Source: Chiloscyllium plagiosum (Eukaryota). Taken from it: DNA of 64,000 nucleotides. Below the pieces are notes generated by a model. That model saw only the letters and a list, made by a program, of their open reading frames with translations, did not search any database and was not told the origin of the DNA. The DNA lies in NCBI RefSeq assembly GCF_004010195.1, contig NC_057715.1, positions 93,608,456 through 93,672,455 of the forward strand, in the 5' to 3' direction. The translations under genes and the position numbers were made by a program. Of the stretch, positions 1 to 64,000 are shown piece by piece (the first letter of the stretch is position 1; each line of letters begins with the position of its first letter).

Positions 1-510
1 ATGACTGATGACAAGCACAGATACAATGGGCAGAAGAGTCTTTTTTCCATGCTGTAAGAACTGTGACATGACTCTATGCCATTTTGTACAGTTTATTACA
101 CCACAATTTCATGGCTACATCGAAACTAGAAGCCTAAGCATATCAAAACCCAACTTAAATGCCACAGTGAAGATAAACACAGCCTATTGGCAGTGTACCT
201 TATGCCACCTCTCAATAAGATCCGTTCCAGACAGTTTTGGATATGTGAATTCCCAAAACAGTTGGGGGGGGGGGGTGGCAAAAATAAAAATTGCTGGAAA
301 ATCTCAGCAGCTCTGACAGCATCTGTGGTGAGAAATCAGAGTTAACATTGCACGTCAAGTGACCCTTCCCCCAGAACTGATGGTAGCTAGGAAAACGTCA
401 ATTTATATGCAGAAGATGAGGGGAAAAAGGGAGAAGGGGTAAGGAGCAAACAATAGGTGGGTATAGAACTCAAAGAGAAGAACTCTTGGACATACAAAGG
501 AATAGATAAT

Positions 511-634
511 AGCAAATTACTGCAGATGCTGGAATCTGAAACCAAAAGAGAAAATGCTGGAAAATCTCAGCAGGTCTGGCAGCATCTGTAAGGAGAGCAA
601 AGAGCTGACGTTGAGAGTCTAACTGACCCTTTGT
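511..634 (-). mobile_element. Solo PLE terminus insert with 16-bp TSD
   Basis: caaaggaatagataat is duplicated at 495-510 and 635-650. Confidence 0.75.
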
Positions 635-728
635 CAAAGGAATAGATAATGATCTGGCTATGAGCTATTAATGGGGACTGTTAGTTGCTAACAATGGATT
701 GTGTGTAACAGCAGACTATGTGATAACA

Positions 729-860
729 TATTCCTGATGAAGGGCTTTTGCCCGAAACGTCGATTTTCCTGCTCCTCAGATGCTGCCTGACCTGCTGTGC
801 TTTTCCAGCACCACTCTAATCTAGACCCTGATTTCCATAATCTGCAGTCCTTGTTTTTAC
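729..860 (+). mobile_element. Solo PLE pseudo-LTR insert (family A) with hammerhead core and 13-bp TSD
   Basis: ctatgtgataaca is duplicated at 716-728 and 861-873; the body matches the 3' end of the element at about 15755-15885. Confidence 0.8.
731..766 (+). ncRNA. Minimal type I hammerhead ribozyme motif (family A)
   Basis: CTGATGA 734-740, stem II GGGC-TTTT-GCCC, GAAA 754-757, palindromic ACGT stem III, GTC cleavage triplet. Confidence 0.7.
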
Positions 861-1289
861 CTATGTGATAACAAGGCCTGGTGTGTGGGGGTTGGGATCA
901 GGAGCATGTGAAAGCTCAAGACCTAAAGTTATTGAACTTGATACTGAGTCTGGAAGGCTATAGGGTTCCCAAGCGGAGAATGAGGTGCTATTCTTCCAGC
1001 TTGCGCTGAGTTTTGTTGCAAACGCGGTGCCCCACACCCCCAACTTACATTTGCAATGCAGTTTTAACTAACTACTGGCGTTGTCACCGTCACAGGGCAC
1101 CCGAACCCAGTCAGAGACTAGCATCTCGGAACAGGTTGATAAAAAAAACCTACAACATCAGGCTGCAAAGAATGTGGAAGAGCACGTCACACGTGGTTAA
1201 ACCTGAGGGAAAGGAATTAGAAAGTCACGTTCTAAACAGTTCACATACTTTGCCACTCTACAGACCAGTTCATATCCTGCACCTACCCA

Positions 1290-1600
1290 GCTTCAAACCC
1301 AGTTCACAACCAGCACTCATCCCCTGCGCCTGCGCAGCTTCAAACGGTCACGGACTCCTTCCCTCTCGGCCCGGCCACGCCCACACCGCACACAACGCGC
1401 GCGTGCTCACAACACCATTTCAAAAGTACGTGCCGGCCTGGTCTCGGAATGAGCGGATTGGTCGGTTTGCCCGCGGTCACGTGGTTTGGTCCCCCTCTCT
1501 CTTTGGGGTGGGAGGCAGTGCAGCCAAATTCAAACGGAGACAAAGCCGCGCGATTGGTCGGGCGGGGAGAGAGTTAACGGCCGAGGAGAAGCTGCTCTTT
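1290..1600. promoter_or_regulatory. CpG-rich CKAP2 promoter with G2/M-type motifs (possibly bidirectional)
   Basis: TTCAAA (reverse CHR TTTGAA) at 1292, 1339, 1419 and 1529; ATTGG (reverse CCAAT) at 1457 and 1553; NRF1-like TGCGCCTGCGCA 1325-1336; E-box CACGTG 1478; GC box about 1560; MYB-type TAACGG 1575-1580; dense CpG. Confidence 0.75.
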
Positions 1601-1617
1601 TACAAATACAGAGCAAC

Positions 1618-1675
1618 ATGTCAACTGTCTTCACTGCCACCGGGGCGAAGTCTCGGCAACCCCTGTCATATGCTG
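1618..1675 (+). CDS. CKAP2: CKAP2 coding exon 1 (MSTVFTATGAKSRQPLSYA)
   Basis: ATG in aacATGt just downstream of the promoter; donor G|gtactt; phase 1 joins exon 2 to give E-QRRQKL. Confidence 0.8.
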
Positions 1676-4600
1676 GTACTTTGCTGGTCTTGGGGAGAGC
1701 GCTTTTCACCGGGTCACTTATAAATTCTGCTCCGGGGTTAGGAATGATCGAGTGGGTTATTTTGTTTTAATTTCATATTAGTGTTGCTGGTTTTATTTTG
1801 GTGTTAATGTGTCGTTGATGCGGGTTTTATTTTGGTGTTAATGTCGCTGATGCTGTTGCCGCCGCTTCACTTTGCCAGCGATTACTCGAAATGAGTTTGC
1901 ACTGACAGTGTCCTGTCCTGTTTTTCCTCTTCGCGTCCCAGAGCAAAGGCGCCAGAAATTAGAAGAGTATCTGCAGAGAAAGAAGTCTGCTAACAACGTG
2001 GCGATCCGAGCCAGGAGCCGTTTGGAGAGCAGGTGACTGGGGTGATCTCTGTGTTTAATCAGTGAAGTCCTGCCAGCATCTTTGCACTTTGAAATCCCGC
2101 TTTCAGAGGTTTCCCTGTTTTGATATCCACTGCTATATCTAATTCTGTGCATTCCTAATGTCTCAATTTCAATGCCTCTACGTGTTTTTAAATTTTGGCA
2201 GTGACTGGAGCGTGGGAGATTTTGAAGCCACCGCGAGCAATGAATACATTCAAATGCAAAAAGACTCACCAGTAAATATCTGTTCGTTGATGTTTTAAAT
2301 CATGCATCGCCTCTTGCCCCGCCCTGTTAGCTGTCAGTTTTCGGTTCTATTTGAACCATCATAATGTGCCCTTTTTTTCTTCACAGATTCTCTTTCTAGC
2401 GGCGTTCTCTTTTAGGTTGAGGCTGGGTCGTTAAGTATGTTCACTGCTCAAAGATTTTTAATCAGTTAGGGAATCGAGGTTTAAGGGGAAAACGCAGGAA
2501 AGAAGAGCTTATGGTTATTAGATTAAGTCATGATCTAATTGAAGTAGCTGATCAATTTACTATTCAATGTTTACTATTCATCACTGGCTGTAGGTCATTC
2601 AACAAATTGTGTCTCTGGCTTTCTGCAGCGCAACCTCGTGAGACTTTTTTTAACTGCCGTCCTGTAAATCACTTCTCTTCAAATAATTATACAATTCCCT
2701 TTTGAAAATCATGGTTGATCTACCTCCACTATGCACTCTGGCATTATATTTCCAGATTATGGAATAGTCCTGTGTATAAAAAAAATCAATTTTTTTTTCA
2801 CTTACCTCTTTGGACATTTACCCTTTCTAACCTTTGTTGAAGTTTTGATGTTGGACTGGGGTGGACAAAGTTTAAAAATCGCACAACACCAGGTTATAAT
2901 CCAACTGGTTTATTTGAAAGTATTAACTTTCGAAGCACTGCTCCTTCATCAGGTGGTTATGGAGTATAAGATCATAAGACACTGAAGACACTGGTCCTCA
3001 CCCTGAACAACTTCTCTTTCCAATCCTCCCACTTCCTCCAAACCAAAGGAGTAGCCATGGGCACCCAGCTATGCCTGCCTCTTCATAGGATATGTAGAAC
3101 AGTCCATTTTCCGCAGCTACACTGGCATCACCCCGCACCTCTTCCTCTGCTACATCGATGACTGTATCGGCGCTGCCTCGTGCTCCCACGAGGAGGTTGA
3201 ACAGTTCATCCACTTTACCAACAACTTCCACCCCGACCTCAAGTTTACCTGGACTGTCTCAGACTCCTCCCTCCCTTTCCTAGACCTTTCCATTTCGGGC
3301 GACCGAATCAACATGGACATTTACTATAAACCGACCGACTCCCACAGCTACCTAGACTACACCTCCTCCCACCCTGTAAAAATGCCATCCCATATTCCCA
3401 ATTCCTTCGTCTCCGCCGCATCTGCTCCCAGGAGGACCAGTTCCAATACCGTACCACCCAGATGGCCTCCTTCTTCAAAGACCGAAATTTCCCCCAGACG
3501 TGGTCGACGATGCCCTCCACCGCATCTTCTCCACTTCCCGCTCCTCCAACCACCACCAGGACAGAACCCCACTGGGCCTCACCTACCACCTCACCAACCT
3601 CCATATACAGCGTATCATCCGCAGTCATTTCCACCACCTCCAAACGGACCCCACCACCAGGGATATATTTCCCTCCCCTCCCCTCCTCATCAGCGTTTCA
3701 AAAAGACCACTCCCTCTGTGACTCCCTCATCAGGTCCACACCCCCCACCAACCCAACCTCCACTCCCGGCACCTTCCCCTGCAACCGCAAGAAATGCAAA
3801 ACTTGCGCCCACACCTCCCCCCTTACTTCCCTCCAAGGCCCCAAGGGATACTTCCATATCCGCCACAAATTCACCTGCACCTCCACACACATCATCTATT
3901 GCATCCGCTGCACCCGATGTGGCCTCCTCTATATTGGGGAGACAGGCCGCCTACTTGCAGAACGTTTCAGAGAACACCTCTGGATTTCTCCAGTTTCCTC
4001 ATTTCCCCTCCCCCCACCTTGTCTCAGTCAAATCCCTCGAACTCAGCCCCGCCTTACTAACCTGCAATCTTCTTCCCGACCTCTCTGCCCCCACCCCCAC
4101 TCCGGCCTATCACCCTCACCTTGACCTCCTTCCACCTATCGCATTTCCAATGCCCCTCCCCCAAGTCCCTCCTCCCTACCTTTTATCTTGGTCTGCTGCA
4201 CACACTTTCCTCATTCCTGAAGCCCAAAACGTCGATTCTCCTGTTCCTTGGATGCTGCCTGACCTGCTGCACTTTTCCAGCAACACATTTTCAGCTCTGA
4301 TCTCCAGCATCTCACTTTCTCCACTGAGTTTATAGCAAAAGGGTTAGTGTCATGGAGCTGTAACGATATATTAAACAAGTTCAGATTAAGTCTTTCAACT
4401 TTTAGAATGGGATATGCTAATTCCAGTTCTTTAATATGTCAATTCCAGAATTCCTTTTTAGTTACATTCTCAAACTAGCTTTAGTTTTTTTAACAATAGG
4501 TGTCATCTCGGCTCAGACAATGCCTTAAAGGTGTTACATTAAAGTCTGTCTGTGTGCCAATATTGAGTGAGACTGTTTCTATTTTTAAAGTGGAATTCTG

Positions 4601-7600
4601 CAAATACAAATTCGTCCCATAAACTCGTGTGCATGTGCAGGAGAGACAGAGTGAGTGAATGCATGTGGGTTGAGTGCATTTGAAAGAGTGTGTGTAAGCT
4701 TGGTTAAGTAAGTGTATGAATGTGATGGGGTATAAGCCTGTGAGTATGGGGAGTACATGTGTGCATATGAGAGAGAGCTTGCGTATGAGATAGGGCCTGT
4801 GTGTGTGTATAGTGCAGTGGGGTCACCTATAGTGTGACATGAGTCCAAGGTCCTGGTTGAGGCCATCTCCTTGGATACCAAACTTAGCTATCAGCCTCTG
4901 CTCGGCCACTTTGCATTGTTGCTTGTACCGCAGTCTACCTTGGAGGATGGTCACCCAAAGGTCCGAGATTGAATGAATGTCCCGGACTGCTGAAGTGTTC
5001 CCAGACTGGGAGGGAACAGTCCTGGGATGTTAATGTTTAACATATCATTACAGCTCCATGACACTGTAACCCTTTTGCTATAAATTCTGTGTCTTATTAA
5101 ATTATACTCCATAATCACCTGACGAAGGAGCAGGACTATAACATGGTGTTGTGATTTTTAACTGTAGTGAAGACCATTATGCTAAAGGGAATAACTGCAT
5201 TTATTCTGTCCACACCTCTTATGATATTGAATACCTAGCAACTCTCTTCTTGACCTTCCCTAATAGAATAGCCCATGCTTCTGCAATTTCTCTTTGTAGG
5301 TGAAGTCCTCCCCCCCCAAACCATTCTGTTATAGCTTTTCCGTAGTAGCTAAAGCCATTTCCTTTTTCCCCCCCAAATGTACTTTGAATTGGTATCTACT
5401 CTAATATCCTTGCAATAAAGACTATTTGCTTTCCTAATTGCTTGTTGTGCCTGCACCCTACCTTTGCTCATTGTACAAGCATTTTAATTACATCCAAGTT
5501 GGTAGTATGATATGAGCAACATTTTGTTTGTTTTCTGATTCAGTTCTATTGCAGTGACTTCTCACATAACCTGGTGAAATTGCCTGGTACCATTACCATT
5601 ATCACTACCATGATGTAATGAGCATCGGTTTATAATTTGCAATTTTATAACCTTTTCCTTCACCTCATTTCAAGTTGTATGATGCTGTCTCGTCATTATG
5701 ATGTCATACCAGTGAAAATATCTTTTTTAAAAAGTTTACTGTTATAGATGTTGAACTATTTTTAATGCTAATAGTACAAATATTTGTTTTCTTTTGTAAG
5801 TTAGTTGATTTTGAAGAAGGCATGGAATTACTGTCTACAGTGTCTTTCTGATTTATACTGATCACCTTTCTTTTCATTTGAAGGGTATACTTGAGAGACA
5901 AGACCAACATTGAGAAACTTCAAGCTTCCACATGGCAGACAGAAGGAATGGTGGGTTCTTGAAGAAAAATGTAGATTTTCTCCTTTATCATGTGTTGCAT
6001 CCTTGGGTAGAAATTGCTCTGTTGGCTTTACATCTGAAAGCTTTACAGTTGTAATTTTACAGTGCAGGTTGTCTTGGATTGCGATCAGGTTCTGTTCTTG
6101 AGTCTGTTCGCAAGTTAATTTGTAGGCAAGTCAGAACACCATGCAGGACAACATAAAATAGCTATTCACAAGATAAAGAAAATGTTAATGTTTTAGATCT
6201 TCAAAATTTCACCATTCGTGAATGTCCAATTTATCAATGTGTTCATAAGTGTGAATCAGGGATCCCATGTACATTCCATTTGATTAAGGTAAAGTAGTAA
6301 ACTCCTTTTTTTTTCATTTGAATGACTCAGAATCTCTACAAATATTGAAGTGTCAGCCTCCAATTACATGCTGCAGAAAAAGCTGAATCGTGGAGTAGAA
6401 ATTTTTAGTGCACTGAATAAAACTGGCTACACCCAAATGTTTTTGCTGTTATCTCTGTATAGATCTGCATTGTGGGGAGCATGGTGGCTTGGTAGTGAGC
6501 ACTGCTGCCTCACAGTCCCAGGGATCTGGGTTTGATTCTACCATCTGGCACATGTCTGTGGAGTTTGCATGTTCTCCACATGTCTGTGTGGGTTTCTGCC
6601 AGGTGCTTCAGTTTCCTCCCACAGTCACAACTGATGTGCAGGTTAGGTGGATTGGCCATGCTAAATAACCAATAGTGTTCAGGGATGTGTTGGTTGGGTG
6701 TGCCATTGCGGAATAGGGGGATGGGTCTGGGTGGGATGCTTTTCAGAGGTTGGTGTGGACCTGTTGAGCCAAATGGCTTGTTTCCACACGAGGGATTCTA
6801 TTCTACTCTATGGATTTGAGATAAATAAAATATATGTAGAGTCAGAGATGTACAGCATGGAAACAGACCCTTCGGTCCAACCCGTCCATGCCGACCAGAT
6901 ATCCCAACCCAATCTAGTCCCACCTGCCAGCACCCGGCCCATATCCCTCCAAACCCTTCCTATTCATATACCCATCCAAATGCCTTTTAAATGTTGCAAT
7001 TGTACCAGCCTCCACCACATTCTCTGGCAGCTCATTTCATGCACGTACCACCCTCTGCATGAAAAAGTTGCCCCTTAGGTCTCTTGTTTGAACCCTATTC
7101 ATACATTTCTCAAGTTTTGACATTTTTAACCAATATTAGTTTAAAGTCTGTTAGAAATGTAAGTACATATTTTATGATTGATTTGCTACCTGGTTAGAAA
7201 AATACTAATTTCGTTTGTAGTTTTGGAACTTATCAATCTTGTGGGGCTTTGGTGACAATACATCTGAAGTATTGTATATAACTTTGGTTGCTTATCTTAA
7301 AATAAAATCTTTGCATGTAGTGGAATAAAGATTCTTCTTGCTGATTCTGTGGATAACTGCGTCGTCCCATGAGGAAAAATTGAGTAGATTCACATAGTGT
7401 TGTACCCAGTGAAGGCATTCATAACTTTAAACTTGGACTATATTTAACATATTGTTTTCTTGAAGTGTCTATTATTTTAAATAAAAGTTATTAACAACAA
7501 TCCAAAAAAGACTTCAAACCACTGGAAAATTCCTGGAGTGAATCTCCTTTCTGATGGGATAGGATTAGGCAGAACCATGTGGATTTTAAGCCTGCTACTT

Positions 7601-10600
7601 TCTTTGGTTTATCCAAAACTCATTGGATTTCACAATTGCTGACTCCTAAGTTTGAGACTTTACAAAGAAAAGCTGCATCAGCCTTTTATTATAAGTGGCT
7701 GTGAACAGACCCACTTCCCCATTCATTTTCTATTATATAGCAATGGTTTCTAGCTTTAAACCTTTCTGAGTAGTAGCAATTGATTGTGACTGAAACTAGC
7801 TCCTGATACCAAAACCTTTCCCGAAAGTCAGTCTGAGGAAAAATCAACAACAAATTTGGCAAAAAACAGATTGTAACCTTAAAAAGGTACACCCTTCAAA
7901 TGAGGTGAACAAAAATTGGATATCCCAATTCATGTATTTGTTTTCTTCCCTACTTTCTCTACATTTTAAAAAAAAATGTAATTCTCAAAGGACACAAAGA
8001 ATGTATTTTATTGCGAATAATAGTGGATCGATTTAACAGAGAAAACAAAAAGATGCTTTATCCTTGAGTGCTGTGATTGATCAGTAAATGATGAATATGT
8101 AAATGAGGGAAAGAGACAGTCAAAGAAATGGGGAAATTACCATGTACAGGTATTTAGAATGTAACAGTAGGGGGGGGGAGATGACGCGCTAGTGATACTA
8201 CTGTTGAACTTGGGAACCATTGATAGCATTGGAATTCAGTAAAATAAATATGGAATTAAGTCATATGGTGACCATTAATTTGTTGTCAATTGTCAGGGTG
8301 GAGAAAACTCATCTCGTTCACTAACATTTTTTAGTGAAGGACTAATGTCCTTACCTGGTCTGGTCTATGTGATTCCAGATCCCCAGAAATGTGATTGGCA
8401 CTTAACTGCCCACTGGACATTTATAGATGGGCTGTAAATGCTGGTCTAGCTAGTGATGCCCTCATCCCATGAACAACTTTTTTAAAAATATAACATTTCC
8501 TCTTTCTCTTATAGGTGTTCGGAGGGAAGAAGATTGAATCAAAAAAAAGTATTCAAAATAAGCCTGTGCAAAACCGAACCATAAACCAACTCCCTACTCA
8601 ATCTGAATCCACTTTGTTGAAAAGAGAGAGCCCATTTGTGAATAATAATTCAGCCACTAGTGAAACAGGAATGCCCTCACAGCAAATCACTCAACCTGAG
8701 GAACACCTATTAGCTGCCCAAGAGAACAATTTGGAAGTAGAACAAAAATTGAAAGGAAATATCACTGTAGCTGTTAACAAAAGCAAAACTGCCCAAAGCA
8801 CAGATTCAAAGATGCTACATTTTGGCCAAAAGTACAATTCTAATGTAGAACAAAAATCAAAATTAAAAAGTCATCCAAAAGTCCAGAAGGTCACACTCAG
8901 CCAGTCTTTTCTTGCAGTCAAAAATGAGCAGGCCAAATTAATGATTGATGAAAAGAACAATCAATCAAAGCTGCCTAATACTATTAAGAAGCCCATATTA
9001 GGCTCATTTCGTGGTAAGATTGTAGAATCTAAGATTCAATCCTTTAGATCAGGTACTCTGCAAAAGGAGAGGAAACAAGAGAAAACTGATTTGTTAACAC
9101 ATACTTCTACAGAAATGCACAATATAGAATCTAAAGGCATAATGCACAAGCCTAGACCAAAGGGAGTGGAAAACAGGCATCCTGTTAGGAGGGCAATGAA
9201 TGTCACCTCTCATAGTAAACAAAAGAGTTTGACTGCAGCAACTGGCCTCCTTACTGCAAGCAGTCAGAAACCACTTGTAACTGATGTGCTTGACCTAAAA
9301 CTAGATTTTGCACAATCAGGCTGTGATGACACTGCAGTAGTAGCAACTCCAACAATCCGTGCAAAGAAAACTACTGTGCCAATCCAACACACCTCCAACA
9401 GTGTATCTGCAAGACACCCATCATGGAATTTTTCAAAAGCTGTTGGTAACCTAAAACCTCTAAAACAGAAAGTGCCTATTGAAGGGAAGAGGTAACTTTT
9501 TTTAAAATTTTTTTTGTTCTGGTGTAGTGGTTGATAATTGTTAATTTTCAATAATTGATGCTCTGAAACATTGGGACCAAAAGAGATGCAAAGTTTGTTT
9601 ATGTTCAGACAGCTGTCTAAAGCTGAACTAACTATACAGTAGTCCTGTCTTATAATCTCAAGTCTATTACATTTTTTTAAAGTTGGAAAAGAAATGCATT
9701 GTGTTTAACTTGAATTATTTTACACTCTGCAATCATATTGTTCATGTAGCATAGATTTTTTTTTAAAGTTGCTTTAACACAATATTTGCAGTACCAAAGA
9801 TTTTTGACAGTTTCAATTACATAAATTGATTTGGTAATCACTTTTTTGTTCTAAAGTGGAGCACAGCTAACACAATCGATAGCGTCAAAGGGGAACTTAG
9901 TAAAAAGGCCAACGATGACATCGTTGCAAAGAAAGAAAGTTGTGGAATCACATTGGACAGCAATTGTTGAGGAGGAAAATCGAAGTGAACTTGTGGAAAA
10001 AGTCAACCAGACCCTTTCCCAATATCTGAAGCAGATTAATGAGGTAAAATTGTATTTTGATTTAGAGCCTCTGATAAGAAAAACAACTGAACAAGGTCTT
10101 TTAAGATAGTAAAAGCATTTCTGAAGGCTTGAGAGATTAAAGTATTGAGGTAAGAGAATTAAAACACCATATAGTACAAACTATCATTAAAGTCATCCAA
10201 GAATATTAACTGGATAGAAAAGATTATCTTGACTTATCAATAATATTCAATCAATGGAATATTTCTGGAATATATTTTGTGGTAACCAGATAGGATCTAC
10301 TACATTGCAGTGTATGACTGTAATACTTCTTCTCCCCACCCCCAACCCATTGCCATCTTGTCACTTCTGAGGAATTCTGAATCACTTTTCAAACATGATT
10401 CTAGCTTTTGTCAATAGCATGCTTCAATAAGATGTTTCTCTGCTTTTTTTGTAACAGCTTTTGTGAGGATGTTCCTGCAAATGGAAAAACAATTAGATTT
10501 CACATGTATTTCTTGGTGCATTTCTCCAACTTCAAACTTATTAATTTTTTTCAAGAAATTGGAAGATTGATGGAATCTAGATAATTTGGGCCTTTTCTTT

Positions 10601-13600
10601 ACATTTCTAATTAAGTTCCTGAAGTTTAATTTGCAGGAGAAATTGAAATACAAGTTATGCTTTTTTTCACTCTGGCCCACCCCATACACAAAGTTGATGA
10701 CAGAAGTGAATTTTTCAGATCTGAATTCTTCTCTTTTTAGGGTTGTCCAAGTGAAGATTGTTTACAATCTCTTCAAACTTTGATTGAGAGTGTTCCAAAA
10801 GCCAAAAAATTTGCAAGATATTGGATCTGTCTTGCACAGCTTGAACAACGCAAAGGATCGGTGCATAATGTCATGGCTATTTATGAACAAGCCATCAAGA
10901 TAGGGGCACAGGTACTGCTAACTGCCTACTACTTTTATTTCTCTGCATCTCTTAAAATTAGAATTGTCCTGTCTCACTGGAGTAGTGCATTTGAAATCAA
11001 GCCTCGCTATTACTGGAGTTATCACAATAATTAAAGATTTTGTAAAAGTTGTTTTTAGACCCAGCTTAATAGAAAGCACAGATCAGATTTCTGTGCGTAA
11101 CAAGAATGTCAGGTTATTGCAAATAAATAAATTTCTGCTACAGGCAATTATGAACCATCAATGTATAACTCTATTTGTTAAAACTCTAAGTCCCTTAAGA
11201 TTCCCTCTACACACAATGTAGAATACAGTGCAATCTTCCCCATTCCTGATCCTTTTAGCTTTGACAGGCGCTCTCTCTCTCGCGCTCTCTCTCTCTCTCG
11301 CACTCTCCCCCTTCATTCCCATCATGGTTCATGAGCAAAAAGAGGTATCACATGCTATCAGTATAGGTTTTTCACTTATACATGTGACACTTCTTGGGTG
11401 GCGTATTAGGTTTATCCCTGAATTGAGACAGCACAGATGTACCAGCATTTGGATCTATCAGTGAGAAAAAAATTGTTTGTCCAAGATTTGTGCATTTGAT
11501 TTTCTACAGTATTTATCTAAGTTCTGCTGTGTTGTAATTCCTGCTCTGTATTCCTGTACCAAATTCTTCAGATGTGCAGCAGCAAAATTAAATTCTTTTT
11601 TTAAAAAATAAGGTGTAGCTAATCATGTGGTCCACTTAATAGAGTCATAGATATAAAGCATGGAAACAAACCCTTTGGTCTAATTCAACGAGATATCCTA
11701 AGTTTTCCAGCATTTGGCACATATCCCTCTAAACCTTTTCATATTCATATACCCATCCAGATGCCTTTTAAATCTTGTAATTGTAACAGCCTCCACCTCT
11801 GGCAGCTCCACACACACACCACCCTCTGCATGATAAAGTTGCCCCTTAGGTCCCTTTTTAAATCTTTTCCCTACCCTCTAGTTTTGGACTCCCCAACCCT
11901 GGTGCATGAAATAGGATCTTGACAAATTGCAGATGTCTCCAAAGAGCTATAGGATGTGTGAAAGATCTGAATCTCTGTCTCAGAGCATATCTAGATGTAG
12001 GACTGGCAGTTTCTTTAGAAATGGGTTAACTTTAAAAGTTAATGTACCACAGCAATCATTAATTATTAGCAGCTATTCAAGTGAGTTAGCTTGCATTTTG
12101 GGAGTGCAATTATAATTGTCTCCTTGATTTAGGTCCGAAAAGAATACTGTCTGGTTTCAACAATTTAGCATTTCATTGAATTAAAGCTGGAAATTGTACT
12201 CAGTGTGCTCAAATGGTGATGTCTGTTTGTCTAATTGAGTTGAAAATTTATTTCCACTCGACAACTTAATGCACTGGCAATTAAAATATTTTTGTTTGCT
12301 CAATTAAATTCAACTTTCCAAGTTTAAAAAAAACTTTTTTTTTCGACCATTAGAAAGCCATGACTTGCCTGTGTTATGAATGTAAAAAGCAGGGGCAAAG
12401 TATGAGAAACTGTGATATTCATATTTTTGCATAATGATCAATAACAAAAGTTTATCCAAGTAAAATTACTTTAATTTTAAAATAGTGAAATGTATGGTTC
12501 TAAATTGAATAGCGGTGATGTATTATGCAGTTAGCACAAATCTTTCCTCTCTGTCTCCTTTCCATCTCTTTCCCCTAGATTAACCCATATTTTCATCTAT
12601 TAAACCACAGATTTATATCTAAAATCTGGCCTAAGATGTTGGCATTCATAGCAATTGCTAACAAGATTGATTTGCCTGATTACTTTTTTTCCTTGAATGC
12701 CGAGGCAAGAAAGCTGGTTTAATTTATGATCTGAGTTGTGGGAAATATATTTATTAGCTAGTTATAAGTTTTGCAAACATTTTTCAAATGTGTTTTTGTA
12801 TTGATCTCAGATCTGCACCAGATTGACATAAATTGATGCAACATTTACACTATGGAGGCATGATTGGTAATTGTAATGAATAATTATGCATCTTTTTGCA
12901 GAAGTTAAGTTGTTTTTGTTTTACAGCCTGCAGATGAATTACGCATTACACTTGTAGATATTTTGAAAAACACCAAGACTCCTAAAAAACAACATGTTGG
13001 TGAGTTGATGCCTTCTCAGTGTATCCATTCTCTCATCGAGAAGGGTCACTCGACTGCTGAGCCAGTTGTGCACCTGCCCTGAATCATGTACAGGAGTGCT
13101 GTTCTGGTATTTGACTGAACTAATCTAGAGTCACAATCTAATGATCTGGGAATGCTAGTTTGAGTTCTACTGAGAGATGGTCAAATTTGAATTCCATAAA
13201 AGTCACATTCCACAAATTCCATAACTGTCACCAGTATCTGGTTCACTAATGCTTGTCAAGGAAGGGTATCTGCTGCATGTGTGATTTATAGACCATACTC
13301 ATATGACTCTCAACTACTGCTTAAAATGCTGTAGCAGTTCAAGGACAATTGAGAATGGGCAGTTTAACGCTCAGTGACTTCCGCCACCCCTACTGCCATG
13401 TCTGCCACCACTTCCGCCCCCACCAATGCCACTCGCCTGCATTCTGCTGACACGCCTTCCACTGTCACCATCCCTACCCCCCCAGAACTCTGAGGGGAAC
13501 ACCACCCCTGCTCATGACTCCACCACCACACCAACTCGAGTTACCAGCCCCGCCTCCACTCCCAGCTCCACACCCACACCAGATCCCAGCTCCCAGCCCT

Positions 13601-16600
13601 GCCGAGTTTTTGCCATCCCTCCAGACCTCCCCCTCACTGAGGACGAATGATCAGTCCTCAGCAAAGAACTCCCTTTCATCTCCCTCTGTCCACGCATCAA
13701 TGAATTTAATACATGCAGTGACATCGAACACTACTTCCATCTCCGAGCTTACTTTCACAATCAGGACTCCCGCCCACCTTCCAAGGACCCCTTCGCCCAT
13801 CTCCAACACACTGCATCCACCTGGACACCCTGTGCTGGCCTATTACCTGCCCTCTACCTCTTCATTTCCAACTGCCGCTGGGACATTAACCGCCTCAACC
13901 TGTCTACCCCCCCCCCCCCCCACTCCAACCTCTCACCCTTGCAACACGCAGCCCTCCAATCCCTCTGCTCCAATCCTGACCTCACCATCAAGACAGCAGA
14001 TAAAGGGGGAAGTCTGGCGCACTGACCTCTACACCGCTGAAGCCAAACGCCAACTCGAGGGCATCTCTTCCTACCACCCCCTCGACCATGACCCCACCCC
14101 ACCAACCATCATCTCCCAGACCATACAGAACCTCATCACCTCAGGAGATCTCCCACCCACAGCTTCCAACCTCATAGTCCGGGAACCCCGCACTGCCCGG
14201 TTCTACCTCCTCCCCAAGATCCACAAGCCTGACCACCCTGGCCGACCCATTGTCTCAGCACGCTCCTGGCCCACTGAACTTATCTCTACCTACCTCGACG
14301 CTGTCCTATCCCCCCTAGTCCAGGAACTCCCCACATACATTCGAGACACCACCCACGCCCTCCACCTCCTCCAAGACTTCCGTTTCCCCGGACCCCAACG
14401 CNNNNNNNNNNNNNNNNNNNNNNNNNNNNNNNNNNNNNNNNNNNNNNNNNNNNNNNNNNNNNNNNNNNNNNNNNNNNNNNNNNNNNNNNNNNNNNNNNNN
14501 NNNNNNNNNNNNNNNNNNNNNNNNNNNNNNNNNNNNNNNNNNNNNNNNNNNNNNNNNNNNNNNNNNNNNNNNNNNNNNNNNNNNNNNNNNNNNNNNNNNN
14601 NNNNNNNNNNNNNNNNNNNNNNNNNNNNNNNNNNNNNNNNNNNNNNNNNNNNNNNNNNNNNNNNNNNNNNNNNNNNNNNNNNNNNNNNNNNNNNNNNNNN
14701 NNNNNNNNNNNNNNNNNNNNNNNNNNNNNNNNNNNNNNNNNNNNNNNNNNNNNNNNNNNNNNNNNNNNNNNNNNNNNNNNNNNNNNNNNNNNNNNNNNNN
14801 NNNNNNNNNNNNNNNNNNNNNNNNNNNNNNNNNNNNNNNNNNNNNNNNNNNNNNNNNNNNNNNNNNNNNNNNNNNNNNNNNNNNNNNNNNNNNNNNNNNN
14901 NNNNNNNNNNNNNNNNNNNNNNNNNNNNNNNNNNNNNNNNNNNNNNNNNNNNNNNNNNNNNNNNNNNNNNNNNNNNNNNNNNNNNNNNNNNNNNNNNNNN
15001 NNNNNNNNNNNNNNNNNNNNNNNNNNNNNNNNNNNNNNNNNNNNNNNNNNNNNNNNNNNNNNNNNNNNNNNNNNNNNNNNNNNNNNNNNNNNNNNNNNNN
15101 NNNNNNNNNNNNNNNNNNNNNNNNNNNNNNNNNNNNNNNNNNNNNNNNNNNNNNNNNNNNNNNNNNNNNNNNNNNNNNNNNNNNNNNNNNNNNNNNNNNN
15201 NNNNNNNNNNNNNNNNNNNNNNNNNNNNNNNNNNNNNNNNNNNNNNNNNNNNNNNNNNNNNNNNNNNNNNNNNNNNNNNNNNNNNNNNNNNNNNNNNNNN
15301 NNNNNNNNNNNNNNNNNNNNNNNNNNNGAAACATCTCCGAGACACCCGCACCAATCAACCAAACCGCCCCGTGGCCCAACATTTCAACTCCCCCTCCCAC
15401 TCTGCCGAGGACATGGAGATCCTGAGCCTCCTTCACCGCCGCTCCCTCACCACCAGACGCCTGGAGGAAGAACGTCTCATCTTCCACCTCGGAACACTTC
15501 AATCACAGGGCATCAACGTGGACTTCACCACTTTTCTCATCCCCACCTCACCCTAGTTCCAAACTTCCAGCTCAGCACTGTCCCCATGACTTGTCCTACC
15601 TGCCTATCTTCTTTTCCACCTATCCACTCCACCCTCCTCTCTGACCTATCACCTTCATCCTCTCCCCCACTCACCTATTGTACTCGACACTACTTTCTCC
15701 CCACCTCCACCCTCCTCTAGCTTATCTCTCCATCCTTCAGGCTCTCTGCCTTTTATTCCTGATGAAGGGCTTTTGCCCGAAACGTCAATTTTACTGCTCC
15801 TCTGATGCTGTCTGAACTGCTGTGCTCTTCCAGCACCACTAATCCAGAATCTGGTTTCCAGCATCTGCAGTCATTGTTTTTACCTAGTTAATGCTGACCG
15901 AGCCAGTGATGCCCACATCCCATGAATGAATAAAATGTATACTTGACATCTGAAATAAAGAAAATATTCAGCAGTTGGAGTTCTTTGGTTGATGTAGGTC
16001 TTTTCACTTGAATTTCTTTGTCGGATGTGACTCAGCAGGTAGCGCACTCACCTGTGCATCAGGGATTTGTGGGTTGAAATCCCACTCCATGACTTCAGCA
16101 CAAAAGTAACACTAAATTTTAGTGCAGTGCTGAAGCTTCCATTTTGACTTCTCAGCTCGTTATAAGAGATCAAAGAGCACTCTTTTAAAATTGTCGTCAT
16201 TGTGACGGCTGATATTTATCCCTCAAGCAACATCCCAAAACATTATTGTTTTTGGTATGTTTACATACACAAATTGTTGCTATGTTTTCTTCCAAAAATA
16301 CTTGATTGGCTGTAAAGTGCCCTAAAAAAGTGTCATTCATGATCTCAGAATTATTTAAACATCTGTTCTTTTCTCCTCGCTGCTATTGAGAACCACTATA
16401 TTCTGGCCTGTATTTTTTAGAAATGCATAATTAGACATAATTGTTCACAGAGCAATCACATGTATCAAATCATCAATTGCTGATTTTTGTTGCTATAATC
16501 CTCCACAGAAGTTTGTGTCACTTTGTCTCAGATCAGTTATTTATACTGTTGCATCTCACCTCCTTCACTTTAATTGTTCTGCAAGCTCTGCTGCACCAAA

Positions 16601-18612
16601 GGGGCCATGAACATAGATCTTTGAGGATACCAGGAATCTTTGGCATCTTAGGTATCCAGCACAAAAGTATAGACTATGCAGAACACTTATAAAGCTGTGA
16701 TTGGATACATCTGGTCACCTGACCTTTTATCAAGATGAGCTAGAGGGATCTTGAGAGTCTGCAGAGATTTACCAGGATAGTTCCAGGAACAAAAGATCTT
16801 AGCAACAAGTTTGGTTTGGAAAAGCTGGTATTGTCTCCAACTTGGGATTGTTCTCCTGAAGCAAAAGAGATTTGATGGAGGTAAAGAAGAATGATATGTT
16901 AAGGTAGATTGAATCAGGAAAAGCTGTTCCCATTATCGGAGAGTACAGGAACCAAGGAGCACATTTCTGTATTTGGTCAAGAAGTAAAGAGGAAATGTGA
17001 GGAAGAACGTTTTTTCACACAGCAATGAGCTGCTGCCCATGAGAAAAGTGGAAGTAGAGACAATCGATGATTTAAGAGGAAATTAGATGCTTTAAGGAAA
17101 ATAAACTTGCAGGACTATTACAGACAATTTCTACCAGCAAATTAATTAATTTGGAAAAATCTTTACCTGAACATGGTTGGCTGGCCTGTTTGCCTTGAAA
17201 TTCCTCAACTTCCATGCTTACTAATTATGGTTTTTCAATTTTTTTTGAGACTTCTGTTTTTCACTTTAAAGTAAATTGCATTTTAAACTAAATTTCCAAA
17301 GCAATATTTGAATTCCCTGGTTCCCTCGTCTAAATTGTAACATAGCAGTTTATTACCTCATTGCACTTAGGCCTTTGAAGAGGCCTCATCCATTGATAAT
17401 CTTCAGGTGAATTTCCAACTTAGTGGTAACAAAATAGGTTTTAAAATGTGATTTCTAGAATGGGTTGTCTTTGAGAGCAGTCCAATAATGAATTCTGTTC
17501 TTTTTGCTTAAGGGAAACAAGTCAATTTAAAGCATAACGTTTAAGAATCACAGTGCAAAGGTACAAGTTTGTCATGTATTTCTTGTCTCCATAGCAATGA
17601 ACAAAACTGAGGATGGAGCACAGAAAGATCCAAAGTTGGAACTCGTGTGTGTGACTGAACAGAGTGTTTCTAAAAGAAGCAAAGTGGATCTGGCTGATAC
17701 TGAGCAGAGGCCTTCTATAGAGAAGAGTGCGGAGTGCATGAATGATAAACCGGATCTCCCTCCAGAGAACCATGAAATGCGTATTGCTGCAACTGATGAT
17801 CACAATGTTTCCAGAGAAAATGAAGGAGACCTCTTGTTTACTGAACAGCAAGTTTCCTGTAATGGAAAAGCAGACCTCTCAGCAGGTGAACAGCAACTTT
17901 ATGCAAGGGAAGAAGTGGAGCCCACATCAAAAGAACTGCATTCTCCTTCTATGGAGCGTGTGGTGGATGAAGCTGATGGTAAAGAGGATTGTGAGGTGGA
18001 AGATGTAACAGTTGACCATATGAAGACCCCATTGAAACAAATACTGACACCGAGTAAAACACAAAATAGAGGATCATCTATTAAGTATAGTGTGAGTGTA
18101 ACCCCTAGGAATAAATGGTAAGAAAGTTCTTGAATTTCAACTGCTTCCTTTTTAAATAGTAATACTATGTACATCTTAATAGTTCCAGGGGATGTATAGC
18201 AAGGTTTGATAAGAAATTTAAAACTTGGCAAGATTCAGCTCTATGTATATTTATACTTGATCTGTTTGTTTTTAATTTTCAATTGAGTTAATTATACTGG
18301 CATTAAATATGTATAAAATAGTATTGACTTGACAACTGGTAACTTGGTCCTGTTCATCTTTATAATCCATTGACTTTTCTCTCCCTCAGTGATAAAAATG
18401 TGGTTCAGATGGAAAACAGAAACTCTGCAATCAAAGAGTTGAACTTTCTGACGCCTGTGCGCCGTTCACGACGTATTGAACAGGCATCTTCCCAAATGCC
18501 ATTAATGTTGCAGGACCACAATCCCTGTGTGTCTTCACTGGAGGATCTAAAAAGTTTGGGAGGCGTATCTATTGCCTACTCATTCAAGATGAATAATGCA
18601 TTACAACACTGA
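1618..18612 (+). CDS. CKAP2: Cytoskeleton-associated protein 2 (CKAP2/TMAP), 9 coding exons: 1618-1675, 1942-2032, 5884-5950, 8515-9491, 9857-10043, 10741-10911, 12927-12999, 17595-18117, 18390-18612 (2370 nt, 789 aa)
   Basis: All introns are GT-AG and the phases join into one open frame. Recognisable CKAP2 motifs: EQRRQKLEEYL, KKPILGSFRGKIVESKIQSFR, GCPSED...AKKFARYWICLA...IYEQAIKIGAQP, IKYSVSVTP and KELNFLTPVRRSRR...DHNPCVSSL. Adjacency to NEK3 matches tetrapod CKAP2 synteny. Confidence 0.93.
1942..2032 (+). CDS. CKAP2: CKAP2 coding exon 2 (EQRRQKLEEYLQRKKS...)
   Basis: Polypyrimidine tract plus cccag acceptor; AG|gtgact donor; matches the CKAP2 N-terminal EQRRQKL motif. Confidence 0.9.
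2847..5163 (-). mobile_element. Penelope-like element family B (3' part on the - strand with an inverted terminal copy at about 5027-5163), interrupted by a family A PLE
   Basis: Terminus tgttggactggggtggacaaagt...aggttata; reversed hammerhead-like motif at 2922-2953; GIY-YIG C-terminal remnant at about 4820-5020; inverted copy ending gtgatttttaac. Confidence 0.7.
2994..4322 (+). mobile_element. Penelope-like retroelement family A, 5'-truncated (RT C-terminal part, Cys linker, GIY-YIG endonuclease, pseudo-LTR)
   Basis: RT YIDD at about 3151; DIYYKPTDSHSYLDY thumb; ORF 3462..4124 gives CNRKKCKTC...YCIRCTRCGLLYIGETGRLLAERFREH; frameshifted. Confidence 0.9.
5884..5950 (+). CDS. CKAP2: CKAP2 coding exon 3 (RVYLRDKTNIEKLQASTWQTEGM)
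   Basis: ttttcatttgaag acceptor and ATG|gtgggt donor; its phases (2 in, 0 out) bridge exons 2 and 4 exactly. Confidence 0.75.
6472..6812 (+). mobile_element. HE1-like SINE
   Basis: Same head, body and tail as 47524-47846, more diverged. Confidence 0.75.
6838..7085 (-). mobile_element. CR1/HER1 3' end fragment (same family as 56078-56330; another copy at about 11640-11900)
   Basis: Near-identical to 56084-56328. Confidence 0.8.
8515..9491 (+). CDS. CKAP2: CKAP2 coding exon 4 (large, low complexity)
   Basis: ORF 8515..9495; ctcttatag acceptor; AG|gtaact donor; contains TLSQSF and KKPILGSFRGKIVESKIQSFR. Confidence 0.92.
9857..10043 (+). CDS. CKAP2: CKAP2 coding exon 5
   Basis: ctaaag acceptor; GAG|gtaaaa donor; KGNLVKRP...HWTAIVEEE...EKVNQTLSQYLKQINE. 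Confidence 0.88.
10741..10911 (+). CDS. CKAP2: CKAP2 coding exon 6
   Basis: ttttag acceptor; CAG|gtactg donor; GCPSED...AKKFARYWICLA...GAQ (CKAP2 C-terminal domain). Confidence 0.93.
11270..11305. repeat. Imperfect (CT)n microsatellite
   Basis: ctctctctctcgcgctctctctctctctcg. Confidence 0.7.
12927..12999 (+). CDS. CKAP2: CKAP2 coding exon 7 (PADELRITLVDILK...)
   Basis: ttacag acceptor; G|gtgagt donor; resembles mammalian PIEEMRHTIVDIL. Confidence 0.9.
14402..15327. other. Assembly gap (926 N)
   Basis: Run of N inside the PLE reverse-transcriptase region. Confidence 1.
15755..15790 (+). ncRNA. Minimal hammerhead motif (family A), sense in CKAP2 intron 7
   Basis: CTGATGA 15759-15765, GGGC-TTTT-GCCC, GAAACGTC. 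Confidence 0.65.
16025..16330 (+). mobile_element. Degraded DeuSINE-like (SacSINE1-like) element
   Basis: tRNA-like head gtgactcagcaggtagc...gggttgaaatcccactcc and an ...acttgattggctgtaaagtgc end recalled from DeuSINE consensus. Confidence 0.45.
17595..18117 (+). CDS. CKAP2: CKAP2 coding exon 8 (acidic)
   Basis: ccatag acceptor; TG|gtaaga donor; ORF 17597..18121 ends in IKYSVSVTP. Confidence 0.88.
18390..18612 (+). CDS. CKAP2: CKAP2 coding exon 9 (last)
   Basis: ccctcag acceptor; KELNFLTPVRRSRR...HNPCVSSL; TGA stop at 18610-18612. Confidence 0.93.
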
Positions 18613-19668
18613 ACTAATATTTTCAAATGAATATGGATTATCTTTTTTAATTAAATGCACCTTATGTCCCAAAGCATCATTTAATCCAATGCAGTGCAGT
18701 CTGCTTTGCATAATTGTTTCCTTGCCATTTCTAAACAGTGATGTCCTGCATTTTATACTGCCTTTAACATAACAAAGCTATAGAAATATTTAGTGCTTAA
18801 TCTTGTTTTTAAAGTGCTTTGTCATGCTGTAGTATGACAAAGGCCTATGAAATTGATGGATGAAAATGAGAATGATTTTAAAACTCCAAGTTTGGTTTCT
18901 CCCAAGTCCATTAGAGCTGAATACTATGGCTATTCTTGTCTTCTAGTTGAAGAAACTAACTTTTTGCTCTAGTATTTTTAAGAAAAGATTTCCTTTCTGG
19001 ATGAAGCGAAGTGCTGTAGGCACTGAATGTGAAATAAAAACAAATGCAGCTTGTTGAGCATCATCTGTGCACAGAAAATAGCTAACATTTCAGGCCAGTG
19101 CGTTTTTATCAGAACTGGGAATAGTTAGAGATGTAATCAGTTATTTGAGCGGTGGATAAATATGCCATATTGTTTTCTTGCTTTACTTAAGTTTTCATTT
19201 GAATTAGCAGCATAACTGCTCCAGGCCCATCTTGTTTTGTTTCTTGCATCCATTCCACTCCATCTGGACCTGGAGGAATAACCTTCTTGGTCCTTCATTC
19301 TCTCCTGTCGTCCATTCTTTTACAGCATTTTTTTAAAAAAAATTCTTGTCTCATCCCTTGCTCAAAAGCTGCTACATTGCTAACATTTCCCAGTTCTGAT
19401 GAAAAGTTACTGCCCTGAAATGTTTACTCATTTGCTTCTCTACATGGATGTTGTCTAACCGCTGAGCTTTCTCCCACCATTTTTTGTTTTTTCTTTTAAT
19501 GGTTGACAATATACAAGAGTGACCTATTTTTCTCACCCCAACAAGGTTTCAGCGAATTTAAGTGTTTGATTCTTTAGTTATTAATGTTTGATATGCACAG
19601 TTGTAATCTTGTTTTACAAAAAAAATTCCAATATGTTTGGAAGACAGTGGCAGACACAATGTGTGTAT

Positions 19669-19731
19669 AATAAAGCTATTAAGTTATCTCAGTCCTGGAA
19701 TTTAAGTTTGAGCAAACACTAATTGAATAAA
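19669..19731 (+). terminator. Candidate CKAP2 polyadenylation signals (AATAAA at 19669-19674 and 19726-19731)
   Basis: Two AATAAA hexamers about 1.1 kb after the stop, followed by T-rich sequence. An alternative AATAAA lies at 19033 inside a repeat. Confidence 0.45.
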
Positions 19732-21964
19732 ACATCTCTTTTCTCTTAGAATTCTAAAGAAAAAAAACTAATGCGAATCACCTGGTGTGAAGTATTGTTT
19801 GTTTTAAAAGTAGTCTTTTTTTCTTGTAACAAAATGTGGTAATTTTTAACATGCTTGCAATAAGTATAAACTATATGAAGCAACAATGCAAATAAATTTT
19901 TAATTTTGCTTTGGCTTGGAATATTAGATCTTCTCAATTGAAACTTTATTTACTACTTTGCATTGTGCTTATTTTCATTAAATGGTTCTTGCTATTCTTT
20001 TTGGCTGTATTTCTTTTTAAGTATTGCTTAGGCATTGGATGTTTCAACCAAAGTATTTCAGCTCTGCCTTCCATTTTAAAAATAAAACTGAATGAATCAG
20101 TTAAATTTTTTTTAATCAAACTGTTCAGACACCTCAAAGGCAAGTGGGACTTGTACCTGGATGATCTTGCAGGTAATGGTGTTCCCATGTATCTATTGTT
20201 CTTGTCCTTCCAGATGGAAGTGGTCATTGGTCTAGAAAGTGCTACAGAATCTTGTGTTCCATCTACAAGATGTGCAAATTTCAACATGTTACTACTGTGC
20301 ATTAATGGTGGAGGGAGTGAACATTGTCAATCAAGCCAGCTGCTTTACCTTGATGTCAAGCTTTGTTTGTTGGAGTTGCATCCATTTTGCCAGTTTTGTT
20401 GAAGTCGTTGGGTTTTTTTTTGGTGTATAGTGCCATTCCTGCATTTGATCTTTTTAAGCAGCTTGCTTGCTTACTTCCAGATTTTTGACTCAGTATATTA
20501 AGTACCTGATTTGTCTCCTTTTGGGTCCTCAGCCTCATTGAAAGAAGTTCATTTTTTAGATTAGATTACATTACAGTGTGGAAACAGGCCCTTCGGCCCA
20601 ACAAGTCCACACTGACCCGCCGAAGCGCATCCCACCCATACCCCTACATTTTATCTCTAATTCTGTGGTGATTTAATATTAAGGGTGCAAACAATGTAGT
20701 TAGGGCAAGGAAGGTGCCATTATGTTCTTTGTGGTACATTTGCTTAAACATTGGTGCATGTTGAGCAGAGCCTTTTGGAGTTTATGGTCATTATTAAGTA
20801 CTTGAACGGTTAAACATGGAAATTGAAGTTACTGCCAGCCTTTATGCTTTTTCATAGTGTCCTCTTTGAATCCTAGACAGAAACCTTGTGAAAAACTAAC
20901 TGCGAGCAGAATGGGTCATATTCTGGTCATCCCTACTTCTTGCTCAATAATAGTGCTCTTTTAATTTCCTTATCCAAAGATCAATTGACTTCTGCCTTGT
21001 GTGTTGATCAGCCCACAAAATTCCAAAAACATTGACATCCCTTGATGAAACTTTATTTTTGTCTTAGTCCTATGGCTGGGGGACAATAACCCTTTGACAG
21101 TAATTTGCTTTTTATTTTTAATGTTGGAATCTGAAACCCTTTAAGACCTTTTTATAAACAGGGAAACAGCATCCTACGGTTTACCCTGTCGAGGCTTCTC
21201 AGAAAATTTTTAGCTGACTTCATTACATACACATAACACATCACCTCCTGATTTAAGTGTTAATGAATACACCTTTATTCTACAATTGATGTATTCTTTT
21301 TAGAGGGACAATATTGAAAAATAATGTGGCGAGCTTGGAGATAAAAGCAACATACAGCAAACTTGTACAATTTTGAGTCTTTTATTCATTTGTTCACAAA
21401 TTCTTCCATTCAGAGATTAGTTCCTGATCATGTGTACACAACACATTTCTTATAATTGTTACACTTTATTCAGCAAAACTATTCAATATTATGTGTCTCT
21501 AGAACTCTTCATTCTTCAGAAACCTTCATTCAAAATGAACACAAAAATTAGAATTTGATACCAGTTTAGTTTAAAAAGCAATGGTGTAGGTAGTTGTGAC
21601 ATATGTATTATTGGAACTTTGGTTAGAAGTTTAAAACTAATCCACACTGAAATCACAAACAAAGTTATATGTAAACCAATCTAATTGACAATTTAAACCA
21701 GGTTCTCTACTGGTTTCTGCCAATATTTAGATGTGGCCTTCTGCATTTTGACTTCCAATGATATTGTAATAAGAAAGCCAGCCATCTAGCAATGAAAAGG
21801 AAAAGCAACTGTGCATCTCATTAGTCACACTGAAGGATTTGAAATTAAATCTCCTTCAAATCTCAATATTCAAGGCAGTAATTTCTAAATCTCAAATTTT
21901 AAAAATAAAGGAATCAAATTACACAATTGTTTTACACATGCCCGACAAATTCATTGACTAATGC

Positions 21965-22660
21965 AGACTATATTTTTAGCAATAGAGGAATTGTGTTGGG
22001 CAGGTATGAGTATCCATGAGAGAGTATCTGTATTTGTGTGAGTATAAAAGAGTATAGGTCTGTGAGATGGGTATGAGTGTGTATGTGTGACCCTCTCATA
22101 CACACACACACCCACAGATGCACTTGACACTCACTTATACACCTACACACTCACAGACACTCATATCCACCCCCACCCACCCACACGTAAGTTTGTGGGG
22201 TGAATTTTTAGTTGCAGAATTACTTTTTATTTTTGCTCAAAAACTGCATGAATCCATGTAAGGTTCTGTTAATTTCCTTATTAGGAATAGAAGCAGTCTG
22301 AACATTGGGGCACATAATGTGCCTCACATTACCTAAGTTGACATGACATTTATCGTTAAAGTTCACTTGAGAATGCAACTTTAAAAAAAAGTTCTGGATT
22401 TACATATGAAAGATATGAAACCAATAGAGTCATTCTAAAAGATGAGAGACTTAAACAATCCAGATCTCTCTCAATATATCATTTCAGTTGCATCACTGTA
22501 AACTTTTGCTATAAATTCTGTGTCTTAAAATCGTGTACTCCACAATCACCTGACGAAGGCGCAGCGCCCCAAAGCTCGTGCTTCCAAATAAACCTGTTGG
22601 ACAGTAACCTGGTGTTGTGTGATTTTTAACTTTGTCCAACACCAGCACGTCCAAATCACA
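21965..22660 (+). mobile_element. PLE family B 3' UTR/pseudo-LTR remnant with a short inverted 5' part
   Basis: Same terminus as at 50901-51182 (ctgacgaagg...aacctgttgg...gtgatttttaac); degenerate hammerhead at 22550. Confidence 0.65.
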
Positions 22661-23221
22661 AAATTTGCTGATTCAATGACATGACATATTCACCCAAACA
22701 CAGTAGAATACAGGTACAGTTTCTTCTATGTTGTTGCATAATTTCGCCATCCCAAAAATTAGCCTAGAGAGCCTGGCTCTTGCCTTCTTTCTTTGGCAAT
22801 AAGATAAATCTGAACATTATATTCTCGATTAACGTTCCTTCTAAACGGAGTGGCGACTTTGAGGTAACACACTTGGCGTGGCGCCGCATCGATATCTGGT
22901 TCCGGAAAGCGCTGCAACTCAGACATTCAGAAACTGGACAATAAAATTAGAGGGAATGTAGCTCCAGCTAACCAAGATTCTTTTACAATTGAAACAAGAC
23001 ATCTTGACTCTTGCACTAGAGTCAGCTCGTGATACTATTTGCTTTCGTAATTCCTTCCAGCAAGTGCGTTAGTTTCAACCGTAGAAAAAGTACAACCATG
23101 TCCTTTTGAACAGTGGGAAGGGCTGGTGACTGGCGGCAGTACTCTTCTTCCCATCACATTAACATTACGCCTTTCCAAACTACATACAGGCTACTTAAAA
23201 TCGAACCTAGACTTAATTTTA

Positions 23222-23358
23222 CGTTAAAAAAATCACACAACACCAGGATATATAAGGGTGACAACCACCGAAAGCTAGTGCTTCCAATTAAACCTGTTGG
23301 CGTTGTGTGATTTTTAAAAACATTTGTACGCCCCAGTCCAACACCGGCACCTCCAAAT
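23222..23358. mobile_element. Short fold-back PLE mini-element (family B)
   Basis: gttaaaaaaatcacacaacacc ... gttgtgtgatttttaa plus the family tail ccagtccaacaccggcacctcc. Confidence 0.6.
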
Positions 23359-23589
23359 CTTCATTTAATGTGGCAAGCTTATTTCATGCCCCCCTCATAA
23401 ACGCAGCAACTTTGCGCCCTTCAATAAAGTTTGTGACTGAAACCAAAAGCTGAACAACAATGTTGGGATTTTTAAAGTGTAACAGTGCCTCGTTTGAGCA
23501 TAAATAACGGAGAATTGAACATCGCTTCATTGCTGTTTTACCACATTAATCTGGGTCACTGTCTCATTACAAAGAGCTTTCTATAAACC

Positions 23590-23800
23590 CTGACACGTGA
23601 TGATGGTTATTGCCCTCCCACAGCCTCGGTTGCAGGTTATTTCCGGCTTGTGTCAAAGTTGGGAAGTGGTTTAATATTTCCCAGTGATTTAACTGACCGC
23701 TTCGTTTTCTGTGCCTTCGAAGAAGAGTAGCATTAGCATAAAGAGTTCGCTTTTGAATGGAACGTGCGTTTTACGTTCTGTCAGACTGTCGGTAGGTAAC
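23590..23800 (+). promoter_or_regulatory. Probable NEK3 promoter and non-coding first exon
   Basis: CpG-enriched, non-repetitive segment with E-box CACGTG (about 23594) and ETS-like TTCCGG (23641). Donor-like gtaggt/gtaaca at about 23792-23801. The NEK3 ATG exon has an acceptor, so an upstream exon is required. Confidence 0.45.
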
Positions 23801-24529
23801 ATGAACCAGGAATTCCTGACGCCTCCCCCCAAGTGGAAGCAAAAATAGAAAAAAAAAGTAGTTTAAAACAAATATTCCGAGATCTCCAGCTTTGAACTAT
23901 CAGTAATATGTTTATTTCGGAGAATTTGATGACGTTACAATTAATATCGTCCCTTTAACAAATATCGATCCTATTGTGTACCTTCCACTGATGAAGGCTG
24001 GGTAGCTCACAGTATAAAACATCCGTATTAAGTGAACTATCCGCCCACTGTCAACTATCACGTCTGTTCATACAATAACATTGTATTCATGCTTTTCCTG
24101 TGAAGTGGATTTAATCTAGCCCGGGGATAGTGACTTAGTGCAATCATATGGAAATTTTGAACATTTGGTATCCTCTGCAATTTCCAAAGTGTTAAAAATC
24201 CTGTATCTGAGCAATAACAAAACCCCACCCTAATTCTAGCATTCATTTTAAACATGGTTCAAGATTTGAAGTTCACAACACGCCCTGATTAAGGATAAGT
24301 GGCCTTAGGGCGTATCTGTTTTCCACTAGAAATGGTTGGATTTTATTTTAAAGCACATAGCTGCTTCCCACATCAATATTTTAATGAAACTCTAATTGTA
24401 AAAGTTGGTAAAATTTGTTATCGTTAGTATTTTCAGAAATTATCGATTGATTAAAGGGATTCACAAGGAATCAACACAGCATGATTTTAGTTTCAGAGGG
24501 AACGTTATGTAGGGCTCTGAAACTTGGGA

Positions 24530-24845
24530 GGTGACCACCTAGTAGTTTTATTGCTGAACTGTTAATCCAGAGACTCAGTAACATTCTGGCGACTTGGGTT
24601 CGAATCCCGCCACAGCAGATGGTGGAGTTCAATAAAAATACCTGGAGTTAAGGATTTAGTGATGACCATGCATAGATAGCTGGAAAAATCCATCTGGTTC
24701 GCTAATGTCCATTAAGGAAGGAAACTGCTATCCTTACTTAGTCTGGCCTACATGTGACTCCAGACCCACAGCAATGTGGTTGTCTCTTAAGTGCCCTCTG
24801 AGCAACTAGAGCGAGGCAATAAGTGCAGCCATCCCATGAATACAT
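24530..24845 (+). mobile_element. Second tRNA-derived SINE family (copies also at about 8175-8475 +, 13095-13375/15886-15935 +, 29870-30225 - and 60200-60545 -)
   Basis: B-box gggttcgaatccc; shared body catctggttcactaatgtcc...ggcctacatgtgactccaga; tail ...catcccatgaat shared with the LINE 3' end at about 35930-36200. Confidence 0.7.
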
Positions 24846-25029
24846 TTTAAAAAGTGGTGGTTTGAGGGCAAGGTCCATCACTGGAGTGCTTGTAGAGAAA
24901 AAAGCCTTATAAATTGAATGATGTTTTCTTCTGCTTTGTATTTGTGTTCACGTTTTGGGAAATGAAAATGCAGGGTTACTGTAATAGGGTTACTGTGGTT
25001 TGGATTTGTACAACTTTTTCAGCTGTCAG

Positions 25030-26035
25030 AAGAACAAAGACCAAAGAAAATTTACAGCCCAGGAACAGGCCCTTTGGCCCTCCAAGCCTGAGCCGATCCA
25101 ATCACTGTCTAAACCTATCGCATCTGTATTCCAAAGCATCTGTATCCCTCTGCTCCCTAATTACTCATGCATCTGTCCAGACGCATCTTAAATGAATCCA
25201 CCGTGCCTGCCTCTACTACCTTTGTTGGCACCGCATTCCAGGCACCTATCACCCTTTGTGTAAACAACCTGCCACATTATCCCCCGTGTGGGCGGCACGG
25301 TGGCACAGTGGTTAGCATTGCTGCCTCACAGCGCCAGAGACCCGGGAGGTGAATTGGCCTTATTAAATTGCCCGTAGTGTTAGGTAAGGGGTAAATGTAG
25401 GGGTATGGGTGGGTTGCGCTTCGGCGGAGCAGTGTGGACTTGTTGGGCCGAAGGGCCTGTTTCCATACTGTAAGTAATCTAATCTAATCTAAAAAAAAAC
25501 CTTTAACCTCTCACCTTGAATGTGTGACCTCTCGTTATTGAATCCCTCACCCTGGGAAAAAGCTTATCTCTATCCATCCTGTCTATACCTATCATGATTT
25601 TGTAGACCTCAATCAGGTCCCCCCTCAATCTCTTTTTTTCTAATGAAAACAATCCTAACCGACTCAGCCTCTCTTCATAGCTAGCACCTTCCATACCAGG
25701 CAACATCCTCGTAAACCTCTCCAAAGCCTCCACATCCTTTTGGTAATGTGGCAACCAGAACTGTAGTATTCTAAATGCGGCCGAACCAAAGTCTTGTACA
25801 ATTTTAACATGACCTGCCAGCTCTTATACTCAATACCCCGTCTGATGAAGGCAAGCATACCATACGCCTTCTTGACCACCTTCTGTTTACAGTATAGTTC
25901 GCTCTTGAATTAGACTTCACACTTACCTGAATTGAACTCCATCTCCACTTCTCCGTCCAACTTTCCAGTCTATCTATATTCTCCTGTATTCTTTGACAGT
26001 CCCCTATGCTTTCTGCTACTCCACCAATCTTCATG
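25030..26035 (-). mobile_element. CR1-clade LINE 3' fragment interrupted by a SINE at 25289-25500
   Basis: [23 protein letters not shown]...RLRGDLIEVYKIM. Confidence 0.85.
25289..25495 (+). mobile_element. HE1-like SINE, internally deleted, inserted in a CR1
   Basis: Head joined directly to the 3' half; (aatct)n tail. Confidence 0.75.
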
Positions 26036-26483
26036 TTCCAGGGTGTTTTTCAACAAATTAATCTTTTTAAATGTTCAATGCCTGTCATTGGTAAAAGTGG
26101 TTGGCAATTTGAGTATTTGTGCAGGCAAGTCCTACTAATGGCAAATTACTCTGATACTCTGTTAGAGGGAGAGGTTTTGGCCAAGAACTCAATAGGAAGT
26201 TCTGTGCTTCATTGTATACTGCAATCACCTAAAATTCTTCTAAACTCCAGATAATATAGTCTTAGTTTGCTCAGTCTCTACTTGCTGACAATTCCATCCC
26301 AGGAATTATCCTTGTGAATGTTTGTTGCATCTCACATAAAGCAAACATGTATTTCCTTCGGTATGAAAACTGTATACAGTACTCCAGGTGTGGTCTCCCC
26401 AATCCCTTATACAATGCTAGTAAGACTTCCTATGTCACAGCTCCTGTGCAATAAAGGACAATGTAAGATTTGCGTTCCTAATT

Positions 26484-26668
26484 CAAAAGCAGAAATTGCT
26501 GATGAAGTTCAAAAGGTCTGGCAGCATCTTTGGGAAGACAACAGTTAACGTTTTGGGTTTGGTTGCTTTCCATCAGAACTCCTGATGCTGCCAGACCTGC
26601 TGAGCTTCACCAGCAATTTCTGTTTTTGTTTCAAATCTCCAGCATCCACAGTTCTTTGGTTTATATTA
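26484..26668. mobile_element. Fold-back PLE mini-element (family C)
   Basis: Inverted agaaattgctg...ggtctggcagcatc / gatgctgccagacc...cagcaatttct; near-TSD ttgc(g/a)ttcctaa at 26470-26481 and 26669-26680. Confidence 0.7.
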
Positions 26669-26860
26669 TTGCATTCCTAACTGATTGCTATATCTGTGCA
26701 TTAGATTTCTGTGCTCAGTGTGCAAGGGCACACAATTCTCTCTGAAACCACATTTAACAGTTTCTTATTTAAAGCAAGTTCAATAAAGATTAGTGTAAAA
26801 GTGTGCAAAACGTTTCACTGATAGCATGTCTGCAATTGTTTTTCAGAGAAGAATTTGATG

Positions 26861-26977
26861 ATGGATGCTTACACTGTATTAAAGGTAATTGGTGAAGGTT
26901 CCTTTGGCAGAGCTCTTTTGGTCCAAGCGCATAATGAAAGTCAGCAATATGTCATGAAGGAAATTCATCTTTCAAAG
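26861..26977 (+). CDS. NEK3: NEK3 coding exon 1 (glycine-rich loop, VMKE)
   Basis: tttcag acceptor at 26846, so a 5' UTR exon lies upstream; AAG|gtaaat donor. Confidence 0.93.
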
Positions 26978-29900
26978 GTAAATATGATGTGAGTTTTCGT
27001 GAAGATGATTACGTTGTCACTTTATTTTTATTTCCATTATCCATCTGAAGGCAAAGATATCATTTAGCTTTGTTCTCAATACAATTTATAGAAATTGAGA
27101 ATTACATTCCATTGGACTTGGATCAGCACGAATTATCATTTGTGGCAGCGAACAGTTTTAGAGCTGGTAGTCATCCCACTTGCATACTCAAAAAGTATGT
27201 TTGTTTTGTTCTTCTGGTGATTTTATCATAATGTGCATCAAACAATAAAGTGGCTAGATTACTTTCTTTGTCTCGGGTGAACTACAAAAAGAGCCAAAAG
27301 TTGTTCTTGGCTATGTCACAATTTATACTCCTGGACATTTGGAGAGACATTCCAAGTTCCAATTCCTTTTCACATCTCCGGACATGCCAAAATTGTTAAG
27401 TCATTACACATTAAGTATTGGTACTGTTCCACTGACAACCAAGCTGTGTATAGCAATGAGATAGTATAGGTTCAGGAAAAAGATATTGGTCAGGAATTTG
27501 AAGAAGAGTTACTGATCTTCTTTGAAAAGTGCCATGAGATCTTCTATAATGAAAACTGAAATTGCTGGAAAATCTCAGCAGATCTAGCAGCATCAGTGGA
27601 GAGAAATCAGAGTTAACATTTCAGATTCAGTGACCTTTCAGAGTCCAGTTTAGACTGTATCAAGTTAGCACTAGGTAGAGGATGCACATCCTCTTGCTAT
27701 TGCATATCATTTAAGCACATAATTCATAACCATATGGCTTATGATTTAATTGTAGCAAAGTTACAAGTTCTGTTCTAAAGCTTTAATGATACATACAATA
27801 TGGACCTTTGGGGGAAAAATGATTCTCGGTGTTTATTTTTCAGAACAAGGCAATGTGCTATCTATTTTCATTTTATCTTATTTATTTAGAATCCTTCTGG
27901 ATTACAAAGATCGCGGAGGGAAGCCATCCTCCTTGCAAGAATGAAGCACCCCAACATTGTTACATTTATAGACTCATTTGAAGGTGAGAAATTCATGGAA
28001 TTAATTATCTATTCTTCACACTTCCTTCTCCAATATTGCTCTTTCGCTTGTTCTAGTGTTCATTCCTCTCCTTGCTGTTTTCCAAAGTGAATGACATGCA
28101 CAGTATTCACAGCACTAAGACAGGCCGCTTGTCTAATGGGTCCATGCTGTTAACACGTGCTGCAGATAAGACACCTCCCGTCTTTCTTTAGCTAACCTTT
28201 TCCATTTGTCTTTTCAATTCCTTTTTCTCCACACATTATCTAAACTGCCCTTATATGTATCATTGATGTTCGTGTCAACCATTCCTTGTGATAGCTAGTT
28301 CCACATTTGAAGCACTTGCTGTGCAAAGACGTTTCTCCTGACTTCCCTTTTGATTTCATTAGTGACTCAATTATATTTACTGGCACTAGTTCTGCTTTCA
28401 TCCACCAGTAGAAAAATCTTATCAAATCAGTCCATAATCTAGACCTCTGACATAAGAACACAAGAAATAGGAGCAGGAGGAGGCCATTTAGCCCGTAGAG
28501 CCCTCTGCAAATGAATGAAATCTTGGCTGTTTTAGAAAAAAGAACAGTACGGCACAGAAACAGGCACTTCAGCCCATCAAGACTGTGCTGACACATGATA
28601 CTTTTCTAAACTAAAAGCCTTTACCTCTTATGTGGTTTCTGTCACTCTATTCCCTGCTTATTCATATATCTGGCAAGATACCTTTTAAACATTGTTATTA
28701 TATACCCATCCAACACCACCTCTGGCATCGCATTCCTGGCACTTAAAAGTCTCTGTGTAAAAAAAGAACGTGCCTCTCACATCTCATTTAAACTTACCCT
28801 GTTTTACCTTAAGCCAATGGCCCCTTGCAATTGACATTTCTAATTTTGAGATAAAGATTCCGACTGTACAGCCTATCTATGTCTTTCATAATTTTGTAAA
28901 CTTCTGTCAGGTTGCCCCTCATCCTGCAATATTCAAGTAGACAAACTTGATTTGTTTTCAGTCTCCCTTCATAGCTAATAACCTCCAAACCAGGCAACAT
29001 CCTGGTAAACTGTTCCTGTACCCTCTCCTAAGCTTGCACATCCTTCTGCTAACGTAGCGACCAGAACTGTATGCAATATTCTAAATGTGGATTAAGTAAA
29101 GTTTTGTACAACTACAACATGACTAAGCATACTCTGTGCCCTGATCGAGGAAGGCAAGTATGCTATGTAACTCTCAACCACCTTATCCACATATATTGCC
29201 ACTTTCAGGGAACTATGAACAAGCAAAACTAGATCCATCTGTGTGTTGATGCTGCTAAGGATTCTGTCATTTACTGTGTACTTTCTTCCTGCGTACGATC
29301 TCCTAAAATGCCTAACATTTGTCCAGATTAAGCTCTGTCCAAATCTGCTATCTATATCCTGCTCTATCCTCTGGCAAACATCCTCACTATCTGCAGCTCC
29401 CCCATTCTTTGTGTCAGCTGCAAACTTACTAATCAGATCTTCCAAATCATTTTTATATATATATATATATATTGCAAACAACAAGGGTTCCAGCAGTGAT
29501 CCTTACAGAACACCACTGGTCACTGGTCTCTACCCTTCCACCACTACTCAGTCTTCTATGATTAAGTCAGTTCTGTATCCACCTTACCAACATACCGCAG
29601 ATCCAATGTGACTTCACCTTTATATCAGTCTGCAAAGAGAGACCTTGCCAAAGGTCTTGCTAAAGTCCACATTGATAATATCTACCGCTCTGCCCCCATC
29701 AATCATCTTGGTCACTTGCTCAAAAACCTCAATCCAGCTTGTGAGACGTGATCTTCCCCACACAAAGCCATGCTGCCTATTGCTAATAAGTCCATAGTTT
29801 TCCAAACATGAGTAAATCCTATCCCGAAGAAACTTCTCCAATAATTTCCCTACCACCGACATTTGCTTTTTATTCATTCATGGGTTGTGGACATTGCTGG

Positions 29901-32900
29901 CTGAGCCAGTATGTATTACCCATTCCTATTTCCCATGAGCCAAATGTTTTAGGTCATTTAAGAACATGTGAAATGTTAACCATGTTCATACGAGCCTGGA
30001 GTTACACGTAGGCCAGACTAGGCCAGGATGGCAGGATTCCTTACCCAAGAGGCATTTGTGAATCAGAGGAGTTTTTAGGGTATTTGACTGTGGTCAGCAT
30101 TAGACTGGATTTTAATTGCAGATTTTGTTGAATTTAATTTTTACCATCAGCCATTAATAGTGGGATTTTGAACCCTGTTCTGGATTATGAGTCATGTGAC
30201 ATCACCATTAGCCTACTGCCTCCCCATCTTCTATGTCAACAATACTTACTTGCATTATCCATTGATGATTTTAATATGTGGAACTCTATGAATCTCAGTC
30301 TCAAACATACTCGACAACTGAGCCCCCACAGTTGTCTGCAATAGAGAATTCTAAGCAATTCGCTATCGAGCAAGTGAAGAAGTTCCACCTTATTTTAGTC
30401 CTAAATGGCTTGCCCTTTCATTTGGAGCCTCTAATCTTTTCTTCTAGTTGCCACCCCACCCTGACCCATCCTGCATCTACCCTGTAAGAATTTTGTATGT
30501 TTGAATGAGATCATCTCTCATTCTTCTAAAACATGAGGTAATATTTACTGTTTTCTCACAGGACAAATGTTTCCTCACATTTACTGTTTCCTCCGTTCTT
30601 CCATTTCATGAATTTTTGCAAACATTTGTTGCTCTCCATCTCTGGTACGTCTGTCTTTCTCTTGCATAAGGAGATCAAAATTGAATACAATTGCAGCAAG
30701 ACATCTTTCTTCTGTTGTCAAAACCCTCATGTTGTTAAGGCTGTTTGCCTTTTTAATTGCTTGCTGGATCAGCATGTTAACTTTCAGTGTCTCACGACTA
30801 GATACATCCAAGTTCCTTTGAAGTTCTGATGTGGAGGTGCCGGTGTTGGACTGGGGTGGACAAAGTTTAAAAATCACACAGCACCAGGTTATAGTCCAAC
30901 AGATTTATTTGGAAGTACAAGCTTTCAGAGTGCTGCTCCTTTGTCAGGTAACTAGTGGGGCAGGATCATAGGACAAAGAATTTATAGTAAAGGATCAAAG
31001 TGTCAGACAATTTATGCGATGTATTGAACAAACCTAGATTGCTGTTAAGTCTTTAATCATTTAGAATGGGGATGCAGGTTTCAATTGATTAATATGTAAA
31101 TCCCAGAACTTCTTTCAAGTCACAGTCCCAGGATAACTGAAGGTTTTATCAGTATATAAGGAAAAGACATCTCAGCTCCGAGAATACATTACAGGTGTGA
31201 GGTTACAGTCTGTCTGTATCCCAACCTTGAGTCAGACTGGTTTTATTTCCAAAGTAGGAATTTATAAACAATCACATGGACTGACAGCCTGCTTTTTGAA
31301 CACAATAGAATGTATCTGCAAATACAAATCTGCAAATGCAAATTCACCCCATAGACTTATATGTGTGCACGCGCATGTGTGGGGGGAGGAGAGAGGGAGA
31401 GAGTTCGCGTGTGTACGTGTGTGTACACATATACGCGCATGCCATTTGTCAAACCTTAAACAGACCATTGTTCACAGCCAACGACCCAGCCTTCAGGAAA
31501 ACACCCACCACAACATCATACAACCCTGCCATGGCAACCACTGTAACACCGTATCAGAGTGTTGACATGGATACTACCATCACATGTGGGAATGCCATCC
31601 ATCATTTGTGCGGCAGGTACTCATGCGACTCAGCCAACATTATCTAACTCATACAGTTAGACAAGCATGCCCTGAGGCATGGTATATTGACAAAACCAAG
31701 CAGACGCTACGACAATAGATGAATAGACACCAATCACCAGACATCCCCTCCCAGTGAGGGAGCACTTCAAAGGTCAAGGAGATTTGGCCTCAGATCTTCG
31801 AGGACCATCTTCCAAGGCTGACTTTGGATAAGCAACAACGCAGAGTTGCTGAGCAGAGGCTGGTAGCCAAGTTCACTACCCATGAGGATGGCCTCAACTG
31901 GGATGATGGATTCATGTCACACCACAGGTGACCCCACCACACTATATGCTCTCGCACACATACACACACTCTCTTATACATGATTACACACAGACCCACT
32001 CTCGTACTCTCTCTCTCTCCCACTCTCTCTCACTCACTCACATACTCCATCACACGTGTGCATACATTGTATCATATGCACACACGTAAGTCTGTTGGAT
32101 GAACTTGCATTTGGGATTTGTATTTGCAGATACATTCTATTTTGTTCAAAGCACACACAATCTGTAGGCAGTCAGTCCATGTGGCATTTCATAAATTTGT
32201 GTCTTGCTTCAAACTGCTAATGTTTGAAGTGACTTTTAAAATTTATGTGCTGTTGTTGTGAGACATGTCCATAATCACCTGCATTCAGTTAAATTTCTTT
32301 TGCTGCTGTTTTCCACACCTACATTGGTGTGTAATATTTATCAAATGCTTGAAACTACAATACTGAGCCAACAGGAAAATTATTTGCAAACAGTTCACTT
32401 TTGGTATAGGCTGTGTGAAACAACTTTGGCATGAATTAATCCCGTTGATGAAATATTTATCATTGTTGTGAGAAATGATGAAGGAAGCTAATAAAACAGT
32501 GGGGAGAGACAAGAAAAAAATTACAAATAATTAAAACTTTGAGAAATGGTGGAGATAGATTATTTTAATTTGGATGCAGATTAAAGCACATTTCAAAATT
32601 AATGTATATTATGAAAGTAATGTGAAAAAACAATTAAATATTACTGCTGGTGAGTTCTTAAATATATTTAGGGGAAAAGAAATAGATAAAGTTATATTGC
32701 TATGCATGAACTGCTCTCTAGTTCCTCTTTGGTGAAAAATTTCCTCTATTTAAAAAACGAATTACTCTATTTTTCACCATTTCATGCTCTGGAGGCCTGA
32801 TTCATCTTACAATGAATAATTATTCTTTTAAAGTAGCAACCATCAATGTACATACACAGTGAGACTATAACTATCAGGGAAGATTGAAGCAACTACATGG

Positions 32901-35900
32901 GACTCTTTTCTGTTGGAAAAATTATTCAGAGGTGGATGAATTCTGACAGTGTTGATGATAGATGTGGAGAAGATGTTTCCATTTATTGGGAATCCATAAT
33001 GAAGGACAGCAAAATAACAAAAAATGCTCCCATAAATTTGAGTAATTTGTAAGAAATGTCTTTATTCAAGGAATGGTGAGAATGTGAAATTCACTGCTAA
33101 ATAGAGTGATTTAAGTGAATAACATAGATGCATTTAAAGGGAAGCAACTTGCTAAGTGCACAAGGAAAGAAAGAGGTGGAAGGACACATGGGTAGGCTTA
33201 GATAAGGCGTGCTGGAAGGAAACTCCTGTGGAACAATAACATACAGCTAAAACCCTGCAGATGAATAACAGGTGTAAAAGTCTGTTTCTGGAATGTTTTT
33301 TCTACTTTGTACTTTGCGAAAAAGTATCATGGTTTTGGATAAAAAGAGTCCTGTGGAAATAAATTGTTGCTTTGACAACTAGTTAATTTAGGATTTCACT
33401 ATTTACATATTTAATGTTATGATTTTTTTTCCTATTGCAGCTGAAGGGCATCTTTATATAGTGATGGAATTCTGTGATGGTGGAGATCTCACGCAAAAAC
33501 TCCTGCAGCGAAAGGACAAACTATTTCCAGAAGAAACGGTATACATCCTGTGATAAATGAATGAAACGTAATCACAGACTTAGAGGAGCAGGATTCACCT
33601 GCGTGAATTGTTGTGTGCCTAGTTCCAGCTACACTTGCGGGTTGTCTGGAACTGGCCATATTAGATTGAACGCCGGGAAACTGCAAGATTTCCCCCTCCT
33701 CGTTTAAACGCCCTTGTTTCATCTCCATCTTTGTGGGGATGGACCTTTCTAATTGGGCACTGTTCTCATGGGATAGCTCACTTAGCAATAACCCCTTTTT
33801 GCTCCTCCAACTTGCTCTCTCTGTAAACCACACCCCCCCAAAAAAAACGCAGACATATACTCTGAGACCACCGGGTTGCTGGCTGTCCAATTGGCCAGCA
33901 ATACTTACAGACGTTTACACTTTAAAGGGACAGCAGTTCCAACATCTGCAAATTAGTTGCCAGATGGCAAAAAGTGGCTGACACTGGGTTGTCCTAGCAT
34001 TCCGGTCAGTGTTCCCAGCTTACTAAGAACATCTGTGATTGTGTCCACTTCATTCATTGCAATTTTGATATATGAAACATTAAAAAAATTTTTTTTGCTC
34101 TTTTATGTAACATTATACTACAATTGAAATATTTATATTTTAAGATTAACCTGAACAATCGGTACAATTTTGATAATTGTAAATTATTTTAAAACTTAGG
34201 TTTATAAAATAGTAACTTGCACAGAATCCAGAGTGCCTTTTTCATGAAGTACTCACTATTAGAAATTGACAGAGGAATTATTTTGTTGTTTTGCTTTTAA
34301 CAGATATTGAATCTGTTTGTACAAATTTGCCTCGGAATGAAGCACATACATGACAAACGAGTTCTACACAGAGATATCAAATCCAAGGCAAGTATTTCAT
34401 TCTACAGAGAGAAAAAAAATTAAAATAACTGTATCTCTTTATTAAGAATAACAAAATAATTGCTTGTGTTCTGGCTAATCTGATGGGATATAAAGCTAGA
34501 TTTATCAAGCTCGGCCTTATGTGACTTAAAATTTGAAATTAATGAGTTTGGAAAATCTATCGTGCTTAACTAGTTTGTTTAATTCTTTCATCAAGAGTCT
34601 TAATGGAGGCATTAGCTTACTTTGTGTAACTGGACAATTGCCTCAATTAAAGGAGCTGACTGAAGTCTTTAACCAGTAAATGCTAGAGAGCAATAGCTAG
34701 CTTCTAATTGCACTTAAGTATTATATTTCATTGGATTTTATTATGAGTATCTTCAAACAATATTTTGAAGTTTTGTACTGTGCTTTGTATGGTTTTCTAT
34801 ATGTTAGTCCGTGTAACATATCACAGAGTGACTGGTTCTTATTGAGTCAGATATCTGGACATTTAATAACAATTATGTACACAAATGTGGCATCTCAGAG
34901 TTGCATAAAGCGTCTGAGTTAAATGATTGCTTAGGTTACTATTATAGATATTTTCTAATCAACCTGTTAATACACACCTCCAGAGCAGGTGAGACTTGAA
35001 CTCAGGCCTCTTGGCCTAGAGGCAGGTACACTACCACTGTGCCACAAGCACCTTAGATTTATACGATATTATATACATAGTTGATTAGCTGGCTAACAGT
35101 CTGGATGACTGCTTGCAGTCTAACCAACTGACAGTGATTGAATGTACAGAGAGTAAGATAGAGACCTCTTAAATGAGACCATCACAAATTGTGATGTCAT
35201 TTGGTTTTCTTAAAGATCTGTGCAATAATCTGACCTTGCAAAAATCAAAATGATGTTTACAATATCAAAAAAAATCTGAAACAGATTTTACATCTCTGTG
35301 GTACCCCTTTGTGACTGTGTGTTTAACTGTGTCACCCTTGAGCTACATGAGATGGAAAGGTACACTAAGCTACAAATCAGGTTTAATCCTGATTTGTGCT
35401 GACATAGCTGGCTAGCCTCAGTTGAATTGCCAGTAAGATTATTGTCCTATGTTATCCTGTCACTGGTCAGCTTGTTGCTGTAAAATGTTGCAGTTACCCA
35501 TATCTTTTTCAGTTTGCTACACTTGCTATCATTAGCCACTTCTCAGGAGAACAGAGCAATTCATAACAGAACATTATCTTATTGTTATGTCACGTAAACA
35601 CTATTAATACTAACACTATTGTTAATGTATAAATTTGTGTGTTAATAATTACCTTACACCCAGTCTTGAATGATGCCATTTGGTCCACCTAACCGCATAC
35701 TACCATTCAAAAGTCATATCATTGGGCAAAACATTCAAAACTGCTTTGAAACTATATTGTTCTTCATATCTTCATTCCATTAGTACAAGAATTTTACTTG
35801 CCCCACCTAGTCTTTGTTCGGTTCACATGCTTGAGTTCAGTCTCTATTTCGTTCATATTCACCTTCACTAGAGTAAATAACTTGAGTACTGCAGCTACTG

Positions 35901-38900
35901 TTGCACATCATCTCCTCACCAGCCATCATCACTGAGAAGGGCAACGGCAGCAGAACATGGAAACATTGCCCCCTACAAGTTCCTCTCCAAGCCACTCAGC
36001 ATTCTGACTTGCAACAATATTGCCATTCCTTCAGTGTCCCAGTCAAAGTCTTCAAACCCCCTCCCTGACAACATTGTGTGTAACCGTACACTAAATGGAT
36101 TGCAATCATTCAAGAAGGCAGTTCAACAGCATATTCTCAAAGGCAGTTAGTGAAGTGCAATAAATGCTGGTCCAGCCAGTGATGTTCACATAACATGAAT
36201 GCATTTTCTAAGAAAAGCTGGCATCAAAATTCACTTTTGTTATCTGATTTTAAATTGCAGAACATATTCCTCACTAAAAATGGAGTGGTTAAACTGGGAG
36301 ACTTTGGATCTGCACATCTACTGAACAGGCAAGTTTACTCACGATTACATGAGTGTTACTGGGTTGATGTATGTTAGTGCAAATTTGTTTTTGTAGAGCC
36401 CTAACAGCTTAATAAGTAATACTCTCCACATTCCATATAATTCTGTATTGCCGTTCTGTATAAATGGATTTTTATTTTCTATCATAATTGTCTGCTCTTC
36501 ATTAAAATGTTTCTTTCCTCTTTACAGTCCCATGGCCTTTGCTCATACCTATGTAGGAACACCATACTATGTATCTCCAGAGATTTGGGAGAATAAACCT
36601 TACAATAACAAAAGGTACAAACATATTTGGGGAAGGAGGTGATGGATGGGAAACAAAATTCTGTAAGAAGGACATAGTATACTTACTGCACTGGGATAGT
36701 TTTTTTTAAGCATTCCAGCTGCTAACCCGGGAAGGCAGTGGTCAAATTAACCAGAAAAATTCACTTACTTTTATAAAGATGATTGACAAGTACATTTACA
36801 AACACTTTTATCAGATTTTGTACTCATTCACTCAACAATTTCATAGCTGGAATATCCTAGGACAGGTAGCTCCAATTACATTTTTAAATGCATTGGATTG
36901 ACAGCAAAATAAAATTACATCATTTAGATTCTGCTTAACAATGAGAGACATCATTCAGGAGATAGGATAGCACAGCGTGATGTCACACTTTACCTTGAGG
37001 AGATGGCTCAAATTTATTATTTTTGGACGATTGTAGGCAAATTGGAGTATATAAAACTGGCCTCCAACATCGGCTTAAATTCAGCTAAAGTGGGATATCT
37101 TCCAATGCTAAAATTTCTGTTTTTATTTTAACATCTCTAGAACCATTGTTAATGTGCTCCTTATTAAAAGCTATATTGTTGTGCAAGATGATGAATGAAC
37201 ATATAATATTTACATCCAGTGGAATGAAAACTGGTTGTGTTTTGTTAATGAAACGTGATTAACCAGTTGAGATAGATGGATTAAATCACAATCGATTGTG
37301 TATGAAGAAGCTTGGTCATGAAATGATTAACCAGTGATTCTTACTGGGAGGTACAAATGTGGATTTTGTTTATAAACTACAGTACCCTTGGCTGAGATTC
37401 ATTCTGTAAACTCTCTGTTAGGCCTCTTTTTTGACTGAGGTTCTGGGTGATTGCAGGACCAAATGTAGCTATACCCTAGTAAGAACTAGCAGCATCTGGA
37501 AAGCAAATGCGGAAAAGTGTTTATAGTGCACATTGTCACAGCATCCTCCTTAGAACAGCTACTTGAAAGATAATATTTTTGTAGATAGCAATGTAGAACT
37601 CAACCAGTGAAGGTGTAAATGTGCAAAATTGTCTACTTTCTACCTAACTATAATACAATAAGTTTTTTTTGTTGTAATTCAATTTGTAACAGATTCTACT
37701 TTTACTTTTTTAGTGATATTTGGGCCTTGGGATGCGTCTTGTATGAACTCTGCACACTACGGCATCCTGTAAGTAGCAGTTTTCTGAAGAACAGTTCGCA
37801 ACTCCTCTGCTGCAACATCAACAATATTTAGCACCTTTAATGTTGTGATACATCCCAAGGAGTGGCACAGTGGTTAACACTGCTGCCTCACAATGGCAGG
37901 GACTCTGGTTCGATTCCAGCTTTGTGTGACTGTCTGGAGTTTGCAAATTCTCCTCATGTCTGCATGGGTTTCCTCCAGGTTTCTCGCACAATCCAAAGAT
38001 GTACAGCTTAGGTGCATTGGCCATGTGAAATTGCCAAATAGTGTCCAGGATGGGCGGCTAGGTTGATGAGCTGAAAATGTGTTGCTGGAAAAGCGCAGCA
38101 GGTCAGGCAGCATCCAAGGAACAGGAAAATCGACGTTTCGGGCATAAGCCCTTCTTCAGGCTTATGCCCGAAACGTCGATTCTCCTGTTCCTTGGATGCT
38201 GCCTGACCTGCTGCGCTTTTCCAGCAACACATTTTCAGCTCTGCTCTCCAGCATCTGCAGTCCTCACTTTCTCTCGGCAAGGTAGATGAGCCATGGTAAA
38301 TTCGGGGCTACAAAAATAGGGTGTGGGTCTGGGTGGGATGTCCTTCGGAGGATCAGTGGAGACACAATGGGCTGGCTTCTATCTGCACTTCAGAGGTTCT
38401 ATGATTCTGTGACTTCCCAGAGGTATTATAAAATAGGTCATGGAGGGAACTGAAAATCTGGATGAGAATTTTAAAATCATTATGTTACTTGACCAGGGTT
38501 CAACGTATATCAACAAGCACAAGGATGAGAGGGGAATGGAATTAGCTGTGAGTTAAGACAGGAGTAACAGTATATTGGATAAATCCAAATTTGTAGCCAC
38601 TAAAATGTGAAAGACCAACCAGGAGTAGGTTGGAATAGTTGTGAGCAGAGATAGTGAAGAGGGTAAAATGAGTTCAGAGTGGCTGGTGGAGGATTTAAAA
38701 AGAAAATCAGAACACATTTCAATTTTAACCACACAGAGATTGTCTTTAAATACAGAATCTGTAAAGATGGTGTATAATGTCGGGAGGTCAAGACAGAAGC
38801 TTAAAAATGTCATCCAGTCAAAAAACTGTTGCTTTTAAAAAATTTATTCTTACAATCTGTTATTCAGTCAAAGTGTCTTACAACGCTCCATTGAACACAT

Positions 38901-41900
38901 TTTTCCAGAAGTGCAGCGCAGATCATGTTTCGAGTTTACATTGTAAAAAGTAAATATCTTTTGTTTGTATAATGCAAATAAAGTGTTCAGTTCTTTTTTT
39001 TTATCAGTTCCAGTCTAATAGTTGGAAGAATCTGATCCTGAAAATCTGCAAAGGCACCTACACTCCAATTCCAAGACATTACTCCTATGAACTGCAATAT
39101 ATCATAAAGCAAATGTTCAAAAGAAATCCAAAGGATCGTCCCTCAGTCAGCACTATTCTTGCTAGGAATTGCTTTGCAAAGCTTATTAACAAGTTTTTAT
39201 CACCCGAGGTGAGACATATTCCAATAGTTTTTTCTAGTTCGATGAAGAGTTATTTATGAAATATCTTACTTGCTTTAGATTTGCTTTTTGATTTCCAACA
39301 TTTGAGGATTAATTTATAATTTCTATTCTTCGCACTTCTTTATTTTTGGTTTTATTGTATTAGTTCTTGTTTACAGGAACAGAAATAGACTATTCAGCCC
39401 GTCAAACCTACTCTGCATTTAATTGCGTCATGGTTTCTCTTTTGTGTTGCTTGTTCATGCTATCTCCATATTCCTTGAATGCTCCAGCAATCTTTTGATT
39501 ACTGTCTTGAACATGATCAGTGACTGAACTTGCACAGTCCTTTGGGGGAGGCAATTCCAAAACTTATCACTGCTGAGTTAAGAACTTCCTCCTCATCTCA
39601 ATCTTAAATGACCTACTTCTTGTCCTGAGATTATGTCCCCTGGTTTTAGAATCACCATCCAAGGGAAACATCTCACCTACATCCACACTGTAAGGGTTTT
39701 GTAAGTTTTATGCAGTCACTGCTCCTATTTTGAAACTGTATAGCATCCAAATCTGGTTTTCTCAATCTCTCTTCATAAAACAATCCTGAGATTTATCTGA
39801 TGAACTGCCATGACACTCTGTTGATGGTAAGTATATCTCTGTTTACTTAAAGGGTCCAGAACTCCTCGCAGTACTCCAGGTGAGGTCTCACCAACGCTAT
39901 AATCAACTGTATCAAGACATCTTTACTTGCACGCTCAAATTCCTTTCTAATGATAAAGTAACCATTTAATTTCTCCACCATTTCACTGTTCTAGACTTTA
40001 CGTTCTCTTCTACCCACTTGTAATGGACCTAAAACATAAATTGCTGGAGAAATTCAGCAGGTCTAGCAGCATCGAAAGAGAGAAAAGTAGAGTTAACATT
40101 TCAATTCTAGTGACCTCTCATCAGTACTGTACTCGAAACGTTAACTCTATGTTTTACTCCACAGATGCTGCAGATCTGCTGAGTTTCTCCAACATGTTGT
40201 TCTGGCTTCAGGTTTCCAGATCTGTAATTCTTTGTTTTTATTTTGAAAGGACAGAAAGCAGGAATTGGTCTCAAAGATGGTAGAGCCAGAAATCTCTTGG
40301 AGGTCTCATGTAATGTAAGACACAACCATATCTTGTGTTGACTGAGTGACAGGGTCTGGTTTTGTAGCCTTTGAAGGGTGTTTGCAGTGAAGGCCGAATG
40401 ATGACACTGTTCCAGTGGCTCTCCTTGGATAGCGAACCTGGTCGAGGAAGTGGTGGTGATTGGGAAATGTGCTGGCGTTGGTGGTGTGTAGAGGAACAGG
40501 CACAGCAACACCTCTGGCCCCTGGGTATACCTGCCAGGCAGTGCAGTGGCTGCAGAGAGTGGTGGGGTGAGCATGGTAAATCAAAGATGTCATCAGTGGT
40601 GCATGTGTTTGCAGCTGGTTGACATCATAAGTCGCTTCTGGGCATGAACAGGGGCTTTCAACCTTTTTGTGAAATTCTATCGTGTTATGGTCATTTCTTC
40701 CAAAATGTTCTTTTACAACAATGTTATTAATTAGCCCTTTTTCATTACACAATACTAAATCCAAAATAGCTTAATTCATAGATGTCTCCTCAATATACTG
40801 CTCCGGAAATCCATCTTGTACACAAACGAAGAATTCATTCTCTATAACATTAGCTCTGACTTGGTTAACTCCGTCTGTGTATGTTGAAATTGCCCATTTC
40901 TATGGCATTACTCAAGTAATGCGCATCTCTAATTTCCTGATTTTTATTGGTCAAAATTACCATTACACTTCCGTAGCATGTAAGCAATTTTCCCCAGGGT
41001 TTGCTTCCCTTTGTTGTTTCTTAGTTCTACCCAGACTGATACTGCATCTTAACCCTTTCACTTACCAATGTACTACTCTCATCCCTTATTACAAGTGCTG
41101 CCACAACAACTTTTCCTTTTTCGCTTATCCTCCTTAAATACAAATATTTGCGGACAGTTAAATCCTGATCATAGTCACCAATATAAATCAAGAAATTAGA
41201 AATGCGTGTAATATGGGTAATGTATTAATAGTGGGCAATTTCAATTTAACCATTGACTGGGTTAACCAAATCTGTCCTAAATCTAGGGTATGTGATCAGT
41301 GTTTGGAACAGTATGCTGAAGAACTTCTATGTAATGGAAATTATATCATTCCCATTTACTTCAAAGTGTGAATTCAAATCATCAGTCTTTTCAAGAATAT
41401 TGTCTGTTCTGACAGAGTGCATTTACTTATACTACTTGGACATTACTCTCTATTACAATTTGAGTTTTGCATGAACTTCATTCTGTTTTTGCTTTCTACT
41501 TTTCACTTCCTTTGAGCCAATTTGCTTCTCTAGAATCCGAGCTTACTCTCAGTTTTTTCTTAATGATTTTTCAATCTGTTCTTCCAGATGGTAAAGAAAG
41601 AGTTTTGTGAAGTAAAAATCAAAAAGAAAACAGCACAAGATAAACCCAGGAGGACCACGAAAGGTATTAAAGCATTTCAGAAACTAATTCATCGGAAATA
41701 ATGCGACATGATGTTCTATTGAATAAGTCGTGGAATTAATCTTTATACAAGTTTGCAAATTTCAATCCATTTCAGCCAGTGTACCAAGTAAATATGAAGA
41801 TGTCTCCTCCAACACAGGTGGAAGTGCATGCATGGTTTGTATGAATTATTGGTAAATATGCTTTCATCTTTAATTACTGCAACTTGCAAAGTACATATCG

Positions 41901-44900
41901 CATATAAACATTTGAATAACAGATATAAAGAATTTCAATCTGACCATGATTCTCCCTCCTAAACATTATTGTGTTTCCCTGCTAGAAAGTGTGGGTGGAG
42001 GATTTACACAACCCATTTTAATAGCCTCTTGATGTTGACTGTTTGAATTTGCACATCAGAAATTGTCAGTTGGTTGAAGTACTGGAGGGACATGTCTGGC
42101 ATTTGGGGAAGATGTGCAGACATTTTGAGAGTGTTGTGACAATGCTTTGGCTTTAAAGATGTATTTTGTCCTGGTTTCTTTTAAGAGAGAGATTGATTGA
42201 GAGATACCGAGCAGAATGTTAACGTAAACAGTTTGTGAGACCTTGGGTTTTTTTTTTAAGTTGTAACAGTAGAAGCAGCCTGGATGGGCAGGTCTCACAG
42301 AACAGGATTTCTAGTCGTCTTAGTTTCTTGGGTTTGATTTTAAGCAGAAGCTGGAGTTCTGAAGAAGTAGAAGCTATTCTTCCCCCTCTCCCAGTTACAG
42401 CTAGAAGTTGGTGTTTCTCTTCCTATCGTGGGCATTGCATGTGAGATAATCTGATTTCTCAATTTGCCTTTTTGCCAAGGAATATTTTTCTGGGATGTTA
42501 CTATATTGGAACAGTTAATTAGCAATGGTTAGTGTTAGTTTGTTAAGTTTTCCAGTAGAGTTATGTTATTCTAAGCGCTTCTTTCCTTTGTATTTTAACT
42601 TTAGTGTTTGAATAAATTATGAATGCTTAACGTTGAGTAGTTTGATCAGTCAAATTGCATCTGGAACACAACACTTTACATTTGCCTTTAAAATAAGAAC
42701 AAATTAGGGTCTAGGCAACCTTCTTAAAATATCTTGAGGGGGTCTGGTCCAGAACAATAGGAAAATCTATAAAAAAAGTAAGCTACATTGTCTATGAATT
42801 GCGTGAGTCTCAAAAGCTCAGTTGAGATTGTTTATGTAAAAGATTGAATTATCACATTTCATATCATACTGAATTGACTAACATAGATCTTCATGCTTGA
42901 TGAAATACTACAGAACATTTGCTGATCAACTCCATTTTGTATAACTGCCTAGTGTTGTTATTTTTCCCACTACCATTAACAATCCAATTCCTCCAGATGC
43001 ATTAATTTATTTCATCCATTATTACAAGCATTACTGTTAAGGCAAAAATGAAATAAAAACTGTGAGCAATAAATTTAAATCAGGAGATTATTGTCATTCT
43101 GAAAACTTCTAACAATAACTTTACATTTCTACCCAAGCCTAAATATTTCCCTCATCTTGACCCTCTTATTTTTCTCTTCCTTTTTTTAAGCGTTGGGGTT
43201 GCCCATGATTCTCAGTTAACATAAAATGGCTGCTTATGGTTTTTATTTGACAAAAAAATGGCTGAAGAAGATTGTTCTCTGAAGCAGTAATTTACACAGT
43301 CAGAATTGTAGCCTTTGTACTCATAGTAACCAGATAAGATATAAAGTGTCTCATAAAAATCACACAATGGGATGTTTTTAAGAAGAAGCAAAAATTAGCC
43401 ACTGCTTATACAGTGATGGTTTGATCCTTGGAAGCACTGATAGCAGCCCTTCTTGCAAGTTAATTTAAAGTTTTCTGTTTAGTATATGATAGAAGGAGAA
43501 AGAATCTTGACTCAGATTAGTTAAGGTCCCTTGGGTGATTGTAATCACATATACACATAAATGTATAAATAATAGAATTTTAAATGTTACTGACATCAAG
43601 GGATTTAACTGAATTCCTGTGGACAGAGAGCCTTAGATAGAAGGGAGAAGCCAACACTCTACAGAGAGAATTGAATAATGGGTGCAGAAGTCAGCTGTAT
43701 TGGAATTTAGTTGAATAAGATGTACTGTGAATGACCAAGGATAGGTGATAAGAGCATCTGCAGATCATGGCAAGATTGATCACTGAAAATCAGAAAGGTC
43801 ACACAGTCACATGATTGACGTGATTGGATGTGTATGTAATCAATCAATAATGTGATTGATTTACAGTTGATTTGTAAACAGTATGATGGGCTGAAAACAA
43901 ATGTATAAAAGTTTATATCTTCCCTTTGTTCAGTGAAGAAGCTTCTGGACCTACAGAGGCTTCCTTCCCACTGGTATAACATCAATACACTGTTTAATAT
44001 TGGAAGTGAGGTTGGAGTGTTGAATTAGGCATTTTGTCATTCTGCCCCAACAATCACCATGATTTAGAAACTTTAAACATTCAGTATTTCCCGCTTTAGA
44101 AGGGCAGGACTATACATATCCTAGTCAGCATTACTGATGTTTCCTGTAAAACATGGAGAGTAGCTGTAGCAAACAAGACTACCCATTATGTACAATTTGG
44201 ACTTGCTCAGTACATACTTTTTGATATGCTCATCACCTGAGTCTACTGGTGTAGAGTGAAGGTAGCTGTCACGTTGGTAAATAGATAGCAGATCTTTAAG
44301 GTCTAAAGTGACAACAAGTTTCACATTCTGCCATAAGATGTCAAGTCTCATTGCCATAGCAGGATAATTCTGCTAAAATATTGTAAGAGATGTGTAGCAT
44401 GAGAGGTGATTTAAGTATGTCAATTTTGGAATATGAACTGTAAGTCAGGTCCCAAATATTAACAGATACCAGCATCAATTTGCTGTCCAATTTGCAATGT
44501 CCATAGGAACAAATGCTTTATCAGTTGGTGAGGCAATTTATTTAAAAGAAAACTGAATGAACTGCGGGTACTATAAATCAGAAACAGAAATTGCTGGAAA
44601 AACTCAGCAAGTCTGGCAGCATCAGTGGAGAGAAATTAGAGTTAATGTTTTGGATCAAGTGATCTTTTCTCCAAACTGGCCATTTTTTAAAATGTTGGTG
44701 TTTTTGTTTGATATTGTTTCCTTTTTTCTGTGTGACATGATATTATGTTCTAAGGAAACCAGAGAGACTTCACCAGATTTTAGAAAATGGAATCCAGCAG
44801 AAGGAGAAGGCATTGTCAAGAGCCTAGCTCAAAAAACATTAGAAGAAACAGCCTCTCAAATGGAAGGTAAAGAGTTCTTTAAAGAAACCACTCTGTTGAT

Positions 44901-47900
44901 AATGTCCAAATGTGGCAAATTACACTGGCATTGTTTGCCATCATCAACAATAATGAAGTACCAAGCTTTCACTGTCACTTCTCATACTTATATTAACCCT
45001 GATATTTGTATGTTATTTCGCTGTAATTTTATTTCCTTGCTGAAAGCACTCTGCATGACATACTTGATCTTTTTCATATTTACATCTTACCGTTTTTCCT
45101 TTCTTGTTGCTATTTTACAGTTCTATTTTGTGATGTTTGTTAATGCTGGCAGTACAATAAGTTAATTATTATACATTAATTAACTTATTGCAGATTGATT
45201 GGCAGATTGATTAACATAGGTATATATTCAGTTCTCTCTAGTTTTAAATGCTTGAGATTTGAATCCATGATCAAATTAAATTGTACATACTTTGTATAAT
45301 TAGAAGAATTCGAAGAACTAAAAGACTTTTATTTTCATTCTATCCTTGTGTATGTTCTGTTGTTGCAATTTGTAACCATGTTTGATTCATTACCAGTAAC
45401 ACCAAAGGGGGACCATGTGATAATCCAAAGTGGTAAAACTTCCTCCAGTGTGCCCAGCCGAAAGAAGTGGGGTGAATTTCCTCCAGAAACAGTGTTAAAT
45501 GTACTTGAAAATGCAAAACTGACATCCAACATGGCTGTTGAGGATGTGCGCAGTGGTAACTTTCTCCTTGTCTTGTACATTTTGACAAAGATTTTTTGCA
45601 GGGATGTTCTGATTCATTTGGTGACATTGATACATTCGTTCATTAGGTGATCATGTGACAATTTATCCTGAAAGTAATCCTCGAAAACAGTGGAGCCAAC
45701 GTCCTCCTGAAACAGTGCTGCAATTCTTAAAGAATATTAACTCAAACTTTGCTTTTAAGACCTACACAATAGATAAAGGAGGTAAGAATCTGGTTCAAAA
45801 ATTATTTTCAAAGAAATTTTTTAAGTCTTAATTAAATTTCTGGTAAAAATCATAAATGTAGCAAATGTAATTATAACTGAACTATCCCAGTATCTTTGCA
45901 GTTTCTATGGTTTATGTTTCAACAGTCATCAATTTTTCTCATTAAATTTGATTCTAATTTCATTTAGTATTTACATTCTCTGAAAATTGGTCATTGTGAT
46001 ATTTCCAATCTTTCTAGCTGTATCTTCCTGAAAATAGTGCTAATAAACTTAATCTAATTTTTAACAATATTCAATATCATACATTATAAGAGATTCAAGG
46101 TATTTTCCAATAAATATCTTAAATATTGCAGTGATCCAAATAGGTCAGCAATGTTATGAAGATTTCCCTTGTGACTATTGACCATTATTCTGATGTTAGT
46201 GGTGAGTGCTGCATTTGTCAAAAGTGTAGCATTTTGTAAATTTGTATATGGTTGCCAGCTAAACATATTTTGTGTTGCTATAACGTGTGAGATCAGAATA
46301 TAGAAGGCTGTGTTTGTTGCTACCCCTTGTGTGGGGGCATGCAGTCGCAATGTCTGGCATCACTGCCAGGGAAAGACTTCACGCTTAAAGTTTAGATCGT
46401 TTGGCAGCCTGATGACTCTGAAATGTGGTATAAAACCATTGACCCAGAGGAGTACTCAGAAAGAGCCTCACCCACTGCCTAGGTTGCTGCCTAATGACCT
46501 GAGTGAAACAGTTAGTGAGGTCCCCCCCCCAGGGCGAGGCAGCAGTAAGAGGCCCATCACTCCTGGTTTTGCTATGGGTGACTGCTTCTGGTTCTGATAA
46601 CAGTGTGGTGTGGGTGCACAATGATGACATCGACAACACCAACTTTCTGTAGTAATATGCATCAAGTATAGAAAAATAAAACACGTGGATGGATCCATAT
46701 ATATGCTTTCTAAACTGATGGAACAAATAGTTATAACTAATAGTATACTTTAATATGGCACATACCTTTACGGCAAAATCTTTAGAACTCAGAATATCTT
46801 GTAATTGAAAAGAATCAGATGAAAAAGACATGTTTCAAATCTTATCCACTGAATAAAGATCTATCATGTTACTAATGCAAATTAACATTCCTAATATTGT
46901 GTTGACTCTCTGGCCATTATAAATCTCTTTCTGAAAGAAAACATTTGAAATAATGTAAATAGAAAACAATTCTGTGAAAGTAGCTAAACTGTACCCATCC
47001 CTTTTTCAATGCCCTTAACAATTTTTGATAGTTCAAATTGTTTTGTTCTCAGGCGTGCTGTCTCATCTGCTTTAACTTGAGTCTTGTGTCACAACATTTT
47101 ATGTTCCTTTGTAAATGTACAATCTGCGAGCTTTGTGTGCCTCAGTGTCACGTATTTACTCGGCCCATTTCTGTGTTTGATTCATCTATGCAAGGGGAAT
47201 CTCTTTTCGTTAACCCCCATAGCAGGCAGTATCTTTTCCTATAATGTTGAGGTGCTGGTGCTGGACTGGGGTGGACAAAGTTAAAAATCACACAACAGGT
47301 TATAGTCCAACAGATTTGTTTGAAAGTACTGGAAGCTTGTACTTTAAATAAACCTGTTGGACTATAACCTGGTGTTGTGCGATTTTTAACTTTATCTTTT
47401 CCTAGGCTTAGCACTTGCTCATTGCTGTCTAAGTGGCACCTCTGATGGCCACACCAAAATATCCACAATCTGGAAGACAACCCGACAGTAAATACTTGCA
47501 AAGGGCCTTCAACAAAATAAAATGGGCGGCATGGTGGCTCAGTGGTTAGCACTGCTGCCTCACAGCGCCAGGGACCCAGGTTCAATTCCTGCCTCGGGCA
47601 ACTGTCTGTGTGGAGTTTACACGTTCTCCCCATGTCTGCGTAGGTTTCCTCAGAATGCTCCGGTTTCCTCCTACAATCCAAAGGTGTGCAGGTTAGGTGA
47701 ATTGGCCATGTTAAATTGCCCGTAGTGTTAGATTCAGGGGTAAATGTAGGGGAATGGGTCTGGGTGAGTTACTCTTCAGAGGGTCGGTGTGGATTTGTTG
47801 GGCTGAAGGGCCTGTTTCCACACTGTAGGGAATCTAATCTAATCTAAAATGCTGGGGCACCTCACAGGAGCAGTATAAAGTAAACTTTAGCACCAACCCA

Positions 47901-50900
47901 TGTCTGAAGATATTAGTTCAGGTGACCAAAAGCTTGGTTGTAAAGAGAGGTTTTAAATACTGTTTTAAAGGAGGATAGTGAATTATAGTGAGGTAAAGAG
48001 ATGTAAGGACAGTATTCCAGAGCTCAGGACTAGGCAGCCAAGGGTGTGGCCACCAGTGGAAGGAGCACATAAATTCAGGGTGCTCAGGGCTCAAGTTAGA
48101 GGAGATCAGAGTTGTGCAGCTGCGTTGGAGGGACTGAAATCAAGAGAGAAAATTCTAAAATCAAGGCAATGCCTGACTAGTACCAATAAAGGTCAGCAAG
48201 CTTTGGGGTGACTGGGGAGCAGGACTTGGTCTGAATTGAAATGTGTAGAGTGGAGTTTCAGATAATGGAATGCCCTGCCAGTAGCAGTGGTGGACTCTCC
48301 CTCTTTATGGGCATTTAAGCGGGCATTGGATAGGTATATGGAGGATAGTGGGTTAGTATAGGTTAGGTGGGCTTGGATCGGCACAACATCGAGGGCCAAA
48401 GGGCCTGTACCGCGCTGTATTCTTCTATGTTCTATGTTCTAAATGTGGAATCCTAGCCAGGATAAAACTGAAGCTAGAAGTCACAAATGAAATATTTTCT
48501 ACAGCAGCTGTTAAGTAACGTTCGAAGATGGAAATAGGCGGTCTTTATGATGGTGAGAATGTGAAAGCAAGTGTGAGAACTAAGCATATCCAAAACTTCT
48601 GTTTTATAAAACAATTAAGGAGTAACCAATGTAAAGGTGTGAAAATTGCAGGTTGATTAAACTATAGAGTAGATCGGCGATCAGAGACAAATGATGATAG
48701 AAGAAAGCAAGGAAGAGGCTGATAGAGAAAAACACAAATAGAAAAATATAAAAACATTGAAAGGATCTCACATTTTCACTATACATTAATGACTTGAATG
48801 AAAACTTAGAGTTATATCCAAGTTTGTGGAGGCACAGTAAGTTGTCTGATTATAGATTAGATTAGATTACTTACAGTGTAGAAACAGGCCCTTCAGCCCA
48901 ACAAGTCCACACCGACCCACAACCCACCCAGATCCCTACATTTACCCCTTCACCTAACACTACGGGCAATTTAGCATGGCCAGGTCACCTGACCTGCACA
49001 TTTCTGGACTGAGAGGAAACCGGAGCACCCGAAGGAAACCCACTAGGAGAATGTGCAAACTCCACACAGTCAGTTGCCTGAGGTGGGAATTGAACCCGGG
49101 TCTCTGGCGCTGTGAGGCAGCAGTGCTAACCACTGGGAATTTTCAAAGGGAAACCTGGATTAAGTGAGTGGTTGAATGAAGAAATGTGAAGTCATATACA
49201 CTTTGGCTCTGATCTTAGCTTTGGGAGGCTGAGTTTTAAAGGAGGAAAGGTCAATTAAGGTGCTCGTTGACATAGATCACTCAAAGTTAGGTGTAGGCAA
49301 AAAAGGAATCAAAGTATAATTTTAATAGATGTTACCCTTTATCTAAAGATGAGGGGAGGGGAGATTGAAGTTCAAGATTCAGAAAGTGTTCTTGCAGCGA
49401 TGCAAAGTATTGGTCAGATCATACCTGGAGTGCTACAGTCAGCACTGAACCAATTAAATTTTTTGGACTACAACCTGGTGTTGTGTGATTTTTAACTTTG
49501 TACACCCCAGTCCAACACCGGCATCTCCGAATCATATTTTAATTTTGAAAAGGATACACTGCACTTAATTATGCCATGAAGCTTAAAGGATTAATTTCTG
49601 AGGGCATGTTGCATAAAATTGGTTTTTAATTCCTTGAGTTTGAAAGCTTGAAAGGTGATAAATTTATTCTGGATACACAAGAACTGTTTCACCTGGCAGT
49701 TGAGACCAGTGTGAGATACAATCTTAAAATTAAAAGTAGACTGAACAGGGGTGATGCCAAGAAGTACAACTTCACATGAATTATTGTGGAAATCAAAAAT
49801 TAACTCTCCTGAAATACTGACAATTGTGATTTTCAAGACCACAATTGATTAACTTTGTTAAATGAGAGAATCAAGGGATATGGTGCACATAAATGGAGTT
49901 CAGGTACAGATCAGCTGTAATCTAATTGGCTAAACAGTCTTGAGGGCTGAATGGTCTACTGTTATGTTTTGCATTTCTTGAACAAGAAACGGGAGATAAG
50001 AAGTTGAAGAAATATGGACAAAGAAAGGAATAAAACTGGAACTTGGGACTCAAAAGAGTATTGAATGACTGGAAAGATGCATTTACCATTCTGTTTTCAT
50101 CTGTGACCAATATGTGATAAACTAGTTGTTAAAAATTAATTTACTACTTTGATTGGGTGTTCTTCAAGTGGCAGTTTGTAAATTTTCAATGTTGACAGTC
50201 TGCATCTGTTTATGATTCTAACATTACTTGATTGTATAGTTTTACATTACATCAGAAATACTGCAGGGTTCCAAAGATCACTATTATGTAATGTTAGTTT
50301 TGTTTAAATCATTCTGTCAAGTTAAATCATTTCCTCTATAGCAAAGATTAATGTGGACTGATTAAATTTATTCTTTAATGATGGATCTAATCTACATTAA
50401 CAAGAGGCAATTACTTTATTCCACCATTGTAGCAGTTCAACATTTTTTGAATGTGTAACATTCTGTATAACATTCTAACTACAAACTTTTAGACATTTCC
50501 CAGTCGATCAGGCATAGTAGCAACATGCATATGGAATTTTGTGTGTGACAGGAATTAGAGTAGTAGTTAATGAATGTTTTTCAGGCTGGAGGAAGGTTTG
50601 TAGTTCTCTGCAATCAGTATTGAGACCCTCGCTTTTTCTGATATTTCCTATATTAGTGACTTACAATGTGGTGCACTGTGCAGGGGATAATTTCAATGTT
50701 TGTAGATGATACAAAACTTGGAAGCAAAGAACAATAAGAAGAGGATAGTTTAGAACTTCAAAAGTACATTGATAAGTTATGATTCGGAGATGCCGGTGTT
50801 GGACTGGGGTGTACAAAGTTAAAAATCACACAACACCAGGTTATAGTCCAACAAATTTAATTGGAAGCACACTAGATTTCGGAGTGATGCTCCTTCATCA

Positions 50901-53102
50901 TTGTTAACAGCTAACCCGAGAATGCAACTTAAAAAAAAAGGGTTCGTGATTTACACATGAAAGGAGTGAAACTATCACTGTATTCTAACAGATGAAAGGC
51001 TTAACAGACAATCAATTCTTCAATGTATAATTTCAGTTACATCACGCTGCAAATTTTTGCTATAAATTCTGTGTTACGATCGAGCCCTCCACAATCACCT
51101 GATGAAGGAGCCTCGCTCCGAAAGCTAGTGTGCTTCCAATTAAACTTGTTGGACTATAACCTAGTGTTGTGTGATTTTTAACATTGATAAGTTAGTGGAC
51201 TTAGTGTATAGGTGGCAGAAAGTTTCAATGCTGAAAAATGAATAATCTTGCTAGGAAGATTATGGAAAGATAACTTGCTGGAGTATTGTGAATATTCTGG
51301 TCATGTTTCAGGGAGGATATGAAGGCATTGGAGAAATTAGGAAAAAATAATGAGAATGGTTTCATGGGTGAAGAACTTCAGTTATGAAGGTGAACTGGAC
51401 AAGTTCAAGCTGTTTTCCTTGGAGAAGACTGAGAGGAAATCTGATTGGGGTGTCAAAAGCATGAGGGGTCTGGAAAAAGCAGATAGGGAGAATTTGTTCT
51501 CACTTGTGAAAGGATCAAATTCAGATTATAGCTAGAGGTGAAAAATGGAAGGAGATAAATATTTGATAACAGTGATCATGCATAATAAATGTATAATAAG
51601 AAGCTGTGGAATGTGGCTTAACCTAAATAGAGTATATAATGGCACACTTATTGCTGAGGAAAAATGAAAGGAAATTCCTGATCACAGTGGGATAATAGAA
51701 ATGTAGGTGATGACTTTGGCAGTAGCCAATGGAAGAGAAAACTGTGAAGAGAGTAAAATGCCTATTTTTTGGCAATCACTCATTTTGTAGTAAGACTAAA
51801 GTTGAATTTCACCCCATGGTGATAGAAGGTGGCTTTCAACAGAAGCCAGAAATTGCTAGGTTGCAAGTTAGTTGTGTAAATTTCTACTGACTAATTAGGT
51901 CCATATTGTTTTCTCAATTACATTATTTTGGACTGTAAGGATGACTATCTAACGTATATTTTATATTTACAATAATTTGGAAATTAATCTTTTGCTATTA
52001 ACATTTGAAACAATATAATTTTTATTTCTTTAGCATCAGGAACCTATCTCATTGGCCCACTATCAGCTGCCCTTGGGAAGACTGATAATGTTGATGGTGA
52101 AATGGAAACAATCGAGTTGGATCCGGAAAGATTGGAACCCAGATCTGATGATGAAGACACGTAAGTTTGAAAGCTGTCAGAGTTACTTGGATGTGCAGTC
52201 TAGAAAACAAGTGCAAACGCAAAGTATTTCGAGGAAAGTAATCCTCAAAAAATATATCGATCACATTGGTCTCTCCTTTATCACGATTACTGCAATATTT
52301 GTTCACTTCCAAAAACCCATCATCATATATGAGACCGCAACTCCAATCTAAGCCTCTGAAAAAAATCAAAATGGGCAGAACTCCTGTTGATTTGGCTTGA
52401 ATATACAATTCAGCCCGATCAATTAATTCTAGTACACAGATTGTGGATGACAGGAGAATTCTAGATGTCAAGGCCCTTAAACCCATTTTGATTAATCTAT
52501 TGAGAAAGACTCCAGTCCTTGAATTGCAGCATCCAATATTCCTATTCATTCTGTAATTTCTAAGCTGCCTCCCATGATTCCTGGACTATTGAAGGTTGAG
52601 ATCTCTCATAAATTTGACCAATTATATTGATGGTATTCATACAAATTTAGAAACAATCCCATTAAATTATGAGCCACACTATTTAATATTGTTGTGATTC
52701 CACCAATATGAATATTGCTTCATATTTTTCAGCTAGTTTCATACCTATTCCCCAGTAGGCCTAATGCTTCACGTTGGAGCAGATGCATTGTTGCAGCTTA
52801 ATTGCCTAAACTTGCATACTTTAGAAGCCTAGAGCACAATTAATTTTCTGACAACTTGTTCAGCCATTGGTATGTAGGAATATCTGTAGTACAAAGTATC
52901 CCAGCTTTCAGTTCAAAGTCTATTGCTATAGTCTCATCCAGATCAGGCCAGGGCAGAATAGACATTAAGGTGCCACATGTTTGTCCTTTGTCGCAGTTGT
53001 AATGATGCTGAATTTTTTTTTCACTATTACAGAGACTTTGAAGAAACAAGTGAGCCAGATTGGGTGGACGAATTAAAGAATTTGCTGGAGAATAATCTTT
53101 AA
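26861..53102 (+). CDS. NEK3: Serine/threonine kinase NEK3, 15 coding exons: 26861-26977, 27890-27983, 33441-33538, 34304-34387, 36261-36328, 36528-36614, 37714-37768, 39008-39208, 41588-41663, 41776-41834, 44755-44866, 45397-45555, 45647-45781, 52034-52160, 53033-53102 (1542 nt, 513 aa; an in-frame ATG at 26858 could add one residue)
   Basis: Spliced translation [21 protein letters not shown]...HRDIKSKNIFL...KLGDFGSA...[15 protein letters not shown]...[14 protein letters not shown], with a NEK3-type tail (AFKTYTI...LDPERLEP...DEDTDFEE...PDWVDELK). All phases are consistent. Confidence 0.94.
27890..27983 (+). CDS. NEK3: NEK3 coding exon 2 ([19 protein letters not shown])
   Basis: tttag acceptor; G|gtgaga donor. 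Confidence 0.93.
28530..29860 (-). mobile_element. CR1-clade LINE fragment (RT to 3' end)
   Basis: [12 protein letters not shown]...[29 protein letters not shown]. Confidence 0.85.
30828..32195. mobile_element. PLE family B composite: - strand terminus/3' UTR (30828-31440) plus + strand GIY-YIG remnant and 3' UTR (31445-32195)
   Basis: QPCHGNHC linker and [11 protein letters not shown]-like endonuclease remnant; the two halves are inverted relative to each other. Confidence 0.7.
33441..33538 (+). CDS. NEK3: NEK3 coding exon 3 ([14 protein letters not shown])
   Basis: ttgcag acceptor; ACG|gtatac donor. Confidence 0.93.
34304..34387 (+). CDS. NEK3: NEK3 coding exon 4 (HRDIKSK), GC donor
   Basis: taacag acceptor; AAG|gcaagt donor. 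Confidence 0.92.
36261..36328 (+). CDS. NEK3: NEK3 coding exon 5 (NIFL...DFG), GC donor
   Basis: ttgcag acceptor; CAG|gcaagt donor. Confidence 0.92.
36528..36614 (+). CDS. NEK3: NEK3 coding exon 6 (activation loop, GTPYYVSPE)
   Basis: ttacag acceptor; AG|gtacaa donor. Confidence 0.93.
37714..37768 (+). CDS. NEK3: NEK3 coding exon 7 ([19 protein letters not shown])
   Basis: ttttag acceptor; CCT|gtaagt donor. Confidence 0.93.
37859..38410 (+). mobile_element. HE1-like SINE split by a PLE fold-back insert
   Basis: Head and body at 37859-38067; remainder at 38276-38410. Confidence 0.7.
38068..38273. mobile_element. Fold-back PLE mini-element (family A) inside an HE1-like SINE
   Basis: 83-bp inverted arms (38068-38150 and 38159-38241) with one mismatch; hammerhead core CTGAAGA..GAAACGTC on the - strand. 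Confidence 0.85.
39008..39208 (+). CDS. NEK3: NEK3 coding exon 8 (end of kinase domain)
   Basis: tatcag acceptor; GAG|gtgaga donor; [14 protein letters not shown]...NPKDRPS. Confidence 0.93.
40031..40242. mobile_element. Fold-back PLE mini-element (family C, older)
   Basis: Inverted ttgctggagaaattcagcag...gagttaac / gttaactc...ctgctgagtttctcca. Confidence 0.6.
41588..41663 (+). CDS. NEK3: NEK3 coding exon 9
   Basis: ttccag acceptor; G|gtatta donor; phase-compatible lysine-rich linker. Confidence 0.75.
41776..41834 (+). CDS. NEK3: NEK3 coding exon 10
   Basis: tttcag acceptor; ATG|gtttgt donor; needed to restore the phase between exons 9 and 11. Confidence 0.6.
42132..42756 (+). mobile_element. 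Possible solo LTR
   Basis: Block bounded by TGTT...AACA with an internal AATAAA (about 42611); no clear TSD. Confidence 0.35.
44755..44866 (+). CDS. NEK3: NEK3 coding exon 11 ([14 protein letters not shown]...)
   Basis: tctaag acceptor; G|gtaaag donor. Confidence 0.75.
45397..45555 (+). CDS. NEK3: NEK3 coding exon 12 ([19 protein letters not shown])
   Basis: taccag acceptor; G|gtaact donor. Confidence 0.85.
45647..45781 (+). CDS. NEK3: NEK3 coding exon 13 ([13 protein letters not shown]...AFKTYTI)
   Basis: cattag acceptor; G|gtaaga donor. Confidence 0.88.
47243..47392. mobile_element. Short fold-back PLE mini-element (family B)
   Basis: Inverted gttaaaaatcacacaac...gtccaacag / ctgttggactataac...gatttttaac; flanked by tatctttt(t)ccta. 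Confidence 0.7.
47524..47846 (+). mobile_element. tRNA-derived SINE (HE1-like V-SINE), full length
   Basis: A/B-box head ggtggctcagtggttagcactgctgcctcacagcgccagggacccaggttcaattcc; central tgtggagttt..cgttctcccc domain; CR1-like tail gggcctgtttccacactgta-(aatct)n. Confidence 0.85.
48265..48440 (+). mobile_element. CR1-clade LINE 3' end
   Basis: gggccaaagggcctgtaccgcgctgta followed by a (ttctatg)n tail. Confidence 0.65.
48855..49135 (-). mobile_element. HE1-like SINE (reverse); a tail-only fragment also lies at about 20557-20650
   Basis: Reverse complement of the 47524 family, including the (agatt)n tail. Confidence 0.8.
50780..51180. mobile_element. Fold-back PLE mini-element (family B) with 14-bp TSD
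   Basis: acattgataagtta at 50766-50779 and 51181-51194; inverted arms at about 50818-50900 and 51100-51182. Confidence 0.85.
51096..51130 (+). ncRNA. Minimal hammerhead motif (family B), sense in NEK3 intron 13
   Basis: cac-CTGATGA(51099-51105)-A-GGAGC-CTC-GCTCC-GAAA-GCTA-gtg: perfect stem II, AGCT palindrome for stem III, CAC:GTG stem I. Confidence 0.7.
52034..52160 (+). CDS. NEK3: NEK3 coding exon 14 ([15 protein letters not shown])
   Basis: ctttag acceptor; AC|gtaagt donor. Confidence 0.9.
53033..53102 (+). CDS. NEK3: NEK3 coding exon 15 ([22 protein letters not shown])
   Basis: ttacag acceptor; TAA stop at 53100-53102. Confidence 0.9.
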
Positions 53103-53146
53103 AGTGCTGTTCAAACTGAATGAATAATGAAAATGCTAAAAAACAA

Positions 53147-53152
53147 AATAAA
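53147..53152 (+). terminator. Candidate NEK3 poly(A) signal AATAAA
   Basis: Lies 44 nt after the stop and is followed by T-rich downstream sequence. Confidence 0.55.
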
Positions 53153-53521
53153 GCCTGTTTACCTTTGAACTCTTGTAGTCGTTAAATTTACCTTTTTTTT
53201 TTGCCAGCCGTCCGGCTGAAATCCATCAGAAAACTTTGGAAAGATATATAGAGTTTACTCTTTTGAAGTTGCCATTTTAAAGTACTTATTCTGTGCTCAA
53301 GTTTCCCAGAACTCCATGTTTAAATTCTGACCCTGTCACAATACTGAAAGAGTTCATATCGAAGTCACAATTTGTATCCTATGTATCTTTGAGCAAAGTA
53401 AATGGTCTCTCGTCACTGTGCCCTTGACACGTTTGCCTACATCAGCCTCCTCTATGTGCACTTTTGCTGTTATCTAGCTGGATGTGTTATACTCGCCTGG
53501 TTCTGCTGGCTAAGTCAATAG

Positions 53522-53745
53522 GAGAAAGGGAGGACTACAGATGCTGGAGATCAGAGCTGAAAATGTGTTGCTGGAAAAGCGCAGCAGGTCAGGCAGCATC
53601 CAAGGAGTAGGAGCACCCCCACCTCATTTATCTCTCCATCCTTCTGCTTGTATTCCTGAAGAAGGGCTCATGCCCGAAACGTCGATTCTCCTGCTCCTTG
53701 GATGCTGCCTGACCTGCTGCGCTTTTCCAGCAACACATTTTCAGC
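53522..53745. mobile_element. Fold-back PLE mini-element (family A) with 17-bp TSD
   Basis: gctggctaagtcaatag at 53505-53521 and 53746-53762; 58-bp inverted arms at 53556-53613 and 53688-53745. Confidence 0.88.
53652..53687 (+). ncRNA. Minimal hammerhead motif (family A) downstream of NEK3
   Basis: CTGAAGA 53656-53662, GGGC-TCAT-GCCC, GAAACGTC. Confidence 0.68.
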
Positions 53746-53852
53746 GCTGGCTAAGTCAATAGCCTGTAATGGCTTCCTGCTACAGCATTGTTATCTCGAG
53801 TGTCCTCAATGTTTTACACTGGGGACCCCTTTTTTCTTACCAACACGTATTT

Positions 53853-54446
53853 CTGGATTAGAGTGGTGCTGGAAAAGCACAACAGTTCAGGCAGCATCCA
53901 AGGAGCAGGAAAATTTACGTTTCGGGCAAAAGCCCTTCATCAGGAATACAGGCAGAGTGCCTGAAGGGTGGAGAGATAAATGAGGTGTGGATGGGGAGAA
54001 AGTAGCATAGAGTACAACAGGTGAATGGGGGTGGGGATGAAGGTGATAGGTCAAAGAGGAGGGTGGAGTGAATAGGTGGAAAAGAAGATAGGCAGGTAGG
54101 ACAAGTCATAGAGACAGTACTGAGCTGGAAGTTTGGAACTGGAGTGAGGTGGGGGAAGGGGAAATGAGGAAAGTGGTGACGTCCACGTTGATGCCCTGGG
54201 GTTGAAGTGTTCCGAAGCGGAAGATGAGGCGTTCTTCCTCCAGGCGTCAGGTGGTGAGGGAGCGGTGGTGAAGGAGGCCCAGGACCTCCATGTCCTCGGC
54301 TGAGTGGGAGGGGGAGGTGAAATGTTGGGCTACAGGGCAGTGTGGTTGATTAGTGCGGGTATCCCAGAAATGTTCCCTAAAGCACTCTGCTAGGAGGTGT
54401 CCAGTCTCCCCAATGTAGAGGAGACTGCATCGGGAGCAACGGATAC
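53853..54446 (-). mobile_element. PLE family A 3' fragment (GIY-YIG plus pseudo-LTR with hammerhead core at about 53916-53943)
   Basis: ORF 54247..54495 gives IRCSRCSLLYIGETG...FREH; reverse-strand CTGATGA-A-GGGC-TTTT-GCCC-GAAACGTA. Confidence 0.85.
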
Positions 54447-55169
54447 CAACACGTAGCCTCTTGGCAACTTCTGAAAATGCTACAATAACTTTCATAGGAA
54501 CACCTTCTACACCAATTTCTACCTCATGACAACTCTGTTTTGTTGTCTCTGAACAGTCAAACCTCTTGTCTAACTTAATGAGCTTCTGACTATGCTACAC
54601 ACACACCCTAGACTGCATTTATCTACATTTAGTATGTAGTCCAAGTCTGGCCTGCCTCCACTCATTTGTCATTGTAACCTTCATTGCTGCCTTTCTTTGG
54701 TTTTTCATTTGTGAGATGTCAGTGTCACTGGAAAGTTGTTATTGCCCATTCTTGATTGCCCTTGAGGTGATGAACCATCTCCAAGGAACATTGGGCACAA
54801 AAGAGAAAACCCTGTTTCTTTCTTAAATGTTTTATTGGTTGATTTCAACCAGGCTTCTAGCAAACAATGCAGATTTAATGCACCCAGTGCAATGTCGGTG
54901 CACTCTCAGTACTGAACATGATGGTGAGTTTTGAATAAGTACTGACAGGGAAAGTGGTTGGTTAGGGGGTAGGAGTGGTGGTGCAGGAGGGTTGAGAAAC
55001 CAAATTTTGTGAATGTTTGTAAGGGAGCTGAGATCAAATGATAATAGGGATAATGTTGCAAAGCAAAATGAGATAATAATGGAAGAAGAAAATGAAACGT
55101 GGGTCTGGAGCAGATGTCACTGGGAATAGCAGAATCATCATCATCAGCTCTTGTCCCAAAACAAAAGGC

Positions 55170-56077
55170 CATAACATATAGGAACAGAATTATGCAATTC
55201 AGCCCATCAATTCTGTTTCAATATTTGATCATGGCTGATATGTTTCTCAACCCCATTCTCCTGCCTTATCCCATTAACCCTTTATTCCCTTATTAATCAC
55301 GAACCTATCTTTTTTCTGTCTTAAATACACACAATGGCCTGTACAGCCTTCAGTAGCAATGAGTTCCATAGATTAACCATCCCCTGGCTGAAGAAATTCC
55401 TCCTCAACTCCATTCTAAAGGGTGATCCCTTCACTCTGAGGCTGTGCCCTTGAGTCTTAGTCACTCCTACTAGTTGAAACATCACTACATCCACTCTATT
55501 CAGGCCTATCAGTATTCTCTAAGTTTCAATCAGATTTCCCCTTCATTTACTAAACTCCCACTGAGTGCAGACCCAGAGTCCTCAACCACTCCTCATGTGA
55601 CAAGCCCTTCTTCCCTAAAATCATTCTTGTGAACCTCTTCTGGACCTCCTCCAATACCACCACATCCTTCAGTCAGATACTGTGCCTAAAGCTGCTCACA
55701 ATCTTCCAAATATGGACTGACTTATATAGCCTCAGCATTCCATCTCAGCTCCTGTATTCTAGCCCTCTTGAAATGAATGCTAACATTGCATTTGTCTCTC
55801 TCACCTGCAACTGAACCTGCTTGTAAACCTTAAGCGAATCCTGAACTAGGACTTCTCTTAACCACTTTGTGCTTCAGCTTTCTGAAGCTTTTTCCCATTC
55901 AAAAATAATCTACATCTACATTTAACTTCACACTTAGCCACATTGTATTGCATCTGCCACCTCTTGGCCTACTCTTCTCGCCTGTCTCAGTCCTTCTGCA
56001 GCCTCCCTGCTTCATCAACACTGCCTGAACTTGTACTATCTTTGTATCATCTGAATACTTAACAACAATGCCCTCAG
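55170..56077 (-). mobile_element. Older degraded CR1-clade LINE fragment
   Basis: KYSDDTK remnant and a CR1-like 3' end. Similar decayed fragments at about 16660-17110, 30280-30825, 32870-33300, 39370-39960, 49150-49970, 50560-51530, 58560-58800 and 63480-64000. Confidence 0.6.
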
Positions 56078-58445
56078 TTATAGAGTCATAGAGATGTACA
56101 GCATGGAAACAGACCCTTCGGCACAACACATCCATGCCGACCAGATAACCCAACCCAATCTAGTCCCACCTGCCAGCTCCCGGACCATATCCTTCCAAAC
56201 CTTTCTATTCATATACCCATCCAAATGCCTCTTAAATGTTGCAATTGTACCAGCCTCCATCACTTCCTCTGGCAGCTCATTCCATACATGTACCACCCTC
56301 TGCATGAAAAAGTTGCCCCTCAGGTCTCTTATATATCTATCCCCTCTCACCCTAAACCTATGCCCTCTAGTTCTGGACTCCCTGAACCAAGGGAAAAGAC
56401 TTTTCTTATTTACCCTATCCACGCCCCTCATAATTTTCTAAATCTCTATAAGATCACCCCTCAGCCTCCGATGCTCCAGGGAAAACAGCCCCAGCCTGTT
56501 CAGCCTCTCCCTATAGCTTAAATCCTCCAACCCTGGCAATATCCTTGTAAATCTTTTCTGAACCCTTTCAAGTTTCACAATATCTTTCCGATAGGAAGGA
56601 GACCAGAATTGCGTGAAATATTCCAACAGTGGCCTAACCAATGCCCTGTACAGCCGCAACATGACCTCCCAAATCCTGTACTCAATACTCTGACCAATAA
56701 AAGAAAGCATACTAAACACCTTCTTCACTATCCTATCTACCTGCGACTCCACTTTCAACGAGCTATGAACCTGCACTCCAAGGTCTCTTTGTTTAGTAAC
56801 ACTCCCTAGGACCTTACCATTAAGTGTATAAGTCCTGCTAAGATTTGCTTTCCCAAAATGCAGCGCCTCGCATTTATCTGAATTGAAATCCATCTGCCAC
56901 TTCTCAGCCCATTGGCCCGTCTGGTCAAGATCCTGCTGTAATCTGAGGTAACCCTCTTCACTGTCCAGTATACCTCCAATTTTGGTGTCATCTGCAAACT
57001 TACTAACTATACCTCTTATGCTCGCATCCAAATCATTTATATAAATGACAAAAAGTAGGGAACCCAGCACCGATCTTTGTGGCACTCCACTGGTCACAGG
57101 CCTCCAGTCTGAAAAACAACCCTCCACCACTACCTTTGAGCCAGTTCTGTATCCAAATGGCTAGTTCTCCCTATATTCCGTGAGACCTAACCTTGATAAT
57201 CAGTCTCCCATGGGGAACCTTGTCAAACGCCTTACTGAAGTCCATATAAATCACATCTACCACTCTGCCCTCATCAATCCTCTTTGTTACTTCTTCAAAA
57301 AGCTCAATCAAGTTTGTGAGACATGATTTCCCATGCACAAAGCCACGTTGACTATCCCTAATCAGTCCTTGCCTTTCCAAATACATGTACATCCTGTCCC
57401 TCAGGATTCCCCCCAACAACTTGCCCACCACCGAGGTCAGACTCACTGGTTTATAGTTCCTTGGCTTGTTCTTACTACCCTTCTTAAACAGTGGCACCAC
57501 GTTTGCAAACCTCCAGTCTTCCGGCACCTCACCTGTGACTATCGATGATACAAATATCTCAGCAAGCGGCCCAGCAATCACTTCTCTAGCTTCCCACAGA
57601 GCTCTTGGGTACACTTGATCAGGTCCTGGGGATTTATCCACCTTTAACCGTTTCAAGACATTCAGCACTTCCTCCTCTGTAATCTGGACATTTTGCAAGA
57701 TGTCACCATCTATTTCCCTACAGTCTATATCTTCCATATCCTTTTCCATAGTAAATACTGATGCAAAATACTCATTTAGTATCTCCCCCATTTTCTGCGG
57801 CTTCAAACGAAGACCGCCTTGCTGATCTTTGAGGGGCCTTAGTCTCTCCCTAGTTACCCTTTTGTACTTAATGTATTAGTAAAAACCCTTTGGATTCTCC
57901 TTAATTCTATTTGCCAAAGCTACCTCATGTCCCCTTTTTGCCCTCCAGATTTCCCTCTTAAGTATACTCCTACTTCCTTTATACTCTTCTAAAGATTCAC
58001 TCAATCTATCCTGTCTATACCTTGCATATGCTTCCTTCTTTTTCTTAACCAAACCCTCAATTTCTTTAGTCATCCAGCATCCCCTATATCTACCAGCCTT
58101 CCCTTTCACCCTGACAGGGATATACTTTCTCTGGATCTTCGTTATCTCATTTCTGAAGGCTTCCCATTTTCCTGCCATTCCTTTACCTGTGAACATCTGC
58201 CCCCAATCAGCTTTCGAAAGTTCTTGCCTAATACCATCAGATTGGCCTTTCTCCAATTTAGAACATCAACTTTTAGATCTGGTCTATCCTTTTCCATCAC
58301 TATTTTAAATCTAATAGAATTATGGTCGCTGGCCCCAAAGTCTCCCCCACTGACACCTCAGTCACCTGCCTTGCCTTATTTCCCAAGAGTAGGTCAAGAT
58401 TTGCACTTTCTCTTGTAGGTACATCCACATGCTGAAGCAGAAAAT
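56078..58445 (-). mobile_element. CR1-clade LINE (HER1-like), about 2.4 kb 3' portion, frameshifted ORF2
   Basis: ORFs 57876..58256, 57171..57806 (KSPGPDQVYPR, YMDFSKAFDKVPH), 56438..57130 (SGVPQ.SVLG, KFADDTK) and 56078..56431; 3' tail ctctatgactcta. Confidence 0.92.
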
Positions 58446-59299
58446 TTCCTTCATCTAGATTGTTAATGAAGAGGGGACAGACATGACAACCTCAAACTGT
58501 TGAACTCAATGTTTATTTTGGATGACAGGGTGGTTGTGGAAAGGTTGTTTCCGGGGTTCACTGTTGAAAATTAAACCCATTTAAGACAAAGATGAGGAGA
58601 CTTTTTATCTAGCAAAGGGTTGAGAACCATTCTTTAAAAAATGGTGGAAGCAGCGTCTTGAATATTTTTAGCTGGAAGGTAAATGGATTTCTGATAAGCA
58701 AGGGGCGAAAGGTGATCAGGGATAGATGTAGTCAGATCAGCCATGACCTTATTGAATGGTGGAGCAGGCTCAAGGGGCTGAGAGATATACTCCCACTCCT
58801 CATTTATCTACTCGTAAGGTTGTAAAGTGCATAATCTAAAGATAATGTGCTTTTGCTCCATTGAGCTTCATTGGAACAATACATGGAAGCTGAGAATGGG
58901 GATGCTGAAAATGGGATTGGCAGTTTGTGGGCTGAAGGGAGAGATTCCTGAAAACACAAATGTACATTTGGTTCTCTTGCCATCTCAGTGGTGAGGGGAC
59001 TGCAATGTAAGCAGGGAATCTGGTGTACAGAGCAGAGAGGAAGGACACACTCAGTGGTTATTATACACAGAAGGAGTGTTTGATTTTTTTTACTGTCTGT
59101 CAAGGGACAGTCTGGACTCTCTCGACTGGCCAATCAGGGTGACTGAGTGGTTGCATGACAGCAGGGCTTAGGTTGCACTGCATGTTGGATACTGTAGTCC
59201 TGCTGCGTTGAGCAGTGGGCCTTGGCTTGGTCGCATTCTGCAGGTGAGTCCAGGGGCCCAGGCTCACACAGAGAGAATCCTATACAATATTCACCACCA

Positions 59300-59580
59300 A
59301 AACAAAAACAATCGAACCTTTGCCTTGCCTGACGTTTGTAAGTATTTTGAAAACTTTTCTTTTGAAAACACCGTAAAAGTCTTAGGTTGGTCTCAGCTGT
59401 TGTCGGTGAAGTTTGTTTCTCCCCGTCGTCATGGCAACGGTCTGGGAGAGGCGAATGTTTGGTGCGAGTTGTTATTTGTCCCTGAAAAGCAGTTGATTTG
59501 AAAAGAAAGGTTGGAATTGTCACAATGAGGTAGCAAACAGTAGCAAACGTACACGCTAGAGGAATTAATTCTATCGCTTT
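59300..59580 (+). promoter_or_regulatory. Candidate ciliary-type promoter with RFX X-box (next gene, possibly NEK5)
   Basis: GTCGTCATGGCAAC at 59425-59438 resembles the RFX X-box; forkhead-like GCAAACA at about 59533; local CpG enrichment in non-repeat DNA. Confidence 0.4.
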
Positions 59581-60584
59581 CTTTTAAGTACAAAGCCTCT
59601 CAGTTTGTTGGTGGAGTTGCAGAGATCCTGCAGATCTGTTCTGGGAAGAACTACATATTGTAAATATTAAGACAGGATCGAGAAGAAGGTTCGTCTTCAA
59701 GTTCATCTTGATTTTGAACTCCCATTTCAAAGATAATTGTTGGGTTGAAGAGCGACAATCCTTGAGTGTGAATTGTTATGGGTTAAATTGATTTTTTTAC
59801 ACACTTCTGTCCCTCTCTCCCCGACTCCCACCACCCCCCAAACATGGTTAATCATTTATTTTTCACTGGATGTGAGCGTTATTGTCAACATTTATTATTC
59901 ATTCCCAATTACCCATGTGAAATTGGTGGTGGACCATCTGTATGATTTGCCACAATGCTGTTAAAGGAGTGAGTCCCAGGATTTTGTCCCAACCGCAGTG
60001 AGGGAACCCATTTATTTCCAAGCCAGGATGATATTTGACTTGGAGGAGAATTGGCAAGTGGTGAGGTTCCCATGCATTTGTTGCCCTTGTCCTTCTTAAT
60101 ACTAGAGGTTACAAGTTTGTTTGGATCAATGTGGGTCAGCGCAAGAGGAAGTGAGTAGTGAAGGTGTTGAATGGAGTGCTGATCAAATCTACTTTGTTTT
60201 GTTCATTCACAGCAAGAGAGCATCACTGGCTCGGTCAGCATATATTGCACATCCCTAATTGCCCAGAGGGCAGTTAAGAGCCAACCACATTGCTGTGGGC
60301 CTTGAGTCACGTAGGTCAGACCAGTCAAGGATGGCAGTTTCCTTCCCTAAAGGGCATTAGTGAACCAGTTGGCTTTTTCTGAAAATTGACAATGGTTTTA
60401 TGTTCATTATTGGACACTTAACCTCAGATTTTGTAGAATTCAAATTCCACCATCTGCTATGGCAGGATTCAAACCTGGGTGCCCAGAACATTGCCTGGGA
60501 TTCTGGATTAACAGTCCAGTGATAATACCCCTAGGTTGTCTCCTCCCTGACTGCTTTGTCTTGGTTCGTGCCAAATCCTCTTAA

Positions 60585-61064
60585 GTTAAAAATCACACAA
60601 CACCAGGTTATAGTCCCACAGATTTATTTGGAAGCACTAGCTTTCGAAGCGCTGTTCCTTCATCAGGTAGCTGTGCAGTAGGATCATATGACACAGAATT
60701 TATAGGAAAAGATCACAGTGTCATGCAACCAAAACAATACAGTATATTGAACAAACGTAGATTGCTGTTAAGTTTTTATCTTTCAGAATGGTTTGCAGGT
60801 CTCGTTTGCAGAAACCAAAATCTGCAACCCATTCTAAAAGGTGAAAGACTTAACAGCAATCTAGTTTGTTCAATATATCGTTTCTGTTGCATGATACTGA
60901 TCTTTTCCTATAAATTCTGTGTCTTATGATCCTGCTGTACATCTACCTGATGAAGGAGCAGCACTCCAAAAGCTAGCACTTCCAAATAAACCTGTTGGAC
61001 TATAACCTGGTGTTGTGTAATTTTTAACTTTGTCTGCCCCACTCCAACACCAGCACCTCCACAT
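60585..61064. mobile_element. Large fold-back PLE mini-element (family B) with 13-bp TSD
   Basis: caaatcctcttaa at 60572-60584 and 61065-61077; imperfect inverted arms of roughly 210 bp, each with a hammerhead-derived motif. Confidence 0.85.
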
Positions 61065-62076
61065 CAAATCCTCTTAAATGATGGTAGAGCTGGAATGATT
61101 CAGGCAAGTATCCAATCCATACAGCATACTCCTGACGTCCCTTGTAGTTGGTGGACTGGTCATAGACTGGCAATTACACACTCCAGAATCCCTGACCATT
61201 AAACTTGTCCAGTAACTGCAGAATTTATATGTCTAGTCCAGTTATATTTCTGGTCAATGGTAATCCCCAGGATGTTGATGCTGGGTTTCATGATGGCAAT
61301 GCTGTTGACTGTCAAGGAACGGGAGGTTTGGTTATTTTTGAAGCCACTCATTACCTGGCTGTGTGATAATTAACATTCACAGTATACTTATCAGCACAAT
61401 GTTGTCCAGATCTTTTTGCATATAAACACCAATTGCTTCAGTATCTGAGATGTTGCAGATGGGACTGAACGTCATGTCATTGTGCTTTGAACAAATGACT
61501 CTTTTCTAATCTGTATGTGAGTCTTCTGTTTTAGTTTAATTCCTATTACTGTGCTTGTTTGAATCTTTCATTTGAAATCATCTTTTCCTGATAGTTCTGC
61601 TCATTTTCTCCTCACTTTGAAAGTGTTGTCACAAACATTTGGATTTTGGTCTTTGAGTATGTAACATGTGGGTTTTCTATGTGTCTGAAATTGATAAATA
61701 ACTTGTAAGTATTTTTGTAGCCATGGTGATTTTTTGAAAGTAGCTTTTGTGGCTTAAGTTTAGAATTAATGATTTTTTAGTGTATACTGGTTGAGTGTTA
61801 CAACCAAACAAGATAAACAAATTCTAGTTTAGAAGGTCAGGAGGGGATTTGTTAAGGATTAAAGGAAATGCCTATAGCTCAGATACTTGTATTTTTAGTT
61901 TATTTTGAGATTTGAGCAGACCTGTGAAGTGCTTAACTGAAGATGGCTGAGTAAACCAGTGCTTCTGAGAATGGAAAGAAATTGAATTACCTTAGAGCAA
62001 AGAATTAGTGCTCGCTCCAGACTAAATTAAAACCATGAAGGAGTTACTTGAAGATTCTTCACTTAAACTCACTTTA

Positions 62077-62366
62077 AGGACGCAGTGGCTCAGTGGTTAG
62101 CACTGCTGCCTCACAGCACCAGGGTCCCAGGTTTGATTCCAGCCTTGGGTGACCGTCGATGTGAAGTTTGCACATTCTCCCTGTGTCTGCGTGGGTTTGC
62201 TCTGGTTTCCTCCCACAGTCCAAAGATGTGCAGGTGAGGTGAATTGGCCATGGTAAATTGCCCATAGTGTTAGGTGCATTAGTCAGAGGGAAATGGGTCT
62301 GGGTGGGTTACTCTTCGGAGGGTCTGATTGGACCGAAGGGCCTGTTTCCACACTGTAAGGAATCTT
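62077..62366 (+). mobile_element. HE1-like SINE
   Basis: Same head, body and tail as 47524-47846. Confidence 0.8.
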
Positions 62367-64000
62367 AAAAAAAAAACTCGGGTGCATGTTTAGCTCCAGG
62401 AAGAGTCAACCTGCAGTTTCAGTCTAAAAGTTGAAACTTAAATTTACAGATGTGTCAGAGACAGGGACCTTGGTGTGAGTACTGAAAGACTAGTACTTTT
62501 AGGTACTATCCAAAATGCGATTTTCAATGCTGTACCAGCTATGTGTTTGGCTACTATACAAAAGCTCTTATTTTTATTTTCAATTTATAGAGGAGTATTT
62601 GGTTATTAATGGGATTATACTTCTAAAGTATATTTAAATATCATTGAATTTGTGTTGTTTTTTATTCAAACTTATCATCATTTTATTTGTTAATAAACTT
62701 TTGTTTTATTGTTAAAGCAAAATCTGTAATATTGAGTGTTTGTGTTTCATCAAATGACAACTTAGTTAAAACCAAAACAAAACCAAACATGAATTTTCAT
62801 GCAGGTTTCAATCTGGGATGTGAGTTGGCCAGCAATAACATCAGCTGTGATCATAAAACAGGGTGTCCCTAAATAGATTGGAGCCATTGAATGTGACTGT
62901 GTATTAGTGTCTGTTCTTGTAGCTGATTGGAACATGAGATTTCATTAGTTTTTCTGCTAATAAAAAAGTCATGGAATATCTTTACTCGGTTATAGTGCAT
63001 ATATTCAGTCTGCAAGCTATATTATAAGCTTTACCAAAGATAATTTAGGATTTAAATTGTTAAATATTAGGAGCAAGACTGTGATGTTTGCCTTTAGCAC
63101 AATTATTTGTTTGGAGAGGTCTGATAGAATTGTATAAAAACACAAAATCCTTTGATCAAAAAAAACCTGATCATTGTAATTAGAAAGCATTGATTTAAGG
63201 TTGTAACTAACAGAAAATGAGAGTCTTCGAATAAAGTTATAGGAACTGGAACAGGAGTGAACCATTCAGCATATCAAATCCTTTCCATCACACAGTGTGA
63301 AAATGGCGGATTTGTTGTCTAAATCAGTTCATCTTCCTTGGCTGCATATTTATTAATACCAGAAGCTGGCAAATATCTTATTCTAAAATAAGGAGGGAAA
63401 TAAATTGTTGGTGGGGTTTATTTGAAAGAGAATAAATTATAAACATATTATAAACTCTTTCGAAAACACTTAGAATGCTGTGAAGGGTTTGGTCCCCTTA
63501 TCTAATGAAAAACATATTGGCATTGGATGTAGATCAGAAAAAAATTACTATATTGATCCTGGGTAGTGAGGGATTATCTTATAAGGAGCAGTTGTATAGA
63601 TTGAGTCCTGCACTCATTGAAGTTTAGAAGAATGAGAGAGAGTTTATTGAAACCTGGGAGGTTCTTAGGGGACTTGACAGGGTTGATGCAGAGAGGTTTT
63701 CTGTCTTTGAAGAAAAGACCAGGACCAAAGGGCATAATCTCAGAGTAAGGAGTCACTCATTTAAGACAGAGATGAGGAGGACTTTCTTCTGTGAGGCTAG
63801 TGTATCTTGGAATACTTTACCTCAGAAAGCTGTCAAAGCTGGATTGTTAAGAATATTTAAGGCTGAGAGAGACCGTTTGTAATCAGCAATGGGATGGAGG
63901 GTAATAGAACAAAGGCAGGAAAATGCAGTTGAGGATTATCAGACTGATCTCATTGAATGGTGAAGTAGACTCAATGGATTGAATGGCTTATTTCTGCTCC

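Follow-up and report, generated by a model that had tools for sequence, protein, structure and literature searches.

Minimal hammerhead ribozyme motifs in Penelope-like terminal repeats of the shark Chiloscyllium plagiosum, a population made up mostly of short stubs

The window analysed here, a stretch of 64,000 nucleotides from Chiloscyllium plagiosum (NC_057715.1), contains remnants of Penelope-like elements, pseudo-LTRs and short repeat copies that we assign to four families, A to D, some of them lying within CKAP2:

281..379, minus: decayed family C copy, upstream flank kept, TATAAA at -33
511..638, minus: stub of family D with a U3-A8 core at 637-631 and decay at G12-A13; target-site duplication of 16 nt
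730..861, plus: solo stub of family A carrying an intact motif at 734-761; target-site duplication of 13 nt
2835..2986, minus: family B pseudo-LTR, decayed motif 2952-2924
3055..4320, plus: family A element nested in a family B element; reverse transcriptase (RT) fragment (YIDD), C-X4-C-XX-C linker, GIY-YIG fragment, pseudo-LTR with a deleted motif at 4217
4322..5036, minus: remnant of a family B endonuclease (5036-4826), then 3' flank toward the 2952 motif
5034..5163, plus: inverted family B copy, internal deletion in the motif at 5119
13451..15886, plus: family A element with the start of the RT (LPKIHK), a run of N, the end of the endonuclease, the 3' flank and a pseudo-LTR whose motif 15759-15786 has a broken stem I; in sense orientation in a CKAP2 intron
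19079..19117, minus: decayed C-type motif within the CKAP2 transcribed 3' region
19391..19429, plus: decayed C-type motif within the CKAP2 transcribed 3' region
22471..22660, plus: family B copy, motif at 22550 decayed
23228..23359: truncated inverted pair of family B
26486..26667: decayed head-to-head pair of family C, 7-nt duplication
27552..27645, minus: decayed family C copy
30827..31033, minus: family B copy, core CTGACAA at 30947; a B-type endonuclease remnant at 31632-31928 lies on the opposite strand
38068..38265: head-to-head pair of family A, core 38159-38132 (minus) intact, stem I strand absent
40031..40240: decayed head-to-head pair of family C
44581..44678, minus: decayed family C copy
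47244..47397: head-to-head pair of family B without core, 12-nt duplication
49450..49541, plus: family B tail without motif
50773..51186: head-to-head unit of family B, 14-nt duplication; intact motif 51099-51127 (plus), decayed partner 50900 (minus)
53522..53745: head-to-head unit of family A, 17-nt duplication; intact motif 53656-53683 (plus)
53851..54594, minus: end of a family A endonuclease (YIGETG), followed by 3' flank and a pseudo-LTR in which stem I of the motif 53943-53916 is broken
60549..61069: head-to-head unit of family B, decayed motifs 60666 (minus) and 60947 (plus)

The motif is a minimal hammerhead core, CTGANGA followed by one extra A, stem II, GAAA, two nucleotides, T and H. 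A strict test demanding at least 4 pairs in stem II, a palindromic stem III and a residue other than G at H17 retained six sites in the window (734, 15759, 51099 and 53656 on the plus strand, 53943 and 38159 on the minus strand), against a mean of 0.0 and a maximum of 0 in 100 dinucleotide shuffles, and 400 kb yielded 24 strict motifs versus 0-1 in 20 shuffles. Among the six, stem I is kept only at 734 and 53656 (2 contiguous pairs each) and at 51099 (3 pairs); 15759 carries G1.1>A, 53943 combines C17>A with G1.1>A, and the sequence at 38159 breaks off at the stem I strand. Anchor motifs delineated 26 modules, 15 of families A, C and D and 11 of family B. The sequence-only reading from which this work started had counted about 15 motifs, and all 17 sites that it listed are present at their places and on their strands; its list was real and incomplete. 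A covariance model built from A, C and D added the copy at 19079-19117 (minus) and scored that at 19391-19429 (plus), and none of its 14 window matches belongs to family B, which is therefore not independently recovered by structure. No hammerhead family was among the 16 matches to Rfam curated models at E<=10.

Stem II is GGGC/GCCC in family A, GGAGC/GCTCC in B and GGGTC/GACYC in C and D. As had been proposed, its pairing is kept, but the sequences do not differ completely between families: the first pairs are constant (G-C or G-U), and the changes are confined to the outer pairs. Stem III is indeed a 4-nt palindrome, ACGT in A, C and D and AGCT in B, with no helix III. Beside families A, B and C, the fourth, D, with its U3-A8 core at 637 (minus), had been missed; the predicted cut after GTC or CTA has to be amended for family C, which would cut after GTT. 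The extra A after A9 is present in 117 of 118 family A copies, and the G10.1-C11.1 pair is G-C in all eight aligned copies. Helix I comprises 4 pairs in A2, C and D, 3 in B, and 2 + 1 across a U-U mismatch in A1 and A3; among 55 sampled motifs, stem I has at least 2 pairs in 47 and at least 3 in 25.

Covariation of stem II across families, the absence of which had been named as grounds for giving up the ribozyme interpretation, is present. In eight natural copies of A, C and D, a small set of related sequences, 95.8% of the cells are paired, the score was reached by 0 of 500 shuffles, and both-sided changes occur in 5 of 9 pairs, including C3-G8 to U3-A8. Family B, which the alignment program displaced by one column, was left out of this set and compared only by eye. 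Within the alignment, stems I and II and the pair 3-8 covary between families, and at this level the covariation shows that the motif was under selection in the source elements.

In families A and B, an RT frame and then a GIY-YIG frame lie upstream of the terminal repeat, with GIY-YIG frames adjoining both families and the B-type endonuclease lying upstream of B motifs; the GIY-YIG match has an E value of 3.7e-4 and a score just below the Pfam curated cut-off. The linker reads CNRKKCKTC (C-X4-C-XX-C) in A and keeps the CxxC half in B, a type common to Neptune and Nematis. In 39 copies anchored on the C/D motif, the upstream sequence yielded no reading frame; the claim that the motifs are carried by Penelope-like termini is thus borne out by reading frames for A and B and not for C and D. 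Six candidate regions might hold a full frame between two direct repeats, all of them interrupted by runs of N, and no intact element with two repeats was readable. An inverted 5' partner, a 30-40-base tail and a target-site duplication are all present; endonuclease-positive Penelope-like elements likewise have an inverted 5'-truncated partner, a tail, target-site duplications and solo repeats (PMC3846280, PMC8557442, PMC2377424). A host exon found no match in the Atlas. Judged by sequence, the motifs are minimal type I hammerhead-ribozyme sequences in Penelope-like pseudo-LTRs, and since this kind is already known, the surprise is modest.

Minimal hammerheads in the pseudo-LTRs of metazoan Penelope-like elements were published in 2014 by Cervera and de la Pena (PMC4209133). 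The shark motifs share with them the core, the extra base between 9 and 10.1, the G10.1-C11.1 pair, the palindromic 15.2-16.2 and the short helix I, as well as the occurrence of several families per genome, mostly as single truncated copies, and of opposite-strand pairs; the U3-A8 variant seen here in family D was reported in Schistosoma (PMC4209133). Sharks are not named in the portion of PMC4209133 considered here. A text search found no paper treating Penelope hammerheads in sharks, the lone match using 'shark' for a shape, and a loose search gave no pairing of hammerhead ribozyme with a shark genus among the matches listed; Lunse et al. 2016 may include shark sequences.

Exact patterns applied to the whole genome gave 87,506 + 17,416 + 447 + 1,031 = 106,400 motifs in 3.56 Gb, which, being exact-pattern matches, stand for at least 106,400. 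A sample of ~1.13-1.2 Mb held 55 strict motifs, or 49 per Mb; the shark density ranges from 30 to 49 per Mb, and stub modules reach ~230 per Mb. For comparison, a different descriptor gave ~9,000 motifs in Xenopus tropicalis and ~4,000 in the coelacanth (PMC4209133). Type I hammerheads of non-LTR retrozymes are likewise very abundant in a vertebrate, the axolotl, whose genome holds 126,247, or ~4.5 per Mb of 28.2 Gb (PMC7229834, bioRxiv 10.64898/2026.07.22.740005). The comparison per Mb with other vertebrates, proposed at the outset as a check, thus came out in favor of the shark, whose density is several times the published densities that we found, descriptors differing. The count is the first result of value to specialists; the second lies in the ends of the copies.

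Most copies are stubs of 95-130 bases. Target-site duplications of at least 7 nt border 18 of 35 host-flanked stubs, compared with 13 of 1190 swapped flanks. The stubs have two 3' ends ~35 bases apart, at ~+86..98 and at +125 (40/90 at the latter). Among 160 family A 5' ends, 51 fall at -7..-1, 29 at 0..7 and 1 at the cleavage product; 47 lie at 0..19 (core and stem II), 11 at -29..-8, and 29 copies continue upstream. In family B (n=66), 16 ends fall at -13..-1 and none at +29..+31. The 5' ends therefore pile up at the front edge of stem I, at -4 in A and, by inspection, at ~-8 in B and -4 in C and D. An AT-rich box lies 29-33 bases upstream of this boundary; TATAAA, ATAAA or TTATCT stands at -33 to -40 in 12 of 12 hand-picked copies that keep the flank, the family A box being TTATCT, which is not a canonical TATA box. 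This pile-up and the -30 box are not described for minimal hammerheads in the part of PMC4209133 considered, and a literature search on truncated copies and start sites of hammerhead-bearing Penelope-like elements with a TATA box gave no paper.

Three accounts of the boundary were weighed. Templates made by ribozyme cleavage are ruled out, as 5' ends are almost never at the cut site (1/160 in A, none at +29..+31 in B). A splice site is likewise ruled out: in place of a constant exon, each stub is flanked by unrelated host DNA, and the duplications lie right next to it. A G copied from a cap might mark a start site, and the base just before the boundary shows a G excess in family A (4,544 G, 2,156 A, 816 T) and in a hand count of family B (21 G, 3 A, 0 T); this is suggestive only, since a duplication or inverted partner can supply the G, as 7 of 10 host-flanked G cases lie within the duplication and many others are templatable by the inverted partner. 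The one informative raw-read run showed no pile of RNA starts at -4.

Because the stubs begin at the 5' edge of the ribozyme, ~30 bases below a TATA-like box, the copied RNA was likely uncut and began there. On the reading that we favor and consider quite likely, the motifs are minimal type I hammerheads in Penelope-like terminal repeats, present mostly as stubs, and these likely arose as copies, made by the element's own enzyme, of the short and uncut leader at the 5' end of an RNA that probably starts a few bases before the ribozyme. The AT-rich box would then be a TATA-type promoter and the RNA would be capped at the boundary; the two 3' ends may be internal reverse-transcription starts, as measured for the Anolis element, and cleavage by the ribozyme would be slow and would require either a dimer or the protein of the element. 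An inserted stub, having neither a promoter nor a same-strand partner, would decay neutrally, and the huge count would simply follow from the geometry of the element, without amounting to a load of active ribozymes.

In that Anolis Poseidon element, PAc, cleavage occurs only with protein and is dispensable for insertion (Frangieh et al. 2024, PMC11167929). The proposed likeness extends to the position of the hammerhead close to the RNA 5' region, to a tail of 30-40 bases arising from two internal reverse-transcription starts and to the use of uncut RNA as template, whereas PAc belongs to the Penelope/Poseidon clade and the shark family A linker, C-X4-C-XX-C, is of the Neptune/Nematis type; the activity of PAc was measured (PMC11167929). 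A promoter inside the repeat has a precedent in rotifer Pen2a, with a putative TATA and initiator; the Drosophila Penelope promoter is TATA-less, internal and accompanied by an intron, unlike the shark box, and the dominance of stubs sets the shark apart from other endonuclease-positive Penelope-like elements (PMC3846280, PMC8557442, PMC2377424). The stubs may thus serve as a fossil record of the copied RNA, indicating for four families a template that had not been cut and whose start likely lay at the ribozyme, ~30 bases downstream of a TATA-like box. This record bears on what Penelope hammerheads are for, a function called unclear in PMC8557442.

The stubs might instead be ordinary 5'-truncated copies of a long RNA, the RT stalling or switching template at the folded ribozyme or at a bound protein, with no RNA beginning there. 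The 47 of 160 family A ends inside core and stem II would fit this account, long templates do exist, as the 29 copies that run on upstream attest, and strong 5' truncation is general in Penelope-like elements (PMC8557442). Stalling, however, is expected at the 3' side of the structure, and the ends peak at the 5' edge; the interval -29..-8 holds just 11 of 160 ends, several of them looking like chance extension, and the boundary moves with the upstream box (~-8 in B, -4 in A). We therefore regard truncation as unlikely.

Once inserted, the copies decay as neutral CpG DNA does: 23 of 118 family A copies have A in place of G at G12, in line with the remaining CpG sites (p 0.42). It could be argued that many of them are live, being transcribed in host introns and UTRs and cutting host RNA as dimers or with help from an element protein: in 32 of 118 sampled family A copies the core, the palindrome and stem II survive together with 2 pairs of stem I, an RNA run contains family reads from both strands, and the motif at 15759 is sense in a CKAP2 intron. 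However, a partner of the same family on the same strand lies within 5 kb of only 5 of 50 intact motifs, whereas 25 of 50 have an abutting antisense twin; an active dimer fold is possible but lies 5-15 kcal/mol above the best predicted fold; in the RNA run examined, ends do not accumulate at the cut site; stem I is broken in the copy that lies in the CKAP2 intron, and the 19396 copy in the CKAP2 3' region is spanned by an RNA contig. Single minimal motifs also gave no cleavage in published tests (PMC4209133). A live population is accordingly very unlikely, and the stubs are probably mostly inert. The large ribozyme load that the sequence-only reading had anticipated is thus upheld as a count, of at least 106,400, and not in the sense of active ribozymes, given the solitary or head-to-head stubs, the neutral decay and the lack of an end pile in that run. 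It is similarly improbable that the shark combines the densest animal hammerhead population counted so far with tens of thousands of intact stubs in host transcripts that act as latent cut sites firing upon expression of the Penelope protein, the cap-proximal ribozyme on the element RNA being a protein-triggered decapping switch. In vivo activity could be tested by a strand-bias count over tens of thousands of intronic copies.

Non-LTR retrozymes, which derive from or are related to Penelope repeats and are present in one cartilaginous fish, consist of units of 150-450 bases repeated in tandem, with canonical hammerheads and circular RNA, whereas the shark stubs are minimal and dispersed or head-to-head (PMC7229834, bioRxiv 10.64898/2026.07.22.740005). 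That the stubs propagate themselves as a non-autonomous family of a SINE-like or retrozyme-like kind, from a promoter of their own, is most improbable despite their uniform length (95-130 bases) with duplications and the absence of a reading frame beside family C or D copies, as the window has no tandem arrays of the retrozyme type, the stubs start downstream of the AT-rich box and so have lost it, and their subfamilies are identical to those of the copies that continue into the element 3' flank.

Exact patterns for the four families of Penelope-like element termini that carry minimal hammerhead motifs matched the 3.556-Gb assembly 87,506 (A), 17,416 (B), 447 (C) and 1,031 (D) times, the C and D patterns being narrow; together these 106,400 motifs amount to 30 per Mb, and the reversed control patterns had 0 matches for each family. 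In 24 sampled 50-kb blocks, which hold 1.132 Mb once N is excluded, a strict descriptor (core, palindromic stem III, H17, and at least 4 stem II pairs) yielded 55 matches, or 49 per Mb, with 0 to 8 per block, and 25 of the 55 had at least 3 contiguous stem I pairs. The sampled density implies, roughly, 160,000 to 170,000 motifs in the genome, about 75,000 of them with three stem I pairs; once decayed modules are counted, the density reaches ∼230 modules per Mb, and the window is about twice as dense as the sample average. Of the very large genomic ribozyme load proposed by the sequence-only reading, both counts bear out the number of motifs; a load of active ribozymes is not supported. Earlier studies give ∼9,000 motifs for Xenopus tropicalis and ∼4,000 for coelacanth (PMC4209133); for a coral the count is >6,000 and for axolotl 126,247 (PMC7229834), the axolotl genome being 28.2 Gb in size. 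Any ranking by density is provisional, given that descriptors differ between studies. Among the papers searched, none gave shark counts of these motifs. A 2026 retrozyme survey includes one cartilaginous fish; the motifs described here are not retrozymes.

All 17 sites listed by the sequence-only reading were located in the window. The motifs read CTGANGA, one extra A, a stem II of 4 to 5 pairs, GAAA, 2 bases, T and H, and they present all the sequence features of a minimal Penelope hammerhead. Six sites passed the strict test (stem II of at least 4 pairs, palindromic stem III, H17), compared with 0 matches in 100 dinucleotide shuffles of the window, and stem I is also retained in only three of them (734, 53656, and 51099). 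Anchor motifs delineate 26 modules, head-to-head pairs among them, and an Rfam search of the window matched no hammerhead family.

Features of the window:
734, 15759, 51099 and 53656, plus strand: strict motifs
53943 and 38159, minus strand: strict motifs
637, minus strand: motif of a fourth family, D, with core TTGACAA, a U3-A8 swap of C3-G8
734, 637, 47244, 50773 and 53522: units with 12- to 17-base duplications
8514-20200, plus strand: CKAP2-like gene (protein match, RNA-type contigs)

In an alignment of 8 natural copies of families A, C, and D, 95.8% of the cells are paired, and both partners have changed in 5 of 9 pairs, namely three stem I pairs, one stem II pair, and pair 3-8. The covariation score was reached by 0 of 500 shuffles, and slid partners pair at 16 to 47%; because the aligned copies are related and also supplied the structure, this score is support for selection on the motif rather than a probability. 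Family B, read by eye, adds stem I CAC/GTG, stem II GGAGC/GCTCC, and the palindrome AGCT. Among 118 family A copies, selected because they cover the motif with ≥72% identity, the core is kept in 69 and the whole fold in 32, and G12 has become A in 23, like neighboring CpG sites (p 0.42). Inserted copies afford the motif no selective protection.

Frames for a reverse transcriptase (RT) and a GIY-YIG endonuclease precede family A motifs (3055-4121, 13451-15556, 54594-54247), the GIY-YIG Pfam score of 21.2 bits lying below the cut-off, which is 22.6. The family A linker, CNRKKCKTC, agrees with the CX2-5CxxC motif described for Neptune and Nematis (PMC8557442). Family B motifs are preceded, in the window as well as in sampled DNA, by a different GIY-YIG frame, ∼35 to 40% identical to that of A. 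For 39 copies anchored on a C or D motif, some A copies being included in this set, the 2 kb upstream revealed no frame. No complete two-repeat element was readable, the candidate regions being broken by N runs. At 2835-5163, a family A element (2990-4320) interrupts a family B element, separating the B endonuclease remnant from the B terminal repeat, with a 6-nt flank word shared. Elsewhere, a 339-residue retrovirus-like pol fragment adjoins a family A stub (locus L003, minus strand, near 1881), and a family D stub is apparently inserted in the RT region of another Penelope-like element (locus L246, upstream of 1501). Families A, C, and D also share a downstream motif, GATGCTG...CAGCATC, at +45 to +125 from the core, which can pair into a long stem around an inner hairpin and is a candidate for recognition by the element protein.

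Most copies of the terminus are stubs of 95 to 130 bases, and the 5' ends of family A copies peak at the front edge of the motif. For 160 of 195 family A anchors (85% identity, no N upstream, inverted pairs counted twice), 51 of the 5' ends fall at −7 to −1, with a peak at −4, and a single one at the cleavage-product start (28 to 31); 29 copies continue into the element 3' flank, and the other ends lie at −29 to −8 (11), 0 to 7 (29), 8 to 19 (18), 20 to 27 (4), or later (17, a bin that includes some C copies). In family B (66 of 78 copies, a set to which window copies and 10 pattern-picked loci belong), 25 ends lie at or upstream of −20, 16 between −13 and −1, and none at +29 to +31, with many copies starting at −8. 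For 90 loci cut at −4, sampled by taking the first 30 contig 1 hits of each of three patterns, the 3' ends cluster at about +86 to +98 and at +125. In the host-flanked class (35 of these loci, one duplicate and three misclassed loci being left out), duplications of at least 7 bases flank 18 of 35 loci versus 13 of 1190 swapped flanks.

We propose that a promoter in the terminal repeat would start the element RNA at the 5' edge of the ribozyme and that the element protein would begin reverse transcription ∼90 or 125 bases downstream, as in the Anolis element, for which two measured reverse-transcription starts are reported to define the tail, cleavage depends on the protein, and insertion does not need cleavage (PMC11167929). 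Copying up to the RNA 5' end would leave a stub that is almost entirely ribozyme, and stubs thus made would lack the promoter. In 12 hand-picked copies retaining the upstream flank, TATAAA/ATAAA (B, C, and D) or TTATCT (A) lies 29 to 33 bases above the boundary; the lack of a canonical TATA box in family A counts against this model, as do the absence of any RNA start among the observations and of a readable complete two-repeat element. The base before the boundary is G above expectation in family A (4,544 G, 2,156 A, 816 T) and, by hand count, 21 G, 3 A, and 0 T in family B, an excess that would fit cap copying; 7 of 10 host-flanked G cases fall within the duplication, and many others can be explained by the inverted partner. 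Stalling at the fold could instead account for ends inside the motif, where 47 of the 160 family A ends fall.

The stubs are poor candidates for cleavage: a same-strand, same-family neighbor lies within 5 kb of 5 of 50 intact motifs, and an antisense twin adjoins 25 of 50. The predicted active dimer fold lies 5 to 15 kcal/mol above the best predicted fold. In PMC4209133, single minimal motifs showed no cleavage in vitro, and that of dimers was weak. In one poly(A)-based single-cell run, a weak test, 1,588 reads, derived from both strands, formed no pile of RNA ends at the cut site.

A CKAP2-like protein, NCBI-named from Chiloscyllium plagiosum, matches the 8545-9492 exon at 100% identity, in keeping with the shark origin assumed by the sequence-only reading. 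Parts of CKAP2 at 8514-10907 and 17623 onwards are spanned by RNA-type contigs, on either side of the 15759 motif, which is therefore intronic and sense. The transcribed 3' region of CKAP2 holds two decayed C-type motifs, at 19079-19117 (minus) and 19391-19429 (plus), and an RNA-type contig passes through the latter. A frame at 45300-45650 (plus) resembles, we presume, the end of a NEK3-type kinase; if this identity holds, later motifs would be near or inside a second gene. LINE reverse transcriptase fragments at 56078-58265 (minus; RVT_1, E 4.9e-9), which we take to be of CR1/L2 type, have related ends at 6837-7085 and 11640-11800. A tRNA-like SINE family with a TAGAT/TAATC-type tail, presumably the shark HE1 SINE, occurs at 6473, 25289, 37851, 47523, and 62074 (plus) and at 49046 (minus).
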